Shown: piece after piece, positions 1 to 64,000 of the stretch
How the letters are laid out: each line of letters begins with the position of its first letter
Numbering within the stretch: position 1 is the first letter of the stretch
Position numbers and translations under genes: made by a program
Assembly (NCBI GenBank): GCA_945870855.1
Contig: CAMBTP010000011.1
Coordinates: 3,767 to 67,766 of the forward strand
From: Prosthecobacter debontii
Lineage (GTDB): Bacteria > Verrucomicrobiota > Verrucomicrobiia > Verrucomicrobiales > Akkermansiaceae
Length of the DNA: 64,000 nucleotides
Direction: 5' to 3'
The notes under the pieces: model-generated
Told to the model about the DNA's origin: nothing
Databases searched by the model: none
Seen by the model: only the letters and a program-made list of their open reading frames with translations

Positions 1-729
1 CTTGAGACACAGTGGGAGGCGGCCTTCCAATATCTGGAGAAACACACCGAAGTCCGCGACGTCCTCCTCTCCGGCGGCGATCCCCTACTCTTCTCGGATG
101 CGAAGCTCGACAAGATCCTCACCCGCCTCCGCGCGATCCCGCACATCCAGTTCCTGCGAATCGGTTCGCGCATCCCGATTTTCCTACCGCAACGGATCAC
201 GCCGGAGTTATGCGAAATGCTGAAAAAGCACCACCCACTTTTCATTTCCATCCACTCGAACCACCCGAAGGAACTCACCACCGAAGTCCGCGACGGCCTC
301 GCACGCCTCGCCGACGCTGGCATCCCGCTCGGTAATCAGTCGGTGCTACTGCGCGGCGTGAACGATTCACCAGAGATCCAAAAAGCACTCGTCCACAAAC
401 TGCTGATGTGCCGCGTGCGCCCTTATTATCTCTACCAGTGCGATCTCATCACCGGTTCCTCGCACCTCCGCACACCCGTCGCGGAAGGAGTCAACATCAT
501 CGAGCGACTCCGCGGCCACACCACCGGCTACGCCATCCCGCAGTTCGTTATCGACGGCCCTGGTGGTGGCGGGAAAATCCCCATTAATCCGAACTACGTC
601 GTTGATAGTAGTTCAGGAAAGGTCACGCTGAGGAACTTCGAAGGCGAGATCTTCGATTACCCCGATCCCACGCCCATTTCGCCGGAGACGATGCAAGCAC
701 TCCACGAAAAAGCGCTCGTGAATAGTTAG
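1..729 (+). CDS. KamA-family radical SAM protein (lysine 2,3-aminomutase-like), 5'-truncated by the window edge
   Basis: Frame 1 is open from base 1 (LETQWEAAFQYLEKHTEVRDVLLSGGDPL...LRIGSR) and joins ORF 217..729, which has HxNHPxE, NQSVLLRGVND, PYYLYQCD and P.FVIDGPGGGGKIP motifs typical of the KamA family. Confidence 0.9.
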   Translation, partial: LETQWEAAFQYLEKHTEVRDVLLSGGDPLLFSDAKLDKILTRLRAIPHIQFLRIGSRIPIFLPQRITPELCEMLKKHHPLFISIHSNHPKELTTEVRDGLARLADAGIPLGNQSVLLRGVNDSPEIQKALVHKLLMCRVRPYYLYQCDLITGSSHLRTPVAEGVNIIERLRGHTTGYAIPQFVIDGPGGGGKIPINPNYVVDSSSGKVTLRNFEGEIFDYPDPTPISPETMQALHEKALVNS

Positions 730-742
730 GGCGCAGCCCCGG

Positions 743-770
743 TGAGTGTCGGCAGCCTGCTGCCGCTTTC
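743..770 (+). repeat. REP-like palindrome (GAGTG-CGGCAG-cctg-CTGCCG-CTTT)
   Basis: Hairpin cggcag/ctgccg with a GAG-type head just after the kamA stop. Single copy in the window. Confidence 0.45.
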
Positions 771-897
771 GGCCACGCAGCCCGCTGCGAGCCGGACGGC
801 ATTGGCACTCGGCGGCGCGAACCCTTCAAAACACTCTTACCATCCTACAGAGCGGAAAGAGGTTTGCAAAGCGAGGTCGTATATCCCAGAGAACGGT

Positions 898-1983
898 ATG
901 GAGTTTGCGGATGATGATGCGTGGCAGGCGGCGGATTACCCGCCGATGAGCCACCCGAGCGCGGATGTAGCGGTGAACCGGACGGTGGCGCGGGCGGCGG
1001 GGCTGGATGTGCCGGAACCTTCGGTGGCGCGAATTTTGGAAATCGGTTGCGGGCAGGGGCATCACCTCCTTTCGCTAGCGAACCGTTGGCCGGGGGCGCA
1101 CTGCGTGGGGCTGGATGTTTCCGCTAGGGCGATCCATCTCGCAAGAACCCGAGCGCAGCGGGCGGCTCTAAAAAATGCGCGCTTTTACGAGGTGCAGCTT
1201 TCGGAGTTCGAGGCTGATGCGCCGTTTGATTTCATCATCGCACACGGATTTTTCTCGTGGGTGCCGGATGAGGTGAAGGTGGGGCTGATAGATTTCATCG
1301 CGAAAAACCTCACGCCGGGCGGGATCGCGGTGGTGAGCTTCAATGTGGCGGCGGGCTGGAAAGAGCGTATGGCCGTGGTTGAAAAAGCACGGGTGATCTG
1401 GGCGGCGGGCGCGGAGGATGTGATCCAGGCGCTTGCGATCCTGCGGACGGTGGCGGAGACGGAAAGGGAGCGGGCGATCATCGATGACATGCTGGCGAAG
1501 GGCGCAGCGGTGCTGGCCCACGATGACTTTGCGCCGGTGATGGACGCGTGGTCGCTGGGGGCGGTTTCCAAACTCGCGGAGGGGCACGGGCTGCGCTGGC
1601 TGGGGGATTCTCAAACAGGTGAGCGAGGAACGGATGCCGCAGACAATGCGGCTGGGAGGACTTTTCGCTCGGAAATTCTTTACCGGGCGGATGCGGTGCT
1701 GGGCGAAGGGAAGAAGCCGGCCGGAGGCGCGGCTCTCCGTACGGCGCTGCCGGATTTCCCCAAGCTCGATGCATGGCGGATGCTTTGCGTGAGGGAGGCG
1801 TTGCCAGTGCCTGATGCCGATCTCAAGCCCTGTGTATTTACTTTTCCTCAGCTTAAAGTGATGCTGGCGATGGACGGTTCGCACTCCGTTTATCAGTTAT
1901 CACTGCATGCAAAGGAGGTGGCATCTGATCTGGATTTCGTGCCATGGTTTAGACATGTAGTGGAGCGGGGGCTGCTGCGGTGA
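898..1983 (+). CDS. Class I SAM-dependent methyltransferase
   Basis: Motif I ILEIGCGQG, then GLD and FDFIIAHGFFSWV. The ATG at 898 (MEFADD...) is preferred to the ORF-track start at 742, which runs through a palindromic repeat. Confidence 0.85.
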   Translation: MEFADDDAWQAADYPPMSHPSADVAVNRTVARAAGLDVPEPSVARILEIGCGQGHHLLSLANRWPGAHCVGLDVSARAIHLARTRAQRAALKNARFYEVQLSEFEADAPFDFIIAHGFFSWVPDEVKVGLIDFIAKNLTPGGIAVVSFNVAAGWKERMAVVEKARVIWAAGAEDVIQALAILRTVAETERERAIIDDMLAKGAAVLAHDDFAPVMDAWSLGAVSKLAEGHGLRWLGDSQTGERGTDAADNAAGRTFRSEILYRADAVLGEGKKPAGGAALRTALPDFPKLDAWRMLCVREALPVPDADLKPCVFTFPQLKVMLAMDGSHSVYQLSLHAKEVASDLDFVPWFRHVVERGLLR

Positions 1984-2005
1984 AGGGGAATATTCGGCTC
2001 GGTGA

Positions 2006-2031
2006 GAGTGGCAGACTGGCGACAGCCACTC
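2006..2031 (-). repeat. REP-like palindrome, GAGTGGC family
   Basis: Reverse complement gagtggctgtcgccagtctgcca matches the arm at 18728-18750 in 21 of 23 nt. Lies between convergent genes. Confidence 0.65.
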
Positions 2032-2038
2032 CCTCCGA

Positions 2039-4522
2039 TCACTCCTCTACCACACCGAAGGACTCGGCCCAGGAATCGAGATCCCCGGCGTCCTCGATGA
2101 TTTCCTCGATGTCGGCAGCGACTTTTATTTGTCCTGCAGCGTTAGCCTCGTCTTTGATGGGGGTCAATTTGGCAACATAGGCATCGCGGATTTTTCCAAT
2201 GGCAGCCCCGGCTTGGGTGTCGATCTGCACTTGCTTGTCGCAGTGGTAGCTGACAAGTTTTTTCATCTCCATGGATGCGATGATCTCGTTGTTGTCCTCA
2301 ATATTTTTCAACTCATCGATATCGAGGCGGTTGTCATCCACCATTTCCTTGAGGGCGTTAGCGCTGGCCGCGAACTGTGCTTTACCGCCGCTGCTGAGAT
2401 TTCTGATATACGCTTCGAGATCCCAATGCAGCCTCTTGATGTTCACTGCGTGCTCATCCTCACGTTTCTTGGCGGCGGCGAGGATGAGTTCCTTCACCCG
2501 TGCATCGATTTCGGCAACCTTGGCGTTTCCGGTGGAGCTAGCTGTGTCAGACTTGGGTGATTTTTTGTCCTCGCTCCACTCGATGAGAAATCCGTCGGCG
2601 ATCTCGCCGCGATCCATGGCCACCCAGCCGTCGCGGGGGCGTAAGGCGAGGGCGGCGCCTTCTTCGGTGGCGGCGGAATCATCCGCCCAGACGGCGGTTT
2701 GCCATGGCTCACCGGTGACCCATTGCCAAATATCCTCCTTTAGCGAGCCGCCGATCCAGATACCCTTCTTGGTATTAATGCGATTGGTGATTTTTGCAAC
2801 TTCTTCAATTTCCTCCGATGTGACTGCAACACAAAGGTGCCCACCGCTGCTTTTGGCGAGATTTACGGCTTCGCTCCAGGTCACGGGGCGTTTGACAAAA
2901 AGGTATTGGCGTTCTCCCGAATTGACTGTGCCGGGAGGGAAAATCGGCGACTCCCCGCCGAGTGAAGCGCGGGTGGAGGCAAGCAGATTGGCAAGCGAGC
3001 CGGGGTTGGTGCCATCGCCTCGCCACTCGATCACGAAGGGACGAGACTCGTTGGCGTTTGCGCTATCGAATTTACCGGATCGAGTGGTGACGAGAAACAT
3101 CCCATCACCCAAGGGCTGGACGGCGGGCGACCAAGGCTTACCATCGCTCAGCACCCATGAATCGCCGCTGCTGCGCGCTGCTCCAAGCCAGCATTCGCGG
3201 CCTTTTGTCAGTTCGGTATCGAGCCAGCCAAGGTCAGCGCTGGGATCTGCGAGATATGCGCCATGCTCTTCGGCGAAATTTGAGGCAGCGACCCACTCCA
3301 TAGCTTCCTCGACAACAAAATAAGTGCGATCGCCTTTTGTCAAACTGCCGACGGGCATTTCCGAACGCTTGCCATCCGCGAGAGCGGAACGCAGGCGGCC
3401 AAGGGAATCCGCAGGACTCTCCTCCACCTTGTTATCGGAAGGTTTCTGTTCTGGGGTGAGCACATTGCGCCGCCGTTCTTCCAAGGCCTCCTGCTCGGCG
3501 ATGAGCGCTGCGGCTTGTTTCATGGCGAGATCCTGTTCCGCGATGGTCTCGCTGTTTCTCTTTTCAATATCCGCACGGGCTTTTTTCTTATACTCCCATG
3601 CGAAATGGATCGCGAAAAGCAGGGCGATAATAATTACGATTTTTACCAGCAGTCTCATATCGAAGCCGGCCTTGGGTAGGGGCGCGGCGGGCCGGGTCCT
3701 AGACACCGGAGCAGGCGGGGTTGTGGAGATGGTTTTTGCTGCGGCTTGTTTGAGTGCTGCCTGGAAAGAGCGCGCATCGGCGTAACGCTTGAGCGGATCC
3801 AGATCGGTGGCCCGCTTCAGAACGGAGTCAACAGCCGGGCTACAACCGCAAACGCTGGAAGGCAGCAGTGATTGGGGCGTAAAGAATTTACCGGTCGTCA
3901 GTTCGTGAAAAATTACGGCAACAGAATAAACGTCCGAAGCCTTGGTGGCAGCAGAGGGATTCTCGATCACCTCAGGCGCCGTGAAATGCGTGGGCACATT
4001 CACCTCTGAATCGGTATGGACGGCCAGGCCGAAACCGAAATTTCCGATCTTCGGGATCGCACTTTGATTGAGAAGAATACTAAGGTTGTTCAAGTGACCG
4101 TGGACGAGTCCCGCATCGTGGGCGTGAGCAAGACCCTCGCAGATCGCATCGATGATCGATACCGACTGAGCGAACTCGACGATGCACCCTTCCGTTGAAC
4201 GGGCGAGGGATTTCCCCGGCACAAACTCCATCACTAGATACGGCATACCGCCCACTTCACCGGAATCGAGAATGCCGATCAGGTTTGTGTGGCGAACGGC
4301 GGCCGCCAGCTTGGAGGAATTTCCGAAGGCATTGCGGAAATTAGAATCCGCAGCAAGTATCGGAGAGAAAACTTTTAGCGCGACCTGTCTTTCGAGGGAT
4401 TTCTGGTTCGCAAAAAAGACCGCGCCGAAATCGCTCGAAGTAACCAGAGCGGTGAATTCGAAGGCGGGAAGCTGGGCATGCATAGCTTCCGGCGAGGGCG
4501 GCCATTCGGGTGTGAGGGACAT
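2039..4522 (-). CDS. Membrane Ser/Thr kinase-like protein (probable pseudokinase) with two extracellular C-type lectin-like domains
   Basis: Hanks-type fold (VALK, GMPYLVMEFV, APE, DVYS), but the HRD loop reads HGHLNNLS and DFG reads NFG. TM helix LLVKIVIIIALLFAIHFAW. CTLD-like segments TYFVVEEAMEWVAA and QYLFVKRPVTWSEAVNLAKSSGGHL...IWIGG...WQWVTGEPW. Confidence 0.8.
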   Translation of the reverse strand: MSLTPEWPPSPEAMHAQLPAFEFTALVTSSDFGAVFFANQKSLERQVALKVFSPILAADSNFRNAFGNSSKLAAAVRHTNLIGILDSGEVGGMPYLVMEFVPGKSLARSTEGCIVEFAQSVSIIDAICEGLAHAHDAGLVHGHLNNLSILLNQSAIPKIGNFGFGLAVHTDSEVNVPTHFTAPEVIENPSAATKASDVYSVAVIFHELTTGKFFTPQSLLPSSVCGCSPAVDSVLKRATDLDPLKRYADARSFQAALKQAAAKTISTTPPAPVSRTRPAAPLPKAGFDMRLLVKIVIIIALLFAIHFAWEYKKKARADIEKRNSETIAEQDLAMKQAAALIAEQEALEERRRNVLTPEQKPSDNKVEESPADSLGRLRSALADGKRSEMPVGSLTKGDRTYFVVEEAMEWVAASNFAEEHGAYLADPSADLGWLDTELTKGRECWLGAARSSGDSWVLSDGKPWSPAVQPLGDGMFLVTTRSGKFDSANANESRPFVIEWRGDGTNPGSLANLLASTRASLGGESPIFPPGTVNSGERQYLFVKRPVTWSEAVNLAKSSGGHLCVAVTSEEIEEVAKITNRINTKKGIWIGGSLKEDIWQWVTGEPWQTAVWADDSAATEEGAALALRPRDGWVAMDRGEIADGFLIEWSEDKKSPKSDTASSTGNAKVAEIDARVKELILAAAKKREDEHAVNIKRLHWDLEAYIRNLSSGGKAQFAASANALKEMVDDNRLDIDELKNIEDNNEIIASMEMKKLVSYHCDKQVQIDTQAGAAIGKIRDAYVAKLTPIKDEANAAGQIKVAADIEEIIEDAGDLDSWAESFGVVEE

Positions 4523-4639
4523 GGTAGAGGGCGTGTAGGGATGTAAATAAGAGCAGTAGCTGGATATAGGAAAAGCTGCGGCAGGTCAATCCGAAGCGGC
4601 CAGTCCAAGTTGATCCTACGTGGGTATGGACTCGTTATT

Positions 4640-4738
4640 TCACGCCAGAACTCTTCTCACCACATTCCCATGCACATCCGTGAGGCGGAAATCGCGGCCA
4701 AGGGCGCGGCAGGTGAGCTGGGGGTGGACTAAGCCGAG
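4640..4738 (-). pseudogene. Diverged duplicate of the 3' end of the adjacent DUF1501 gene
   Basis: 4640-4723 aligns without gaps to 4829-4912 (73/84 identical) and reads ...[26 protein letters not shown] versus [26 protein letters not shown]. Confidence 0.85.
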
Positions 4739-4741
4739 GAC

Positions 4742-4831
4742 TATGGAGAAGGACGCCTCCGGCTCCTTAGCGAAGAATCGAGAACGGTTCGCTTGGGTTG
4801 ATATAAGGAGCCGGAGGCGTCCTTCTCCTTA
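4742..4831. repeat. REPIN/MITE-like element: two inverted REP arms around a 34-nt spacer
   Basis: Perfect 25-bp inverted repeat ggagaaggacgcctccggctcctta (4745-4769) / taaggagccggaggcgtccttctcc (4804-4828). Each arm is itself a hairpin. Confidence 0.85.
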
Positions 4832-6256
4832 CGCCAGAATCTTTTTTACCACATTCCCATGCACATCCGTGAGGCGGAAATCCCGGCCTTGGGCGCGGTA
4901 GGTGAGCTGGGTATGATCGAAGCCTAAGAGGTGGAGAATGGTGGCGTGGAGGTCGTGGACGTGAACCTTATCCTCGACGGCGTTGAAGCCTAGCTCGTCA
5001 GTTTTGCCGAGTTCGACGCCGCCTTTCACGCCGCCGCCAGCCATCCACATGGTGAAGGCGTTGGGATGGTGGTCGCGGCCATCGCTGCCGCCCTGCACCA
5101 TGGGCGTGCGGCCAAATTCACCGCCCCAAATGATGAGTGTTTCATCAAGCAAGCCGCGCTGTTTGAGGTCCGCGATGAGGGCGGCGCAGGCCTTGTCCAC
5201 GTCGAGGCAGTTTTTCTTGAGGTCAGCTGTGAGATTGCCGTGCTGATCCCATGATTCGTGGAATAGTTCAACGAAGCGGACGCCGCGTTCAATGAGGCGG
5301 CGGGCGAGCAGGCAGTTATTGGCGAAGGAGCGCTCGCCCGGTTTGGCTCCATACATTTCCCGAACACTTTCCGGCTCCAACGAGATATCGGTGACCTCGG
5401 GCGCGACGTCCTGCATACGGAAGGACATTTCGAAGGCAGCTACGCGGGAGTTAATCTCGGGATCGCCGATGGATTCGAAGCGTTTGTGATTTAGAAAATT
5501 CACCGCATCAATGGTGCGGCGCTGAGCATCGCGGGAGATGCCTTTCGGGTTCGAGAGATAGAGCACGGGATCGCCGACAGAGTTGAACGAAACACCATCG
5601 TGGACGGTGGGTAGAAAACCGGAAGACCAGTTCGCATTACCGCCAGACGGCCCTTTCAAACCCGATGACATCACGACGAAGCCGGGCAGGTTCGCATTTT
5701 CCGAACCGAGGCCGTAACTGACCCATGAGCCGAGCGATGGCCGCCCGAACTGCTGGGAGCCGGAGGACATGAGGATTTGAGCGGGTGCGTGATTAAATGC
5801 ATCCGTGTGCATCGAGCGAATCAATGCGATATCATCCGCGTGCGAGCCGATATGCGGCAAAATTTCCGCCATTTCCATGCCGCACTTGCCATATTTTTTG
5901 AATGGAAACTTGGAGCCTAGAAGCTTGTTCTCCGGGCGGATGAAGGCGGAGCGATATCCTTTCAATAGCTCGGCAGGTGGGTTCTTGCCGTCCATCTCAC
6001 GGAGGACGGGTTTGTTATCGAAGAGATCGATATGGCTGGGTGCGCCGCCCATGAAAAGGAAGATGACATTCTTCGCCTTGGCAGGAAATGGCGGTGCTTT
6101 CGGAGCCTGTGGATTGATGGCCGACGCGGCAGAAGCAGTGCCCTGCCCAAGCATCGACGCGAGCGCGACCGAGCCAAGGCTGAGTCCGCATTCTTTCATG
6201 AACCAACGTCGTGAGTAGGAGCGCTGGATGTTGGCGAGGGTGGAGGGTGGGAGCAT
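4829..6256 (-). CDS. DUF1501 domain protein (sulfatase-fold, PVC-typical)
   Basis: Tat-like SRRWFM N-terminus, NVIFLFMGGAPSHIDLFD, WDQH, WGGEFGRTP, GRDH, HDLHATILHLLG. Downstream of a PSD1/DUF1553 gene, the usual PVC pairing. Confidence 0.92.
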   Translation of the reverse strand: MLPPSTLANIQRSYSRRWFMKECGLSLGSVALASMLGQGTASAASAINPQAPKAPPFPAKAKNVIFLFMGGAPSHIDLFDNKPVLREMDGKNPPAELLKGYRSAFIRPENKLLGSKFPFKKYGKCGMEMAEILPHIGSHADDIALIRSMHTDAFNHAPAQILMSSGSQQFGRPSLGSWVSYGLGSENANLPGFVVMSSGLKGPSGGNANWSSGFLPTVHDGVSFNSVGDPVLYLSNPKGISRDAQRRTIDAVNFLNHKRFESIGDPEINSRVAAFEMSFRMQDVAPEVTDISLEPESVREMYGAKPGERSFANNCLLARRLIERGVRFVELFHESWDQHGNLTADLKKNCLDVDKACAALIADLKQRGLLDETLIIWGGEFGRTPMVQGGSDGRDHHPNAFTMWMAGGGVKGGVELGKTDELGFNAVEDKVHVHDLHATILHLLGFDHTQLTYRAQGRDFRLTDVHGNVVKKILA

Positions 6257-6260
6257 GGGA

Positions 6261-6302
6261 ATTGATTATTGAATATTGATTATTGAATATTAGAGATTGA
6301 AA
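6261..6302. repeat. AT-rich heptamer tandem repeat (STRR-like)
   Basis: attgatt|attgaat|attgatt|attgaat|attagag|attgaaa in the intergenic space. Confidence 0.6.
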
Positions 6303-6382
6303 ATTGGGGTAGAGGATCGCCGCTAAGACGAAAGGCGCGAAGTCTAGGCTTATGGATTCATCTCTTCCTTAGGATTTAGGGT

Positions 6383-9300
6383 TTAATTCTTCGTTATCGT
6401 TTCGTCGAGGTTGAGGAGAACACGCGCAACGGCGGTGGCGGCGGCGAGTTCGGGCATGGGATGGGCGGAAAGATCGAGGGTGACGGGACAGTGATTTTCC
6501 AGAAGCACCTTGGTCTCGGCGGGATTAGTGGCGAGGGATGTCTCGTAAACACTTTTCAGGGCGGCGATTTCCTCCGCATCCGGCACGCGCGAGGTGCAGC
6601 GAACAAAGGCGCGGGAAAGTCTTTCCTCCAAGGAACCCGTATCGGTAAGAATGAGATGGCAAAGAGCGAGCGCGGCCTCGACGGAAACCTGCTCATTGAG
6701 CGTGACGAGAGCCTGCATGGGGCTGGTGGAAACCGTGCGCCGCACGCAAGAGGCCGCACCGGATGGAGCGTCGAAGGCGATAAGCATCGGGTAAGGCACC
6801 GAGCGGAAACGAAAGGTGTAGAGCGCGCGGCGGTAGCGATTCGAGTCGGTCTCGACGTCCCATGTTTTCGGGCCGTAAGACACAGGTCTTTGGAAAAGGT
6901 AGCCGGGGGCGGGAGGGAATACGCTGCGTCCGCCGAGTGCGAAATCTAACAAGCCGGAACTAGCGAGCTGGATATCGCGCACGCTTTCGGCAGAGACGCG
7001 GAGGCGCGAGCCAGCTGCGAGCAGGCGATTCTTCGGATCCATTTCGCGTAGCGCAGGGCTGACGACGGAGGACTGCCCGTAAGTGGCGCTGGTGACGATG
7101 AGGTGGTGCATGTGCTTCATGTCCCAGCCGCTTTCCATGAACTCGCAGGCGAGCCAATCGAGCAACTCCGGATGAGACGGACGCGCCGCTTGATGTCCGA
7201 AGTCCTCGGAAGTCTCCAACAAGCCGGTGCCGAAATACGCCTGCCAGAAGCTGTTGACGAGGCGGCGCGCAGCGGTCGGGGATTTGGGATCGACGAGCCA
7301 TTTCGCGAAGGTCAGACGCGACTCGGGTTCGCCGGGTGGCAAGGGGTGAAGGAACGCGGGGACGTGAGGTTTTACGACGTGTTTCGGCTGAGTCTGATCG
7401 CCGCGATCGAAGAGGCGGGTCTCGCGTTTCTCCCGCGTCTCCGCGGCAACGAGCGCCCATGTCGGATGCGGGAATTTCGCATAGAGTTCGTTGATCTTTG
7501 CGGTCTCGGCAGCGAAGGATGGATTGTTTTCACGCCAGTGTGCGAAGAGGCGGCGCTCCTGCTCGGAGTTGCGTTTCGAGGGATCTGTTAGAAGCACTTC
7601 GAGGACTAGCGGTGGCAGATTATCGAGGGCGTTCGGCGCGGTGGCGGAAACGGAAAGACGGATGCGGCCGAGGTTGTAAGTTTGGGTGTCGTCGGAGTTG
7701 AAACCACCGTGGTTCATGGTGAGGGCGTAGTTAAAATGGGCAGTGCCGCCGGTTTTAAACGGCTCTGCCAGCTCGAAGGTAAGGACGGCGGGGTCTTGGT
7801 TGCGGGCGGGATCGCGCTCATTCGTCCAAGCGGTTTTCTGATCGCCGTCCAGTGCGAAGGCGGCGGGGCCGGTGGTGCGGTCATCGGGCTTGCGTTCCGC
7901 ATTTGCGGGGAAACGCATCGGATCGAGCGCGGTGACGGGAGGGTTGACGCTGGCCGACGCTTTTGTGAATGCGAGTTTAGTGAGCTTCGTAGGAGCGGTG
8001 CCGGCATTGAGGACAAACTCGGTGAGAGCGCCAGTTCCGCGCGATGAACGACCCGGGCCGTTCATCGGCAGGTAGGGATCATTCATCACCTCCAGGCGCG
8101 CCGAGCGGATTTCTGGGATCTCCAGCGAGGAGGTGAACGACTCGCCCCCACGGGTATTTGCGTATCCCATGTTGATCACAGACTTATCGGGGAGAGGCCA
8201 ATATTTCTGGCCGGAATCACCGAGTTGGTAGAGTTCCAGTGCGTGCCACTCGGTGCGTGGCAGTGCGAGTATTTCTGACTGCCATTTGGCGAACGCTGAC
8301 TCTACATCGGCGGAGGATTTCCGGGCAGTTTCATCGATGGCCATGATCTCTGCGAGCAGGGCATCGGTATCACTTTTTTCCTGCGTAGTGAGCGCGGCGA
8401 TCGAGGTCTCCTCAACGCCATTGAGGAATGCATACATGCCGAAATACTCGTCGTGGGTGAGCGGATCATATTTGTGGGTGTGGCACTGTGCGCATTGTGC
8501 GGTAAGGCCAAGCATGGATTTTCCGATCGCATCGATGCGGTCGAAAACACCCTCGATGCGAAACTGCTCGGGCTTCGCTCCGCCTTCTTCGTTAGTCATC
8601 GAGTTGCGCAGGAAACCGGTGGCGATGCGGTCATCCTGCGTGGCACCGGGCAAGAGGTCGCCGGCGATTTGTTTGATGATAAATTGATCGTAAGGCATGT
8701 TCGAATTCATCGCGGCGACCACCCAGTCGCGGTAGAAATGGTTGTAGCGTGGCAAGTCTTTCTCGTAGCCTGCGGAATCGGCATAGCGGGCGGCATCGAG
8801 CCACTCACGCGCCCAGCGCTCGCCGAAGTGCGGGCTTGCCAAGAGGCGCTCCGCTTCCGCTTCTGGAGTGGCGATTTTTGAGAGCTCATTGAGTGTCGGT
8901 GGAAGTCCTGTTAGATCAAGCGAGAGGCGGCGGAGCAAGGTCGCTGGATCTGTGGGCGGGGAAGGTTTCAAGGTCTGGCCTTCCAGTTTCGAGAGGATAA
9001 AGTTGTCGATTGGATTCTTCACCCACGCCGTATCTTTGACATTAGGAACTGGCGGACGCTGCGGTGTTTTGAAAGCCCAGTGCACCCCCCATTCCGCGCC
9101 TTCAGAAATCCATTGGCGAATCAGCGCGACTTGATCTGGTTTGAGCGGCTTTTTTTTATCCGGCGGTGGCATGATCTCGTCCGGATCTGTGTGAGTGATG
9201 CGCTCTAGTATTAGCGAATCCCCCGAATCGCCGGGCACGATGGCCTTACCGCTATCGCCGCCCTTCAAGGCCAGCTCACGAACATCTAGCCGCAGCCCCC

Positions 9301-9442
9301 CTTCCGTCTTCGTCTCGTCCGGGCCATGGCAAGCGTAGCAGTTTTCAGAGAGGATGGGCTGGATCTGCGAGGTGAAATCGACCTTTTCCCCCAGCGCGAG
9401 GGCAGGCAGGAAAACTACGAAGATGGGCAGATAAAAACGCAT
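6383..9442 (-). CDS. PSD1 and planctomycete cytochrome c domain protein (PSCyt1, DUF1549, DUF1553)
   Basis: Signal peptide MRFYLPIFVVFLPALALG, then VDF...CYACHG heme motif, HWAF, NPIDNFI, WLDAARYADS, CAQCHTHKYDP, HPELLDWLA, PMQAL, LLNLDETITKN. Start placed at 9442 (ORF track gives 9514). Confidence 0.92.
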   Translation of the reverse strand: MRFYLPIFVVFLPALALGEKVDFTSQIQPILSENCYACHGPDETKTEGGLRLDVRELALKGGDSGKAIVPGDSGDSLILERITHTDPDEIMPPPDKKKPLKPDQVALIRQWISEGAEWGVHWAFKTPQRPPVPNVKDTAWVKNPIDNFILSKLEGQTLKPSPPTDPATLLRRLSLDLTGLPPTLNELSKIATPEAEAERLLASPHFGERWAREWLDAARYADSAGYEKDLPRYNHFYRDWVVAAMNSNMPYDQFIIKQIAGDLLPGATQDDRIATGFLRNSMTNEEGGAKPEQFRIEGVFDRIDAIGKSMLGLTAQCAQCHTHKYDPLTHDEYFGMYAFLNGVEETSIAALTTQEKSDTDALLAEIMAIDETARKSSADVESAFAKWQSEILALPRTEWHALELYQLGDSGQKYWPLPDKSVINMGYANTRGGESFTSSLEIPEIRSARLEVMNDPYLPMNGPGRSSRGTGALTEFVLNAGTAPTKLTKLAFTKASASVNPPVTALDPMRFPANAERKPDDRTTGPAAFALDGDQKTAWTNERDPARNQDPAVLTFELAEPFKTGGTAHFNYALTMNHGGFNSDDTQTYNLGRIRLSVSATAPNALDNLPPLVLEVLLTDPSKRNSEQERRLFAHWRENNPSFAAETAKINELYAKFPHPTWALVAAETREKRETRLFDRGDQTQPKHVVKPHVPAFLHPLPPGEPESRLTFAKWLVDPKSPTAARRLVNSFWQAYFGTGLLETSEDFGHQAARPSHPELLDWLACEFMESGWDMKHMHHLIVTSATYGQSSVVSPALREMDPKNRLLAAGSRLRVSAESVRDIQLASSGLLDFALGGRSVFPPAPGYLFQRPVSYGPKTWDVETDSNRYRRALYTFRFRSVPYPMLIAFDAPSGAASCVRRTVSTSPMQALVTLNEQVSVEAALALCHLILTDTGSLEERLSRAFVRCTSRVPDAEEIAALKSVYETSLATNPAETKVLLENHCPVTLDLSAHPMPELAAATAVARVLLNLDETITKN

Positions 9443-9523
9443 ATAGATACCATACTCGGGGATGGAGGGTTTTTTTTCAAAAACATCACCGAGAACTACT
9501 AGGAACACCGTCACAACGTGCGG

Positions 9524-10162
9524 TCAGGAAAGATACTTGATGATCGCCTCCACCTTGCTGCGGACGTGGAGTTTGAAGCAGATCCGTTTCACGTAGGTTC
9601 GCACTGTGGCGAGGGTAATGCTCATCTCATCGGCGATCTCCTTGTGGATGTAGCCTGCGGCGAGTAAACGCAGGACCTCTGTTTCACGTGGCGAGAGCGC
9701 TTCGCGTTCGTCCTCGATCTCCTTCTCCTCACGGAAATACATCGCCATTTTTCTCGCGATGGGGCCGGAAAACGGGGACTCGCCCGCGAACACATCGCGT
9801 ATCGCGGCGAGGATGTCGTGGGTGTTGCTCGATTTCAGAAGGTAGCCGCTGGCACCTTCCTTGAGCGCTCGGAAAATATTATCCTCCTCCTCGTAGGCGG
9901 TGAACATAATGACCTCCAACTCCGGCAGGCTTTTCTTAAGGAAGCGGATGCAGTCGATGCCAGATTTACCGGGCAGGTTGATGTCCATGATGACCAGATC
10001 GGGATACATCGCGGGGATCTTTTTCTCGGCTTCCTCGGCGGAGGAGAGCGCGCCGAGGCAGCTTATATCATCGGCCGTCTTCAAGATCTCGATGAGGTGC
10101 GCCTGGATCTGCGGATCATCCTCGACGATCACAACGGTTTTCTTTTTCGGGATCATTTGCAA
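9524..10162 (-). CDS. NarL/LuxR-family DNA-binding response regulator
   Basis: Receiver domain (VIVEDD, DLVIMDINLPG, GASGYLLK) and LuxR HTH (LSPRETEVLRLLAAG...EIADEMSITLATVRTYVKRICFKLHV). Confidence 0.95.
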   Translation of the reverse strand: MQMIPKKKTVVIVEDDPQIQAHLIEILKTADDISCLGALSSAEEAEKKIPAMYPDLVIMDINLPGKSGIDCIRFLKKSLPELEVIMFTAYEEEDNIFRALKEGASGYLLKSSNTHDILAAIRDVFAGESPFSGPIARKMAMYFREEKEIEDEREALSPRETEVLRLLAAGYIHKEIADEMSITLATVRTYVKRICFKLHVRSKVEAIIKYLS

Positions 10163-10175
10163 TATGGGTAAAATG

Positions 10176-11768
10176 TCATGCGACCGGCGCTGTCAAAGTG
10201 ATGCGGATACCGCCCTCGGCAAGGTGAATAAACGCGCAAGTGCCTCCGACTAATTTCAGGCGCCGTTTGATACTTTCGAGACCGATGCCAGCATGCACCT
10301 CAACCTCGGAAAATCCGATGCCGTTGTCGGTGATGCTGATGATGAGCACCTCCTTTTTTAACTCGATCGCCATCCATATCTCCGTCGCTTCGGAGTGCTT
10401 CAGGGCGTTGTTCACGCTTTCCTTCACAGCGAGGCTGACGTTGTGGCGAAACTCGTAGCTGATCGGACGGTTCTCGGTGATGAACACTGCGTCCACCCGG
10501 CAGCGGATCTTTTTCAGTCGGCAGAGTTCGTTGACGAGGCGGTAGAGAAAATCGACCAGCGATTCGAGATCGTCGTTCTTCGAGTTAAGCATCCAAACCG
10601 TCTCCGAAAGAGCGCCGATGAGATCGCGGGACATGGAGGAAATTTTTCCAAAAGCCTCGTTCGCGCCCTGATGCTGGATCGTGTTGTCGGCGTGGGATGC
10701 GACCAGCGAGATATGGGAAAGCCGGGTGCCGAGGTCGTCGTGTAGATCGAGCGCGATGCGGCGACGCTCCTCGGAAATCATCTGCTCCTGCATCAGGTGG
10801 AAGCGGATGCGGCGGCGGATGAGATACCGACCGAAAATGATCGAAACCAACGCCATCAAGGCGAGGGTGACAGTCCAGAACCACGGACGTTTCCACAGCA
10901 CCCGAGGCACGTGCAGGGAAACCGTGTTTATTATACCTGAAGGCTCGCCGGTCGGAGAGACACCCTCCACCAGAAAACGGTAATTCCCGGCCGGCAGCCG
11001 CTCGTAGGTTGCGATGAAAACGCCGCCCAGCATCGTGCTGTAAACCTCTTTCCAGTTCAGCTCAAGAACCTCGCCCGGCGTCACCTTGGATGTCGCGTTC
11101 GGGCGGGAAATCCAATCCGCGTGGGCGTTCAGGTCATCGTCCTGGATCACAAGGCAGTGCGCTGGGTTTTCCGAATCACTGATCACCGCAAAGGACGCCA
11201 TCGAGGGATGGATGCCGGATTTCGACCAATACTTCTGTGTGTTATTGATGGGAAAATTATCCGCCACAAGCACCCGCCGCCCTCCGGAAGCATCCGCAGC
11301 GCTCACGTTAAGCCCCGTGATGGCATAAACCCCGAGCAGGGATGCAGGCCCGCTCGATGACATAATGAAAGCAACATACTCCGCTCCCTGGGGTACGATG
11401 ACCTTCTCGGTGCGCGGGGTGAAGTTCGATTCCTCCAGCGTCCCCTTCCATCCGGCGCTTTTTCCGGATACGGAAAACCCCTCGATACCCACCTGATCGC
11501 CCACCGCGTTTAAGAAACGCACACGAAAAAACATCGTGTCGTTGCGCTCGATCCAATCCTTGTCCAGCCCTTCCATCTTGTAGCGCGAGGCGAGAGCTTC
11601 CGGCAACACCTCGATCCGCAGCGTTCCAGTTCCCACCGGGACGGTCAGCGAAGTTCCCGAGCGAGGCTTTGTCTCATCGTCCACGAAGATATCAATCTTC
11701 GCCTCGCCCATCGCTAGCACGCCGCTGATGGAAAAAACGATCAGGAATATGTAGGAAAGCCGGAACAC
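10176..11768 (-). CDS. HisKA_3-type sensor histidine kinase with a large periplasmic domain
   Basis: ERRRIALDLHDDLGTRL H-box, N-box ESVNNALKHS, G-boxes ITDNGIGF and GIGLESI. TM WFWTVTLALMALVSIIFG. Likely GTG start at 11768 giving a signal/TM (ORF track gives 11816). Confidence 0.92.
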   Translation of the reverse strand: MFRLSYIFLIVFSISGVLAMGEAKIDIFVDDETKPRSGTSLTVPVGTGTLRIEVLPEALASRYKMEGLDKDWIERNDTMFFRVRFLNAVGDQVGIEGFSVSGKSAGWKGTLEESNFTPRTEKVIVPQGAEYVAFIMSSSGPASLLGVYAITGLNVSAADASGGRRVLVADNFPINNTQKYWSKSGIHPSMASFAVISDSENPAHCLVIQDDDLNAHADWISRPNATSKVTPGEVLELNWKEVYSTMLGGVFIATYERLPAGNYRFLVEGVSPTGEPSGIINTVSLHVPRVLWKRPWFWTVTLALMALVSIIFGRYLIRRRIRFHLMQEQMISEERRRIALDLHDDLGTRLSHISLVASHADNTIQHQGANEAFGKISSMSRDLIGALSETVWMLNSKNDDLESLVDFLYRLVNELCRLKKIRCRVDAVFITENRPISYEFRHNVSLAVKESVNNALKHSEATEIWMAIELKKEVLIISITDNGIGFSEVEVHAGIGLESIKRRLKLVGGTCAFIHLAEGGIRITLTAPVA

Positions 11769-11866
11769 AGGTTCGGTCAAATTTTCTGGGCAAGGAATAC
11801 GAATACCTAAGTCCAATCCAACCTAGCGAACGAAGAGAAGCAAGGCAGGAATGTAATTATACGGCC

Positions 11867-11886
11867 TGTCATCGAATTGGGGACTA
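11867..11886 (+). promoter_or_regulatory. Dyad operator-like motif, copy 1 (tgtcatcgaattggggacta)
   Basis: One of six co-oriented copies of TGTC-NNC-N3-TTGRGGACT. Lies between the divergent kinase and sulfatase genes. Confidence 0.75.
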
Positions 11887-11913
11887 CGCAGATGCCACGG
11901 TTCTCAGCACATA

Positions 11914-13506
11914 ATGATTTGTAAAAATGAACTTTTTCACATGCCCTCCAAAGCCCTTAACGCCATTCGTTCCATCATCCACATCCTGCTCGTAGCACCT
12001 GCGCTCGCCGCCGTTACTCCCGTGCCCAAGGAAATCTTGCCCGAGCACGTAGCCGGCGCGAAGCCCCGCAGCGTCGTATTCATTCTCTCCGATGACCACC
12101 GCTTCGACGCGATGAGTTTCCTCGGCCACCAGTTCGCGGAAACGCCGGTGATGGATTCCATAGCCGCGAACGGTGCCTATTTGAAAAACGCGCTGGTCAC
12201 CACTTCGCTGTGCTCCCCCAGCCGCGCCTCCATCCTCACCGGCCTCTACACCTTCCGCCACCGTGTCATCGACAACAACCGAGCCATCCCGCCCGGCACG
12301 GTCTATTTCTCGCAGTATCTCCAGAAGGCCGGCTACTCCACCGGCTTCTTCGGGAAATGGCACATGGGCGGCGAAAGCGACGAGCCACAGCCTGGTTGGG
12401 ATCACTGGGTGAGCTTCCTCGGACAAGGTGAGTATCTACCACCCACGCCCGACTACACTCTCAACGTGGATGGAAAACGCGTGAAACAAAAAGGCTACAT
12501 CACCACGGAACTGACTGATTACGCCATCGACTGGCTGAAAAATCAGAAGCCGTCGGAGAAACCGTTCTGCATGTATCTCTCGCACAAGGCGGTGCATGCT
12601 AATTTCACCCCCGAGGAAAAATACGAGGACAGCTTCAAGGATCTCCCCTTCCTGCGCCCCGCTTCGGAAAAAACCACCGCCGCCGATCTCACCAAACCTC
12701 GCTGGCTACGCGACCAGCGCAACTCCTGGCACGGCGTCGATTTCCCCTACCACACAGACATGGACATAGAGCGCTACTACAAGCGCTACTGCGAGACCCT
12801 CCGCTCGGTGGACGACAGCATCGGCCGCGTTCTCCAGCAGCTCAAGGACATGGGTATTTACGAGGAAACGCTCGTCATCTACATGGGCGATAACGGCTTC
12901 ATGTTCGGCGAGCACGGCCTGATCGACAAACGCGTCGCCTACGAGACCTCAATGCGCGTGCCGATGCTCGTGCAGTGCCCAGAGATCATCAAAGGCGGCA
13001 CCGTCGTCGAGGAAATGATCGCCAATATCGACGTCGCCCCCACCATCATGGAGGCGATGTCCCTTAAGAAACCCGCGCACATGGATGGCGAAAGTTTCCT
13101 GCCGCTGGTGCAAGGCAAGACCATCCCGTGGCGCGAGCAGTTCCTTTACGTCTATTACTGGGAAAAAAATTTTCCGCAGACCCCGACCACCTTCGCCCTG
13201 CGCACGCCGAAAGGAAAATATATCACCTACTACGGCCTCTGGGACTCGGATGAATACTACGATCTCACCGCCGATCCCGATGAATCAAAAAACCTAATCC
13301 AGAATCCCGCGCACATCGCCGAGGCCAAGCAGATGGAGAACAAGCTTTACAAGATGATGAGCAGTCTCGGCGGCATGGAAATCCCGCTCAACCAACCCAC
13401 CGGAGGTTTCAACGACAAGCGCCTACAAGACAACGGCGGAGAGAAGGCCGCCGATTTCCCAGCATCAAAGGTCGTGGTCGAGCCGATCAACACCAACGCG
13501 AACTAA
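11914..13506 (+). CDS. Secreted type I (formylglycine-dependent) sulfatase
   Basis: SVVFILSDDH, CSPSRASILTG (CxPxR), GKWH, KAVH, GDNG, RVPM. Start may be 11941. Confidence 0.95.
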   Translation: MICKNELFHMPSKALNAIRSIIHILLVAPALAAVTPVPKEILPEHVAGAKPRSVVFILSDDHRFDAMSFLGHQFAETPVMDSIAANGAYLKNALVTTSLCSPSRASILTGLYTFRHRVIDNNRAIPPGTVYFSQYLQKAGYSTGFFGKWHMGGESDEPQPGWDHWVSFLGQGEYLPPTPDYTLNVDGKRVKQKGYITTELTDYAIDWLKNQKPSEKPFCMYLSHKAVHANFTPEEKYEDSFKDLPFLRPASEKTTAADLTKPRWLRDQRNSWHGVDFPYHTDMDIERYYKRYCETLRSVDDSIGRVLQQLKDMGIYEETLVIYMGDNGFMFGEHGLIDKRVAYETSMRVPMLVQCPEIIKGGTVVEEMIANIDVAPTIMEAMSLKKPAHMDGESFLPLVQGKTIPWREQFLYVYYWEKNFPQTPTTFALRTPKGKYITYYGLWDSDEYYDLTADPDESKNLIQNPAHIAEAKQMENKLYKMMSSLGGMEIPLNQPTGGFNDKRLQDNGGEKAADFPASKVVVEPINTNAN

Positions 13507-13580
13507 CCCATGGAAATGCAACGGGATCGCCCAGAACTCCCGCCACTTCCCACTGCTCACCGCAAAGCAAGTGCCAGCAT

Positions 13581-13600
13581 TGTCCGCCATTTGGGGACTA
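13581..13600 (+). promoter_or_regulatory. Dyad operator-like motif, copy 2 (tgtccgccatttggggacta)
   Basis: About 100 nt upstream of the pilin-like gene at 13698 and co-oriented with it. Confidence 0.7.
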
Positions 13601-13697
13601 TTGCGCTTCCGCTTCAGCTGGTTAACTTACTGGGTTCAAGTGAATTTCAAATACTCAGCTTTTATAGATCGATGAATTCATCGCCGGAACAAACCCA

Positions 13698-16600
13698 ATG
13701 AATATAAATATCTTCCGACCTACGAATGCAATGCTCCGCCTGACCGGCGCCCGTCGGGGCTTTGCCCTCGTCGTCACGCTTTCACTCATGATTCTGTTGA
13801 CGGTCGTAGCCATTGGCTTGCTATCCCTCTCATCCATCAGCCTTCGATCCAGTTCGATCTCCTCGGCTCAGCAAAAAGCACAAGCCAATGCCCGCTTGGC
13901 ACTGATGCTGGCACTCGGCGAACTGCAGAAGGAACTGGGACCTGACCAACGTATCTCCGTGCCCGGCTCGCAACTGCTCGCGGATACCGACATAACCGGC
14001 CCCAAGCACTGGACCGGCGTTTATGAATCATGGAAAGGTGCAAGCTGGCCCTTCGCGACCAGTGAGGAAATTCGCCCCGAGTCACCGACCTTCCGCCGTT
14101 GGCTAATTTCCGGCGATGAAACCATCGTCACAATGAAGGATACTCCCAAAGCCGGCCTGACCACGGGCGACAAGGTCAAGCTGGTGGCCGCCACCGAAGC
14201 GCAAGGCAGCATACCGGCGCAGGACGCGGTGGAGGCCGGGCTCGTCACGCTTCCGCAAGGCGGTATTGCCTGGTGGATCGGCGATCAGAACACGAAGGCG
14301 AAATTCGGCGGAGTCGTCGAGGATGCGGCAGATGCGAAAGTGGCCGCCGCCCGCCTGCAGTCCGCCCCGCGTGCGGCCCATGAGGTATTTTCGGGCTTGG
14401 ATGGCGTGCTTGCCAACGACGAGCGACTCGGGAAATTGCCATCCACTGACAGCCTGCGGTTGCTGGCCAAGGATACCGATTTTTTCCACGATGCCACCAC
14501 CACTTCGCTCGGCCTCATGACCAACGTGCGCGCCGGCGGCCTGCGTAAGGACTTGAATTTTCTGTTGGAGACGCCCATCCCTACCGCAGGCACCGCAGCA
14601 ACGGCTGCGCTCTACACTGCCGCCGGATCAAGCCCGGCCACTGTATCAGGCACGCCAATCCCATTCGAGGGCATCAATCTCGGCGAGCTATGGGTCGATC
14701 ACAACATCTGGGGGGAACTCCAGTATGGCCCGCCCAAACATGCCGATGGCTCTTCGCTCCCCTCCGGCGCTCCCTATCTTGAGTGCGGCGCCAAGGCTGA
14801 TCCTTTCCTCAATTACAAACACCTGCCCAGACTTCAGCTCACACAACTTTATTCGCTCACCAGCAAAAGCAGCACCGTCGCCGGCAAGAAAGTCTATGAT
14901 TTGTATCTTGCTACTGATCCGATTTTCACGATTTGGAACCCCTTCGATGTCTGCCTTCATGTTCCCCAGAGCTACTTCGCCACGCTCAAGACTTGGGCGA
15001 TCCCCTATGATTTGAATCTCACTTTGCAAGGCGGGCCGACGGGATTTAGGACATCTTACACCAGTTCTATCGGAGACATCTACAGAGTAGGGGGCACAGG
15101 GAATGCGGTATTTGTCTTCCAAGGCACTTTGGGCAATGTTAGCAAAACCAGCCAGAATCTTGTGCTGAGGCCCGGGGAAGTGCAGGTCATGGCACAAGGA
15201 TTTGGAGCGCCAATCAAATACAACCCGACAGGGGTTGATTGGGATTCCAAGCTCGGCTGGGAATTCGCCTCGGGTTATGCCTACAAGATAGATTACGAAC
15301 CCGGAGACACCACCGGCACAAAAAAGACCGGGGCACAGCGTATCACCTACTCGATGGCCCCCAATGCAAAGAAGAGCGACAACACCGCGCTCATGCTATG
15401 GAGTTATGGCGTCCCCGGCGCGAATCCCTATATTGGCAGCTTCAACATCAATTTCAGCAACTCGCGCCTTTCAGGCCAAGGGGAAATTACTGCTAACAGT
15501 TTCCCGACAATCTTCCCGAGCTTGCCTCTTGATGCCTCCGCATCAAAGACAATCGCCGAGTTGGAAAACAACAAGTGGCCGATCTGTGTGTTCACCTATG
15601 GTCTGCGGACCGAGTCGGACCCCTTTCTCACATCGGGAAAGCGTTCTACCGGCCGCTCCATGCTCCGGGCCAACGCAACTTCCCTTGGGCAAGACCTTTT
15701 CAACCTCGATCCCGCGGTGGTTCGCACCTCGCCACTCCAGGTGGGTATGCGGCGCGTGAATAGCCTCAGCGATCCGATCGTCGAGTGCGATGTGAAGGGC
15801 TTGGGTTATTATGGTGCAGGTTATAGTTCCAACGACGGAGTGTCCCACGTCGTCACCCGTTCGATTATGCGCGAGCCGATCCATTCACTCGGCGCCCTGC
15901 AACATGGCGCGGCTGAGGGGAAGAAATTCGGCCAAGCAGTGGGTGAGAAGACATGGTTCCTCCAACCTTCCGTCAGCCATGCCATCGCCAACTCGTTCGC
16001 GCCCTCCTTCCTCGGGCCCGACGCAGTGCGCGGCACGCTTGCCGGATGGCCTGCGGCGGATCATTCGTATCTGGCCAACCTCGCGCTATGGGATACCTAC
16101 TTTTATTCCTCGATCAAGCCGCGCACCAAATCGGCACACAAGAGCCCGAGTACGGCCTATTCCGAACAAAAGAGGCGACTTGAGGACTTCCTCGCCACAG
16201 ACACCGCTTACAAGCCCCTGCCCAACGAGCGCATGAGGCCTTGGGCCAGCGATCCCGCAAGCGATATCAAGGCCATTTTCCCGTCCACAACTCCCGACCC
16301 CAGCGCGGCCGATCGCACGGCTTCCTTGCTGATGGTCGACGGTATGTTCAATGTGAACTCCACCTCGGTGACGGCATGGAAGAGCTTCCTCTCGGGGCTC
16401 AAGAAGGCCAAGGTCCCGAGCAATCCCAGCCCCGGTCTTCTCTCCCAAGCCAAGATGGTCGACGCCCAAGGCACGGCGGTAGCCGCCCTGCTGGAAGCCG
16501 CAGGCGAGGAGATCGACGATACCACCCTCGGCGATCCGAGTGAGGCCGAGCAGTGGCGCGGTTTCCGCAGCCTCAGCAATGATCAAATCGATGAACTCGC

Positions 16601-17132
16601 CAAAGCGATTGTCAAACAGGTGCGCAAGCGCGGCCCCTTCCTCTCGATCGCCGATTTCGTGAACCGCCGCCCCGGTTCCAACAAGGAGCTTGCGGTATCC
16701 GGCGCCCTGCAAAGCGCGCTTGATGACAATGACGTTTCGATCAACGAGGCCTACCGTCAGGGAGATCGCTCTCTCAGCCTCGCGGAGGCCCAAGCGCAAG
16801 GTTTCCCATTCCCCGAGGCGGAAGCGGGCCCTAAAGCCATCGGCTCCCCCGGCTATGTGAAACAGGGCGACTTGCTCACCTCGCTTGGCCCGATGATTGC
16901 CGTGCGCGGCGACACCTTCGTGATCCGCGGCTACGGCGAGGCGCGCGAGGCCTCCGGCAAAATCGTGTTGGCCCGCTCCTGGTGTGAAGCCGTGGTCCAG
17001 CGCGTGCCCGACTACCTCGATCCCTCGGACAAGGCTTACGCCGCCGTTCCAACATCCCCGGTCAACCTAACCTTCGGCCGCCGCTTCAACATCGTTTCCT
17101 TCCGCTTCCTGAATCCCGAGGAAGTTCGCTGA
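13698..17132 (+). CDS. Giant prepilin-like (PilX/GspK-type) protein resembling Verru_Chthon cassette protein A
   Basis: Class III signal RRG|FALVVTLSLMILLTVVAIGLL, then AQANARLALMLALGELQKELGPDQR, and C-terminal RGPFLSIADFVNRR, GDTFVIRGYG, RSWCEAVVQR, FGRRFNIVSFRFL. Confidence 0.75.
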   Translation: MNINIFRPTNAMLRLTGARRGFALVVTLSLMILLTVVAIGLLSLSSISLRSSSISSAQQKAQANARLALMLALGELQKELGPDQRISVPGSQLLADTDITGPKHWTGVYESWKGASWPFATSEEIRPESPTFRRWLISGDETIVTMKDTPKAGLTTGDKVKLVAATEAQGSIPAQDAVEAGLVTLPQGGIAWWIGDQNTKAKFGGVVEDAADAKVAAARLQSAPRAAHEVFSGLDGVLANDERLGKLPSTDSLRLLAKDTDFFHDATTTSLGLMTNVRAGGLRKDLNFLLETPIPTAGTAATAALYTAAGSSPATVSGTPIPFEGINLGELWVDHNIWGELQYGPPKHADGSSLPSGAPYLECGAKADPFLNYKHLPRLQLTQLYSLTSKSSTVAGKKVYDLYLATDPIFTIWNPFDVCLHVPQSYFATLKTWAIPYDLNLTLQGGPTGFRTSYTSSIGDIYRVGGTGNAVFVFQGTLGNVSKTSQNLVLRPGEVQVMAQGFGAPIKYNPTGVDWDSKLGWEFASGYAYKIDYEPGDTTGTKKTGAQRITYSMAPNAKKSDNTALMLWSYGVPGANPYIGSFNINFSNSRLSGQGEITANSFPTIFPSLPLDASASKTIAELENNKWPICVFTYGLRTESDPFLTSGKRSTGRSMLRANATSLGQDLFNLDPAVVRTSPLQVGMRRVNSLSDPIVECDVKGLGYYGAGYSSNDGVSHVVTRSIMREPIHSLGALQHGAAEGKKFGQAVGEKTWFLQPSVSHAIANSFAPSFLGPDAVRGTLAGWPAADHSYLANLALWDTYFYSSIKPRTKSAHKSPSTAYSEQKRRLEDFLATDTAYKPLPNERMRPWASDPASDIKAIFPSTTPDPSAADRTASLLMVDGMFNVNSTSVTAWKSFLSGLKKAKVPSNPSPGLLSQAKMVDAQGTAVAALLEAAGEEIDDTTLGDPSEAEQWRGFRSLSNDQIDELAKAIVKQVRKRGPFLSIADFVNRRPGSNKELAVSGALQSALDDNDVSINEAYRQGDRSLSLAEAQAQGFPFPEAEAGPKAIGSPGYVKQGDLLTSLGPMIAVRGDTFVIRGYGEAREASGKIVLARSWCEAVVQRVPDYLDPSDKAYAAVPTSPVNLTFGRRFNIVSFRFLNPEEVR

Positions 17133-17168
17133 CGCCGGGCAAACCATCGCTGATTTCTTCAAAAAACC

Positions 17169-17852
17169 ATGCACCACTTCCTGTCCCACACCATGGTCGC
17201 CGCCGTGTTTCTCGCCGGAACCTTTGCCGCAGCCCAGCAGCCCTCTTCGCCGGGTGTTCGCGCCTTGTTGCTCGTCCCGGGCGGGCCGGTCACCACACTT
17301 TTCCCCTTATCCGGCGAGGTGGTCGGCCACGAAGTGCAGATCGGTGCGCGGGGTCTCAGCGAGTCATTCAAACCAAGCGCCCGCCAGTTTTCCCTCGCGG
17401 TGCGGGATGCCAAGCAAGAGTCCGGCTACCACCCCGTCGCCAAGGTTTTGCTGCCGTCGCAAGGCAGTGAATTCATCATCCTGTTGGAGCCCACAGGAGC
17501 CACCTACAAAGTCCACGTCGTCAATGGCAGGGAATCCCGCTTCGGCGCAGACTCCGTGCTGTTCTTCAATGCGGCGGAGATCACCCTAGCTGCTACTCTT
17601 GGCACGACCAAAGTGCTGATCAAACCGCGCGTGGCAGTGTTCGCCAAGGCACCGCAGCGCACAGAAAAATCCTTCTATCAGGTTACGTTTTATCAACCCG
17701 ATGATGGCAGGCCCCGTCCCTTTACAAACACCCGCTGGCCGCACCGGGACGGCAGCCGCTGCTATGTGTTCTTCTATCGAAATCAGACCTCTGGGCGCCT
17801 TACCTATCAGGCAGTTGACGAGGTGCTCGCGCCCGTGGCCGCCACCGAATAG
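17169..17852 (+). CDS. Hypothetical secreted protein, probable partner of the upstream pilin-like gene
   Basis: Signal peptide (MVAAVFLAGTFAAA), 37 nt after the upstream stop, same strand. Confidence 0.7.
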   Translation: MHHFLSHTMVAAVFLAGTFAAAQQPSSPGVRALLLVPGGPVTTLFPLSGEVVGHEVQIGARGLSESFKPSARQFSLAVRDAKQESGYHPVAKVLLPSQGSEFIILLEPTGATYKVHVVNGRESRFGADSVLFFNAAEITLAATLGTTKVLIKPRVAVFAKAPQRTEKSFYQVTFYQPDDGRPRPFTNTRWPHRDGSRCYVFFYRNQTSGRLTYQAVDEVLAPVAATE

Positions 17853-17972
17853 ATTTTCTCCCAAATTACGTTCCCCGCTGAAGGCAAATCCTTTGCCGTC
17901 CTGCTGGCTCCGGAAAAGCCCGCTGAATTCGTGCTCTTCTTTTTCGTCCGTATTGCCGGCCGTTCGCCGGAA

Positions 17973-18584
17973 TTACATCCGCTTCACCCGGATGTTCTTG
18001 TAGCGGACAACGCTGCCGGGATCGTGCGCTTGAAGGGCGAAGGTGCCTTCTGCCAGCTTGCGGGTGAAAGGCTTGCCGGGCTGCGCGCCCTCAGGCTCGG
18101 TGTATTCGAGGACAATCTTGCCATCGATCAATACCGTCACCTTGCTGCCTTTGACGATGATCTCCTGCGTCCACCACTTCTTGTCCTGGGCAGGGGTGCT
18201 GCTGATGTTCGCGAGGCCATAGAGACTGCCGGTCTTGATCCAGTCTCCTTGAGTCACGTTCACCTGACACTCGAAGCCAATCTGCGGCCAATCCTTTTCC
18301 TGATAGGCGGTGTGAAAATAGATCCCACCGTTTGAGCTCGGCTCGGTCATCACCTCGACCTTGAGATGAAAGTTTTTGAACGGCTTGCCGTCACCCTCGT
18401 AAAACAGGTGGCAGCGCTCGCCCTTCGCGACGAAGGCTCCGTCTTCGATTTTCCACGTATCGATGTTCTCGGTAGCCATTTTCCAACCGTCGAAGGTCTT
18501 GCCGTCCATGAGAGGCACGAAGCCCTCTTCAGAGGCGATGGCGAACGAGGCGGAAAGGAACAGAATCGGGAGTAATGTCTTCAT
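17973..18584 (-). CDS. DUF1080 (3-keto-disaccharide hydrolase family) protein
   Basis: Signal peptide, LMDGKTFDGW, NGGIYF, ECQV, FALQAHDPGS.V.YKNI. Confidence 0.9.
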   Translation of the reverse strand: MKTLLPILFLSASFAIASEEGFVPLMDGKTFDGWKMATENIDTWKIEDGAFVAKGERCHLFYEGDGKPFKNFHLKVEVMTEPSSNGGIYFHTAYQEKDWPQIGFECQVNVTQGDWIKTGSLYGLANISSTPAQDKKWWTQEIIVKGSKVTVLIDGKIVLEYTEPEGAQPGKPFTRKLAEGTFALQAHDPGSVVRYKNIRVKRM

Positions 18585-18631
18585 AATTTGGTAAGATCGG
18601 AACCGAGCCTAGTGCGGCAACCGAGAATGAC

Positions 18632-18651
18632 CAGTCCCCAATTCGGCGACA
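18632..18651 (-). promoter_or_regulatory. Dyad operator-like motif, copy 3 (tgtcgccgaattggggactg on the minus strand)
   Basis: About 48 nt upstream of the DUF1080 ATG and co-oriented. Confidence 0.72.
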
Positions 18652-18687
18652 AGCGATGGCAAGAGCTGTCAATGCAGATAGGAATTT

Positions 18688-18750
18688 GAGTGGCAGACGC
18701 CTGTCTGCCAAGGCGCGGGGATACTCGTGGCAGACAGGCGTCAGCCACTC
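18688..18750. repeat. REP doublet (inverted pair), GAGTGGC family
   Basis: gagtggcagacgcctgtctgcca (18688-18710) and its reverse complement (18728-18750), 22/23 identical. Each arm is a hairpin. Confidence 0.8.
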
Positions 18751-18758
18751 CTCTCCGG

Positions 18759-20084
18759 TCACTTGCGCACTGGTGACTTATCCTGAACAGGGATTTCGCC
18801 GCGCAGCATACGCCCGGCTTCGCCAGTGAGCCAGAGGTAGTGATCGCTGGGCAGGCCTTCGTAATTTATGAACGGGCTTTCACCTGCCGGCGGTTCGTTG
18901 GTGCATTTGAAAATCGCAGTGCCTTCGTCCACCTCATCGAACATGGCGACGTAGATCATCGAGGCACCCGCCTTTTTCACGCCGACGAACTGAGACCAAA
19001 GAAACTCGCCCTTTAGCCTTGGGATTTGGTTGGAGGGGTCTTTGGGCTTGAGGTTATGCCAACTGAAACCGGGGAAGACAACAGGCAGGTAATCCATGGA
19101 ATGCCCTTCGCACCACTCGATGTCTTTTTCGTAATATTTCTCAGCGTGAACCTTCACCTGGACGGGGGTGGAGTATCGTCCCACCGACCATGGACTAATC
19201 ACATCGGCTAGCTTGAGCAGATCGTGGAAGTTTTCGTCCTTGATGGAATCGCGGTATTGATCACGCCATCCGGTCGGCACGCCGAGCATCACCGCGCAGC
19301 CGTCGGCTTTGAAAAAATCCACCAATTCGCGACACTCCGCGAGCGTGTAGGAACGAGAGTCGTTAAAGCCAAGCCCCCACACCGCCACGAGCGGCTTACC
19401 CTCGTGGTGCAGGTAGGCGGGATCACTGCCCATCTTCATCTTTTCCCGAAGCATTTTCCAGTCATCAGAAACAGCTTTCGTCCCGCCAGCACGCAGACCA
19501 CTGAGATCATACATGACCGCATAGGCACGTCCGCCACGGTTCGCGCCTTCGCGGGCGTGAGAGAGCACCACGTCCTTGTGATGGCGCAACGATTCGTCCC
19601 TGAGCCCGTTGGCGAAACGCTGCACGAACGCGCCGTCGATGCCGTATTCCTGCATCCATTTGAAATGGCGGAGCACCGTGAAGCGGTTGTGTGAGCTGAA
19701 CACCATGGCGGGCTCGCCGTTCGCGTGTTTGAAAGCGGTGAGGTAACGTTCCGAGGCGGTGTATTCGGACATGTCCGGCCACAGATCGACAGTGACATTA
19801 CCAGGGCCGAAGGGTTTCGATCCGTCACGCGCCCAATGCGTCCAGCTAAGCCCAGCTCCATCTTCCGGAGTGTTGAACCATCCCTGATATCCAGCCATGA
19901 TCTTGCCTTCGAGCGTCTTGGTGTTCACGCCTTTCCTACTTTCCCCCGTGTAGGGAACGAGTGGATCAGAGCTTTGCTCGACCGGTGAATACCCAGGCGG
20001 AACCGTTGACGCCACAGGTTCTTGGACTATAAAAAAAGTGACCAGAAAGATGCTCGCAGCGATGGTGATTAGAGATACTTTCAT
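18759..20084 (-). CDS. Glycoside hydrolase family 71/99-like protein
   Basis: N-terminal signal/TM, GKIMAGYQGWF, YGIDGAFVQRF, MYDLSG, PGFSW, YVAMFDEVDEGTAI. Start placed at 20084 (MKVSL). Confidence 0.8.
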   Translation of the reverse strand: MKVSLITIAASIFLVTFFIVQEPVASTVPPGYSPVEQSSDPLVPYTGESRKGVNTKTLEGKIMAGYQGWFNTPEDGAGLSWTHWARDGSKPFGPGNVTVDLWPDMSEYTASERYLTAFKHANGEPAMVFSSHNRFTVLRHFKWMQEYGIDGAFVQRFANGLRDESLRHHKDVVLSHAREGANRGGRAYAVMYDLSGLRAGGTKAVSDDWKMLREKMKMGSDPAYLHHEGKPLVAVWGLGFNDSRSYTLAECRELVDFFKADGCAVMLGVPTGWRDQYRDSIKDENFHDLLKLADVISPWSVGRYSTPVQVKVHAEKYYEKDIEWCEGHSMDYLPVVFPGFSWHNLKPKDPSNQIPRLKGEFLWSQFVGVKKAGASMIYVAMFDEVDEGTAIFKCTNEPPAGESPFINYEGLPSDHYLWLTGEAGRMLRGEIPVQDKSPVRK

Positions 20085-20149
20085 GGGAACCTTGCCTTCC
20101 GTGCGTTTTAAACAATACCCAACATTTATCATTCAATCGCCGAAAAACA

Positions 20150-20169
20150 AAGTCCCCAAAACGACGACA
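20150..20169 (-). promoter_or_regulatory. Dyad operator-like motif, copy 4 (tgtcgtcgttttggggactt on the minus strand)
   Basis: About 66 nt upstream of the GH71/99-like ATG and co-oriented. Confidence 0.72.
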
Positions 20170-20235
20170 TACATCCCGGAATTGCAGAGCTTGCCTAAGC
20201 AGATTTCCAAACATCCCAGCGCGGGAAATTTTTCA

Positions 20236-20490
20236 CCGGACCGCGAGACTTCAGCTCGCCCCCATGAAGTGACGATGTGAAGCGCGAACGCACAAATCAT
20301 CGGCTTTCCCAAGGGCATCGGCGGATTCTGATCCGCCGCTCCATGCTGTGGAAAATCGCCGCTGGCGGAGCCGCGTTCGCCGGACCGCGAGACTTCAGCT
20401 CGCCCCCATGAAGTGACGATGTGAAGCGCGAACGCATAAATCATCGGCTTTCCCAAGGGCATCGGCGGATTCTGATCCGCCGCTCCATGC
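20236..20490. repeat. 111-bp tandem direct duplication of a REP cluster (period 144 bp)
   Basis: 20236-20346 and 20380-20490 differ at one position. Each unit holds two hairpins with ATGGAG/ATGGGG heads on the minus strand (cggcggat-caga-atccgccg and gcgag-ctgaagt-ctcgc). Confidence 0.9.
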
Positions 20491-20501
20491 CCTATGCCGG
20501 T

Positions 20502-22778
<2,277 letters not shown>

Positions 22779-22845
22779 TCAAGGGATGGGTGGATGTATG
22801 GAATTGGCGATTGCGGTGCGGAGGGGGGGATGTCACTTTAGCTGT

Positions 22846-23676
22846 ATGAAAGTTCGGTTTGATTTAGCGTTATTTAGCTTCGCTTTGGCTGCGGGTCTGG
22901 GATTCGGGCAGGATGAGGAGGCGAAACCCCTGACCCCGGAAGATCTGCTGGAGGATGGGCACGTCCGCGAGGAACTTGGCGTGAACGAATTCACCGCACC
23001 GTCCATCGCAAAACTTTTCGAAACCCTACAATTCCTCATGCCTCTGCCGCTCATCGAGACCGAGCGAGCTCCGGATGAACGGATGCCGTTGGATCGCGCG
23101 GATCTGGCGATCGAACTGGGTTTCCTGATCGCCGACGGATTCCTGATCGTGCAGGCCGGGCAGATGGACAAGGTGGAAATCATGGCAGCCGACCTGTCCC
23201 GTTACGGTAAGGCGCTGGGAGCTGGGGATCGCATCACCCGCCACGCGGCCGCGCTCTTGGAAAGCGCGAAGAAGCAAGATGTGGAGCAGTTGAAAAAGGA
23301 ACTGGCCGCCACGCAGAAGGACGTAGAAATCGAACTCGTGACTCTGCGCGACGCGGATCTCGCACATCTGATTTCCCTAGGCGGCTGGATCCGTGCGCTG
23401 GAGGTATCCACGGTGGCGGTGGACAAGCAATTTTCCCCCGAGCGGGCGACGAAAGTAATGCGCGAGGACATCGCGGACTATTATACGGAGATCGTCGCGG
23501 GGCTGGAGCCGAGGATTTCCGAGCGACCCAACTATCTTGAGATTCGTGATCTATTATCGGGTCTGCGGAATGAAATGGTGATCGAGGAGGGCGTGCCTCC
23601 GACTGCGGAGAAGCTCAAGGAGATCCGCGAACAATCCGCGAAACTCGTGGAGCTGGCGCTGCAGAGACAGGAGTAA
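22846..23676 (+). CDS. Conserved hypothetical secreted all-alpha protein
   Basis: Signal peptide MKVRFDLALFSFALAAGLGFG followed by a well-formed helical sequence. Start placed at 22846. Confidence 0.7.
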   Translation: MKVRFDLALFSFALAAGLGFGQDEEAKPLTPEDLLEDGHVREELGVNEFTAPSIAKLFETLQFLMPLPLIETERAPDERMPLDRADLAIELGFLIADGFLIVQAGQMDKVEIMAADLSRYGKALGAGDRITRHAAALLESAKKQDVEQLKKELAATQKDVEIELVTLRDADLAHLISLGGWIRALEVSTVAVDKQFSPERATKVMREDIADYYTEIVAGLEPRISERPNYLEIRDLLSGLRNEMVIEEGVPPTAEKLKEIREQSAKLVELALQRQE

Positions 23677-23712
23677 AAAACTCTAAATTTTAATTTTCAA
23701 ACCTTAAGGAAG

Positions 23713-24546
23713 ATGGAGAAGGTCGCGTTATTGGGGTTGGGAATTGTGGGCTCGCGGGTGCGCGAGAGGCTGCTGACTGCGGGTTATCCCGTGAGCAGCT
23801 GGAGCCGGACGCAGCGCGGGCTGGAGGGACAAAAGACCACGCCGGAAGAGGCGGTGGCGGACGCGGATCTTGTATCGGTCTATCTCAAGGATACGCCGAT
23901 GGTGCGGGAGGTATTCACGAAGGCGAAGGACAGTCTGAAGCGCGGTGCGTTGGTATTGAACCACTCGACCATCGACCTACCGACGACTCTATGGCTCGCC
24001 GAGCAGTGCGCAGCGAAAGGCTGCGATTTCCTCGACGCGCCTTTCACCGGCAGCAAGGATGCCTCGGCTTCTGGGCAGTTGCTGTATTACACCGGCGGTG
24101 ATGAGAAACTAGTCGCGAAGGTTTCCGATTTCCTCGCGGCAACCTCGAAAGGTCGCATCCACTGCGGCGAGGTCGGCGCGGCGACGGTGACGAAACTCGC
24201 CACGAACCTGATCTCCGCTTGCACGGTTCAGGCAATGAGCGAGGCAATGGCCATCGCGGTGAGGCACGGTGTATCACCAGAAATTTTTACGGAAGCGGCG
24301 ACGCGCAACGGCAGTGGCTCGGCGCTTATGGCGATGAAATATCCCGGAATGATCCAAGGTAATTTCGAGCCGCATTTCACCATGGCGAACATGTGGAAGG
24401 ACAGCCGCTACGCGCTCGCACTCGCAGAATCCTCCGGCATTGAGCTCCCCGCGATCCGCGCCGTTTCCGCGAGGATGGGCGCGATGTGCGAGGAAGGTTG
24501 CGCGGATCTGGATTTCTCGGCCTTAGCCAAAGCGTATGAAAGCTGA
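23713..24546 (+). CDS. NAD(P)-dependent oxidoreductase, 3-hydroxyisobutyrate dehydrogenase family
   Basis: Rossmann motif LLGLGIVG, HSTI, FLDAPFTGS, KLATN, KDSRYAL. Confidence 0.9.
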   Translation: MEKVALLGLGIVGSRVRERLLTAGYPVSSWSRTQRGLEGQKTTPEEAVADADLVSVYLKDTPMVREVFTKAKDSLKRGALVLNHSTIDLPTTLWLAEQCAAKGCDFLDAPFTGSKDASASGQLLYYTGGDEKLVAKVSDFLAATSKGRIHCGEVGAATVTKLATNLISACTVQAMSEAMAIAVRHGVSPEIFTEAATRNGSGSALMAMKYPGMIQGNFEPHFTMANMWKDSRYALALAESSGIELPAIRAVSARMGAMCEEGCADLDFSALAKAYES

Positions 24547-25222
24547 GCTCGGTGAGAAGCCCGGCGCGCTGGAATTCAGCGGGCCCGATGCAGTGCGTTT
24601 TCTCAACGGGCAGATTACCCAGGATGTGCGGAAAGTGATGGGCACAGGGCTGGTGCTTCCAAGTTGTGTCACGGATGCAAAGGGAAAGCTTCAGTTCCGA
24701 GTGTGGATCGCGGAAGGTTGCGGCGGCGTGCTGGTGATCTGCCGCGAGGGCATGACAGAGGATCTGGAGGCACGGCTGACGCGGTATCTCATCGCCGATG
24801 ACGTGGAGGTGCGGGATGTCAGCGACAATTTCCGAATCGAGGATTTCGGTTTCTCGGAAATGGACGAGGCGGAGCGGATTGCGGCGGGCATTCCGAAGTG
24901 GGGCGCGGAGCTCAAGGAAGGCATGTTGCCGCCCGAGGCCGGTCTGGACGCCACGGACATTTCCTACAACAAGGGCTGCTACATCGGACAGGAGGTTATT
25001 TCCCGCATCAAAAGCGCGGGCAAGGTGAACCGGCGGCTCACGAAATTCGTTTTCGAGAGCGAAGGAATAACCGGCGAGATCACGAACATAGACGGCAAAG
25101 TCTGCGGCGAGGTCACCAGCGCTTCAGGACAGCTCGGACTGGGGTATCTGAAACGGAGCACAGATGAAGGAACCGCTCTTTTTGTCGCCGGCTCTCCCGT
25201 CAAGACTATGGCTTTATCATGA
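24536..25222 (+). CDS. ygfZ: YgfZ/GcvT-family folate-binding protein
   Basis: GPDAVRFLNGQITQDV and signature KGCYIGQEVISR. Confidence 0.9.
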   Translation: MKAELGEKPGALEFSGPDAVRFLNGQITQDVRKVMGTGLVLPSCVTDAKGKLQFRVWIAEGCGGVLVICREGMTEDLEARLTRYLIADDVEVRDVSDNFRIEDFGFSEMDEAERIAAGIPKWGAELKEGMLPPEAGLDATDISYNKGCYIGQEVISRIKSAGKVNRRLTKFVFESEGITGEITNIDGKVCGEVTSASGQLGLGYLKRSTDEGTALFVAGSPVKTMALS

Positions 25223-25271
25223 TGCAAATTTCCTCTTTCCAGAAAGACTTCCGTGTCCATATTCCACACAC

Positions 25272-26885
25272 ATGACTTCGGATTTCCTGGTGATCGGCGC
25301 GGGCATAGCGGGCTTATCGTTTGCCTTGCGCGCGGCGAAGCACGGTAAGGTGATCATTTTGACGAAAGGGCGAGCCGAGGAATCGAACACCGCGTGGGCT
25401 CAGGGTGGGATCGCCTCCGTGCTGCCCGCTAAACTCCGCGCCGAGGGCGACTCCGTCGAAAACCACGTGGCCGACACGCTGGACGCGGGCGCGGGACTTT
25501 GCAACGAGGAGGTCGTGCGGCGCATCGTCGAGGAGGGTGATAACACCATCGAGGATCTTCTGGGTTATGGAGTGGAGTTCGACAAAGAAGACGATCATTT
25601 CATGCTGGGAAAAGAGGGCGGACACAGCCACCGCCGCATCCTCCATGCCCGCGACACCACCGGGCGCGAGGTCGCGCGCGCCTTGCTGGAGGCCGCCCGC
25701 CGCGAGCCTAATATCGACTTACTCGAAAACCATTTCGTGATCGACCTTATCACCGCCGCGCGGCTGGGGGCTGTTTCCAACGACCGCGTGCTCGGTGCCT
25801 ACGTGCTCCAGCGGGAAACTGGCGAGGTCGCGGTGTTCCGCTCCGACCGCGTAGTGCTCGCGGCCGGTGGCTGTGGGAAAGTTTATCTCTATACCACGAA
25901 CCCCGACTCCGCGACCGGTGACGGCGTCGCGCTCGGCTGGCGTGCGGGCGCGACCGTGGCAAACATGGAGTTCATCCAGTTCCATCCTACTTGTTTCTAC
26001 AACCCGGCGGCCACCGGACCAGAGGCGAGGTCGTTTCTGGTAAGTGAGGCGGTCCGCGGCGAGGGCGGGATTTTGAGAAATGCCAAGGGCGAGGATTTCA
26101 CTAAAAAAATCGACCCGCGAGGCTCGCTCGCACCACGTGATATCGTCGCCCGCGCCATCGACCAAGAGATTAAAAGAACCGGGGCACCCTGCGTTTATCT
26201 CGATGTCACCCACAAGCCGCCGGGCTTCATACGCGAGCATTTTCCCTACATTTACGAGACGCTGATGAAGTTCGGCGTGGATTGCGAGACCACCCCCATC
26301 CCGGTTGTCCCGGCGGCGCATTACATGTGCGGCGGTGTGAAAACAGATGTCACCGGAAAGACCTCGATACGCGGGCTGTTCGCCGTCGGCGAGGTCGGCT
26401 GCACAGGCTTACATGGCGCAAACCGTCTGGCCTCGAATTCCCTACTCGAAGGCAACGTCGTAGGCCGCCTCGCACTTGCGGAAATGATGCGCCTCTACCC
26501 TCCCGACAAGGCCGCGATGGACACGCCACCAATCCCCGAGTGGCACCACGGCGATGTTGCAGAACCCGACGAACTCGTCGTCATCTATCACAACTGGGAC
26601 GAGATCCGCCGCCTGATGTGGGACTATGTTTCCATCGTCCGCACCGACAACCGCCTGCGCCGCGCCGCCGCCCGCCTGCGTAACCTCAAAAAAGAAGTCC
26701 GCGAGTTCTACTGGGGGCATCGAGTAAACGCCGATATTCTAGAACTACGCAACCTCGTCGCCATCGCAGGCCTCATCGTCGAGTGCGGACTGAGACGGCG
26801 AGAATCGCGCGGACTACACTTCACCCTCGACCATCCAGAAAGCGACGAGTGTTTCCGCAAGGATACGACACTGAGGAAATTCTGA
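25272..26885 (+). CDS. nadB: L-aspartate oxidase
   Basis: DFLVIGAGIAGL, SNTAWAQGGIA, KEGGHSHRRILH, MEFIQFHPT, SEAVRGEGG, PRDIVARAI, HYMCGG, GLHGANRLASNSLLE, ESRGLH. Start placed at 25272. Confidence 0.96.
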   Translation: MTSDFLVIGAGIAGLSFALRAAKHGKVIILTKGRAEESNTAWAQGGIASVLPAKLRAEGDSVENHVADTLDAGAGLCNEEVVRRIVEEGDNTIEDLLGYGVEFDKEDDHFMLGKEGGHSHRRILHARDTTGREVARALLEAARREPNIDLLENHFVIDLITAARLGAVSNDRVLGAYVLQRETGEVAVFRSDRVVLAAGGCGKVYLYTTNPDSATGDGVALGWRAGATVANMEFIQFHPTCFYNPAATGPEARSFLVSEAVRGEGGILRNAKGEDFTKKIDPRGSLAPRDIVARAIDQEIKRTGAPCVYLDVTHKPPGFIREHFPYIYETLMKFGVDCETTPIPVVPAAHYMCGGVKTDVTGKTSIRGLFAVGEVGCTGLHGANRLASNSLLEGNVVGRLALAEMMRLYPPDKAAMDTPPIPEWHHGDVAEPDELVVIYHNWDEIRRLMWDYVSIVRTDNRLRRAAARLRNLKKEVREFYWGHRVNADILELRNLVAIAGLIVECGLRRRESRGLHFTLDHPESDECFRKDTTLRKF

Positions 26886-26922
26886 GTAGCGTGGCGGCGG
26901 ATTTTACAATCTGCCCCTATGT

Positions 26923-28341
26923 TCACTCTGCGAAGATAATTTCTCCTGGATCACTATTTTTTTCCCTGCCTAAGGGATCAAAAAGATCCTTGCTGGTGAT
27001 ATAGAGCATGAGGGACATGAGTGCGAGAGCGCATACCGTCTGCATGATTTCCAGCGCCTTTGCCTGCACCGGTCTACCGGCGAGTTTTTCGAGAATGGCA
27101 AGAGTGATGTGGCCGCCATCCAAGACCGGGAATGGCAGCATGTTCAGCACCGCGAGGTTCACGTTGAATAGAACCATAAATGCGAGAATGCGACGCCAGC
27201 CGTTCTCCGTCAGAAGAAGCTGATAGAGCATTTTCCCGATACCCACCGGCCCGCTGAGTTGATCCACTCCGATACTCGATTTAGGATCTGCTACCTTGGA
27301 AATCGTAACCCACATCATTTTAAGGCTGTCACCAACTTGGGCAATGGGGTTCGGGTGGACGATGCGGACATCTACGTCGCCAGTTTGATCCCAGATCACG
27401 CCGATCATCGGATCTCTGCCTTTTGGTTTTAACGGAGATTGGGGCGTAATTTCCACAACCACTTCTTCACCGCCAGCCTTTTTGATGCCGAAGCTCACTG
27501 TCTTGTTGTCCTTCGCCTTGAGATACTGCGCGAGCTGGATATTACTAAAAAGTTCGTTGCCGTCCACGGTGACGATCACATCACTCTTTCTCAGACCCGC
27601 CTTGTCAGCGGGGCTGCCCTTGAGAACTCCATCGATCAAGGCTTTGCCTGCCGGGGCGAGGCCAACTTGGCGCATGCCGGTGCGCTGGAACCATTTACTC
27701 TCCGGAATTTCGAATTCACTAATAAGCTTGAGCGGCTCCTCGACACCGGGACGTTTCACCGTGAACTCGATCCTGTCTCCGCTGCTGAGCACGATACGCT
27801 CAGTGATGCTTTCCAGCGTCCCCGCGAAGCCGTTCACCTGCTCGCCGTTCACTGCGAGGATCACATCACCCGGCTGCATGCCTGCTTTCTCTGCGGGCAT
27901 TCCTTTCTCCACATAACCCACCACTGTACTGGGCACGAAATCCTTCGGCTTTCCCACACCCCAGACAATAAGCCCGGCAGTAAGAGCAAGCAGTATGGAG
28001 AATAGTGGCCCGGCGAAGGCGACGATGATCTTATCCAGCGGCGTGATGGGTGGCAGGGGTTTGCGATCCTTGTCGCCGCCTTCAATCGCCTCCATCGGCG
28101 CCATCTGCGGCAGCGCCACAAAGCCTCCCGCCGGGATCCAACCGAGGCCGTATTGAACGCCCTTGTATTCCTTTTTCCAAATCGGCTTACCAAACCAGAT
28201 CTGGAAACGATCAATCTGAAGCCCCCGCCATTTCCCCGCAAGGAAGTGGCCAAGCTCGTGGACGAAGATGATGATATTAAAAAGCATCACCACGACAAAG
28301 ATTAGGAGCAGGACTTGGAGGGCTGTTTGGAGGGTGGTCAT
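26923..28341 (-). CDS. rseP: RIP metalloprotease RseP (site-2 protease with PDZ domains)
   Basis: HELGH, AGP, two PDZ segments, NMLPFPVLDGG. Start placed at 28341. Confidence 0.95.
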   Translation of the reverse strand: MTTLQTALQVLLLIFVVVMLFNIIIFVHELGHFLAGKWRGLQIDRFQIWFGKPIWKKEYKGVQYGLGWIPAGGFVALPQMAPMEAIEGGDKDRKPLPPITPLDKIIVAFAGPLFSILLALTAGLIVWGVGKPKDFVPSTVVGYVEKGMPAEKAGMQPGDVILAVNGEQVNGFAGTLESITERIVLSSGDRIEFTVKRPGVEEPLKLISEFEIPESKWFQRTGMRQVGLAPAGKALIDGVLKGSPADKAGLRKSDVIVTVDGNELFSNIQLAQYLKAKDNKTVSFGIKKAGGEEVVVEITPQSPLKPKGRDPMIGVIWDQTGDVDVRIVHPNPIAQVGDSLKMMWVTISKVADPKSSIGVDQLSGPVGIGKMLYQLLLTENGWRRILAFMVLFNVNLAVLNMLPFPVLDGGHITLAILEKLAGRPVQAKALEIMQTVCALALMSLMLYITSKDLFDPLGREKNSDPGEIIFAE

Positions 28342-28451
28342 GAGTATCGAATTGAAAGCACGGAAAACTACCCGCCTAGGAAAATCCCGCAAGTCTTTCC
28401 ACCTTCGCCGCTTTGCGTTGAAAACTCCGCTTTTCCCGCCAAGCTTCCCGC

Positions 28452-30515
28452 GTGACCTCCGGCCAAACCCCGCTCGCCTCCCTCGCGTTCCTTTCCCCCA
28501 AGGAATTGCTGGCTCTGGAGTCCGCCGGCTTCGTGACTGTTGCAGATCTCCTCACCCATTTCCCGAAGCGCTATGAAGATCGCCGCCAGTTCGACAATTT
28601 TCCCAATCTCCCCACCGGCAAACCCGTCTGCCTGCACGGCGGCGTGATCGACGCGGGCACCAAGGGCTTCGGAAAAACGCGTTTCTATGAGGCCGTCATC
28701 ATGGACGGCTCCGGCGGAGTCTTCGGCTCCGGGAAAATCACCTGCCGTTGGTTCAACATGCCCTTCATGTCGAAAGTGATCGCCGCCGGCCAGCAGGTGA
28801 TTGCCTACGGGAAAGTGAAGGAACAAGGCGGGCGCCTCATCATCGACCACCCGGAAATCGAGATCGTTTCCGATGACGGAGAGGAAACGATCCACCTAAA
28901 CCGCATCGTCCCAATCTATAAAAATATCTCCGGCCTCAACCAGCGCCGCCTGCGTGAGATCATCCACTCCGTAGCGGCGGATTGCATCCTCCATGCCGAT
29001 CAGAACCCCCTCCCCTTCCCTTTTTCCGTATCCGTGAACAACCGCACGGAAGACCTTTTCGAAACCCACTTCCCCACCTCCGCCGAATCCTCAAAATCCG
29101 CCCGCCGCCGCTTCGCCCTCGAGTCCTTCTTCACCCTCCAACTCAATGTCGTCTGGCAACGCACCCGCCACCTTTCACAAAATGGTCGTGTGCTTGGAAA
29201 AAAAACCACTCTGCTCAAAGCCTTTTACGAAAGCCTCCCCTTCGACCTCACCGGCGCACAGAAACGATCCATCAAGGAAATCATCGCCGACATGCGCGCG
29301 CCACGCCCCATGAATCGCCTCCTCCAGGGAGATGTCGGCTCCGGGAAAACCTTCGTCGCTCTCGCCTCCATGCTACTCGCCATCGATTCCGGAGCAGACG
29401 CCGCACTGATGGCTCCCACCCAAATCCTCGCCGAGCAGCATTTCCTAACCTTCCGGAAATGGCTGGAGCCGCTCGGCGTAAATCTCGTCCTCCGCACCGC
29501 AATATGGAGAAGGGGTTTGCAACCCCTTTCTTCAACTCAACCCGAACCTCAAGCCCCAACCATTTTCATCGGCACCCACGCCCTGCTCTACGATGAAACT
29601 CTCTTCACCGATCTTGGCCTCGTGGTGATCGACGAGCAGCACAAATTCGGCGTAGCCCAACGCGCCGCCCTGATCCGACAAGGCACTCTCCCAGATGTCC
29701 TCGTAATGACCGCCACGCCCATCCCCCGCTCGCTAACCATGACAATCTACGGCGACCTCGACGTCTCCCTGTTAGATGAGAAACCCGCCGGTCGCGGAAA
29801 AATCGTCACCGCCCTCCGCACCAAGCCGAAGCAGCAGGATATCACCGATTTCGTGAAAGCCCAGCTCGCCGAAGGCCGCCAGGCTTACCTCGTCTATCCG
29901 CTCGTCGAGGAAAGCGATTCCGTGAAAGCCGAATCCGCCACCGAGGCTTTCCCGAAATGGCAAAAACGGCTCGGCGCGGGAAACGTCGGCCTGATCCACG
30001 GCAAGCTGCGCCCTGAGGAAAAAGACGCGGTGATGGAAGATTTCCGCAGCGGAAAAACCAAAGCCCTTGTCGCAACCACCGTGATCGAAGTCGGCGTGGA
30101 TGTCCCCAACGCGAACCTGATGATCCTCCACCACGCCGAGCGCTTCGGCCTTGCCCAGATCCATCAGCTACGAGGTCGAATCGGACGTGGCGAGCACAAG
30201 TCCTACTGCATCCTCCTCACCGATTCTAAAATCCCCGAGGCCATCGAGAAACTCAATATCCTCGAAAAATCCTCAGACGGCTTCGAGATCGCCGAAGCCG
30301 ACCTCCGCCTCCGCGGCCCAGGCGACATCCTCGGCACCGCCCAATCCGGCCTCACCGATCTCCGCTTCGCCGATTTCATAACTGATACCGAATTGATACG
30401 CGAAGCGCGCTCACTCGCCGATCAAGTTTTCAGGGAAGATCCGGATCTAACAGGAATCTACGCGAACCTCCGCCCATTCATCAACGAAAGCACCGCGCCG
30501 CAGGGGGCGCATTGA
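28452..30515 (+). CDS. recG: ATP-dependent DNA helicase RecG
   Basis: OB/wedge N-terminus, MNRLLQGDVGSGKT, MAPTQILAEQH, IDEQHKFGVAQR, MTATPIPRSL, TTVIEVGVDVPNA, QLRGRIGRG, DLRLRGPGD. Confidence 0.97.
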   Translation: MTSGQTPLASLAFLSPKELLALESAGFVTVADLLTHFPKRYEDRRQFDNFPNLPTGKPVCLHGGVIDAGTKGFGKTRFYEAVIMDGSGGVFGSGKITCRWFNMPFMSKVIAAGQQVIAYGKVKEQGGRLIIDHPEIEIVSDDGEETIHLNRIVPIYKNISGLNQRRLREIIHSVAADCILHADQNPLPFPFSVSVNNRTEDLFETHFPTSAESSKSARRRFALESFFTLQLNVVWQRTRHLSQNGRVLGKKTTLLKAFYESLPFDLTGAQKRSIKEIIADMRAPRPMNRLLQGDVGSGKTFVALASMLLAIDSGADAALMAPTQILAEQHFLTFRKWLEPLGVNLVLRTAIWRRGLQPLSSTQPEPQAPTIFIGTHALLYDETLFTDLGLVVIDEQHKFGVAQRAALIRQGTLPDVLVMTATPIPRSLTMTIYGDLDVSLLDEKPAGRGKIVTALRTKPKQQDITDFVKAQLAEGRQAYLVYPLVEESDSVKAESATEAFPKWQKRLGAGNVGLIHGKLRPEEKDAVMEDFRSGKTKALVATTVIEVGVDVPNANLMILHHAERFGLAQIHQLRGRIGRGEHKSYCILLTDSKIPEAIEKLNILEKSSDGFEIAEADLRLRGPGDILGTAQSGLTDLRFADFITDTELIREARSLADQVFREDPDLTGIYANLRPFINESTAPQGAH
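29501..29529 (+). repeat. ATGGAG-family REP arm embedded in frame in recG
   Basis: aatatggagaaggggtttgcaaccccttt is 28/29 identical to the intergenic copy at 41301-41329. Confidence 0.85.
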
Positions 30516-30668
30516 TCAATCACTTTCCGATTATGCGATACACCGCACTGCTCAGATCCGTGAAGCAAAGCTCGCCTTCCACGTCCTCGCCGAAGGAGTA
30601 GATGAGATTGATGCTCCGCCTTTGGGTGGAAGTTCGCGGCTCTGGTCGGTGAAGCCGCTTACCCTGTA

Positions 30669-31739
30669 TCATACCCGCACTCGCAGATCACGCATACTCC
30701 ACAGCGTCCCCGCCGCAGGAGCCCCGCTGCCCCGCATCCTCCGCGCTCCATCCTTTCTCTTCTCCGTAAACCTCTCCCGCGCCCCAGCGAAGGCCTCGTT
30801 CACGAACTCCTTGCTACCGATCACCGCACCATCTGTGAAATACCTCACCCGCATCCGAAGCATTTTCGCCATCCCAAGATCCGGCAAGTAGGAGCGATCT
30901 TCGGTCGCCCCCTCCAGATACTCCGCCTCATTCTGCGAAGCATAATCCAGAAGCACCGCTCCTGCGCGTCCGCTTTTTCTAACAAGTGCAAGCCCCATCG
31001 CCCTACGATAGATCCGTGAAACTTCTTCCCACGATTCGATTTGGATCTGCTCTCTGGTTTCTGGATTCCGAACCGTCAGGATCAGTCCCAATCTCGCTTT
31101 CTTGCCGTTCCCCTTGGCACCGCCACCCACCGCCTCGCCATATCCGCTCCAACGGTAATCTGCCGGATCGGATACCATCCCCGCCCGCACCGGATTCAAA
31201 TCAATGTAGGCCGCCATAGTCCGTGCCGCCGCGCCGCTTTGCACGATGACACTCTTGTATCGCTCCTCCCATAAGGTTCCTCGGCGCTTGTGCTCCCGGT
31301 TGAACCAGCGCGTGAACCTTTGCAAAAGCGTCTTCATGAACTCGCTCAGATCGTGCATCCGGTAAGTGAAACGCGCATGTATCTCCGCCACCATCGCCTC
31401 ATCCTCCTCAATGCGCGCGCTCTCAAGCTCCTTTACCACCCCGTCCACATAAGCATCAGAATACAAAGCTCGCAGCCGTTTCAGAAGCAGCTCATCGGAA
31501 ACTCCACCCTCCGGAACAGGCGGAACCTCCAGCAGCAGATGGAAATGGTTCGACATCACGCAATACGTAAGCACCCGGCAGCCCGTGAAATTCTCCTGCA
31601 TCCGCATGAATATCCGGAACTTCTCCCGCTCCTCATCCCCAAACACAAAACGCCGATCCACCACCCGCGAAATACAATGGTAAATCGCCGGCTTCCCCTG
31701 CTTGTTCGCCCATTCCGCCAACCATCTCGCTCTACGCAT
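30669..31739 (-). mobile_element. REP-associated tyrosine transposase (RAYT; IS200/IS605 Y1 HUH family)
   Basis: YHCISRVVDRRFVF, HUH motif YCVMSNHFHLL, FTRWFNR...GTLWEERYKS, catalytic-Tyr helix AAYIDLNPVRAGMV. No TnpB nearby. Start placed at 31739 (MRRARW). Confidence 0.88.
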
Positions 31740-31780
31740 GCGGCCATCTTGCCCTCCCCGATGAACATCACAAGACAATT

Positions 31781-31900
31781 CACACATTTTGTCTGTCCCT
31801 TTGTGTGAATGCAGGCTTTGTCCCACGCGTAGACTACACATTTTGTCTACACATTTTGTCTGTCCCTTTGCGTGGTCCCTTTGCGTGATCCCTTTGCGTG
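31781..31900. repeat. Mosaic of 13-bp tandem repeats upstream of the RAYT
   Basis: (t)acacattttgtc three times (31782-, 31835-, 31848-) and (g/a)tccctttgcgtg three times in tandem (31862-31900), plus a variant tccctttgtgtg near 31796. Confidence 0.85.
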
Positions 31901-32012
31901 AGTTGGAAAAAATGGCCGGTGGCGATGGTCTTCCCGCCGTCATCCCCGCGCTTGGGATCGTGGGTGGTGGCGTGCTTGAACGGCTTGAAACCCCAGCCAG
32001 AGATACGGCCGA

Positions 32013-32032
32013 TGTCCTCGCTTTGAGGACTA
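32013..32032 (+). promoter_or_regulatory. Dyad operator-like motif, copy 5 (tgtcctcgctttgaggacta)
   Basis: Perfect GTCCTC-N5-GAGGAC arms, about 78 nt upstream of the large sulfatase ATG. Confidence 0.75.
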
Positions 32033-32109
32033 TGAGGAATCTCCGTGAAATTTACCCTATAAAAAAGAAGCGATTGCGTCATCAAACCCATTTTTTCCAA
32101 ACCCGCTCC

Positions 32110-35100
32110 ATGAACATCAAATCCCTTCTTTTCATCTGCGTCTTACCCGCTCTGGCCGCAAAGGCGGATGTCAGCACGAGCTTTGCCAACACTGGCCCTG
32201 TGACCACCGGGACTTTTCTCACGGCAGCGATCAACGATACCATCACCCTCGCCTACACCATCGACGGAGCCGGGGCGGTTTCACTAAATGCCTCCACCAC
32301 CAACGCCAACGCCACCTTCATCAATCTGGTCAACCAGTTCGACCGGCTAAGCGGCATGGCGGGCACCACGACCAACAGTGATCTCTTTAACACCTCGTTT
32401 AGCCTCAAAATCGTGCCGGTGAGATCGTCGAGCCCGAACCTGAGTATCACCACTCTCAATGGCGGCGGCCTCGGCGTGCAGGGACAGGATTCGAACCGCT
32501 TGGACGGGCGGACGCTGCCAACAAGTGCCCCAGAGACACTTAAATTCGAACTGACCGCGCCGGCAGGGATGATTCTGCAGTTTAAATCTTGGTCATGGGT
32601 GAGCGGTTTCGGAGCAGACATGCGCTTTTCCGACGGTACGAACCTTCAGGATTTTGCCAACTTGGCGGCGTCGGGTAGCACCGCATTCAGCCTCGTGACC
32701 AATGTGCTCAGCCTGGGCAACGGTGACACTCTCTCCTTTGGCGAAACCCCGGATTCCACCAGCGGAGCGGGCCTCGGTGGGTTCACCTTCGACATCCTTA
32801 GTCCCCCGCTGACTGCCAACGACGCGGTCGTGAGCTTCGCAAACAGCGGGATCGGTTTCGGGCCGACTCCTCCCTACATTCTCTCGGGCAGCAACACTGC
32901 GCCAATTACCCTGACCTTTTCCATCAATGGCTCCGGTGTAATTTCTCTCAACGCTTCCACTACCAGCAGCGTCACCACTTTTATCAACATGGTAAACGAG
33001 TGGGATAGCAGCAATGTCGGATCAGTGGAGAATCCCTCATGGCTAAATACATCCTTCACCCTCACCGGCATCGGATCAGGTGGAGCAAACCTCGCCATCA
33101 CCGAGCTTGGCGGCGGCGGCATCGGCATTCAGGGCGAAAATACGAACCGCGTCGATGGTCTGAACTACGGCACGGGTGGCGCGACATCCACCCCGGAAAT
33201 CCTGACTTGGACACTCAGCGGTGCGCCTGCCGGTATGGCGCTCACCTTTAAAAACTGGTCCTATATCGAGGGCAACGGCTCAGACATCCGAATCTCAAAT
33301 GGAACGACGAATGCCGACTTTGCCAACATGTCTGGTGCGATGGGAACGCTGAGCCTCCCTGCTGACTTTCCGCTCAACAATGGCGAATCCCTCACCTTCA
33401 AAGAAATTCCCGGAATGGGGCTAACAGACGGCGCGGGCATTGCCGGCTTTAGCTTCGCGGTGGTTGCGCCTTCAGCGCCCGCAGGATTTGACAACGGCGC
33501 GGGCAATAACCTGTGGACCAACGCCACCAACTGGAGCCCCAATGGCATACCCGCCGCCCCCACAGATGCGATCATCAATAGCTACGACGTGATCCTCAGC
33601 AGCGCAGCATCCACCAGCCCGGACGAACTCCTGATCACCAACGGATCGCTCACCGTGACCGGCACAGGAGCACTATCGATGCGCGCCATGACCCTTGGCC
33701 GCGACCTCACTAAAACAGTCCGCCTCGTGATCAATGGCTCGAGCGTATCCCTCGGCTACAACGGATCATCCGCCGCCGACGAGTTCGCGGTGGGTTCTGC
33801 CGCGACTGTGGAAACCAAGCCAGATTCGGGCGGCAGCGAGCCGCTCGAACTAGGCACCGCCAAGCTGGTCCTCGATCTCGGCGCGCAGTGGCTTCTCGAT
33901 GGTGCTAATTTCACCGGCCCCTACAACATCGGCGACCGTTTCGTGCTGGCAAACTTCGGATCACTCTCCGGCAGCACGGCGGCCATGCGCACCCGAAATT
34001 TCGACCTGCCTTCCACCCGTCGGCTCGAATTGGTCGCCACCGCCACATCCATCTACTACGAGGTGAAGGCTCAGACCGCAGCCAGCGGTCCGAATATTAT
34101 CATCATCAATACCGACGACCAGGCCGCCGACCAGCACTACGGCTTTGATGGCAGGAATTGCATTACACCGACGCTGGACTTACTCGTTTCCACCGGTCTG
34201 AAATTCAACTTGGCATTCTGCGCCGCGTCCGTATGTGGCGCCTCACGCTATTCGCTTCTCACCAGTCGTTGGCCCTCGCGCAATACCAGCGACACCTTCA
34301 TCGCTCGCTACCCGCTTGGAACACTCGGCCGCTTCGGCGTGTCGGACACCGAGCTAGAGCATGACGGCCAAAACATCGGCGCATGGCTGCAGCAGGCAGG
34401 CTACCGCACCGGTTTTGTCGGGAAATCCCACGTGCTCGATGACGAGTTGAACTTTACCACCAATTGGGCATCCAAGGGACTCATCACCTACGGCCAGACG
34501 GACGATCCGGCCACCAATGCCACGGTCAACGCGGCCATGCAGCACAACCACCGCATCGTCTGCCAAAACATGCGCACGCTTGGATACGATTATGTCGACG
34601 GCTTCTACCACGCCAACCTCAAGGAACTCTACAATGATAAGCTGAACGTCCACAACCAGGAGTGGATCACCAGCCGCGCCCTGAAATTCATCGAGGAAAA
34701 CCGCAATGAGCGATTCTTCCTCTACATGGCACCCACCATCAACCACGGGCCGGTTAACAATACGCTCACCACCGACCTAAACTCAGATTCACGCTACACC
34801 AGCGCCGGATTTCTGCCCAACGAGGACTACTCGTTCATGCCCACGCGCTCATCGATCATCAATCAGGTGAATGCCGCCAACAAGCCCCTGATCTCCGCCC
34901 GCGAGACATGGCTCGACTACTCGGTCCAGGCCATCCTCAACAAGCTCACCGCCTACGGCATCCGCAACGACACGCTGATCATCTTCACCTCCGACCACGG
35001 TGAGAAGAATTCGCCCAACAGCATCACCTCAAGCACGATTTGGGGCAAAACCTCGCTCTACGATCTGGGACTGAAGGTGCCGCTGGTGATGAATTGGCCC

Positions 35101-36342
35101 AATGGCATCACTTCTCCCGGTCGCGCCTATAATGAATTGGTCAGTCATGTGGATATCGGGTCAACACTGCTCGCGCTCGCCGGAGTCTCCAACCTACCGA
35201 CCCGTCCGGTGGATGGCGTTAGCCTAGTGCCGGTTTTCAACGGCAGCAGCGCGGCGGTGCGGAGCGAGGTCTTCGGCGAGATGGGCTACGCCCGCGGCGT
35301 GCGCACCAAGACCCGCAAATACATCGCGGTTCGCTACACCCCATCGATTTACTCCCAAATCGCGAGTGGTTACCGATGGCCGGAATACAATGAAAGTTCG
35401 CAACTAACAGGCGGGACGATCCCACGACCCTATTACATCAACAACAGCGGTCTCGGAGCGGGTGTCGCTACAACCAACCCGACCTATTTCGACGACGACC
35501 AGCTCTACAACTTGACCACCGATCCGAACGAAAATACCAACATCTACGGTCAAGAGCCCGCCACAGCTTACGAGCTCAAGAAAATCCTCGCCAGCTACAT
35601 CGGCGGAATTCCCAACCGCCCGTTCAGACAGTTCGGTGATTCCTCTGCGGAGTTCTCTCCCGCACCTTCCGCCGCGCCGACTGCCCCCGGCTCGGTGCAG
35701 ATGACCTTTAATAATCTCAATCAGGTGATGCTCAACTGGTCCGATTCCGCCAACAGCGAACTCGGATATGTGATCCGCAAGACCGTCAACAGCGGCACGC
35801 CCGTGGTTGTTGGTGAATATCCTCCCGGGACCACCACCGCCACCGTGAACCTTGATAACGGCGTCTCAGACATTCTGCTCCAGGTGGCAAGCTACAACAC
35901 GCAGGGCGACACCGCGGTCACTCAGGACTTACTTGCCCCCGAACCATGGCGCTACCGCACCTTCGGCGGCAGCGATCCCAACCTCACAGGGCCCGCCAGC
36001 CAGTGGAACAACGATGCCGATAGCGATGGCGTCTCCACCCTGTGGGAATACGCCGCCGGCACCGACCCGCTTTCGACCACATCGGTTGCCAAACCCGCGA
36101 TGCGGATGACGACCGACATGGGCCATCGCTTCTTGGAATACGTCTTGCCGCGCAGCAGCCGCCGTGGTGTGCAATTCCGCGGCTCGGTTAGCACGAACTT
36201 AACAACCTGGCAGAGCGGATCGCCGCATTGCACCGTCGTCGAGGAAGCGGCCAACCAAATGATCTTCCGCAGTGCGGCACCTGTCAGCGGAACTCCCCAC
36301 CAGTTTATCCGTGTCGAAATGATCGATCCGTCCGGGCAGTGA
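32110..36342 (+). CDS. Large secreted multidomain sulfatase (two tandem beta-rich repeats, beta-helix-like segment, sulfatase, FN3-like, C-terminal D-rich domain)
   Basis: Signal MNIKSLLFICVLPALAAKA. Sulfatase motifs PNIIIINTDD, CGASR, GKSH, FTSDHG, KVPL. FN3-like LNWSDSANSELGYVI. C-terminal DADSDGVSTLWEYAAGTDP...FIRVE. Start placed at 32110. Confidence 0.9.
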   Translation: MNIKSLLFICVLPALAAKADVSTSFANTGPVTTGTFLTAAINDTITLAYTIDGAGAVSLNASTTNANATFINLVNQFDRLSGMAGTTTNSDLFNTSFSLKIVPVRSSSPNLSITTLNGGGLGVQGQDSNRLDGRTLPTSAPETLKFELTAPAGMILQFKSWSWVSGFGADMRFSDGTNLQDFANLAASGSTAFSLVTNVLSLGNGDTLSFGETPDSTSGAGLGGFTFDILSPPLTANDAVVSFANSGIGFGPTPPYILSGSNTAPITLTFSINGSGVISLNASTTSSVTTFINMVNEWDSSNVGSVENPSWLNTSFTLTGIGSGGANLAITELGGGGIGIQGENTNRVDGLNYGTGGATSTPEILTWTLSGAPAGMALTFKNWSYIEGNGSDIRISNGTTNADFANMSGAMGTLSLPADFPLNNGESLTFKEIPGMGLTDGAGIAGFSFAVVAPSAPAGFDNGAGNNLWTNATNWSPNGIPAAPTDAIINSYDVILSSAASTSPDELLITNGSLTVTGTGALSMRAMTLGRDLTKTVRLVINGSSVSLGYNGSSAADEFAVGSAATVETKPDSGGSEPLELGTAKLVLDLGAQWLLDGANFTGPYNIGDRFVLANFGSLSGSTAAMRTRNFDLPSTRRLELVATATSIYYEVKAQTAASGPNIIIINTDDQAADQHYGFDGRNCITPTLDLLVSTGLKFNLAFCAASVCGASRYSLLTSRWPSRNTSDTFIARYPLGTLGRFGVSDTELEHDGQNIGAWLQQAGYRTGFVGKSHVLDDELNFTTNWASKGLITYGQTDDPATNATVNAAMQHNHRIVCQNMRTLGYDYVDGFYHANLKELYNDKLNVHNQEWITSRALKFIEENRNERFFLYMAPTINHGPVNNTLTTDLNSDSRYTSAGFLPNEDYSFMPTRSSIINQVNAANKPLISARETWLDYSVQAILNKLTAYGIRNDTLIIFTSDHGEKNSPNSITSSTIWGKTSLYDLGLKVPLVMNWPNGITSPGRAYNELVSHVDIGSTLLALAGVSNLPTRPVDGVSLVPVFNGSSAAVRSEVFGEMGYARGVRTKTRKYIAVRYTPSIYSQIASGYRWPEYNESSQLTGGTIPRPYYINNSGLGAGVATTNPTYFDDDQLYNLTTDPNENTNIYGQEPATAYELKKILASYIGGIPNRPFRQFGDSSAEFSPAPSAAPTAPGSVQMTFNNLNQVMLNWSDSANSELGYVIRKTVNSGTPVVVGEYPPGTTTATVNLDNGVSDILLQVASYNTQGDTAVTQDLLAPEPWRYRTFGGSDPNLTGPASQWNNDADSDGVSTLWEYAAGTDPLSTTSVAKPAMRMTTDMGHRFLEYVLPRSSRRGVQFRGSVSTNLTTWQSGSPHCTVVEEAANQMIFRSAAPVSGTPHQFIRVEMIDPSGQ

Positions 36343-36429
36343 GAAAACCCTTCAATTCATTCCGCCGAGCGAACGGATTTCCCAACAGGGCGTTTGAATG
36401 ATGTCCCTTTGAATCATTTTCGCTGGCTG

Positions 36430-37017
36430 CTAGTGATTAGAAGATTTCGTAGCAGTGGCCCCCAGCATGACTCGGTCCGTGTAGGCGATGCCCAGCGCGG
36501 AAAGGATAAACACGCAGTGGATGATGGTCTGCCACATCACTCCCTCCGCAGTGATCGGTGGACTGGTCGTTGCGGCTAGCCCGGTGGCCTGCTCCAATCC
36601 AATGCTACCTGCTGCGATGAAGGTTTTGAGCAAATGTATCGAGCTGATTCCGATGATCGCCATCGCCAGTTTCACCTTCAATACAGAGGCGTTCACATGG
36701 CTCAGCCACTCGGGCTGGTCTGGGTGGTTTTGCAGGCGCAAACGGGATACGAATGTTTCATAGCCGCCAACGATGACCATCATCAGCAGGTTTGAAATCA
36801 TCACTACATCGATCAACCCGAGTACAATCAGCATCATCTGCTGCTCTGTGAGACTGGTGGCCGCAGAGATCAGATGCCAGAGTTCCTTGATGAAAAGCAC
36901 CACGTAAACACCCTGCGCGACGATAAGGCCAAGATAGAGCGGCAGCTGCAGCCAGCGTGAACTGAAAATCAATGCGGACAGCGGGCTGAGGCGAGTAGGT
37001 GTTGGTTCTTCAGTCAT
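36430..37017 (-). CDS. yqhA: UPF0114/TIGR00645-family inner membrane protein (YqhA-like)
   Basis: [58 protein letters not shown]. Confidence 0.9.
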
Positions 37018-37139
37018 TGCAATGATGTATCGATTATGGCTAATGCGGCAATTGGCAAGAGCATAGTCGAAAAATCATTGATGTTTCCCGAACGGAAAGC
37101 GATCAGGATTTCATATCGTCATTGGCGGGTAAGCTCGGT

Positions 37140-40100
37140 TCAGTTCGACAGGACCTTGAGGCGTAGGAAATTCTTCGCCGGGGTGCCTGGGGTGAGGGTG
37201 AACGAGATGGTGGTCGCGTCGTTGACATAGGATCCGCCGGTGACCTCGATCCATGGATCGGTGGTGCCGAGGTCGGTGGATTTCTGGATCGCGTAGGTGA
37301 GCCCGTTGGTGCCTGTCCGTTTGGTGTAGCTGAGGACGTTGGTGGCGAAGGTGCCCACCGCTGCGTTTGCCACTGTCGGGTCTTGGCCGGCGATGGCGTA
37401 TTCCAACAAGTTGCTGATGCCGTCGTTGTCAGGGTCGTCATTGGCACCTTGTTCAAGGGCTGGCACTGTGCCATTGGCGAAGGTGCCGGTGATCCACGAG
37501 GAGTAGCCAGCAGGGCCGGAACTTACGGTCAGGGTGCCGTCGCCAGTGATCTGGGAGATACCGATGACAGGTAAAGCCGAACCGACTTTTCCATACACGC
37601 CGTTCGCTTGTTGGGTGCTACCGATGTAGAGCTCGTCCACGGTGTCGGTGCCGACGTAGGTGAGGTTCAGCGTTGCTCCGCTCGCGGCGAGGGTGACGGT
37701 GGAAACGTCGTTGCCGGTGTTGGAATTGTTCGAGATCCGCACGATGCCTGCATTGACCGTGAGGTTACCGGCGTAGGTGTTCGCGCCGCTGAGATCCAGA
37801 CGAGAGGTCGCACTGTTTTGGGTGATGCCGGTGACGTTCGATCCGATCGAGGCACTGATGAGGGTGTCACCCGTTGCGGACCCTTGCACGGTGATGCTGC
37901 CGGTGTGGTTGACAGCGGTGGTGGTGAGCTCGATTGCGTTTGCGGCAAGACCCAGATTGTCGAGCAGCAGGTTACCAGTGCCGGTGATACCACCAGTGAA
38001 GTAAGATCTGGCGGTGGTCGCCCCGCTGATGACGTTGTTGTAAGACTGTAAGGTCAGGTTGCCATTTAAGGTGATTCCCCCCGACATGAAAAAGCCGGAG
38101 CCGCTGCCGTTTGCACCGATCGTCAACGTGCCACTGTCAGGAGCATTGATGACGAATGGATTCGAGTTATCCTGTCCAGTGATGTAGGTAGCCCCCGTCG
38201 AACCGACGCCGCCCATGATGACCGTGTTCGCGCCCAGCGTGGTCTTGGTGGTCCTGCTTTCCAGTGTACCATTTTTGATGGTGACTCCTCCTACGAACGT
38301 GTTCGCACCGCTAAGAGCCAGCGTGCCTGCTCCGGTTTTGACTAGACTACCGCCGCTGCCGCTTAGGATTCCCGACAAGGTGGCGATGCCCGGGGCTCCG
38401 ACACCACCGCCGACTTGGACGGTCAGCGCGCCAGTTAAAGCGGTGGGGGTGGAAAGGGAGAACGCCGCCGTGGCCACATCGTCATTGTTGAAAATGACGG
38501 TACCAGGGATTGGCAGGGTGACATTGCTGACGGTCGCCGCCTGGCGCACCGACAGGTTCGAGCCTGAGGCGAGCGTGATGCTTTGAGCGAAGGTGGGAGT
38601 GCCGCTGGCGTTCAAGACTAAGGAGGCTCCGTTGCTGACCGTCACCGCAGTATTGGGAGACAACGCGGCGCTGCCATTGATAAACAGGCGGTTTTGGCTG
38701 ATGGTCGTGCCTCCGCTGTAGGTGTTAGTTCCGCTCAGGATGACGTCCGTGTCACCAGTCTTGGTCAAGGCCAGCGTGCCGCCGGTGTTCTTGATATTGC
38801 CAGTGGAAGTGCCGCCAACGATGGCTCCCAAGGTCAAGGTGGAGGTGGTGGAAGCCGCGGTGTTATCCACCGAGCCCGTGCCGCTAAACCCATTGAGCGT
38901 TTCCGAATTGCCGTTGAGGTCGAGGGTGCCACTGATACTGAGAGTGCCCGCGCCGACGCCATCCGGCAGCACGTTGGAAGTGCCGAGCTTAAGCGTGGCA
39001 GCAGACGTCACAGTGATCGGTGCAGTACCGGCAATCTTGTTGGTGCCTTGCAACGTGTAGACCCCGCTGATGAATAGGACCGACTGCGGTGTCACATCCG
39101 CTCCCGTGATGTCCACGGTTTTGTTCGTGGCGGAGCTATCGAAGACCACCTTGACGTCGTTCACGTAATCAACCGAATTGCCATCCAGAATCCAGTTTTT
39201 TGACGGGGTGATGATGGCCGTACTCCACTCGCTGCTTTGCGCGCCGGTCCAGTAGTAACCGTCCGCGACAACCACCAGTTGAATGGCGCTGCCGGTGTCG
39301 ATCAGGGAGTAGGATTTGCCTGCGGGCGTGGTGCCGAGGGTGTAAGCGCTGAAACCGCTGCCCCCCAGGGTTCCGCTGTAGGAAATGAGCGAGTAGGTGC
39401 CGTTAGCAGGTGCGCTGCCGGTGATGTTGATGGCGATGGAACCGGCCGCGCCGCTGTTGATCACGCCGCTGGAGGTGCTTACCGTCAGACCCGTGCCGCC
39501 GCTTGCGAGGTCAAAATTCAGCGTGCCGGTGCTAGTAAAAGTGAGAGTCTTCACCGTGCTTGGGGTGGTGGTCAGCGAGAGCGAGGCCCCGTCGGCGAGG
39601 GTGAGCGAACTGGAAGTGCTCACGGCATTGGCATTGCCGAGAACCAAGACACCTGCATTGACGGCGGTGGCACCCGTGAAGGTGTTGACTCCGGAAAGGG
39701 TTAGAGTGCCCGCCCCGGTCTTGGTGAGCGTGCCCGCACCGCTGTCATCGGAGAGAATACCGGAGAGGGTGATGTTTTTGGCGGCGGCGGCGCTGGTAGC
39801 TGCTTGGATTGTGGTGCCGGCGCCCAGGCTCATGTTGAGCGAGGACGACCAGGCGTCGGATGCACCAAGAGTGCCGCCTTGCAGCTTGATCGCGACTGGG
39901 AGTGTGGTGGCGTCGGTGCCGCGGGTGATCCCTTGGAGGCCAATGTAAAGGCTGCCGCCGCTGAGGGTCAAATTCGCCGCTGAGGTGGCGTTATAGGTGG
40001 TAGCACCCGTGGAACCTCCGAACTGGATGCCGTTGGCGGTCACCGTGCCGGCGGACTGGGTCATGGCGGCGGTGAAGCCCGAGTTCGCCCCGGCCTTGTA

Positions 40101-41042
40101 GAAGTAAATCTTGTTGGCGGTGCTGCCGGTGCCAACCGTGACCGTGCCACCCGTCACATTAAGCGTGCCGTTGGATGCGGTGGTATTTCCGATGCGAATC
40201 TCGCCGGAACGGCTGGCGGTGGTGCCGGCGTTCACGATGCCGGTCCCACTCACATTCAAGGAGGATATGAAGGCGCCGGTCCCGTTTCCGATGCCCAAGT
40301 GGGCGTTGTTGACGGTGGTCGTCGTGTTGTTGCCGCTCACACTCAGGGTGCCGGCGGAAAGGTTATAAGCGACGTTTTGGGTGGTGCTGTTGATGTTGTA
40401 ACCGATAGCGTTTCCTGGCGTGATATTAAAGGTGCCGCCAGTTTGATTTAGGGTTGCGGCTTGCATGGCACCGGTGTTGGCGGAGTATGTCCCTGCGGTC
40501 ATGTTGACCGCGCCAAGGCCTGAAAAGGTGTATTGGGAATTGGTCGCACCGCCGCCGAGGTTGAGCGTGGAGCCCGCGTTCACCGTGATGGCAGCGGCTG
40601 CATTGTTGGCGTACGCAATGGCGGAATTGATGGTGGCGGTCTTGCCAGCGGCGACGGTGATGGCACCGCTAAGGGCAGTCGTCGGCATGATGGCCAGCGT
40701 GCTGCCGGTGATTTGGTAGCCGCTGTTGTTGAAAGTGATGGATTCGGCGGCCATTTGCGCAGCGAGCGTGATGACATACTGATTAGGCGAGCCGTCTGTG
40801 CCGGCAAAAGTGGCGGTGTTGCTGCCGTCGGTGGCTGAGGTTTGGCTCCAAATCACATTCGAGGTGCCGTTGTTCCAGACCGTGTTTCCTGCGGTCGTGT
40901 TCCAGTTACCGCTGGCCGCGGTGATGGCGGCTCCGTCGCCTGATGTCGTATCCCAAGTGAGGGCGGCGGCGAAGGCCGAGGGCGCGGCGAGCAATAGCGA
41001 GATAGCGGCGACTAGGAATGGATTTTGATTCTTGGATTTCAT
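37140..41042 (-). CDS. Secreted autotransporter-associated beta-strand repeat protein with no beta-barrel
   Basis: Signal peptide. Repeated LTKTGAGTLTLSGxNTxxGxTxVxxGxL units. C-terminal DDPDNDGISNLLEYAIAGQDP...YAIQKSTDL...W...FLRLKV. Start placed at 41042. Confidence 0.92.
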   Translation of the reverse strand: MKSKNQNPFLVAAISLLLAAPSAFAAALTWDTTSGDGAAITAASGNWNTTAGNTVWNNGTSNVIWSQTSATDGSNTATFAGTDGSPNQYVITLAAQMAAESITFNNSGYQITGSTLAIMPTTALSGAITVAAGKTATINSAIAYANNAAAAITVNAGSTLNLGGGATNSQYTFSGLGAVNMTAGTYSANTGAMQAATLNQTGGTFNITPGNAIGYNINSTTQNVAYNLSAGTLSVSGNNTTTTVNNAHLGIGNGTGAFISSLNVSGTGIVNAGTTASRSGEIRIGNTTASNGTLNVTGGTVTVGTGSTANKIYFYKAGANSGFTAAMTQSAGTVTANGIQFGGSTGATTYNATSAANLTLSGGSLYIGLQGITRGTDATTLPVAIKLQGGTLGASDAWSSSLNMSLGAGTTIQAATSAAAAKNITLSGILSDDSGAGTLTKTGAGTLTLSGVNTFTGATAVNAGVLVLGNANAVSTSSSLTLADGASLSLTTTPSTVKTLTFTSTGTLNFDLASGGTGLTVSTSSGVINSGAAGSIAINITGSAPANGTYSLISYSGTLGGSGFSAYTLGTTPAGKSYSLIDTGSAIQLVVVADGYYWTGAQSSEWSTAIITPSKNWILDGNSVDYVNDVKVVFDSSATNKTVDITGADVTPQSVLFISGVYTLQGTNKIAGTAPITVTSAATLKLGTSNVLPDGVGAGTLSISGTLDLNGNSETLNGFSGTGSVDNTAASTTSTLTLGAIVGGTSTGNIKNTGGTLALTKTGDTDVILSGTNTYSGGTTISQNRLFINGSAALSPNTAVTVSNGASLVLNASGTPTFAQSITLASGSNLSVRQAATVSNVTLPIPGTVIFNNDDVATAAFSLSTPTALTGALTVQVGGGVGAPGIATLSGILSGSGGSLVKTGAGTLALSGANTFVGGVTIKNGTLESRTTKTTLGANTVIMGGVGSTGATYITGQDNSNPFVINAPDSGTLTIGANGSGSGFFMSGGITLNGNLTLQSYNNVISGATTARSYFTGGITGTGNLLLDNLGLAANAIELTTTAVNHTGSITVQGSATGDTLISASIGSNVTGITQNSATSRLDLSGANTYAGNLTVNAGIVRISNNSNTGNDVSTVTLAASGATLNLTYVGTDTVDELYIGSTQQANGVYGKVGSALPVIGISQITGDGTLTVSSGPAGYSSWITGTFANGTVPALEQGANDDPDNDGISNLLEYAIAGQDPTVANAAVGTFATNVLSYTKRTGTNGLTYAIQKSTDLGTTDPWIEVTGGSYVNDATTISFTLTPGTPAKNFLRLKVLSN

Positions 41043-41172
41043 GGGTGTTTTTTGTCTTGGGGTTTTTGATCTGAGGGTTTTTTTGGAGCAACCTTGAGCG
41101 ACTCGCATCTAGTCTTACGGCTGAATGCGTGTAATATCGTGTTGAGAATCGCATAGAATGCAGAAGGGATCA

Positions 41173-41192
41173 TAGTCCTCAAAGTGATGACA
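41173..41192 (-). promoter_or_regulatory. Dyad operator-like motif, copy 6 (tgtcatcactttgaggacta on the minus strand)
   Basis: About 130 nt upstream of the autotransporter-repeat gene and co-oriented. Confidence 0.75.
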
Positions 41193-41300
41193 AGACAGGC
41201 GGCGGAATCATGGCCTCCGGACTCCGGTGACCTATCTCCGCCCCGATCTACGCGGCTTGGCCGGATCAGGCTACTTCCGCCGCGGCATAGGGCCGTCGCT

Positions 41301-41361
41301 AATATGGAGAAGGGGTTTGAAACCCCTTTGCGGAGGATCGGGAAATGGGTTCGCTTCGGTT
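41301..41361 (+). repeat. ATGGAG-family REP arm plus REPIN spacer (half element)
   Basis: Arm aatatggagaaggggtttgaaaccccttt followed by gcggaggatcgggaaatgggttcgcttcggtt, similar to the 4770-4803 spacer. Confidence 0.8.
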
Positions 41362-41368
41362 ATGCGAA

Positions 41369-42628
41369 TCACTCGCCGGTGATTTTCCAGAGGTGGCTTT
41401 CAGTGCGCAGATAAAGGGCTCCATCAAGCAGGATCGGAGAGGCAAGTGAGCGTTCGGCAAGGTCGGTTTCGAATTGAATCTTCGCTCCGTCCGGCGAGAT
41501 TTTCACGACATAGCAGACTCCGTCTTCGGTAACGGCGTAGAGGATTTCTCCGGCTAGAATCGGCGAGGCAGAGAAATTTCCGGGGAGTTTTTCGTTCCAG
41601 ACCGGCTTGCCGGATTTTGCGTCGAGGCTGGTGAGTGTGCCGGTATCATCGAGCACAAGAATCTGGCCGCCGGTGGCGATCATCGATGGGGTTTTCGGCA
41701 TCCGACGTGTGACTTCCCATTCGATGTGGCTCTTAGTGACATCACCGGTGGCATCACCAAGGCGGATCGCGATGAGCTTGGGAACGTTGTAGCCGGTGGC
41801 CACGTAGGCCATGCCATCGGCGACGACTGGCCGGGGAACTACCGAATAGCCCTCGCCGTAGGTTGCTTTCCAAAGCAGGCGACCGTCTTCTGGCGCGTAG
41901 GCTCCGATCATGCCGCTGCCCGCACTGAGAATTTCGGTGCGGCCATCTGTCTCGACCACGAGCGGGGTGCTGAAGGAGAACTTGCTGCGGACTTCCTGCT
42001 CGCGGGGTGTGCGCCATGCGATGCTGCCTTCCTTCCGGTGAAAAGCAACGATGGTGGGATCGATCTCAGCGTCGGCGTTGACCACGAGCAGGTCGCCGAC
42101 GATGATTGGAGAACCGCCGTTGCCGTGCATCGGTTTGTAGGAAACCTGTTTTTTCCAAACTACTTCGCCATCAACGAGACGCAGTGCGGCGGTGCCCATG
42201 TGGCCGAAGTGAACGTAAGCGATGCCGTCTGCGATGATCGGAGTAGAGCTGGCTAGGCTGTTCTTGCCGTGCATTGCGGAGGTCTCTTCTGCGGTGGGTT
42301 GGAAAAGATCTACTTCCCAGAGTTTTTTGCCGGTCGCGACATCGAGAGCGAAAGCGACCAGAACCGTGGTATCGCCATCCTTACGTGAGCCAGTTAGGAC
42401 GATTTTCCCATCGGCGATGACGGGCGACGACCAGCCTTGGGCAGCCAGCGGGACTTTCCAGGCGATCCCGGCATCCTTGCTCCATTTGAGCGGGCCGGAT
42501 CCGCTTGCGATCCCCTGGCCGGTTGGCCCGCGGAATTGCGGCCATGTATCGGCGGCCGTCGTGACGCTGGTCAACGATACGGCGAGCAGAAGGCAGTAGC
42601 ATTTTCCAAGAAACTTCATGAATGCCAC
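41369..42628 (-). CDS. PQQ-binding-like beta-propeller repeat protein (secreted)
   Basis: WPQFRGPTGQG, WSSPVIADG, ASSTPI, SPIIVGD, repeated G..W propeller blades, ASPIL.DGALYLRT. Confidence 0.9.
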   Translation of the reverse strand: MAFMKFLGKCYCLLLAVSLTSVTTAADTWPQFRGPTGQGIASGSGPLKWSKDAGIAWKVPLAAQGWSSPVIADGKIVLTGSRKDGDTTVLVAFALDVATGKKLWEVDLFQPTAEETSAMHGKNSLASSTPIIADGIAYVHFGHMGTAALRLVDGEVVWKKQVSYKPMHGNGGSPIIVGDLLVVNADAEIDPTIVAFHRKEGSIAWRTPREQEVRSKFSFSTPLVVETDGRTEILSAGSGMIGAYAPEDGRLLWKATYGEGYSVVPRPVVADGMAYVATGYNVPKLIAIRLGDATGDVTKSHIEWEVTRRMPKTPSMIATGGQILVLDDTGTLTSLDAKSGKPVWNEKLPGNFSASPILAGEILYAVTEDGVCYVVKISPDGAKIQFETDLAERSLASPILLDGALYLRTESHLWKITGE

Positions 42629-42653
42629 GGAATTTGCTTTTAAATTTTAAAAG

Positions 42654-42935
42654 TTAGAGCTTCGTGCGCCCGCCATTCGCTATCCGCAAGGAATCGAAAA
42701 CGGAGTCCATGCCGAGTTCCTTGATCTCGCAGACATGGGCCATGAGTTCGCCAAGGAGACCTTTGGGAAAGGAGCGTTGCTTAAACCAAAGCAGGTATTC
42801 CTCGGGTAGGTCGCAGAGCGGGACTCCGTTTGGCGGGTATTTTTCCTTTCCGAACATCCCAAAAGGCATGTGGGTGCGGTGAATCTCCATGAGTAAGTTG
42901 CGATAATCTTCAAGGTCGATTTCGGTGAATTCCAT
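42654..42935 (-). CDS. DUF3820-family protein
   Basis: MPFGMFGKEKY...L.DLPEEYLLWF...FPKGLLG.LM...EIK..G. Confidence 0.8.
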   Translation of the reverse strand: MEFTEIDLEDYRNLLMEIHRTHMPFGMFGKEKYPPNGVPLCDLPEEYLLWFKQRSFPKGLLGELMAHVCEIKELGMDSVFDSLRIANGGRTKL

Positions 42936-42978
42936 GGTGGGGCTTGCGGGGTGGTGGGTTTTGGTTCAGGTTCATGGG

Positions 42979-43356
42979 ATGAAGATTCGATTTTTACACA
43001 CGCGTATCAGAGTAAAAAGCCTAGACGACTCCATCGCGTTTTATGAAAATCTTGGCTACAAGATTGACACAAGAAAGGAATCTCCGCAAGGCAACCAACT
43101 CGCTTTCATGAAATTGATAGATAGTCAAGTTTTTCTTGAACTCGCATGGTCCGCTGATTACACCGCCAAATGCCCTGAGGATCTGATGCATACCTGCCTA
43201 GGTGTGGATGATATCGTGGAGTATTGCGACGCGGTCGAGAAGGCGGGCATCGAGATCTGGCCATCCGGCTGGCGGGAAAAATTCACCAGCGGCGGGAAGA
43301 AAATGGCCTTCGTCACCGATCCCGACGGATATGAGGTGGAGATTTTGGAAAGGTAA
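42979..43356 (+). CDS. VOC/glyoxalase I family protein
   Basis: HTRIRVKSLDDSIAFY..LG, ELAW, H.C.GVDD, AFVTDPDGYEVEI. Start placed at 42979. Confidence 0.9.
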   Translation: MKIRFLHTRIRVKSLDDSIAFYENLGYKIDTRKESPQGNQLAFMKLIDSQVFLELAWSADYTAKCPEDLMHTCLGVDDIVEYCDAVEKAGIEIWPSGWREKFTSGGKKMAFVTDPDGYEVEILER

Positions 43357-43357
43357 T

Positions 43358-44338
43358 ATGAAAAAACCGCTCGCTTATTTCCTCATCGGCGCAGTCTGCC
43401 TCGCGCCACTTTCAGCATTTCCGGTAAACGCTAAAAAAGCCCCGGAATCACGCGCTGACCTCAACACCATGCAGAATGCCCTGCTCGCCGCGATTCCCAA
43501 GGCACAGGCCGCCACGGTTTGCATCGATCTCGACGATGGCTCCGGCAGTGGCGTGATCGTTTCGGAAGACGGGCTGGTAATGACCGCCGCGCACGTTTCC
43601 ACCGGTGTCGGAAAGGACGTGACCGTGATCATGGCGGACGGCACCAAGCTCAAGGCCGAGACCCTTGGACTAGATTCGGAAACCGATGCCGCATTGATCC
43701 AAATCACCGAGAAACTTCCCGAGGGCAAACCTTTCCCCGCCGTGGAGATCAACAAAACGGACGATACGAAACTCGGCGACTGGATTTTCTCCCTCGGCCA
43801 CTCCGGCGGCTTCGACAAGGAGCGCGGGGCCGTTTCTCGCATTGGGCGGCTTGTCCGCGTAGCGAATACCACGTTACAAACCGATGGGGCGCTCATCGGA
43901 GGCGATTCCGGCGGGCCGCTCTTTGATATGGAAGGTCGCCTCATTGGTATCCACTCGCGGGTCGGCGCGGTGGTCGGGGTGAACATGCATGTCCCGGTGA
44001 AAGTTTTCACAGATAACTGGGACCGGATGCTGAAATCCGAGTTCATCGGCGAGGGGCCATTCGTAAAGAAACCGGAGATTGGCAAAGGCTTCCTCGGCCT
44101 AGCGACAAAGACTGCCAAAGGCGGTATCGAGGTCACCAAGCTCGGGAAAAAAAGCCCTGCAGAAGAGGCAGGCATCAAAGAAGGCGACCTCATCCGCACG
44201 CTAAACGGAGAGAAGCTCGACTCTCGTAAAAAACTGCAATCCATCCTCGCGGAACTCGCCGCCGGGGACAAGATCACTTTCGAAATCACCCGCGATGGCA
44301 AAGATGAAACGATCAACCTCAAGCTCGGCGAGCGTTAG
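43358..44338 (+). CDS. S1C/HtrA-like serine protease with a PDZ domain (intact triad)
   Basis: GSGVIVS..G.VMTAAHV (His), DAALIQI (Asp), IGGDSGGPLF (Ser), C-terminal PDZ. Start placed at 43358. Confidence 0.92.
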   Translation: MKKPLAYFLIGAVCLAPLSAFPVNAKKAPESRADLNTMQNALLAAIPKAQAATVCIDLDDGSGSGVIVSEDGLVMTAAHVSTGVGKDVTVIMADGTKLKAETLGLDSETDAALIQITEKLPEGKPFPAVEINKTDDTKLGDWIFSLGHSGGFDKERGAVSRIGRLVRVANTTLQTDGALIGGDSGGPLFDMEGRLIGIHSRVGAVVGVNMHVPVKVFTDNWDRMLKSEFIGEGPFVKKPEIGKGFLGLATKTAKGGIEVTKLGKKSPAEEAGIKEGDLIRTLNGEKLDSRKKLQSILAELAAGDKITFEITRDGKDETINLKLGER

Positions 44339-45317
44339 TCTCGCGCTCACGATGGCGTTCGTCGTCCCGGCCTTTACACAACAAAGCTTGGAAACGAATT
44401 TTCGCACCACCGGTGCTGCGGTCACCGCTGTGTTCGAGTCGCAGCGCGCCGTGATCCAGCTTTCAAGCGCAGTCATTTATAATGGCCGAAATGAGATCGC
44501 CTACGGCACCGTTATCTCTGCGGACGGCTACGTCCTCACCAAGGCGAGCGAGGTCGAGGGTGTTGGTAAAATCGATGTCCGTGTGGACAAGGAATCCTTC
44601 AAGGACGCGAAGGTCGTAATGACCGATACCCGTTGGGATGTGGCTCTTCTGAAAATCGACGCCACTGATCTCACCCCCGTCGTCTTCGCGCCGGACAGCA
44701 AACTCCCGCGCGGCACATGGGTCGTAGTCAATGGCGTTACCAGCCGCACGAACCGCCGTGTGATGGCCGGCATCATCAGCGCCGATAACCGCGAGATCCT
44801 GCCCGAGGGTGGTGCGGTGCTCGGAGTCACCCTCAAGGAAACCAAAAAAGGCCTAGCTGTCGAAGAGGTCAGCAAAGACAGCGGTGCCGAAAAAAGCGGC
44901 CTGAAAAAAGGCGATATCATCACCACGATAGACGGAAAACCGGTAAAGGAAGTCGCCGCACTCGGCAAACTTCTCAGTAAGATGAAATCCGGCAGCGACG
45001 TGAAGGTCGCCATCCTGCGTGACGGCAAAAAAGACGAGCTCGACGTCAAACTCTCCGCCCGTGGCGATATTTTCCGCGAGGCCACCCGCAACGACGAAAT
45101 GAGCGGCGATTTCTCCAACCGCCGCAGCGGCTTCCCCCGTGTCATCCAGCACGATATACTCGGTGCCTCGATCACCATGGGCGGCCCCGTCCTCGACCTC
45201 GAAGGCCGTGCCGTTGGAATGAACATCGCCCGCGCCAACCGCGCCGAAACCTTCGCCATCCCGGTCGAGGAGTTGCGCGAGCTCGCCGAAGGCATGATCA
45301 AGCAGGTGGGGAAATAG
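44304..45317 (+). CDS. S1C-like protease homologue with an inserted PDZ domain and a degenerate catalytic triad
   Basis: GTVISADGYVLTKASEV (no His), DVALLKI, PDZ, QHDILGASITMGGPVLDLEG (no Ser in the GxSGGP position). Confidence 0.8.
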   Translation: MKRSTSSSASVSLALTMAFVVPAFTQQSLETNFRTTGAAVTAVFESQRAVIQLSSAVIYNGRNEIAYGTVISADGYVLTKASEVEGVGKIDVRVDKESFKDAKVVMTDTRWDVALLKIDATDLTPVVFAPDSKLPRGTWVVVNGVTSRTNRRVMAGIISADNREILPEGGAVLGVTLKETKKGLAVEEVSKDSGAEKSGLKKGDIITTIDGKPVKEVAALGKLLSKMKSGSDVKVAILRDGKKDELDVKLSARGDIFREATRNDEMSGDFSNRRSGFPRVIQHDILGASITMGGPVLDLEGRAVGMNIARANRAETFAIPVEELRELAEGMIKQVGK

Positions 45318-45428
45318 ATTAAATCACTACCATGCATTTTTAAATCGGCGCTACATAATCACCCTGACACTCTGGCAAATCCAAAGGTTGCGTTATAAGG
45401 GGTTGTGAATTATTGCTCTGACATTCGC

Positions 45429-47279
45429 ATGACTGAATTTAACATACAGAATTTGAAATCGCCCATGGTTGCCTTTATCGGCATTTTGGCTATTTCCTGC
45501 GGCGGCACCGCTCCGACTCCTGTGATGAGTCCGAAAACTACAAAGCAGCTTGCCGATCCGCTTGAGCCGATGAACCGCGTTACCTGGGAACTGAACCGTA
45601 GGGTGACATTCGGAATTCTAGAACCAGCAACAAACGTTTACCTTACCACTTTCCCGAAACCGGTGCGGCAGTCGATTGGCAACATGCGGGACAACCTGAC
45701 CGGCCCGCTGCGAATTACGAACCAGATCCTGCAAGGGCGCTGGAATGATTCCGGCGAGGAGGCATTGAGATTTCTCGCAAACACAACCGTGGGTATTGGC
45801 GGATTATTCGATGTAGCGGATCGCATGGATCTGCCGGGCAGCCGGGGAAGCTTCAACCAGACGTTCCAACACTGGGGCTGGCAACCGGATACCTACGTGG
45901 TGCTCCCATTTCTCGGCCCCAGCGACAACGTGGCGGCTCCGGCCCGCGCAATGGATGTGGTGGGCGATCCCCTAACTTATGTCGCCGGCCTCGAATTCGC
46001 GCTCATTGCGCCCCGGGTGCACCAGTTAAGCGATATCATCCCACAGGCGGCGAGCGTGATGCGAACCGAAGCTGACTCCTATGACCTTGTCCGCCAAGCT
46101 TGGCCGTATCTCTCACGGACGACACCACCGGACTGGACGCCGCGTGGCGCTCCGGATGTTGCGACGCTGGAGACGCTGGCGGCGGCGCGATACAAACCCA
46201 CCGACCCATGGTTCGCTTTGCGCGGAAAAAGGCATTTGGTGCGGCTGCCGCATACCGGTAAAGACTTCTCGTATCAGTCGTGGATGCACAAAGGGCCGGC
46301 ACCGCTGGTTTTCCTTAGTCCGGGAATCGGTTCGCACCGTATGTCGGGAAATGTCATGGTTCTAGCTGAGGCGATCCATAACATGGGATTTTCGGTAGTG
46401 ACCATTTCGGGGATGTTCCACCCAGAGTTCATGGAGCACGCGTCGTCCTCATCCATGCCGGGAAATCCGGTGACGGATCGTGCGGATCTGCTCGCCACCT
46501 TGACGGCGATCGATGCCTCGATTGATAGGAAATATCGCGGACGCGTTACGAAGCGTGTGCTCGCAGGATTTTCCCTCGGCGGCTTCTCAGCCCTGCAACT
46601 GGCGGCCACCGAGCCGGATCACGCTCCGGGGTCCGTGCGCTTCGATCACTACCTGACGATTCAAGCCCCGGTCGATCTAGGGCAAGCATACCGCACGCTC
46701 GATCAGTATTACGAGGTGCCTGCCTCGTGGCCTGAAAAAGTACGCGCCCAGCAGTTCGACAACACCTTTCACAAGCTTGCGGCATTGATAGATCAGCGCC
46801 CGCCAGAAGGTGTACCACCATTCGATGCGGATGAATCAAAGCTACTGGTTGGTTACGCATTCCGGGTCGTGCTGCGCAATTCGCTTTATAGCATTCAGCA
46901 GCGAACGCCTTCGGATCTAGTTTCCGTGCCCACGTCCACCTGGCGGCGTGAGAACTCGTATCGCGAGCTGATGAATTTCAGCTTCGACGATTACATCAAG
47001 CAATGGCTAGCGCCAGAGGAACTGAAAAAAGGAGTGACTGAAAAATGTCTTTTCAATGCAACCACACTTAGATCGCACGAGCGCGCTCTGAGTATGAATC
47101 GTCGTGTCCACTTGATCGGTAATCGCAATGACATCCTAGTCTCTCCTCAGGATATGCAATGGATCAACGCGACATTCGGAGACCGTGCAATTTGGATGCC
47201 ATCCGGCGGCCACCTCGGCAATTTTGGCGACCCGCAATTTTTAAAAGTTCTCGGCGGCGTGATGAATGAAATACGATGA
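45429..47279 (+). CDS. MlaA/VacJ-family lipoprotein fused to an alpha/beta hydrolase
   Basis: Lipobox-like LAISC. MlaA motifs DPLEPMNR, RFLANTTVGIGGLFDVA, YVVLPFLGPS. Hydrolase motifs LSPGIG, GFSLGG (GxSxG), NDILV, SGGHLG. Confidence 0.88.
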   Translation: MTEFNIQNLKSPMVAFIGILAISCGGTAPTPVMSPKTTKQLADPLEPMNRVTWELNRRVTFGILEPATNVYLTTFPKPVRQSIGNMRDNLTGPLRITNQILQGRWNDSGEEALRFLANTTVGIGGLFDVADRMDLPGSRGSFNQTFQHWGWQPDTYVVLPFLGPSDNVAAPARAMDVVGDPLTYVAGLEFALIAPRVHQLSDIIPQAASVMRTEADSYDLVRQAWPYLSRTTPPDWTPRGAPDVATLETLAAARYKPTDPWFALRGKRHLVRLPHTGKDFSYQSWMHKGPAPLVFLSPGIGSHRMSGNVMVLAEAIHNMGFSVVTISGMFHPEFMEHASSSSMPGNPVTDRADLLATLTAIDASIDRKYRGRVTKRVLAGFSLGGFSALQLAATEPDHAPGSVRFDHYLTIQAPVDLGQAYRTLDQYYEVPASWPEKVRAQQFDNTFHKLAALIDQRPPEGVPPFDADESKLLVGYAFRVVLRNSLYSIQQRTPSDLVSVPTSTWRRENSYRELMNFSFDDYIKQWLAPEELKKGVTEKCLFNATTLRSHERALSMNRRVHLIGNRNDILVSPQDMQWINATFGDRAIWMPSGGHLGNFGDPQFLKVLGGVMNEIR

Positions 47280-47433
47280 GCGCAGCAAGTGCCTCCTTCG
47301 GTCCGCCCTCCTAAGAAGTGAAACAGAAGATAATTTCTGGAGTTTAGCTAACTCAGGAATCACCAACCCCACGCCGAACGAAGCCATGCGCGGATTTCCA
47401 TTAGCACATTAGAAGACGGTTTTTCCTCTGCCC

Positions 47434-48378
47434 TCAGTTATCGATTATGCCGGGCTGGCCGAAGCGTAGTGTGAGGCCTTTGCCGTTCGCGGAGCCGAAT
47501 TTTACGCGGTCAATTCTCTCGCGGATATCCTGTGGCGCAGCTTCCTTGTCCTTGTCCGAGTTCCACGGGCCCTCCCAGACAATCTTGTTGGCCGTGTCGC
47601 GAACAGTTACCCGTATATCACCATCGGCGGATTTTATCTCCAACGAACCATCGTTGTCCATGAGGCGAATGCTGGAGTTTTGTTGGAAACGAAATCCGCC
47701 CTCTTCGCCCGGTGTGATGGGAGGAATCTGGTTTTCGAGAGCCTGGTTCATTTGCTCGCGCATCATGCGGAAAGTGTTCTCGAATGTCTGGTCTGGCGAA
47801 TTACCAAGAGGATCCACGCCGAATCTCTGCCGATTCCTATCAATCATGCCCTGCAGACGATCCGCATGAGCCTGAGGAAGTCCCTCCATCAAAGGTGCTG
47901 GGGTAACATCAGCCTCGAGATCGGCCGGGCGCTCGGTGAGTGTGACTTCCACCTTATCGGATTTACCTTTGCGGATGAGATCAAGCTCAAGCGTGTCGCC
48001 CACCTTATGGCTCCGAATTTTTTTAGTGAACGCATCGGGATCACCGACTGGAGTGCCGTCGATGGAAAGGATGATATCGTTTACAGATAAGCCAGACTTC
48101 TCGCCAGGGCTGTCGGGATATACGGTGCGGATGATTACTCCAGAGCCTCCGCTGATACCGAGATGATCGGCGATCATTTCCGGAATGCTGGAGGTGGATA
48201 GCCCGAGGAAAGGAAGTTTCTCGGCGTCATCGCGCTCGATTCCCTGTTCTCTGAAAAGAGCGGCGGGCGGCTTTGAATTATCGGGTGGCGGCTCGATCGC
48301 CGGCAGGAGATTTAGCGGAAAAATCATCAGGCCGGCAATGATACCGGCGGAGTGAGAGGCGCGGAATTTCTTTTTCAT
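47434..48378 (-). CDS. Secreted PDZ-domain protein with no protease domain
   Basis: Signal peptide, PFLGL...GVIIRTVYPDSPGEKSGLSVNDIILSIDG PDZ, and a novel C-terminal domain. Confidence 0.82.
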   Translation of the reverse strand: MKKKFRASHSAGIIAGLMIFPLNLLPAIEPPPDNSKPPAALFREQGIERDDAEKLPFLGLSTSSIPEMIADHLGISGGSGVIIRTVYPDSPGEKSGLSVNDIILSIDGTPVGDPDAFTKKIRSHKVGDTLELDLIRKGKSDKVEVTLTERPADLEADVTPAPLMEGLPQAHADRLQGMIDRNRQRFGVDPLGNSPDQTFENTFRMMREQMNQALENQIPPITPGEEGGFRFQQNSSIRLMDNDGSLEIKSADGDIRVTVRDTANKIVWEGPWNSDKDKEAAPQDIRERIDRVKFGSANGKGLTLRFGQPGIIDN

Positions 48379-48436
48379 AGTAGTCGCTTTTATATACTAT
48401 ATGAGTAGTAGATGGGAAGAATCTCGTGGTAAAAAA

Positions 48437-49087
48437 TCAGTCGATTTTCTCCGGGGTGATCTCGTATTCCACGCGTGGGCGTAACTCAATGATGGGATTG
48501 CCATCCGCGTCTTTGGAGAGCACTTGATCCATGTAGGTGCGGCTGAGAACGCGGTTAGGCTGGTTCTTGCCTCTCCAGATCACGCCCTGATCCTGGGTTA
48601 CGCTGGGATTGGGATTAAATGAAGCGGGAGCAACTAGCTCTGGAGCGGGCGTAAGTGGAGCGGGAAAAGAAGCGCTTACGTTACCGGTCACTGACTTTTT
48701 CACATTCCGAATTTCGCCAGGAACCATAAACGCGGCGAGGGAGCCGAGCAGAGCGACAGCAGCAGCGGCCACAATATTGAAACGGAACGCGCTCCATTTT
48801 TTGCCCGCCATGACTGTTGCAGATGATGGTTTATTGAAGAGCACGATTTTCTCATCCACAGAGAATGGCGTGTCGCCCAACACACTAAGCAGAGAGCTTT
48901 GCAGGGCGCTGGGGATTATCCTTGGGCGGATTGCCCGGAGGCGTGACTCAAATGCGAGCTCATCCTCGGAAAGCTCCAGTTGAGTCTCCTCCGCACAAGC
49001 AGTGAGACGTGCGAGAAAGTCCTCATCGAGCCCTGTGGGCTGAAGGTTGCCGAGCTCCTGCTCGGTGATGGTGGGTATCCTTGACAT
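48437..49087 (-). CDS. Single-pass membrane protein, putative anti-sigma factor
   Basis: Immediately downstream of the ECF sigma gene. Helical N-terminus, one TM (IVAAAAVALLGSLAAFMV), periplasmic tail. Confidence 0.65.
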   Translation of the reverse strand: MSRIPTITEQELGNLQPTGLDEDFLARLTACAEETQLELSEDELAFESRLRAIRPRIIPSALQSSLLSVLGDTPFSVDEKIVLFNKPSSATVMAGKKWSAFRFNIVAAAAVALLGSLAAFMVPGEIRNVKKSVTGNVSASFPAPLTPAPELVAPASFNPNPSVTQDQGVIWRGKNQPNRVLSRTYMDQVLSKDADGNPIIELRPRVEYEITPEKID

Positions 49088-49121
49088 GTTGTTGTGGATG
49101 AATCTCGGGTTGGTGAAAAAT

Positions 49122-49700
49122 TTAGATGGAAAGGTCTCCCCTGCGGCGTGCGGTGCCGAGCTCCCGTTTCAGTGCTTCCAGGCCATAGCGATACCGGGAG
49201 GCCGCCGTGTTCTGAGAAATTCCTAGAGCCTCTCCGATTTCCGCGAAAGTGCGCTCACCCCAGATTTTCATCATGATGACTTCCGAAAATTTTCCGGGTA
49301 GGGATTTGAGGGCGTCCTCAAGCTGGGAGCGCGTCTCTTCATCGCCTCCTTCAGAATCGAACCATGGATGGAATGCCTCGAATTGCTCCGCCTCGAGATC
49401 GGCGGAAACATTGTCCTCGCGGCGCTTGCGTCGGTCGTCTTTGCGAGACAGGTCAATGGCGAGCCTGCGTATGGTCGCATAGAGGTAAGGCTGCCATGCG
49501 TCCTGGCCACCCACGAACTCGCCGCCGCGGATTTTTTCGACGAGTTTGACGACTGCGTCCTGCAGCACATCTTGGGCGTCTTCATGGGTTCGGGTTTGGT
49601 TTCTGGCGAAAAGGAATAGTTTCGGAGCATGCTCCCCCAGCCACTCACGCCATGCGGTGGCGGCAGGAGAACTTTTAGCTGGAGCTTCGATCGCGGTCAT
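49122..49700 (-). CDS. ECF-type RNA polymerase sigma-70 factor
   Basis: Region 2 (AQDVLQDAVVKL, YLYATIRRLAIDLSRK) and region 4 (LP....VIMMKIWGERTFAEIGEALGISQNTAASRYRYGL). Confidence 0.93.
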   Translation of the reverse strand: MTAIEAPAKSSPAATAWREWLGEHAPKLFLFARNQTRTHEDAQDVLQDAVVKLVEKIRGGEFVGGQDAWQPYLYATIRRLAIDLSRKDDRRKRREDNVSADLEAEQFEAFHPWFDSEGGDEETRSQLEDALKSLPGKFSEVIMMKIWGERTFAEIGEALGISQNTAASRYRYGLEALKRELGTARRRGDLSI

Positions 49701-49983
49701 TCTCTACGGATTATACACAAATAGCGGCGCTTTGGTTATGATTTGTTCATATTTCCGAGACAGTAAATTGGGTATTGAATGATTAACTTAGCTGAAGTAT
49801 CACGAGACATGTCTTTTCCAAGATTACTCTTCGCGTGTTTCCTCGTGCTGGAGTCAGACGAGAAGGTGGCGGAGGCGATGGACGAGTATTATGCTGAATC
49901 TCAGCTAGAACTGAAAGAACCTGCTGACCTTAATTCTTTGGCAGCGAATGATGGTGGAGGCAAAATGGAATGGATAACATCAC

Positions 49984-50460
49984 ATGGATAAGGAATATGA
50001 GAACGTCGGTGGACTGGTGGCGGAAAACGGGACGCCTGTGCGGCAATTTTCCGTGATGCTTCCCAACCGCGTGGGCGCGCTCGCTTCGTTGGTGAAACTT
50101 TTGCGATCCTCTTCGATCGAGGTGATCGGGTTGAGCGTGCAGGATTCGCGCGATGCCACCATTGCGAGGTTGGTGCTGTCCGATACCGATCTTGCGGAGT
50201 CGATTTTCTGCGAGAAAGGAATCCCGCACACCACCTGCGAGCTGGTGGTTCTCGCGCTGAAGGAAGCCGGGCCGGATCTGCTCAAGTGCCTGGACATTCT
50301 AATGATCGCGGAGACGAACGTGGATTTCGCATACGCGATGCTGCCCGGCCCCGATGGCAAGGCGCTACTGGCGCTGCATGTCGAGGATTACGATTTCGCG
50401 ACAAGCATCCTCAACCGCAGCGGCTTCAGGCTGCTTTATGAAGAGGATCTGGTCAGGTGA
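49984..50460 (+). CDS. Tandem ACT-domain protein
   Basis: QFSVMLPNRVGALASL, NVDFAYAML, two ACT-like repeats. Confidence 0.85.
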   Translation: MDKEYENVGGLVAENGTPVRQFSVMLPNRVGALASLVKLLRSSSIEVIGLSVQDSRDATIARLVLSDTDLAESIFCEKGIPHTTCELVVLALKEAGPDLLKCLDILMIAETNVDFAYAMLPGPDGKALLALHVEDYDFATSILNRSGFRLLYEEDLVR

Positions 50461-50463
50461 GAA

Positions 50464-53400
50464 TTATTTCCTGAAAACGCCCACAAAGCAGACCAAGGCA
50501 AATAAGAAAACCCCGGCGAATACCCACAGCGACGCGCCGGGTGGGGATTTCAAGTTGTCATACTTCGAATCCTTCGCGGCGGTGGATTTTTCTGTTACGG
50601 CAGGCAATTCCGGTTGGATAAGTTCTGCGGCAGTGAGTTGCGGTTTGCCCTCTTCGCTGCGCAGGGCGGTGACATCAGCGGCGGTTACGGCGGGGGCTTT
50701 GTTGCCGAAATTGAAGCGGACATGGGTAAGCACGGCGGCGATCTGCTCGTCGGTCTGATGGGCCATAGCCATCATTCCGGCGGGGAAATTGTATTCCTGC
50801 CCCTTCACCTTAATCGGGCCGATGAGGCCACGCAGTTGGATACGGATGAGGTTTTCCGCCGGGCCGTTGACCCACTCGGAACCCGCTAGCGGCGGGCCAG
50901 CGGCTGTGCCTTCTCCCTGCTGGCCGTGACAGGCTCCACAAAGCATGAATTGCTGCTGGCCGATTTTTGTGGTGTCGGGGGCGACGGTATTGCCTTCGGT
51001 TGCGATAGGAATCAAGAGCTGCACGGTGGGCTTTAGACTCGACTGCGGTTTTGCGCCGGGGAGTTTCGAGGGATCGACGATCTCCGGTTTCCTGACGGGC
51101 GTTTTTTCCGGCTCCTTGCTTAGTGAATTCAGCCACGCGACAAGATCCCGGATTTCTTCCGGTTTAATCAGATCGCCCATCGGTGGCATCGCGGAAACGG
51201 GAGGGGTGTAGGACTCGATATCGGCGCGCTTCACGCGGAGCAATTTCTCGGGAGTTGCGATGTCGAGATAATCGGGAGTTTCCTCTACGAGAGATCCTCC
51301 GAGTGTCGCGCTGTTTTTAAAAGTGATCGAGGTGATGCCGTAACCGGAGCTGACTACGGCACCGGGATTCACAATGGATTCCAGTAGGTATTTACGATCA
51401 TGGCGTTTCGAGATTCCAGCGAGGTTAGGACCGGCGTCTCCACCCGCGGAATGCGCTTTATCCTCCGCTTTGTGGCAACGCATGCATTGTCCGATGGGAT
51501 GTGAGCCAAATAGAGCCGCGCCTTTTACGGGATCGCCGCCTTGGAGGGAAATGTTGTATTTCGCAAGCGGATCTGAGTTCTCGGCCACCGCCTTGTCGTA
51601 AACTGCGAGCGCGGCGGCGACGGCGGGTTCTTTGCGGAATTTTGCTGTGGCGATGAGTTCGATGGCTCCCGGCGAGATGCCGTTTGCTTCTTTCAGTTTC
51701 ACAAGGCTGGCGGCGATGAAGGCGGCCGCGCCGTCTCCCGAAATACCGGCCAGTAAGCCCCACGCTTTTTGAACGCGGGAGGGGTTATCGGAACTTACGG
51801 CTGCCTCGACAGCGGCGAGGGCCGCCTGCGGATCTCGCTTTGCTAATTCCTCGAGCGCGGAGACGGCGAGTTCGTTGCAGGAATCCGTCGCGGCCTGCGC
51901 GAGCAGATCATTGAGCCCTTTGCCATCGCGGTGGATGTAGAGTGTGAGTGCTTTCGCGCGGGCATCGCCAGGAAGCTCGGCGTTGGTAACAATAAATTTT
52001 AGGGTGTCGTCATCGAGCGAAGTAATATTGATCTGGTGCTTGTCAATCAGCGTAAGTGCTCCCGCGAGGACGAAGGCATCCGACTTAAGCAAGACAGGCA
52101 GTGCTTTTTCAAGGGCGGGCTTGAGGGTTTCAAGCGGGCGAGCCTCGAGCGGACGCCAGTGGCCGCTGAGTTGATCAGCGGGGAAAGGTTTCTCCCAGAT
52201 ACCGATCAGCCGCAGAGCCTCCTCGCGGACTTCGGTGGGTAGCGACTTGTTCGCGGCGACCGCAAGGATGCGGGAAGCATTCTCCGCCGTGCCGACACGG
52301 TAGGCGTTGTGGATCAGGCGGCGCAGCATGAAGTCCGACCATTTGCGACTACCGAGATCATCAAGCAGTGCAGCGGCCAGCGGGCGCATGTCGGTCATGT
52401 CGATATCCTGAATCGCGCGGATCACCTCATCCTGAACTTTTGGGTCGGGATCTTTTATGAAACGTGCGACCTCGATACTTTTCAAACGACGCAGCGTGAC
52501 AACGGCAGCGAGTCGAACGGCGGGCGAGGGATCGGAGGATAGCATGCTGACTTGCTGCGCATTCGTGGACATGTGCTCCAGCGCATAGATTCCGGCATGG
52601 CGTAGAAATAGGTCGCGGTTGTTGTTTTTTCTTATGAAATCCAGCACAGCGGAGTAGTGACCCACCGCCTTGGTTTTTCCGATCGCTATACCTGCCGCGA
52701 AGCGGACGCGGGGTGATTCATCTGAGAGCATTACGCCGAACGGAATTGTGTCTCCGGAGAGCGGTCCCTCGGAGATGGATCGCAGAGCCTGGACGCGAAT
52801 TTCTGCATCAGGGTCTTTCAGTAGAGGGAGGATGGTATTGGCGGCGGCCTCGCGCAGACCTTTCTTCGGCAAGGTGCCAAAATCCCCTGAAGGTGATGGG
52901 ACGGAGCCGCGGCGGGCAATGATTCCGAGACCCCAGAGGCCGTGGATGCGCTCGATTTGGTTCTCGGATTCCGTGGCTTTTTTGAAAACTGTAATGGCAT
53001 CCGCCTTGCGGGTTAACGCGACCTGGGCGCGTAGGCGGACGCGGGAATCGGGGTGGGAGAGGAGTTTCGCGAGTTCGGCGGATTCGCGTTTGTCGAAGCC
53101 CTCTGAGATGAGTTTCGCGGCCTGTTTCGTTTCATCTGGAAGATAGATGTTGTCGCCCGCGCTGATAGAAAGCAGGCGGCCTTCGTCGTGGGATTGCCAG
53201 CCGGTGACAAAATCGGTGACGAATACGCGACCGTCGAAGGAATACTCCACGTCGGTAGCGGCGATTCCCCAGTTGAACTGGCGGGCATCGGACATTTTCA
53301 TGCCGGCGCCGTCGGGTTCCATTTCGAAAGACCAGATGCCGGAGTTGGCTGCGCCGCCTTTGTAATCGCAGATCAGGAAGCGGCCTTTCTCACTTTCGAG

Positions 53401-54978
53401 GAAACCGGTGCCGGGATGGTAGGTGAGGCCGGATGGGCCGGAGCTAAGGTGGGCGGAGGGCGGCAGGATGTAGGCGGGCTGCTCATCGTTGCGCATTTCC
53501 CAAATCCGTTCGTTCATCCAGCGGCTCGGTGGGCGTTTCTCAAGGCCGATGTTGCGGTGGAAGGTATGCATCGCCTGATGCTCCATCTGCCAGCCGGTAT
53601 CGCCGCCCTCGACGAGATAGACGATGCGCGCCTTGTCGCCTTGGTCGGAATTATTATCCACGCTGAAAGCATCGCCAAGTTCATCGAAGGCGATCTCCTT
53701 AGGGTTGCGCAGGCCGGTGTGGAAGACCTCGAAGCCCGTGCCATCTGGCTCGAAGCGAAAGGCCGCGCCCTCATTTGGGCAGCGGTATTCCTTACCATCC
53801 TTGGTGATCATAGAGTAGCCACGGTCACCGATTGTGCCATAAATACGCCCGTCTGGGCCGAGGGTGAAGCCGTTGAGATCATGGCCGGAAAGTGAAATCC
53901 GCACGCCGAAGCCTTCTTCCAAGATCTTTTTTTCATCCGCCACTCCATCGTTATCTGTGTCGCGCAGCTTGTAGATCTTAGGAATGCAGGCGAAATAGAG
54001 TGAGCCATCGTAGAAAAACACGCCGGCACCCGTGCCATCGAGCACGTCATTGTAGCCATCGGAGAAGACGTTGACTTTGTCGAAGGAACCATCGCCATCA
54101 CTGTCAGCAAAGCGGCGGATTACCTCGGATTTTTCCGTCATGAATTTCTTGGAAACTTTTTCATACCACTTTTCATGGAGCTTGAGCCGGTCATCCGTAG
54201 TCTTCGCAGCGAGGTCATCGAGATACCAGTAAAGGCTGTTGCGGTCGTCCTCAATGCCGTGGCGGAAACGGTGGGTCTCGGCGACATAGACGTTGCCCTG
54301 CTCGTCGAAGGTGAGCGCGGTTGGGGATTTGATTCCTTGGTTCTTGAAATCCGCCTCCACCTTCAGCGTGGAGCCGTCAGGAATGGTGGCACCGGCCAGA
54401 GCGGGAGTGGAGACAAGTCCCTCCACAAACGGCTTCCCGTCCTTCGTGGAGGAAGGAAATTTATCGTTTGCATAATCGGTGAATACCACGTGATCCAGGG
54501 CAATGAAGCCCCAGTCGCCCTTGTCCTCATCCACCGCCCGCAGGCGTGCTTTTTTCCCCATGAGAGCCGTCACGTCGAATAGGTTGGGCACCATGATCGG
54601 GCTGCGTTTCCCCGTCGCCTCCTTCGCCACCGTGCCATCCACGATGAGCTGGACGGAGGTTTTACCCAGCTTGTCACCGCCCGCGATTAGGAACGCGATG
54701 TAGGGCTCGGTAATCGTGAACTCCGGCGAGGTCAGCGTCCCGGTAGCGTCCATCCCGCCGTGGGCAGAAAGCGTGAAAGCATCGTTGGCATAGGTCTTGA
54801 GTTCCATCTTCATCCCGTCGAGCTTACCGTGGACAGGTGAAAGTCCGAAGGCCGTGCCGGTCGCCTGCCAATCATCAAAACCATCCCCTTCGAAGGCTTG
54901 GAAAGTAGCAGATCGAGCGGTGGCTGGGGCGATGGTCAGCAGGAGTGCGGCGGCGAGTATGGTGCACGTATGTTTCAT
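50464..54978 (-). CDS. PVC-type heme-binding CxxCH membrane-bound dehydrogenase-like protein
   Basis: Signal peptide, N-terminal beta-sandwich, glucose/sorbosone-dehydrogenase-like propeller (GLRNP), HEAT repeats, CMRCH and CGACH heme motifs, C-terminal TM. Confidence 0.9.
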   Translation of the reverse strand: MKHTCTILAAALLLTIAPATARSATFQAFEGDGFDDWQATGTAFGLSPVHGKLDGMKMELKTYANDAFTLSAHGGMDATGTLTSPEFTITEPYIAFLIAGGDKLGKTSVQLIVDGTVAKEATGKRSPIMVPNLFDVTALMGKKARLRAVDEDKGDWGFIALDHVVFTDYANDKFPSSTKDGKPFVEGLVSTPALAGATIPDGSTLKVEADFKNQGIKSPTALTFDEQGNVYVAETHRFRHGIEDDRNSLYWYLDDLAAKTTDDRLKLHEKWYEKVSKKFMTEKSEVIRRFADSDGDGSFDKVNVFSDGYNDVLDGTGAGVFFYDGSLYFACIPKIYKLRDTDNDGVADEKKILEEGFGVRISLSGHDLNGFTLGPDGRIYGTIGDRGYSMITKDGKEYRCPNEGAAFRFEPDGTGFEVFHTGLRNPKEIAFDELGDAFSVDNNSDQGDKARIVYLVEGGDTGWQMEHQAMHTFHRNIGLEKRPPSRWMNERIWEMRNDEQPAYILPPSAHLSSGPSGLTYHPGTGFLESEKGRFLICDYKGGAANSGIWSFEMEPDGAGMKMSDARQFNWGIAATDVEYSFDGRVFVTDFVTGWQSHDEGRLLSISAGDNIYLPDETKQAAKLISEGFDKRESAELAKLLSHPDSRVRLRAQVALTRKADAITVFKKATESENQIERIHGLWGLGIIARRGSVPSPSGDFGTLPKKGLREAAANTILPLLKDPDAEIRVQALRSISEGPLSGDTIPFGVMLSDESPRVRFAAGIAIGKTKAVGHYSAVLDFIRKNNNRDLFLRHAGIYALEHMSTNAQQVSMLSSDPSPAVRLAAVVTLRRLKSIEVARFIKDPDPKVQDEVIRAIQDIDMTDMRPLAAALLDDLGSRKWSDFMLRRLIHNAYRVGTAENASRILAVAANKSLPTEVREEALRLIGIWEKPFPADQLSGHWRPLEARPLETLKPALEKALPVLLKSDAFVLAGALTLIDKHQINITSLDDDTLKFIVTNAELPGDARAKALTLYIHRDGKGLNDLLAQAATDSCNELAVSALEELAKRDPQAALAAVEAAVSSDNPSRVQKAWGLLAGISGDGAAAFIAASLVKLKEANGISPGAIELIATAKFRKEPAVAAALAVYDKAVAENSDPLAKYNISLQGGDPVKGAALFGSHPIGQCMRCHKAEDKAHSAGGDAGPNLAGISKRHDRKYLLESIVNPGAVVSSGYGITSITFKNSATLGGSLVEETPDYLDIATPEKLLRVKRADIESYTPPVSAMPPMGDLIKPEEIRDLVAWLNSLSKEPEKTPVRKPEIVDPSKLPGAKPQSSLKPTVQLLIPIATEGNTVAPDTTKIGQQQFMLCGACHGQQGEGTAAGPPLAGSEWVNGPAENLIRIQLRGLIGPIKVKGQEYNFPAGMMAMAHQTDEQIAAVLTHVRFNFGNKAPAVTAADVTALRSEEGKPQLTAAELIQPELPAVTEKSTAAKDSKYDNLKSPPGASLWVFAGVFLFALVCFVGVFRK

Positions 54979-55079
54979 ATGATTCGAGAAATGCCCTAAG
55001 CAGACATCAGGAAGCGATTATATAGGCGCGATTGACCACCTTGCCAAACGGAAATCCTCAGCGCGTTGGCGCGCGTAGC

Positions 55080-55529
55080 TCACTTTGGAATCGTGAGCAC
55101 CTGTCCGGGGCGGATCAGATCTCCAGAAATTCTGTTCGCGCGGCGGAGGGCGCTAAGACCAATACCATGCCTGCTCGCGATACGGCTGAGGCTGTCACCT
55201 TTTTTAACGATGTATCTAACAGATTTTGGTTTGGCGACTACTGGCTTGGGCTTGGGTTTCGGCGCGGAAACGGCAGGCGTGGGACGCGTCTCAACCATGG
55301 CGATCTGAGGAGGAGCGGGATATCTTGGCGCGGTGGTGGGCTTGGGTCGGTCCGATGGAGCCGATGGACGATGCCATTTCTCAGGACTGTCCGCCCATTC
55401 CTCGACGTAATTTCCACGGCTGTCAAAGGGGCCAGTGACCGCGTTCGAGGTAGGCGTATAATACGTGCCGCACTGGGTGAGTAACGGAAGAAATAGAAGT
55501 GTAACCGTTATCCGAGAATGGAATGACAT
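55080..55529 (-). CDS. LysM-domain lipoprotein
   Basis: Lipobox-like LLTQC, Pro-rich linker, C-terminal YIVKKGDSLSRIA..HG.....L...N.....LIRPGQVLTIP. Start placed at 55529. Confidence 0.9.
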   Translation of the reverse strand: MSFHSRITVTLLFLPLLTQCGTYYTPTSNAVTGPFDSRGNYVEEWADSPEKWHRPSAPSDRPKPTTAPRYPAPPQIAMVETRPTPAVSAPKPKPKPVVAKPKSVRYIVKKGDSLSRIASRHGIGLSALRRANRISGDLIRPGQVLTIPK

Positions 55530-55621
55530 CGAGAAAACCGTGAAGGATTTATTCAGATATGCAAAGCAATGTTGATAATTCAGGAAAAAAATCATGACTT
55601 GCAGGGCGTTGCAAGCTAGAG

Positions 55622-56362
55622 ATGGGAATGGTCGGAATTGTGTTGGGATCGGGGTTGGGCGTTTTGGCGGAAGAGGTGGACATCACAAATGAGGTCGATT
55701 TTACGGAGGCGGGGCTGGCAGTTTCCACTGTTCCGGGACATGCGGGAAAATTCCTTTTTGGGAAACTCGGCGGCACGGATGTCTGCCTGATGAAAGGCCG
55801 CGTTCACCTCTACGAAGGTCATGGCGCGGAGGCGGTTACGGCTGGAGTGCGTTGGATGGCCGAGCATGGCGTGAGTTCGCTTGTCCTGACCAACGCGGCA
55901 GGCAGCGTGAACCGTGATTTCACCCCCGGCGAATGGATGATGCTTTCCGACCATCTCAACCTCACCGGCGCAAGCCCGCTATCGGGAGCGTCCTTCATCG
56001 ACATGAGTGTTGCTTATGACGCGGCGTGGCGCGCGGATTTCAGAAAAGTGGCTAAGGGCCAGGGCATGAAACTCAACGAAGGGATCTATGCCGGTTTGCG
56101 CGGCCCGCAGTATGAAACTCCTGCGGAAATACGGATGCTGCGAACAGTGGGCGCGGATGCGGTCGGTATGAGCACCGTTCTCGAAGCCATCCAAGCCCGG
56201 GCGCTCGGGCTACGCGTCGTCGGTTTTTCCTGTCTTACAAACTGGGCGGCCGGGATGCAGGAAAACCTCAACCACGAAGAGGTGCTGGAAACTGGTAAAT
56301 CCGCCGCCCGAGTTATGGCCAGATTGCTCAAGGAGGTCATCGCGGCGCGTGAGGCTCCGTGA
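55622..56362 (+). CDS. punA: Purine-nucleoside phosphorylase (trimeric type)
   Basis: IVLGSGLG, STVPGHAG, GRVHLYEG, TNAAG, GPQYETPAE, GADAVGMSTV, TNWAAG, HEEV. Confidence 0.93.
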   Translation: MGMVGIVLGSGLGVLAEEVDITNEVDFTEAGLAVSTVPGHAGKFLFGKLGGTDVCLMKGRVHLYEGHGAEAVTAGVRWMAEHGVSSLVLTNAAGSVNRDFTPGEWMMLSDHLNLTGASPLSGASFIDMSVAYDAAWRADFRKVAKGQGMKLNEGIYAGLRGPQYETPAEIRMLRTVGADAVGMSTVLEAIQARALGLRVVGFSCLTNWAAGMQENLNHEEVLETGKSAARVMARLLKEVIAAREAP

Positions 56363-56490
56363 GTAACGCGTGCCCATTCGCATTCGCGTTACACCGCAGA
56401 CCTAAGATGAATCATTATTTCAAAACCCGGAGAAAATCTCCCAAACTATCCTCTCGCATCCCAAGGATTTTTGTTTTAGTTTGAAACGCT

Positions 56491-57012
56491 ATGAAAACAT
56501 TCATTGTCATCGCCGCATTGGCTGCTTCCGCCCAGATCGCCCTAGCACAAACCGCCGCCGAGAAGGCGGAAGAGTATTATCGTAAAGGTCTCGCTGCCGA
56601 GAAGGCGGGAGATCCCACCACTGCGAGTGCCGCCTACCACGCAGCAATCCGGTTAGAGCCCGGCCACGTCAACGCCCGCTATCGCTCCGGACAAGTGAAA
56701 ATCGATGCCGGCGCCATTAGAGCATCTGCAGTCGAAACAAAAATCGGCAGCGTCAAAATCCCTATTTACCGCATCGAGGAGGCTTCCGTCAATGAGGCCA
56801 TCGCCGCGCTCGGCATTGCAATCGAGAAGGCGAGCAACGAGGAGGTTACTCCGAATTTTGTTATCCAAGATCCTAAAGGCAAACTCGCAGACAAGCGGAT
56901 CACCATGCAGCTGAAAAACGTCCCTGCGAAGGCGATCCTCGAGTATATTCACAGCCAGGCAAACACCCAGGCTCGCTACGATGAGCACGCGGTGGTCATC
57001 ATCGCGCGTTAA
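56491..57012 (+). CDS. Secreted protein with a TPR motif and a secretin/TonB N0 (STN)-like domain
   Basis: Signal peptide, TPR AEEYYRKG...AYHAAIRLEPGH, then ASVNEAI...ITMQLKNVPAKAILEYI. Confidence 0.65.
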   Translation: MKTFIVIAALAASAQIALAQTAAEKAEEYYRKGLAAEKAGDPTTASAAYHAAIRLEPGHVNARYRSGQVKIDAGAIRASAVETKIGSVKIPIYRIEEASVNEAIAALGIAIEKASNEEVTPNFVIQDPKGKLADKRITMQLKNVPAKAILEYIHSQANTQARYDEHAVVIIAR

Positions 57013-57029
57013 ATTTGATCCGCGGTCAC

Positions 57030-57070
57030 AAAAAAAGCCGCCAATCCTTTTGGATAGGCGGCTTTAAAAA
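57030..57070. terminator. Bidirectional rho-independent terminator
   Basis: A-tract, aaagccgcc...ggcggcttt stem, between convergent genes. Confidence 0.8.
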
Positions 57071-57081
57071 TTAAAGGCGGG

Positions 57082-57528
57082 TTATTTTGCCTTCACGGTC
57101 ATGACACCCTGCATGATCGCAAAATGGCCGGGGAAAGTGCAGATGAACGGATATTCACCTGCCGCCGGGGCGGTGAAGGTGATCTCATCGGACTCGCCAC
57201 CACCGAGCATTTTTGTGTGTGAGACCATTTCCTTTTTCGATTCCTCATCCTGCGGGATGTATCCCGTGTCCTTGGCTGGTGCGCACTTCGTTGCAAAAGC
57301 GGGCACCGCAGTCCCTGCCTGCAGAATCACGAAATTGTGACCCATGGCGATGGCGGGAAGCTGGCCGATGTGTTTGAACGAAACCACCACCTTCTGGCCT
57401 TCGGTCACCTCGAACGCCTTTATGTTGTATTGCATCTGGTCGTTGCCGGTGATCTCGATCTTTGCGTCCTGCGCAGATGCTTGGAAAATGAGGACGGAGG
57501 ATAGTAATGTGATTGCTAGTTTCTTCAT
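57082..57528 (-). CDS. Azurin/plastocyanin-family blue copper protein
   Basis: GNDQMQY, MGHNFV, and type-1 Cu ligands CTFPGHFAIM. Confidence 0.92.
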   Translation of the reverse strand: MKKLAITLLSSVLIFQASAQDAKIEITGNDQMQYNIKAFEVTEGQKVVVSFKHIGQLPAIAMGHNFVILQAGTAVPAFATKCAPAKDTGYIPQDEESKKEMVSHTKMLGGGESDEITFTAPAAGEYPFICTFPGHFAIMQGVMTVKAK

Positions 57529-57627
57529 AGATGTTTTGAATTACGGCGATAAAATGAACTACTTTTCATCAAATCGCAACCCCTCTAGATCAGAATTTAC
57601 GAATAGGTAGGGATTTCCGCTCGCTAG

Positions 57628-58071
<444 letters not shown>

Positions 58072-58263
58072 GCGATCTCAAACCAACCTTCTAACCGCCA
58101 TCTCCGGAAACGGAATGGCGGTTTTATTGTGGGGTGAAGCCGGGTGCGAAACCGGGGTCAGACGAGCCCCATATTTCTGCCGAACTCAAAGGAAGAATCA
58201 TAGCCAGCGGCATCGAGTCCGCTTAACGCATCACAAACCCAAGCGATCGGTTGGAAGAACCTC

Positions 58264-58860
58264 TCAGCCCCCTCTACGAAACTGCTGGATACCATCTGCG
58301 ATACCACGGGCGATTGCATCGCGGAACCAAGCGGTCTTCATGCGGCTGCGCTCGTTGGAATTACTCACAAAACCGCCTTCGACCAAGATTGAAGGAATAT
58401 TCGTATTCCGAATCACATAGTAGCGAGCATATTTGACCTTGCGATCCACCACCTTCACACGGCTTATCACGCCGCGATGAACGTCTTGTGCGAGCTTCAG
58501 GCTCTGCCGGCTGTGGTAGAAAGTTTCAATGCCACTGACCTGCTGCTTCCAAGTGTAGTTGTAGTGAATGCTGATGAAAATCGCGCTCCTGTATTTATTC
58601 GCCATGCTCATCCTGCCTGGCAGGGAGACGAAGTAATCACTGCGACGTGTGAGAACCGTATTGTAACCCATTTTCTTCAGGTGCGACTCCAAACGGATTG
58701 AGGTATCCAGCGCGAGATGCTTCTCATAGACGCGCCCCCATTGCCCTCCTTTGTCGTGGCCGCCGTGGCCGGGATCAATGATTACGGTGCGGAAACTGTA
58801 GGCGTTGGCTAGTGCGGAAAGACCTAGTCCGAGCAAAAGATTGAGAATCAACTTCTTCAT
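58264..58860 (-). CDS. N-acetylmuramoyl-L-alanine amidase (Amidase_3)
   Basis: IIDPGHGGHD, EK, FISIHYN, PSILVEGGF. Confidence 0.93.
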   Translation of the reverse strand: MKKLILNLLLGLGLSALANAYSFRTVIIDPGHGGHDKGGQWGRVYEKHLALDTSIRLESHLKKMGYNTVLTRRSDYFVSLPGRMSMANKYRSAIFISIHYNYTWKQQVSGIETFYHSRQSLKLAQDVHRGVISRVKVVDRKVKYARYYVIRNTNIPSILVEGGFVSNSNERSRMKTAWFRDAIARGIADGIQQFRRGG

Positions 58861-58959
58861 GATTGATTTAGTTTCGAAGATTATTAACCGTTATTAACAA
58901 AATTTTGCAGGATCTGTAAAGCGAAAATTCTCATATTTTGCGATTTCAATGCATGATTC

Positions 58960-59832
58960 CTACTCTTGAGGAATGGCGGGGCGATCCGTAGCTTTGCGAA
59001 TTTTGGATTTTTCCGCCTCTACGACCTTCGGATCATATAAATTGCTGTTCATCACACGGACGGAGCCATCACCGTAAGCCATCAGCACAGGATCCCCTTG
59101 GGCAGAGCGCTGATGGAGATCCCTTCCGACCAGTTTGCCGTCTGCGCTGACTTGGCAATGCACCCACATCGAGGGCGTGCTGAGAAACATCACATGCATA
59201 CGCTGCTTCCCGTCCAACGTGACCATTGGCTTCCGTAGCAAAAGCACCTCGCCCAGCGAAAATGTAGTGATTGAAATTCCAGTGCGACCATCGATTACTT
59301 TTGTGTAAAGCTGGGTTTTTTGGCCGTCGGAAAAAGTCATCAGCTTTACTTCCCGAGTATGGTTGCTGGCATTATTGCTTACGCCGATTTTCTGTGACCA
59401 ATACAGCTTTCCCGGGTTCAGGTTGAACAGAATACGATTCGTAGATGAACTCTGAACGGCAGCAGTGGGATCCCTTACTACCGCTGAAGCCGCAAAATTC
59501 CCCTGATTGTCCAAAAGGAAGTATTCGGTGAGATCCACGCGTTTCGCAAGTGACTCGCCCGCCTTGATTTTCATGGCGCCGAAAACGTTGAGCTTGCGGG
59601 TGGGAACAGGATTCCCCTTGGTGTTCGTGACAACGAAAGACAACCATGGAAGGGCGCGGGTGGAAGCTAGGGTCAATTCGCGGCCGCTATTATTTGTGAC
59701 GATGATTTCAGCGATGACCGACTCACCGGCCAAGTAGGTCTTCTTGTTCATGCTTAGCGAAGTCGCAAGCTGCGCCCGTAAATCCGCCATCGGGCAAAGA
59801 AAAACCGCAGATAAGAGAAGGAATCGGATCAT
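58960..59832 (-). CDS. Conserved hypothetical secreted protein
   Basis: Signal peptide MIRFLLLSAVFLCPMADLRA and a beta-rich mature region. Start placed at 59832. Confidence 0.7.
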   Translation of the reverse strand: MIRFLLLSAVFLCPMADLRAQLATSLSMNKKTYLAGESVIAEIIVTNNSGRELTLASTRALPWLSFVVTNTKGNPVPTRKLNVFGAMKIKAGESLAKRVDLTEYFLLDNQGNFAASAVVRDPTAAVQSSSTNRILFNLNPGKLYWSQKIGVSNNASNHTREVKLMTFSDGQKTQLYTKVIDGRTGISITTFSLGEVLLLRKPMVTLDGKQRMHVMFLSTPSMWVHCQVSADGKLVGRDLHQRSAQGDPVLMAYGDGSVRVMNSNLYDPKVVEAEKSKIRKATDRPAIPQE

Positions 59833-59904
59833 GTAACCGAACCATAGCGTCACTGGACGGCCAGTCAATCTAACGAAATGGTATTTCCGCTCTGATTTAG
59901 AAAA

Positions 59905-60696
59905 TCATTTTTCCTTATCGCGCTCGCCGAGCGGACGCACCCAGATGTTGCGGTATTCTACGGGGTCGCCGTGGAACTGAAGGCGTAGCGGGCCGGTCTC
60001 CGGATGCTTGGCGGGATATGTGGCGAGAGACTTGTGAGTGGTAGTGCCGATTAAAGACTCGCCGTTCTGAACAACCACACCATTATGGATCACCGTCACT
60101 TTGGCAGGCATAATCACTTTTTCACCTTCGTAAACGGGCGGGGTGAAGGTGATGTCGTAACTGTTCCATTCGCCTTGAGGCGAGGTTGCGTTCACGAGCG
60201 GGGGTAATTGGCCGTAAAGCGCTGTGGCCTGGCCATCCGGGTAAGTGGGGTTTGTGTGACTCTGGAGAACCTGAACCTCATAGAGTTCCATTAGGAAAAT
60301 TCCACTATTCCCGCCGCTTTGTCCGTTGACCTTTCTTCCCGCCGGAAGCCTCCACTCGAAGTGGAGCTGGATAGCTCCGAATTTATCTTTAGTGCGGATA
60401 TCCGTGCCCTTGGCGACCATTACGCCATCTCGCACCTCCCATGGGGATTTCTTGCCATTGACCGCAACCCAAGCGTCACCGTTGCTTCCGTCAAAAAGAA
60501 CGACTGCATCGGAAGGCGATTTCACTACCACAGCTCCACCGCTCTCGACTACCCTCGGTTGTGGGCGCTCGCCATCGTGGACATGAAATGGCGTCCCGGG
60601 GATGATCGGAGTATCCTGATATCCGGCTACCTGTGCTGAAAGATTTGCAGCTCCGATCATCGATCCGGCTGCGATGAGAATAAGTTTTGTTTTCAT
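59905..60696 (-). CDS. DUF1080 (3-keto-disaccharide hydrolase family) protein
   Basis: Signal, VLFDG, LHFEW, GNSGIF, EVQV, EWNSYDI, LRLQFHGDPVEYRNIWV. Confidence 0.9.
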   Translation of the reverse strand: MKTKLILIAAGSMIGAANLSAQVAGYQDTPIIPGTPFHVHDGERPQPRVVESGGAVVVKSPSDAVVLFDGSNGDAWVAVNGKKSPWEVRDGVMVAKGTDIRTKDKFGAIQLHFEWRLPAGRKVNGQSGGNSGIFLMELYEVQVLQSHTNPTYPDGQATALYGQLPPLVNATSPQGEWNSYDITFTPPVYEGEKVIMPAKVTVIHNGVVVQNGESLIGTTTHKSLATYPAKHPETGPLRLQFHGDPVEYRNIWVRPLGERDKEK

Positions 60697-60802
60697 GACA
60701 GGACAGAAACGTATTCACATCGGAGGTCTTTCAAGTCATTTCGCCAAAGCATGCCGAATGCGGGTTGCCGCTGCGCCTTATCCGTGGATATTCTCGGCAG
60801 CC

Positions 60803-61810
60803 ATGGCCACCTTCACCGCCACATCACCGAATAACAGCCAGTTTCCCTTCGAACTCGTCCGGCCGGATTTGGAGAAAGTAGAGATCGCGATCCGCGGCCA
60901 AGTGCGGGACTTCGATTCCGCAGTAGAGCCATACATCGCCTACATCTGCAACACCTCTGGGAAAAGGATACGACCTGCTCTAGCCATCCTGATCGGTGGC
61001 GCGGCGGGCGGTGTGAATGAGGACCACCGCAAGATCGGCGTGATCCTTGAGCTGATCCACATGGCTACCCTCGTTCACGATGACATCATCGACGGCGCGA
61101 TCGCACGCCGCTCGATGCCGACAGCAAACGCGAAATGGGGCAACGCCCTCGCCGTTCTGTTAGGCGACGCCCTTTTCTCCCATGCACTCACGCTCGCTAC
61201 CGATTTTAACTCGATCGACATCTGCCGCAAAGTGGGCAACGCCGCGCGCGAAGTTTGCCAAGGGGAAATCCTGCAAACGCAACGTCGCTTCGACCTGACG
61301 CTCTCGAAAGAAGATTATTTCCGCGTGATCGAGATGAAAACAGGAGCGCTGTTTGCCGCCGCCACGAGCCTTGCCGCCGCCGTTTCCGGACTGGGCGAAA
61401 GCGATCAAGCCTCTCTCGCCGCTTACGGGATGAAACTCGGCACCGCTTACCAGATTTACGACGATTGCCTCGATCTGGTCGGTTTGGAAGAGGTCGTCGG
61501 CAAAACGCTCGGCACGGATCTCGCCAAGGGAAAGCTTACCCTGCCCATCCTCAACCTCCTTGAATCCGTTTCCGAAAACCAACGCGATGTCATCAACAAG
61601 CGCATTCTTGACGAGCTCGAAATCGATTTGCCGGCACTCGTCGGCACTGCCCAATACCAAGCTGCGCTGGAAAGCGCCGTGGGCACAGCCTTGGATCTTC
61701 TCGAAGGCTGCCGCGCGGATCTCGGTGTGTTGTCGGCATCTGAATACAAGGACGCGCTCGTGCAGATCACCCGTTTCCTTGAGACGCTGCTGAGTAAATG
61801 CCGCAACTGA
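60803..61810 (+). CDS. Polyprenyl diphosphate synthase
   Basis: GKRIRP, ELIHMATLVHDDIID (FARM), KTG.LF, YQIYDDCLD (SARM), GK.TLP. Start placed at 60803. Confidence 0.93.
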   Translation: MATFTATSPNNSQFPFELVRPDLEKVEIAIRGQVRDFDSAVEPYIAYICNTSGKRIRPALAILIGGAAGGVNEDHRKIGVILELIHMATLVHDDIIDGAIARRSMPTANAKWGNALAVLLGDALFSHALTLATDFNSIDICRKVGNAAREVCQGEILQTQRRFDLTLSKEDYFRVIEMKTGALFAAATSLAAAVSGLGESDQASLAAYGMKLGTAYQIYDDCLDLVGLEEVVGKTLGTDLAKGKLTLPILNLLESVSENQRDVINKRILDELEIDLPALVGTAQYQAALESAVGTALDLLEGCRADLGVLSASEYKDALVQITRFLETLLSKCRN

Positions 61811-62422
61811 TTAGGCGGATTTCAGCACGTCCTTTTTGTCGTGGTGCAGGAAATGATCCCAGCTCTCATCGCCCAATCCGTTTTCCTGCAAACCGTAGAG
61901 CGGACGCCAGCGCGGCGCGTAGGGCTTCTCGGCGGGATGCATGTTCGCTTCGTGAGGGAGATTGTTCGACTTCCGCGTGTTGCACTTCACGCATGAGGTC
62001 ACGATGTTATCCCATGTCGTTTTCCCACCCTTGTCGCGAGGGATTACGTGATCGAGATTCAGCTTCAGCTCTGGAAAAACCTTCTCGCAATACTGGCAGG
62101 TGAACTTGTCGCGGAGGAATACATTGCGGCGGGTGAACTTCACTTCAAGGCGGGGCAGGCGATCGTAGATTGCCAGCACGATGATTTTGGGCACTCCCAA
62201 AGCAACGCGCACGCTATGGATCATTTCCAGACCGGACATGCGGTTCGAGTAGCCGATCCAGGAGCCGAGATCGTGCGTCGTGAACCTTTGCTCGCCCTCC
62301 ACCTGCACCACTTGCGCGTGTCCTAGACAGAGCAAATGTACCGCCCGCCTTGCCGAGCAAGTATGAACCGGCTGCCAGTAGCGGTTCAACACCAGCACAG
62401 GCATATCAAGTGGAGCACTCAT
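61811..62422 (-). CDS. HNH endonuclease
   Basis: VLVLN..WQP, RD.FTCQYC, LDHVIPRDKGG...WDNIVTSCVKCN. Confidence 0.9.
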   Translation of the reverse strand: MSAPLDMPVLVLNRYWQPVHTCSARRAVHLLCLGHAQVVQVEGEQRFTTHDLGSWIGYSNRMSGLEMIHSVRVALGVPKIIVLAIYDRLPRLEVKFTRRNVFLRDKFTCQYCEKVFPELKLNLDHVIPRDKGGKTTWDNIVTSCVKCNTRKSNNLPHEANMHPAEKPYAPRWRPLYGLQENGLGDESWDHFLHHDKKDVLKSA

Positions 62423-62589
62423 ATCATTTCCCAACAAAACGTTTGGAACCTAGCAAACCTCCCCGCCTCGGCAATCGAAAAGGTTGGGCGATTCACGATG
62501 CGCGGCCAAAGCACACTCACACATCTGCCATTGAAGAAATCCCCGCACGATAATACTCTCGCCCAGTCCCACCAAAAATCCCTAAGCAA

Positions 62590-63669
62590 ATGCCCAGAAT
62601 CGCCACACTTTTTTTCCTGATTTTGGCACTCCACGCGGAGGCCTCTCCCGCCGAATCAGAGCGGATCAAGCGCAGCTTCGAACTATCCGTAGAAATCTGG
62701 AAAGACAAGTTGACGATCGCCACCGATCCCGTGGAGCGGCAGAAACTCATCGCCACCCGCCCCGATCCCTCCCTCTCGGCCAAGGAACTCTGGCCACAGA
62801 TCGCGCCCTCGCTCAAGGAAGACTGGACCATCCCCTACTCCGCCTTTTTCCTCGATCTCAGCCGCAATCTCACCGTCGGCGGCGCGGACGGCAACACCGG
62901 CACAGCCTTCATCAAGGAGCGCAAACGCGTCCTCGAAGTCTTTGCCGAGAACCACACCGCAAAGCCAGGCATTGCGCCCTTCAGCATCGCCCTTGCGGAA
63001 AGCGGCGACCCGAAGAGCCTGCCTCTTTTGGAAAAAATCATAGCCGAGAATACCGACGAGCCCACCAAGGGCATTGCCGCACTGGGCGCTGCCATGCTGC
63101 TGAAAGGCTTGGGTGACGCGCCCGAAGTGATGAAAAAACGCCTCACTTACTTGCGCCAAGCCATCATCATGGCCTCCGATCAAAATATCGGCGAGACCAG
63201 CGTCGCGGATATCGTAAACGATGAGCTTTACGTGATCCGATTCCTCGCCAAGGGCCGAATCGCACCCGACCTTAGCGGCTCGGACGTCGCTGGGCGCGTG
63301 ATCCGGCTTTCCGAGCTGCGCGGAAAAACTGTAGTGCTGCTCTTTTGGGACGCAAAATCTCCGGAGACCGATAAATTCATCGGCATCACCAACCAGATGG
63401 CCGTGAAATATGCCGACAAACCCGTCGTCATCGTCGGCGTCACGCCGGAAGCGCTCGACCGCATCCGCGAGCTCCAGGGCGAAGGCTCGCTCAAATGGAA
63501 TAACATCATCGACCCGGCGGACAAACTCGCGAAGGAATACCGGATCTCCGCCAGACCCGCCGCACTCATCATCGGTCCGGCGGGAAAAATCGAATACACG
63601 GGTCTGCCGGGATCGTTCGCGGAGCTCACCGTGGACGCCCTTCTGGACGGTGATGCCCCGAAACCATAA
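62590..63669 (+). CDS. Secreted helical-repeat plus TlpA/redoxin-fold protein lacking CxxC
   Basis: Signal. C-terminal APDLSG.DVAG..IRLSELRGKTVVLLFWDAKSPET...P...IIGPAGKI redoxin fold. Confidence 0.8.
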   Translation: MPRIATLFFLILALHAEASPAESERIKRSFELSVEIWKDKLTIATDPVERQKLIATRPDPSLSAKELWPQIAPSLKEDWTIPYSAFFLDLSRNLTVGGADGNTGTAFIKERKRVLEVFAENHTAKPGIAPFSIALAESGDPKSLPLLEKIIAENTDEPTKGIAALGAAMLLKGLGDAPEVMKKRLTYLRQAIIMASDQNIGETSVADIVNDELYVIRFLAKGRIAPDLSGSDVAGRVIRLSELRGKTVVLLFWDAKSPETDKFIGITNQMAVKYADKPVVIVGVTPEALDRIRELQGEGSLKWNNIIDPADKLAKEYRISARPAALIIGPAGKIEYTGLPGSFAELTVDALLDGDAPKP

Positions 63670-63741
63670 AGCGCCCCAGCATCGAGGGCTTTGCTGACGG
63701 TGATCCTGCGAAGGGATTGCAGAGAAGAGTTTGTGCTTCGC

Positions 63742-63893
63742 GGTAGGGTCATTTTGACAAAATGACCCACGCAGCGTGTGTTAGCACGGTGATGGGGAGG
63801 AAAGCTCCGCATCAACGCCGCGAAAGGGTGAGACACGGATTTCAGATGAGGTTGCACGCACAGGGTGGGTCGTTTTATCAAAACGACCCTACC
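63742..63893. repeat. Canonical GTAG-type REP doublet (REPIN)
   Basis: ggtagggtcattttgacaaaatgacccac (63742-63770) and the inverted copy 63865-63893 (reverse complement ggtagggtcgttttgataaaacgacccac). Confidence 0.88.
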
Positions 63894-63933
63894 ATCTGCT
63901 AGGGCGATCAAGCTAGGGAGTGAAAATCCAGCT

Positions 63934-64000
63934 ATATGGAGAAGGGTGCTTCCAGCCCCTTTGCACAAGCCAAGCGAACCGATTTCCAAGTCCTCCGCAA
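63934..64000. repeat. ATGGAG-family REPIN running off the window end
   Basis: Arm atatggagaagggtgcttccagccccttt, followed by the reverse complement of the family spacer (gcggaggacttggaaatcggttcgcttgg). Confidence 0.75.

Follow-up and report, generated by a model that had tools for sequence, protein, structure and literature searches.

The 20-bp element that recurs in the stretch of DNA analysed here (referred to below as the window, 64,000 nt in its full length) is quite probably, judging from sequence comparison, the operator on which the adjacent two-component system acts, and as such would form a fixed part of activator-dependent promoters of the sigma-70 type. The dyad within it would most likely be the binding site of the adjacent response regulator, by which the promoters of secreted sulfatase, GH99-like and surface protein genes would be switched on. 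The evidence that dyad and regulator define a regulon is strong, and the regulon would be one of a conventional kind, involving no new regulatory principle.

The repeated element and the genes it precedes

With at most one mismatch allowed, the window contains precisely six instances of the pattern TGTCNNCNNNTTGRGGACT, against an expectation of 0.04, and six copies were reached in none of 100 dinucleotide shuffles of the window. When the whole 2.98-Mb assembly (that of a freshwater Verrucomicrobium) is scanned with the strict pattern there are again six copies, all of them in the window, and a seventh site, with one mismatch, lies on another contig (C4:73472), where the promoter is that of a GMC oxidoreductase together with its small subunit. 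Scanning with a position weight matrix (PWM) trained only on sites from relatives, in a variation on a search suggested in the preliminary description, gave scores of 19.6–37.5 bits for the six copies in the window and 17.8 bits for C4:73472, with everything else in the genome at or below 13.3 bits.

The positions and strands first given for the copies (11867+, 13581+, 18651-, 20169-, 32013+ and 41192-) proved exact, as did their sequences and the description of the core as a dyad, GTCNNC-N5-GRGGAC, that is perfect in copy 5. Each of the six lies between real genes and is aimed at the next gene (sites 1, 4 and 5 overlap just mechanical ORFs or over-extended 5' ends), and the claim that all copies are intergenic and co-oriented thus holds for 6/6. 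Two other statements need correction: the separation from the next gene, put at 28–130 nt, becomes roughly 47–130 nt when measured from the likely true start codons (11941, 13698, 18584, 20084, 32110, and 41042 or 41108), each of which leads into an N-terminus resembling a signal peptide or a prepilin, and to call the regulon dispersed or non-clustered overstates matters for this genome, given that 6/7 sites fall within 30 kb of the regulator. In three close relatives (G001, G015 and G021) these genes are gathered in a single compact cluster, and sites lie megabases apart only in some large genomes. The predicted leaders are A/C-rich and lack an obvious Shine-Dalgarno sequence.

Site 1 (TGTCATCGAATTGGGGACTA, 11867–11886, plus strand; 29.0 bits with the relatives' PWM) precedes the gene for a secreted sulfatase with Sulfatase and SGSH_C domains (11941–13506, plus strand; listed ORF start 11914) and is divergent from the kinase–regulator operon; its predicted -10 box, CATAAT (11910–11915, plus strand), would place the transcription start site (TSS) near 11922, if the family-wide fixed spacing applies, and an orthologue of the site is retained in G021 (L017:9941). 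Adjoining the site there is also a perfect TATAAT on the minus strand, at 11856–11861. Site 2 (TGTCCGCCATTTGGGGACTA, 13581–13600, plus strand; predicted -10 TAACTT, 13623–13628) stands before a pseudopilin-like gene, encoding a 1144-aa protein with a prepilin/GspK-like N-terminus, and a 227-aa ORF (17169–17852); these two targets (together 13698–17852, plus strand) probably share a single transcript, and synteny of the two is preserved in G001 and G007. On the minus strand, site 3 (TGTCGCCGAATTGGGGACTG, 18632–18651; predicted -10 TAGGCT, 18606–18611), which shares an identical 19-mer with its orthologue in G021 (L017:12237), precedes the gene for a protein of the DUF1080 or 3-keto-disaccharide hydrolase family with a signal peptide (17973–18584, minus strand), and site 4 (TGTCGTCGTTTTGGGGACTT, 20150–20169, minus strand; predicted extended -10 TGaTAAATG, 20123–20131) precedes a core target, the gene for a GH99-like (beta/alpha)8 glycosidase (18759–20084, minus strand), whose orthologue has a site in front of it in 19 loci. 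Site 5 (TGTCCTCGCTTTGAGGACTA, 32013–32032, plus strand; a perfect 6+6 dyad scoring 37.5 bits, with a predicted -10 of TACCCT at 32053–32058) lies before the gene for a 1410-aa multidomain secreted sulfatase (32110–36342, plus strand), and site 6 (TGTCATCACTTTGAGGACTA, 41173–41192, minus strand; 35.9 bits, with a weak predicted -10, GATTCT, at 41145–41150) before that for a 1322-aa PATR (autotransporter-repeat) surface protein (37140–41108, minus strand; start probably 41042). Within the window, the predicted -10 boxes are poor at sites 4 and 6.

The GH99-like protein encoded at 18759–20084 has both the (beta/alpha)8 fold of the GH99 endo-alpha-mannosidases and mannanases (Foldseek E 2e-11 and TM 0.6–0.69 against GH99 structures) and the two catalytic Glu of their NEWHEG motif, kept here as FDEVDEG; in a profile alignment its FDEVDEGT falls on the FNEWHEGT of BtGH99. 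With an identity of only about 15% and a Pfam score just at threshold, it is to be regarded as a distant GH99 relative.

Promoter geometry

When 78–81 dereplicated sites from across the genomes are compared, the sole conserved positions outside 0–20 are an A at +42 and a T at +46. The combination A-N3-T is found with its A at +41, +42, +43 and +44 in 18, 36, 15 and 11 cases respectively, where the background per offset is 3.9 ± 2.0, and in the same set of sites there is no mirrored -10-like signal on the TGTC side. Nor is any -35-like hexamer conserved at +18 to +23 in this set, for which reason the promoters look activator-dependent. Since a sigma-70-type A-N3-T with its A 41–44 nt past the motif start puts the centre of the dyad near -44 relative to the inferred TSS, at the location of a -35 box, the geometry would be that of a LuxR-type class II activator, the sites of which are centred around -41 to -45. 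The promoter would then consist of two half-sites, GTCNNC (distal) and GRGGAC (proximal), with a 5-bp spacer between them that ends in TTT, then TA, a further 21–24 bp or so, and a -10 box of the form TAnnnT.

Orientation can be checked independently on the perfect palindromes, which are themselves strand-neutral; among these the -10-like side is the T-tract side in 23/23 informative cases. There are in addition 19 back-to-back gene pairs, separated by gaps of 12–107 bp, in which each gene has its own site, as would follow from a requirement of every promoter for a site in fixed position. The strict co-orientation would thus be a consequence of the site being fixed within the promoter, with the T-tract and ACTA promoter-proximal and the -10 some 22 nt beyond; it is not inherent to a dimer operator as such.

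The kinase–regulator pair, its orthologues and alternative readings

The proposed site binder (9524–10162, minus strand) has the receiver domain with phospho-acceptor Asp and the C-terminal GerE/LuxR-type helix-turn-helix (HTH) by which NarL/FixJ-family response regulators are recognised (Pfam Response_reg, 9e-25, residues 10–122; GerE, 3e-16, residues 155–208), and its sequence contains the DD and D (IMDINLPG) motifs. Its nearest solved relatives are VraR (5e-34), NarL (1e-33) and DevR (3c3w; 3e-29), the match being full-length in all three cases, and also DesR. Encoded 13 nt upstream, and likewise to be expected for this family, is a sensor histidine kinase of the HisKA_3 type (10176–11816, minus strand; HisKA_3 2.6e-08, HATPase_c 3.4e-09), with transmembrane segments at residues 17–37 and 311–333 enclosing a periplasmic part of about residues 38–310 that includes a Y_Y_Y domain; an AlphaFold model of this part (pLDDT 89.7) is all-beta, with 18 strands and no helix. 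In the mechanism that we propose, the periplasm-facing kinase would sense an extracytoplasmic cue, probably a glycan or one of its breakdown products, and would phosphorylate the regulator, as is general in such families; a regulator dimer on the dyad near -44 would then, if the geometry is a guide, recruit RNA polymerase in a class II-like manner. The promoters served would be seven, namely those of the sulfatase, the pseudopilin-like gene with the 227-aa ORF, the DUF1080 gene, the GH99-like gene, the giant sulfatase, the PATR gene and, on C4, the GMC oxidoreductase.

Orthologues of the kinase–regulator pair adjoin motif clusters in some 30 Akkermansiaceae or Luteolibacter-like genomes, and the two genes are syntenic in every relative examined. 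Regulator orthologues of 61–95% identity lie with the kinase beside such clusters in G001, G007, G008, G015 (at two loci) and G021; of 38 further orthologue loci about 28 have sites (67 sites in 568 kb), and at three non-orthologous loci that were examined there are none. Among 41 relatives, the canonical motif is present in seven genomes, and these are the same seven that encode an orthologue at 65% identity or above; among 201 genomes of the family 16 have both regulator and motif, 176 have neither, four have the regulator only and five the motif only (Fisher p = 5e-16). The five motif-only genomes hold just one or two sites each, with the regulator undetected, and the other four have a regulator and no strict site, one of them (G205, the same as L031) nevertheless carrying sites with GTGGAC; mismatches of both kinds are probably due to assembly gaps and motif variants. 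Sites are also retained where their flanks have diverged, leaving a phylogenetic footprint (for instance between the window and G021).

A further correlation involves the recognition helix, TVRTYVKRIC-KLHVRSKVEAI, which is invariant among the regulator orthologues, and the residue just before it, which varies and aligns with a Lys of VraR and LiaR. Where this residue is Glu, 27/33 sites are the perfect dyad GTCCCC-N5-GGGGAC; where it is Pro or Ala, T occupies position 5 in 40/46 sites and position 13 can be A, G or T, so that Pro or Ala appears to go with a relaxed distal half. Phylogenetically, this co-variation comes down essentially to one split or two, and is suggestive without being statistically independent. 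Taken together, synteny, co-occurrence, residue co-variation and -10 spacing agree in supporting the original suggestion that the HisKA_3/NarL pair beside copy 1 is the likely controller.

The two features that suggest activation in preference to repression are the position of the site and the absent -35 box, and it is conceivable, if rather unlikely, that the dyad is an operator of this same regulator acting as a repressor or in some other mode (anti-repression, for example) and not as a class II activator. NarL-family regulators can repress, the site overlaps the -35 region, which is a position that repressors also use, and the minus-strand TATAAT (11856–11861) by site 1 suggests that the promoter of the kinase–regulator operon could be occluded by the same site. 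However, the lack of a conserved -35-like hexamer at +18 to +23 makes the promoters look activator-dependent, and strict phasing with the -10, together with a separate site for each divergent promoter, is typical of activators that contact RNA polymerase. Distinctly less probable is that the element belongs to some other transcription factor, with its gene elsewhere, or to an alternative sigma factor (ECF type) as its promoter, the pair then being a mere neighbour or a target. GGGAC(T) does superficially resemble ECF -35 boxes (GGAAC), but the gap of 23 bp between GGGGAC and the -10-like element is too long for a -35/-10 pair, the -10 is TAnnnT as for sigma-70, and the window ORFs that were scanned include no gene for a sigma or anti-sigma factor; moreover, the presence of the motif tracks the regulator orthologue from genome to genome, and its variant tracks the residue at the recognition helix.

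Two readings that dispense with a bound regulator fare worse. That the dyad is an RNA or DNA hairpin (a 5'-UTR stem-loop, say, or an attenuator or transcript-stabilising element) seems very improbable: sites of the Glu clade can fold into a perfect 6-bp stem with a 5-nt loop, and in the window copies the T at position 5 pairs with the A or G at position 13, but position 4 is mispaired in 4/6 of these copies, GTGGAC variants are combined with GTCCTC or GTCGTC with no compensation, there is no Rfam match, and the -10 signal downstream of the motif would leave the motif outside the transcript that it controls. REP elements, which are linked to Y1 transposases, are imperfect palindromes lying between genes, and site 5 does abut a gene for an IS200-like Y1 transposase (Y1_Tnp; 30669–31943), yet the idea that the copies are REP-like or mobile palindromes spread by this enzyme can scarcely be entertained, given that there are only seven copies in the genome and not the many of a REP/RAYT system, that sites are kept at orthologous promoters across genera in fixed phase to the -10, and that no motif locus of a relative contains a counterpart of the transposase, whereas the regulator is always present there.

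Wider reading and comparison with known systems

To our knowledge almost nothing is known about the control of the many sulfatases and glycosidases encoded by Verrucomicrobiota, a phylum for which we know of no SusC/D and HTCS logic such as Bacteroidota possess. The present proposal offers a concrete model of regulator, operator and promoter for Akkermansiaceae and Luteolibacter-like genera, with about 100 predicted sites and a core regulon of GH99-like, sulfatase, pseudopilin-like, PATR, GMC oxidoreductase and DUF1080 proteins, along with a candidate transporter of MFS/FucP-like type, so named on its N-terminal sequence alone. With the operator in hand, membership of the regulon could be read directly from MAGs; a cultured species, Luteolibacter marinus NBU1238, is available for study of the system, and the predicted promoter layout, with no -35 and a TAnnnT -10, enlarges what little is known about promoters of the phylum.

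A more speculative joint reading, which we hold only tentatively, combines three suggestions. The regulator family may bind DosR-like half-sites in everted arrangement, which, if true, would imply a dimer geometry on DNA unlike that of solved NarL-family complexes. A single change from Glu to Pro or Ala, at the residue that caps the recognition helix N-terminally, may have relaxed recognition at positions 4–5 and 13, with the half nearer the promoter left strong and the distal one weak; if so, this would be a natural, datable case of regulator–operator co-evolution. Lastly, the all-beta Y_Y_Y domain of about 270 aa may be a minimal sensor for a sulfated, alpha-linked (mannan-like?) polymer, the attack on which may involve the sulfatases, the GH99-like enzyme and, with DUF1080, a glucoside-3-dehydrogenase-like oxidoreductase.

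Among the closest known systems is that of LuxR/TraR class II activation at the lux box, which is a 20-bp dyad centred at -42.5 (PMC3376562), compared with about -44 here, as calculated from inferred TSSs. Both have a 20-bp dyad that is conserved in both arms, and that replaces the -35 box and is bound by a dimer with a GerE/LuxR-type HTH (the last two being predictions in the present case). However, the regulator here would be a phosphorylation-controlled response regulator and not an acyl-homoserine-lactone receptor, the half-site sequence differs, and the T-tract and ACTA make the site directional, unlike the lux box.

The Dev box of DosR/DevR from Mycobacterium tuberculosis (TTSGGGACTWWAGTCCCSAA) is likewise a 20-bp palindrome, and its regulator likewise a NarL-family response regulator. 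The proximal half here, TTGGGGACT, is a letter-for-letter instance of the DosR half-site TTSGGGACT (PMC2275270), from which it follows that NarL-family regulators can read such a sequence. In the Dev box the ACT ends meet centrally, whereas in GTCCCC-N5-GGGGAC it is the TT(T) ends that are central, across a 5-bp spacer, with ACT outside; the element is thus everted and not a Dev box, and AGTCCC after GGGGACTA is absent from all copies in the window. The biology also differs, DosR responding to hypoxia and the present system probably serving glycan use. The base contacts of DosR are, we take it, made by Lys179, Lys182 and Asn183, for which the regulator here has Ala/Pro/Glu, Arg and Thr, so that the resemblance between half-sites may be coincidental. 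NarL/NarP, with its 7-2-7 heptamer arrangement, and VraR/LiaR share with the present system inverted repeats bound by dimers after phosphorylation (again predicted here), but their recognition sequences, spacing and regulons (nitrate respiration and cell-envelope stress) are different.

As for the hybrid two-component systems (HTCS) of Bacteroides, these are single fused proteins with large beta-propellers and an AraC-type output domain; here, in contrast, there is a separate 546-aa kinase with a periplasmic domain of only about 270 aa, all-beta, and a NarL-type regulator. With kinase and regulator separate, GerE in place of AraC, and no SusC/SusD family member among the 30 window ORFs scanned, the locus is not a Bacteroidetes-type PUL with an HTCS. 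What it does have in common with HTCS loci is a periplasmic sensor containing Y_Y_Y, encoded beside the glycan-degrading genes that it would control, and the placing of secreted glycosidases and sulfatases under the local control of one sensor.

Motif copies and their target genes

A search of the window with the pattern TGTCNNCNNNTTGRGGACT, allowing at most one mismatch, returns exactly six matches, at 11867 (+), 13581 (+), 18651 (-), 20169 (-), 32013 (+) and 41192 (-), against a chance expectation of 0.04 and with more than one match in none of 100 dinucleotide shuffles. The six 20-mers prove to have the letters and places quoted in the preliminary description, and it was also right that all of them lie between real genes and point at the next one, the ORFs that the sites overlap (11884-12426, 20133-20462 and the 5' end of 31789-36342) being mechanical only. 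The true starts of the targets are probably 11941, 13698, 18584, 20084, 32110 and either 41042 or 41108, and the N-terminus read from each of them resembles that of a signal peptide or a prepilin.

According to Pfam and NCBIfam, which were used for the product assignments, the targets are a sulfatase (11914/11941-13506, +), a 1144-aa protein whose only recognisable part is a GspK/Verru_Chthon-A-like prepilin N-terminus (13698-17132, +; a 227-aa ORF lies at 17169-17852, +), a DUF1080 protein of the 3-keto-disaccharide hydrolase family (17973-18584, -), a distant GH99-like enzyme (18759-20084, -), a giant sulfatase (32110-36342, +) and a PATR-repeat protein (37140-41108, -). A block of housekeeping genes interrupts the series at 20502-30515 (monomeric IDH, a 3-hydroxyisobutyrate-dehydrogenase-like protein, a YgfZ/GCV_T-like protein, a fumarate-reductase/aspartate-oxidase-like flavoprotein, an RseP-like M50 protease and RecG); as had been claimed, these intervening genes carry no site in the window, and since each regulated gene retains its own site despite the split, the promoters appear to travel with the genes. 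Immediately upstream of the site at 32013 lies a gene (30669-31943, -) whose 424-aa product contains two IS200-like stretches (Y1_Tnp); it may mark a rearrangement by which the giant sulfatase became detached from the other cluster genes.

The two-component system next to the first site consists of a NarL-type response regulator (Response_reg and GerE; 9524-10162, -) and a histidine kinase (Y_Y_Y, HisKA_3 and HATPase_c; 10176-11816, -). At 4829-9514 (-) follow a PSCyt1/PSCyt2/PSD1 protein of 1043 aa, which starts 9 nt past the regulator stop, and then a DUF1501 protein; all four genes are co-directional and may form one operon. In the relative G021 the same pair also comes after the regulator, past an inserted prepilin-like gene that has a site to itself. 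Elsewhere in the window are a Ser/Thr protein kinase of 827 aa with a C-type lectin domain (2039-4522, -) and a 1504-aa protein in which DUF7133 and HEAT repeats are combined with a cytochrome c domain at the C-terminus (50464-54978, -).

In the whole assembly (2.98 Mb in 91 contigs, the window being positions 3767-67766 of contig C11) the strict motif occurs only at the six window places. A PWM built from the six scores them at 26.7-31.2 bits and nothing else in the genome above 19.3 bits, while a second, trained only on 44 sites of relatives with this genome left out, gives the six 19.6-37.5 bits, then 17.8 bits for one place on another contig (C4:73472) and 13.3 bits for the next match. The C4 sequence, TGTCGCCATAATGGGGACT at 73472-73490 (+), stands 56 nt upstream of a gene for a GMC oxidoreductase (594 aa), itself followed by a Gluconate_2-dh3 small subunit with a TAT-like signal, and the place predicted for its -10 reads TAGATT; in the relatives G021 and G015 the orthologous oxidoreductase gene is site-bearing and within the cluster, the pair being divergent from the GH99-like gene. 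From these sequence comparisons C4:73472 is taken to be a true seventh member, and the predicted regulon of this genome to comprise seven promoters. Six of these lie within 32 kb of the regulator, so that the word "dispersed", applied to the regulon in the preliminary description, does not suit this genome. One further near-palindrome, TGTCCCCACCTTGAGGACA at C5:37518-37536, lies inside a 1294-aa ORF, scores low with the PWM and lacks a -10, and is probably a chance match.

Probable position of the dyad within the promoter

When 81 non-redundant sites are aligned with their flanks, the information content is close to zero except in the motif itself (0-20), at an A at +42 from the motif start (44/81) and at a T at +46 (57/81). 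The combination A-N3-T with its A at +41, +42, +43 or +44 is found in 18, 36, 15 and 11 of 78 sites respectively, compared with a background per offset of 3.9 +/- 2.0 (at most 14). TAnnnT, counted in a 5-nt window, reaches a peak of 30, its background being 1.9. This fixed-distance signal is best read as the -10 hexamer of a sigma-70-type promoter, its A at -11 and its T at -7; the TSS would then fall near +53, and the site would span about -53 to -34 with its dyad centred near -44. The 81 aligned sites show no conserved -35-like hexamer at +18 to +23, and on the TGTC side the mirrored position is likewise without conservation.

To check the orientation independently of the pattern's own direction, the loci of one regulator clade (the Glu clade, described below) were searched with the palindromic core alone; 23 cases were informative, and in every one the -10-like signal and the spacer T-tract lay on one and the same side. 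Where two genes are divergent, each has a site to itself, the two standing back to back, in 19 pairs with gaps of 12-107 bp. Six of the seven sites of this genome have A-N3-T at +41 to +44, the boxes of those at 20169 and 41192 being weak. A cruder test, the presence of an ORF within 330 nt downstream, does not discriminate (92/101 sites on the motif side against 65/101 on the other); it is uninformative because of the many divergent intergenic regions and the long spurious ORFs of GC-rich DNA, and was replaced by the -10 phasing and T-tract tests.

The dyad would then be an operator built into activator-dependent promoters, and being a built-in part would account for its strict co-orientation, for which a symmetric operator alone is insufficient. 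That the same regulator should instead act at this dyad as a repressor is considered rather improbable.

Two observations on neighbouring sequence may be added. A perfect TATAAT on the minus strand (11856-11861) is found 6 nt away from the first site, at its TGTC end, and about 40 nt before the kinase start at 11816; if it were the promoter of the kinase and regulator, the regulator site would cover its -35 and spacer, and autoregulation is possible, but this box is not conserved in G021. In the leaders of many target genes, as at 41042-41110 and in three loci of relatives (L013, L014 and L018), A/C-rich runs such as CCAAGACAAAACCC immediately precede the ATG, an obvious Shine-Dalgarno sequence being absent, and the encoded N-termini often begin with MK(T/S)KN.

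Pairing of regulator and motif across genomes

With a looser pattern, in which the C at position 7 is not fixed, clustered matches are found in 9 of 41 relatives, and orthologues of the regulator (65-95% identity) and kinase (43-82%) lie inside or beside each cluster with one exception, an 8.5-kb contig that ends at the sites. Gene calls in the relatives are mechanical. The relative G001 has an unbroken cluster of the regulator and kinase genes together with those for the GH99-like enzyme, the giant sulfatase, the pseudopilin-like protein and the 227-aa partner of the latter, whereas here housekeeping blocks lie between them. A search for the regulator in the 41 genomes finds seven with a copy at 66-100% identity (remaining matches are at most 48%), and the canonical motif is present in these seven and in no others of the 41 (Fisher p = 4e-8). 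Of 201 family genomes that form a second and independent sample, 16 have both, 4 the regulator only, 5 the motif only and 176 neither (p = 5e-16); one of those counted as regulator only (G205) does have sites, of the GTGGAC form, which escape the strict pattern. Scanned with the regulator, GTDB genomes yielded 38 orthologue loci with 67 sites (at most one mismatch) in 568 kb, under the names Akkermansiaceae, Luteolibacter, Haloferula, Roseibacillus, one Rariglobus and the cultured Luteolibacter marinus NBU1238, while the same pattern search found no site in three non-orthologous regulator loci. The mechanism first proposed, in which the adjacent kinase and regulator act through the dyad, is supported and sharpened by this comparison of genomes. 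In two complete family genomes of 6.4-6.6 Mb (G097 and G206) perfect sites are 0.15-2.7 Mb apart, and in each genome one of them lies no more than 300 bp from the gene for the regulator, so that in large genomes, unlike this one, the regulon is truly dispersed.

The recognition-helix region, TVRTYVKRIC-KLHVRSKVEAI, is invariant among orthologues of 61-100% overall identity, and it is matched in the sites by a GTC/GAC and GG core that does not vary either. Orthologues at 60-75% identity have Glu just before this region, and 27 of their 33 sites are perfect dyads (GTCCCC-N5-GGGGAC); those at 80-100%, that of the window included, have Pro or Ala, with T at position 5 in 40 of 46 sites, position 4 free and A, G or T at position 13. 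The residue aligns with a Lys of VraR and LiaR, and likewise with Lys179 of DosR, taken here as a residue that contacts bases. Since it amounts to essentially one or two evolutionary events, this split is suggestive of regulator-site pairing, and suggestive only.

The type of -10, the spacing and the co-occurrence of regulator and motif make it unlikely that another factor or an ECF sigma lies behind the motif; it is on the spacing that the ECF reading is rejected. As a sigma-54 promoter (TGGCAC-N5-TTGC) the motif would, judged by eye, lack the invariant GG and GC and be one off in spacing. An RNA hairpin is excluded by uncompensated stem mismatches and by the position of the motif upstream of the inferred TSS, and the window gave no Rfam match at gathering thresholds. 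Spread as a REP/RAYT element from the Y1 transposase at 30669-31943 is rejected on copy number and on the absence of the transposase from all motif loci of the relatives.

Likely function and comparison with known systems

Clustering of the genes downstream of 92 sites shows the recurrent targets to be sulfatase/PATR multidomain proteins (21 sites), the GH99-like gene (19), small prepilin-like proteins (7), the giant pseudopilin-like protein, the GMC oxidoreductase and a 480-aa membrane protein that is MFS/FucP-like by its N-terminal sequence only (4 each), and DUF1080 (3). The structure model of the GH99-like protein has a confident barrel core, and its best matches are GH99 endo-alpha-mannosidases/mannanases (E 2e-11, TM at most 0.69), with GH71 next. 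A profile alignment places FDEVDEGT on FNEWHEGT of BtGH99, so that both Glu are kept; variants E333Q and E336Q are named in the PDB titles of the matched structures. The GMC oxidoreductase pair together with DUF1080 would suggest a glycoside-3-oxidation route. In the kinase, the periplasmic domain of about 270 aa between two TM segments is modelled as all-beta (pLDDT 89.7), probably as two beta-sandwiches; the fold search gives weak adhesin/CBM-like beta-sandwich matches only (TM <0.25), from which no ligand can be inferred. As a reasonable guess, and no more, the substrate and inducer would be a secreted, sulfated and possibly alpha-linked glycan.

DevR is among the closest solved homologues of the regulator. 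The proximal half of the dyad, TTGGGGACT, is moreover an instance of the DosR half-site in TTSGGGACTWWAGTCCCSAA (PMC2275270). The residues taken as the base contacts of DosR differ in the window regulator, however, and the half-sites here are everted, unlike those of the Dev box; the operator is therefore no Dev box, and this likeness serves only as a lead. No description of this regulator-operator system was found in the literature searched. The predicted geometry agrees with class II activation of the LuxR type, in which the lux box, likewise a 20-bp dyad, is centred at -42.5 (PMC3376562) as against about -44 from the inferred TSS here. The system would be new and well delimited, the kind of regulation itself being already known.

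Follow-up and report, generated by a model that had tools for sequence, protein, structure and literature searches.

A palindromic repeat fragment in frame in the recG gene of an Akkermansiaceae-like Verrucomicrobiota genome

Selfish DNA can add peptides to housekeeping enzymes by way of palindromic repeats that lie in frame in the protein, a rare but documented route. The Correia elements of Neisseria, TA-flanked MITEs of ~100 nt with terminal inverted repeats starting with TA, are often solo or truncated and sometimes occur inside genes. Intragenic REPs tagged by GTAG or CGTC are described, in the part of the account of Di Nocera et al. 2013 (PMC3733652) considered here, as lying in frame in genes that stay open, where a single or dimeric insert contributes 20-30 aa; their highest numbers are reached in Opitutus terrae (Verrucomicrobia), with many of them in DNA synthesis/repair genes, including uvrA, uvrB, uvrD/rep, recBCD, polA and dnaE2. 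The Rickettsia palindromic elements (RPEs; Ogata et al. 2000, 2002), according to the sections of PMC10969869 consulted, are ~100-150 bp long and are inserted in frame in unrelated housekeeping genes of Rickettsia, whose proteins accommodate the added peptide in both fold and function; different species have kept the inserts. REPIN-RAYT systems comprise doublets of inverted hairpin repeats around a spacer, as set out in the relevant part of Bertels and Rainey 2011 (PMC3116915).

The window analysed here, a stretch of 64,000 nucleotides from a 2.98-Mb MAG-like assembly of 91 contigs (genome G000), carries an in-frame palindromic repeat within recG. Very probably this is a fragment of a non-autonomous REPIN/MITE-type element which has become fixed in a permissive surface loop of RecG and is carried there as a tolerated passenger.

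The repeat family and its copy in recG

The recG coding sequence (28452-30515, + strand; allele P0001) is a listed ORF of 687 aa and the only copy in the genome, the other match being Mfd. Its product exceeds the cut-offs of the NCBIfam RecG equivalogs NF008168 (772.3 bits versus 718) and TIGR00643 (666.8 versus 659.4), contains the Pfam domains RecG_wedge, DEAD, Helicase_C and RecG_dom3_C and matches 1GM5 with an E-value of 1.4e-135. The wedge domain, the SF2 motifs I, Ia, II, III and VI and the C-terminal TRG region are all present, while Walker A (GDVGSGKT), DEQH and TATPIPR are unbroken on either side of the repeat, bearing out the initial annotation, which had described the frame and helicase motifs as intact. 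Among pairs of REP-bearing alleles dN/dS is 0.11-0.13 (dS 0.5-1.0), and it is ~0.09 where a REP-bearing allele is paired with one without the repeat; the value of ~0.11 indicates that the gene is functional, and by these sequence measures the REP-bearing recG is intact and under constraint. Decay of recG to a pseudogene, or a chimeric assembly of the segment, might be suspected from the fragmented MAG-like assembly and the frequent position of family repeats at contig ends, but is extremely improbable in view of the open 687-aa frame with all motifs, the curated cut-offs exceeded, the dN/dS of ~0.11 and the occurrence of the same allele in 13 further distinct proteins from a metagenome protein search (P0002-P0014, 96-100% identical, all with the peptide) and in another species representative (L079).

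The repeat arm itself is a 29-mer at 29501-29529 (+ strand; AATATGGAGAAGGGGTTTGCAACCCCTTT), consisting of a head, AATATGGAGAAGG, and a hairpin formed by AAGGGGTT (29510-29517), the loop TGC and AACCCCTT (29521-29528), and the recG frame across it reads ...LRTAIWRRGLQPLSSTQPEPQAPTIFIGTHALL. It matches 41301-41329 at 28 of 29 positions, as had been claimed from the first inspection, and no such match was obtained in 100 dinucleotide shuffles. The family to which it belongs comprises palindromic elements of ~90 nt, in which two inverted arms, each made up of the head TA-N-GGAGAAGG, a variable hairpin and CCTT, enclose a conserved asymmetric spacer. The core TATGGAGAAGG is present in 72 copies in the 2.98-Mb genome versus ~1 expected, and nearly all of these are intergenic, so that the proposed copy of a dispersed palindromic element is confirmed and the short palindrome is one with many, mostly extragenic, copies; the 29-mer is found 4 times exactly, 13 times at <=1 mismatch and 20 times at <=3 mismatches. 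Full doublets number 28, span 71-101 nt and share the conserved spacer GCACAAGCCAAGCGAACCGATTTCCAAGTCCTCCGC, conforming to the doublet arrangement of REPINs, while the element ends, TATGGAGAAGG... and ...CCTTCTCCATA over ~90 nt, provide the terminal inverted repeats of a MITE lacking coding capacity. Almost all copies have TA at both ends, followed by a variable third base, and this TA may be no more than a portion of the inverted repeat.

Elsewhere in the window, the family is represented by an intergenic solo arm with spacer (41301-41365, + strand; GCGGAGGATCGGGAAATGGGTTCGCTTCGGTT), a full ~90-nt element with another stem (GGACGCCTCCGGCTCC) and 99-nt direct repeats on its flanks (4742-4831), and a full element of the most abundant subfamily (GGGTGCTTCCAGCCCC / GGGTCTTGCAGCCCC) that is cut by the window end (63935-64000). 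Copies are often located at the contig ends of the 91-contig assembly. The only confirmed intragenic copies in the source genome are those in recG (one arm) and hemW (two arms); an intragenic status was rejected for five further copies of this genome (C53, C57, C27, C39 and C2) and for L090, L076/L114 and L125/L099 in other MAGs, since, within the long open frames concerned, these copies precede the likely start codon or the frame itself is spurious. The family was found in 15 of the 25 genomes of the genus, the source genome counted, and in none of the 16 genomes examined outside it, while 67 stretches of species-representative genomes contain the exact 26-mer and, with one exception, are labelled as Verrucomicrobiota MAGs. 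Orthologues share the peptide IWRRGLQPL, which the initial annotation held would tell against its reading in genomes lacking the family; with the family in 15 of 25 genus genomes, no such case arose in the strict sense.

An element-derived cassette of 42 nt (29502-29543, + strand; codons I351-P364, IWRRGLQPLSSTQP) is delimited by nhmmer and by aligning recG with relatives and with two conspecific alleles that lack the insert, P0031 and P0050; in both DNA and protein alignments it stands in place of 21 native nt, AACCGCCGCGAGGACATCATG (NRREDIM). The cassette comprises one arm and the first ~13 nt of the spacer, supplying 14 codons where 7 native codons are lost, and positions 1-40 of an HMM built from 27 full-length elements align to 29503-29541 (nhmmer, E 1.2e-6). 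P0031 reads GCG AAC CGC CGC GAG GAC ATC ATG GAA TCC CAT GGC CCA, the window recG reads GCA ATA TGG ... CAA CCC GAA CCT CAA GCC CCA, and species relatives have RTA-NKREESIAAHG-PTIFIG at this loop. The GAA TCC CAT GGC CCA of the no-insert allele aligns with GAA CCT CAA GCC CCA, and EPQAPT (29544-29561, + strand) is a retained native loop tail, homologous to the ESHGPT of the no-insert alleles. Because GAACC coincides with native codons, the cassette junction is placed at ~29543/29544. The alignments thus establish, at the level of sequence, both the identity of the repeat and its junctions. The earlier comparison of tcaaccc....gaacc with the spacer of the 4742-4831 element (tcaacccaagcgaacc) points to a real likeness, as the HMM match indicates, but its GAACC is native; similarly, only a partial element is present, as the suggested trimmed landing implied, but with 42 nt in and 21 nt out it is not a simple trimmed insertion.

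One arm and ~13 nt of spacer have taken the place of seven native codons in the loop. The reading frame survives this, as the arm has no stop in any of its six frames and the net gain is 21 nt. Insertion would have come first and the native deletion after, an order that can only be inferred because the native 21 nt are missing; no empty-site/filled-site pair with a clean insertion and target duplication was found among the recG alleles compared.

The cassette is situated in helicase domain 1, between the LVLRT strand (after motif Ia) and the IFIGTHA strand (before motif II). AlphaFold assigns a pLDDT of <50 to residues 354-364, between flanking strands at 344-348 and 370-374 (overall pLDDT 82), and the cassette models as a low-confidence surface loop, in line with the variable domain 1 loop, occupied in frame, that had been postulated. 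The segment aligns with a helix region of 1GM5 and E. coli RecG; this helix of canonical RecG is already shortened in the genus, the native loop of which is 7 aa shorter. As RecG tolerates the insert, we take the latter to be a passenger, not a new functional module, and probably neutral. The predicted tryptic peptide of the REP-allele RecG is GLQPLSSTQPEPQAPTIFIGTHALLYDETLFTDLGLVVIDEQHK.

Allele states and recurrence at the recG site

The segment is not strain-specific, contrary to the initial annotation: the same cassette recurs in lineages whose nt identity is as low as 78% (dS up to ~1), yet the ancestral loop is found in conspecific assemblies that are 98% nt identical. In a RecG tree of 119 sequences, from which the loop columns were removed, the three states (none, intact repeat and a decayed "HKK" form) are intermixed and require 16 or more changes, and the distribution of the cassette among the sampled sequences is accordingly patchy. 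The HKK alleles are undetected by the element HMM and resemble the repeat in a shared CAACCCC..TCTTC.ACT stretch, with the long REP allele P0028 (ALWRRGLQPLSSTEPQSPADHRSLATGHRSEA) as an intermediate linking the intact and HKK forms, suggesting that they derive from the repeat.

The cassette allele has outlasted speciation and coexists with the ancestral allele, and it would move between lineages by short-tract homologous recombination over the very conserved flanks. This proposal draws on mosaic patterns in metagenome assemblies rather than isolates. The REP allele P0016 and the decayed allele P0035 differ by 9 nt outside nt 1038-1095, while 29 of the 39 sites that differ between P0031 and P0050 fall in nt 1062-1284 and 6 in nt 420-474, a clustering expected for recombination tracts. 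In its native tail codons, CCT CAA, P0001 agrees with P0016 but differs from the conspecific P0031. P0001 and P0031 diverge by 1.4% towards the 5' side and by ~3.5% towards the 3' side, and the divergence peaks locally at nt 1149-1284; this hints at a long recombination tract around the cassette but does not decide the matter.

Different stem variants occupy the identical position in recG, in the same frame and orientation. At the cassette position P0113 has GCAAGGAAAGGCGGATGTCATCCGCCTTCAACAACCCAAGCG, a hairpin found at ~10 loci of its genome, G041, but nowhere in G000, and the recG variants of G000 and G041 (A and D, respectively) are, from their sequences, matched to their lineages. On this reading, elements of the resident repeat pool have settled at the recG site on two or more occasions. 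A comparable situation is seen in hemW, which contains a full in-frame doublet in G000 and another stem variant at the same site in G015, and one in-frame arm is found in priA of another MAG. The B-type stem of the G015 hemW has no other copy in G015, and hemW of G041 is without a repeat copy; lineage-matching is therefore limited to recG in G000 and G041, and a test for concerted evolution failed for hemW on the same two counts.

These variants raise the possibility that the loop is a true insertion or conversion hot spot, with the flanking GTCCTCCGCA or an old copy acting as landing pad, in opposition to a single old insertion spread by recombination. The GTCCTCCGCA in native recG (29487-29496, + strand; codons V-L-R-T) is identical to the 3' end of the element spacer, and a match of >=10 nt arose in 30 of 5000 shuffles of the 60-nt flank; the 10-mer also has 15 non-element copies in the genome. 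The differing stems at one recG position, the D variant that fits its own genome pool and is absent from G000, and the hemW site with different stems in G000 and G015 would all agree with a hot spot. Variants A, B and C, however, have the same length and both junctions, as a single event would give, no common upstream motif exists among the other genomic copies, the G015 hemW stem lacks a pool and the G041 hemW lacks a copy. Furthermore, selection could produce the same picture as a hot spot by removing inserts everywhere but in permissive loops. On this evidence we lean against a hot spot while treating it as a serious contender; it concerns the origin of the insert and is compatible with a tolerated passenger fragment. 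The broader proposition that the RecG and HemW loops are repeatedly re-occupied or overwritten, such that the intragenic copy tracks the resident pool (A in G000, D in G041), is more tentative still and rather unlikely. If true, it would amount to targeted insertion or element-to-element conversion inside an essential-type gene, and would offer a natural polymorphic system for site choice by REPIN/MITE-like elements and for the upkeep of perfect hairpins in coding DNA.

The hairpin and the adjacent Y1 transposase gene

The RNA of 29491-29545 is predicted to fold at -16 kcal/mol (z -2.0), and variants A, B and D retain perfect hairpins through paired changes, with folds of -15 to -17 kcal/mol versus -3 for a decayed allele. 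Between alleles the arm has 0 synonymous differences over ~6 synonymous sites, where pS for the gene is 0.36-0.56 (P ~0.008 for P0001 versus P0020), which could reflect nucleotide-level constraint instead of recent transfer. Together with the Y1 gene 154 nt downstream, which also adjoins recG in the P0025 contig, the paired stem changes and the lack of synonymous change at dS 0.5-1.0 would fit a hairpin under nucleotide selection, functional either as an mRNA structure tuning translation or stability or as a Y1 DNA site. We nevertheless consider such a function improbable. Many lineages, conspecifics included, lack the hairpin or have it decayed (HKK, P0022) with recG equally constrained, the conservation of the arm is not significant against local flank divergence (~8%) and is explained equally well by recent transfer via recombination, and the P0025 contig, with its adjacent Y1 gene, has a decayed allele.

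The neighbouring gene (30669-31943, - strand) codes for an IS200-like Y1 (HUH) transposase (Pfam Y1_Tnp, 2.6e-14), whose score of 62.8 bits against NCBIfam REP_Tyr_transpos is below the RAYT model cut-off of 80. Synteny with conspecific contigs stops at the recG stop codon, and the recG arm, 1.1 kb away, is the only repeat copy near the transposase gene. The genome has 21 Y1_Tnp matches at ~18-19 separate loci, none of which was shown to be flanked by the repeat. By a rough count, only 2 of 7 genes of the recG-neighbour type have a copy within 2 kb, a proportion that chance could give, and a tie between the repeat and a specific Y1 transposase was set aside as unproven. The 30669-31943 transposase may be regarded as a candidate mobiliser of the repeat.

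Significance and comparison with known systems

With this locus, RecG, HemW and PriA are added to the hosts of in-frame repeats, in freshwater Akkermansiaceae-like Verrucomicrobiota, and the part of most interest is the same-site recurrence in recG. Unusually, ancestral loops, intact repeats, decayed repeats and other stems segregate as natural allele types within and between species, so that the cost or benefit of the insert is testable through natural alleles of one helicase, and the alleles provide a handle on whether elements target sites or convert one another. For annotators, an odd proline-rich or Trp-Arg-Arg loop in a recG-like gene should not be taken for an error.

The family resembles the REPIN-RAYT systems, as far as the relevant part of PMC3116915 describes them, in its doublets with a spacer, its dozens of copies with stem variants and the presence of Y1 (HUH) genes in the genome. 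RAYTs are, in the same source, typically single-copy and flanked by their own REPs, whereas the source genome has ~18-19 Y1 loci and the recG neighbour falls below the RAYT cut-off. Relative to Correia-type MITEs, neither a parent IS nor a target duplication is shown for the recG family. The GTAG/CGTC-tagged REPs, in the portion of PMC3733652 used, share with the recG repeat a short palindrome placed in frame in a gene that stays open, but have a GTAG or CGTC head in contrast to TA-N-GGAGAAGG; judged by that description, neither GTAG/CTAC nor CGTC adjoins the head of the element. The name REP/REPIN given initially therefore stands by analogy only, as the classical head is lacking and no particular RAYT is linked. 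Within that portion RecG, PriA and HemW were not found named, and no mention was found of same-site variants across species or of presence/absence within species.

The mode of action is that of the RPEs, with an in-frame palindrome in recG, hemW and priA, a recG loop of low pLDDT and a dN/dS of 0.11. Unlike the RPEs, the recG cassette is 42 nt in what remains, has cost native codons and belongs to a different phylum; this difference in phylum and size makes membership of an RPE sequence family unlikely, and the analogy would extend to mode of action only. Since intragenic REPs in DNA-repair genes, including those of Verrucomicrobia, were described in 2013, the recG case is not new in kind: such events are known, from Rickettsia for example, and what is new here is the gene and the lineage.

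The repeat family and its copy in recG

The recG coding sequence (28452-30515, + strand) is an open reading frame of 687 aa, whose RecG equivalog scores top the curated cut-offs (NF008168, 772 vs. 718 bits; TIGR00643, 667 vs. 659 bits) and in which the wedge, DEAD, Helicase_C and RecG C-terminal domains are present. It is the single recG in the genome (91 contigs, 2.98 Mb, 56.8% G+C; the window spans C11:3767-67766), with Mfd as second-best match. The 29-mer AATATGGAGAAGGGGTTTGCAACCCCTTT occurs in this gene at 29501-29529 (+) and, as stated in the initial annotation, is identical at 28 of 29 positions to a second copy at 41301-41329; in 100 shuffles of the window that preserved its dinucleotides, no match arose. 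Genome-wide there are four exact copies, 13 with at most one mismatch and 20 with at most three, while the core TATGGAGAAGG is present in 72 copies against approximately one expected.

The copies, all listed with their flanks, form a family of elements of approximately 90 nt that consist of two inverted arms separated by a conserved, asymmetric spacer, GCACAA(G/C)CCAAGCGAACCGATTTCCAAGTCCTCCGC. Each arm runs from TA-N-GGAGAAGG through a sequence-variable hairpin to CCTT. Besides the 28 full-length elements there are solo arms and a minimal form with a single hairpin, and the stems come in coexisting variants with paired changes (GGGGTTTGCAACCCC, GGGGTTTGAAACCCC, GGGATTTGAAATCCC, GGGTCTTGCAGCCCC / GGGTGCTTCCAGCCCC, GGACGCCTCCGGCTCC). 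The family is found in 15 of the 25 genomes of the genus, including that of the window, and in none of 16 genomes of other genera in the order. In the species-representative collection the exact 26-mer is present in 67 stretches, of which all but one bear Verrucomicrobiota MAG labels (Akkermansiaceae, 'Luteolibacter', 'Haloferula' and similar). Read directly from the sequence, the arm is open in all six frames, which helps in-frame inserts to survive.

The most abundant subfamily lies within longer conserved flanks (cgatcaagctagggagtgaaaatccagcta ... gggagaatt..caccgccaagagcgccaaga; 63905-64000) and is often located at contig ends of this genome (C7, C10, C13, C16, C39, C65, C70, C74 and C78), and so belongs to a larger repeat at which the assembly breaks. 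The palindromic element at 4742-4831 is abutted by 99-nt direct repeats (4642-4740 and 4831-4929; 84% identical), which may reflect an element-associated duplication or an insertion between tandem copies. Two further direct repeats of 115 nt (98% identical, 144 nt apart) occur at 20232-20490.

Species-level relatives (86-89% amino acid identity) read ...VNLVLRTA-NKREESIAAHG-PTIFIGTHALL across the recG loop; in more remote lineages of the genus and order the reading is RTGNRDE.... The conspecific allele P0031, which has no insert and is 98.4% identical in nucleotide sequence to the window's gene 5' of the loop, reads GCG AAC CGC CGC GAG GAC ATC ATG GAA TCC CAT GGC CCA ACC, where the window reads GCA ATA TGG AGA AGG GGT TTG CAA CCC CTT TCT TCA ACT CAA CCC GAA CCT CAA GCC CCA ACC. 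Forty-two element-derived nucleotides (29502-29543, + strand; I351-P364) thus occupy the place of 21 native ones (NRREDIM), and the last five loop codons are native (EPQAP in the window, ESHGP in P0031). In an HMM built from 27 full elements, with the hemW element left out, positions 1-40 (arm and start of spacer) align to 29503-29541 (E 1.2e-6). The derivation of 'tcaaccc..gaacc' from the element spacer, proposed initially, therefore holds for tcaaccc, while GAA CC is native; the GAAC common to both sequences may mark the junction. The recG of the relative G008 (two-contig assembly; C2:3245363-3247476) matches as three pieces in different frames, either through frameshifts from sequencing errors or because the gene is broken.

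Loop alleles and their probable exchange among lineages

The allele comparisons, drawn mostly from metagenome assemblies, distinguish an ancestral loop (NRRE...), an intact repeat cassette (REP, a label used by analogy only) and a long, putatively decayed form (HKK). Thirteen further distinct proteins (P0002-P0014; 96-100% identity) carry IWRRGLQPLSSTQ[PL]EPQAP, followed by IWRRGLQPLSSTQPKPQGP at 91% identity, VWRRGLQPLSSEQPASHGP at 83% and, in others, LWRRDLKSLSCDPP, LWRRDLKSI or VWKKGLAAPFSSHP, and the cassette also occurs in one further species representative (L079). The HKK group reads IHKKSTQPQSSTDHCSLGTDHRSKA and related long forms, which are putatively linked to the repeat by partial similarity and one intermediate protein. 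Four proteins that branch within the window's own RecG clade (P0031, P0049, P0050 and P0056) have the ancestral loop, P0031 being 97% identical to the window's RecG. The interpretation first proposed, supported in part, is thus contradicted as to the age and specificity of the insert. The loop of the deepest branch in the subclade (G006), 29 aa of low complexity (NHKKTTQDQSSEQIKNHQSSIINHKSR), has Q-x-Q-SSEQ in common with REP alleles and is suggestive of the decayed remnant of a very old copy.

With the loop columns taken out, a maximum-likelihood tree of 119 RecG sequences has the three states interleaved and requires at least 16 changes; its well-supported branches alone force at least six for the REP state. 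Outside nt 1038-1095, P0016 (REP) and P0035 (HKK) differ at nine of about 2050 positions. P0031 and P0050 differ at 39, with 29 grouped in nt 1062-1284 and six in nt 420-474, a clustering characteristic of short recombination tracts. As for the native tail codons, the window's allele shares CCT CAA with P0016, a REP allele of another lineage, and not with the conspecific no-insert allele. From the interleaved states and DNA mosaics we conclude that the discrete loop alleles are probably old and have been exchanged by homologous recombination over the extremely conserved flanks CTCGTCCTCCGCACCGC and ACCATTTTCATCGGCACCCAC.

All REP-type alleles begin directly after CTCCGCACCGC[ACG], in identical orientation and frame. 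Stem GGGGTT/AACCCC (variant A) is found in the window's genome, P0016 and P0020, GGGATT/AATCCC (B) in P0021 and, truncated, in P0057, while the decayed variant C (P0022) is nearest to the GGGTCTTGCAGCCCC subfamily. As these three are equal in length and have both junctions in common, they probably descended from a single event. Variant D, from P0113 of a 'Luteolibacter sp.' MAG, reads GCAAGGAAAGGCGGATGTCATCCGCCTTCAACAACCCAAGCG|ACC; its spacer is canonical, its hairpin perfect and of quite another sequence, and its right junction also differs. This hairpin occurs at about ten loci in the genome of P0113, G041, in copies that are headed by CAAGGAGAGG and have spacers of that type, and is absent from the window's genome with three mismatches allowed; the GGAGAAGG-N13-CCTT family is absent from G041. 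In both lineages the recG copy hence matches the resident repeat pool, which requires either that an element inserted independently at that very nucleotide or that a resident element overwrote an older copy. Both hemW comparisons failed to generalise this match: the hemW of G015 carries a B-type copy without a pool in that genome, and no copy was found in the hemW of G041. Over 10 nt (GTCCTCCGCA), the native flank at 29487-29496 matches the element spacer's 3' end exactly. Matches of at least 10 nt arose in 30 of 5000 shuffles, so that chance is an unlikely source, and this stretch, with 15 non-element copies in the genome, is a possible targeting or homology cue. The most likely reading of the RecG loop is an old element that recombines among lineages and has been gained or overwritten on more than one occasion.

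Other host genes and the neighbouring transposase

A complete doublet of 74 nt lies in frame in hemW, which codes for a heme chaperone (TIGR00539, 271 bits), outside the window at C4:102905-102978. It is located between the radical-SAM CxxxCxxC motif and GGGTPS, reading EA-ICRRGLQPLGTGSASAKGVANPFSIY-LGGGTPS. At this site G015 (82% amino acid identity) has a copy of equal length whose stems differ; the copies in G002, G003 and G008 are decayed or shortened, and the deeper branch of the genus lacks one. In the Verrucomicrobiota MAG JAUIJD010000014.1 (minus strand, ~nt 898 of the reversed locus), an arm lies in frame in priA, the replication restart helicase gene. Its frame differs from that in recG, giving AMEKGFETP and about 30 further residues just upstream of Walker A.

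An IS200-like Y1 gene (30669-31943, - strand; Pfam Y1_Tnp, 2.6e-14) is encoded 154 nt downstream of recG and scores 62.8 bits against the NCBIfam RAYT model, under its cut-off of 80. Synteny with conspecific no-insert contigs ends exactly at the recG stop codon, placing this gene within a variable region, and a Y1 gene likewise follows recG on the P0025 contig. Twenty-one family matches occur at about 18-19 loci, with no significant proximity to the repeats. The 5' end of the Y1 gene (31782-31900) contains short tandem and direct repeats, ACACATTTTGTCTGTCCCTTTGYGTG twice and then CCCTTTGCGTG repeated.

The loop in the protein, constraint on recG and comparison with known systems

HMMER alignments to the RecG of T. 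maritima (1GM5) and E. coli place the segment between the post-motif-Ia strand and the IVIGTHA strand preceding motif II, where those proteins have a helix (TTPSEKEKIKSGLRNGQID and KQKGKARLAQQEAIASGQVQ, respectively). The native segment is seven residues shorter in the genus of the window, indicating that this helix was already reduced. In the AlphaFold model (mean pLDDT 82, pTM 0.76), strands are formed by residues 344-348 and 370-374 and residues 354-364 have pLDDT <50; the cassette region is thus predicted to be a loop without confident structure. Nei-Gojobori dN/dS, with the loop left out, is 0.118, 0.114 and 0.135 between REP alleles (P0001-P0016, P0001-P0020 and P0016-P0020; dS 0.48, 1.01 and 0.82) and 0.094 between the window's allele and G016, which has none (dS 0.56). 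Purifying selection on recG is maintained while the cassette is present, in agreement with the intact, in-frame gene originally described. The arm has no synonymous differences between alleles with a gene pS of 0.36-0.56 (P ~0.008 for the most distant pair), and measured against the locally conserved flanks this is not unusual; recent transfer and nucleotide-level constraint are both possible. The RNA of the window's copy folds at -16 kcal/mol, variants B and D at -15 to -17 and an HKK allele at -3.

The nature of the event, an in-frame copy of a dispersed palindromic element, was correctly recognised at the outset, and the case most probably represents a tolerated, in-frame, partly deleted palindromic element that a permissive loop of RecG accommodates. 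According to the summary in PMC10969869, Rickettsia was the first genus for which such in-frame elements (RPEs) were described. As reported by Di Nocera et al. 2013 (PMC3733652), intragenic REPs occur in several phyla and are concentrated in DNA synthesis and repair genes, with intragenic GTAG repeats most numerous in the verrucomicrobium Opitutus terrae. The recG case works like these and is therefore of a kind already known. The head of the element differs from those given there for the GTAG and CGTC families, of which it is hence not a member, and it could be assigned either to REPIN-RAYT systems or to TA-flanked MITEs. The host genes recG, hemW and priA and the lineage are new, as are the presence/absence polymorphism within a species and the presence of several stem variants at a single codon position, one matching the pool of its own genome. 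The value of the case lies in this natural allele series and the possible re-occupation of the site.
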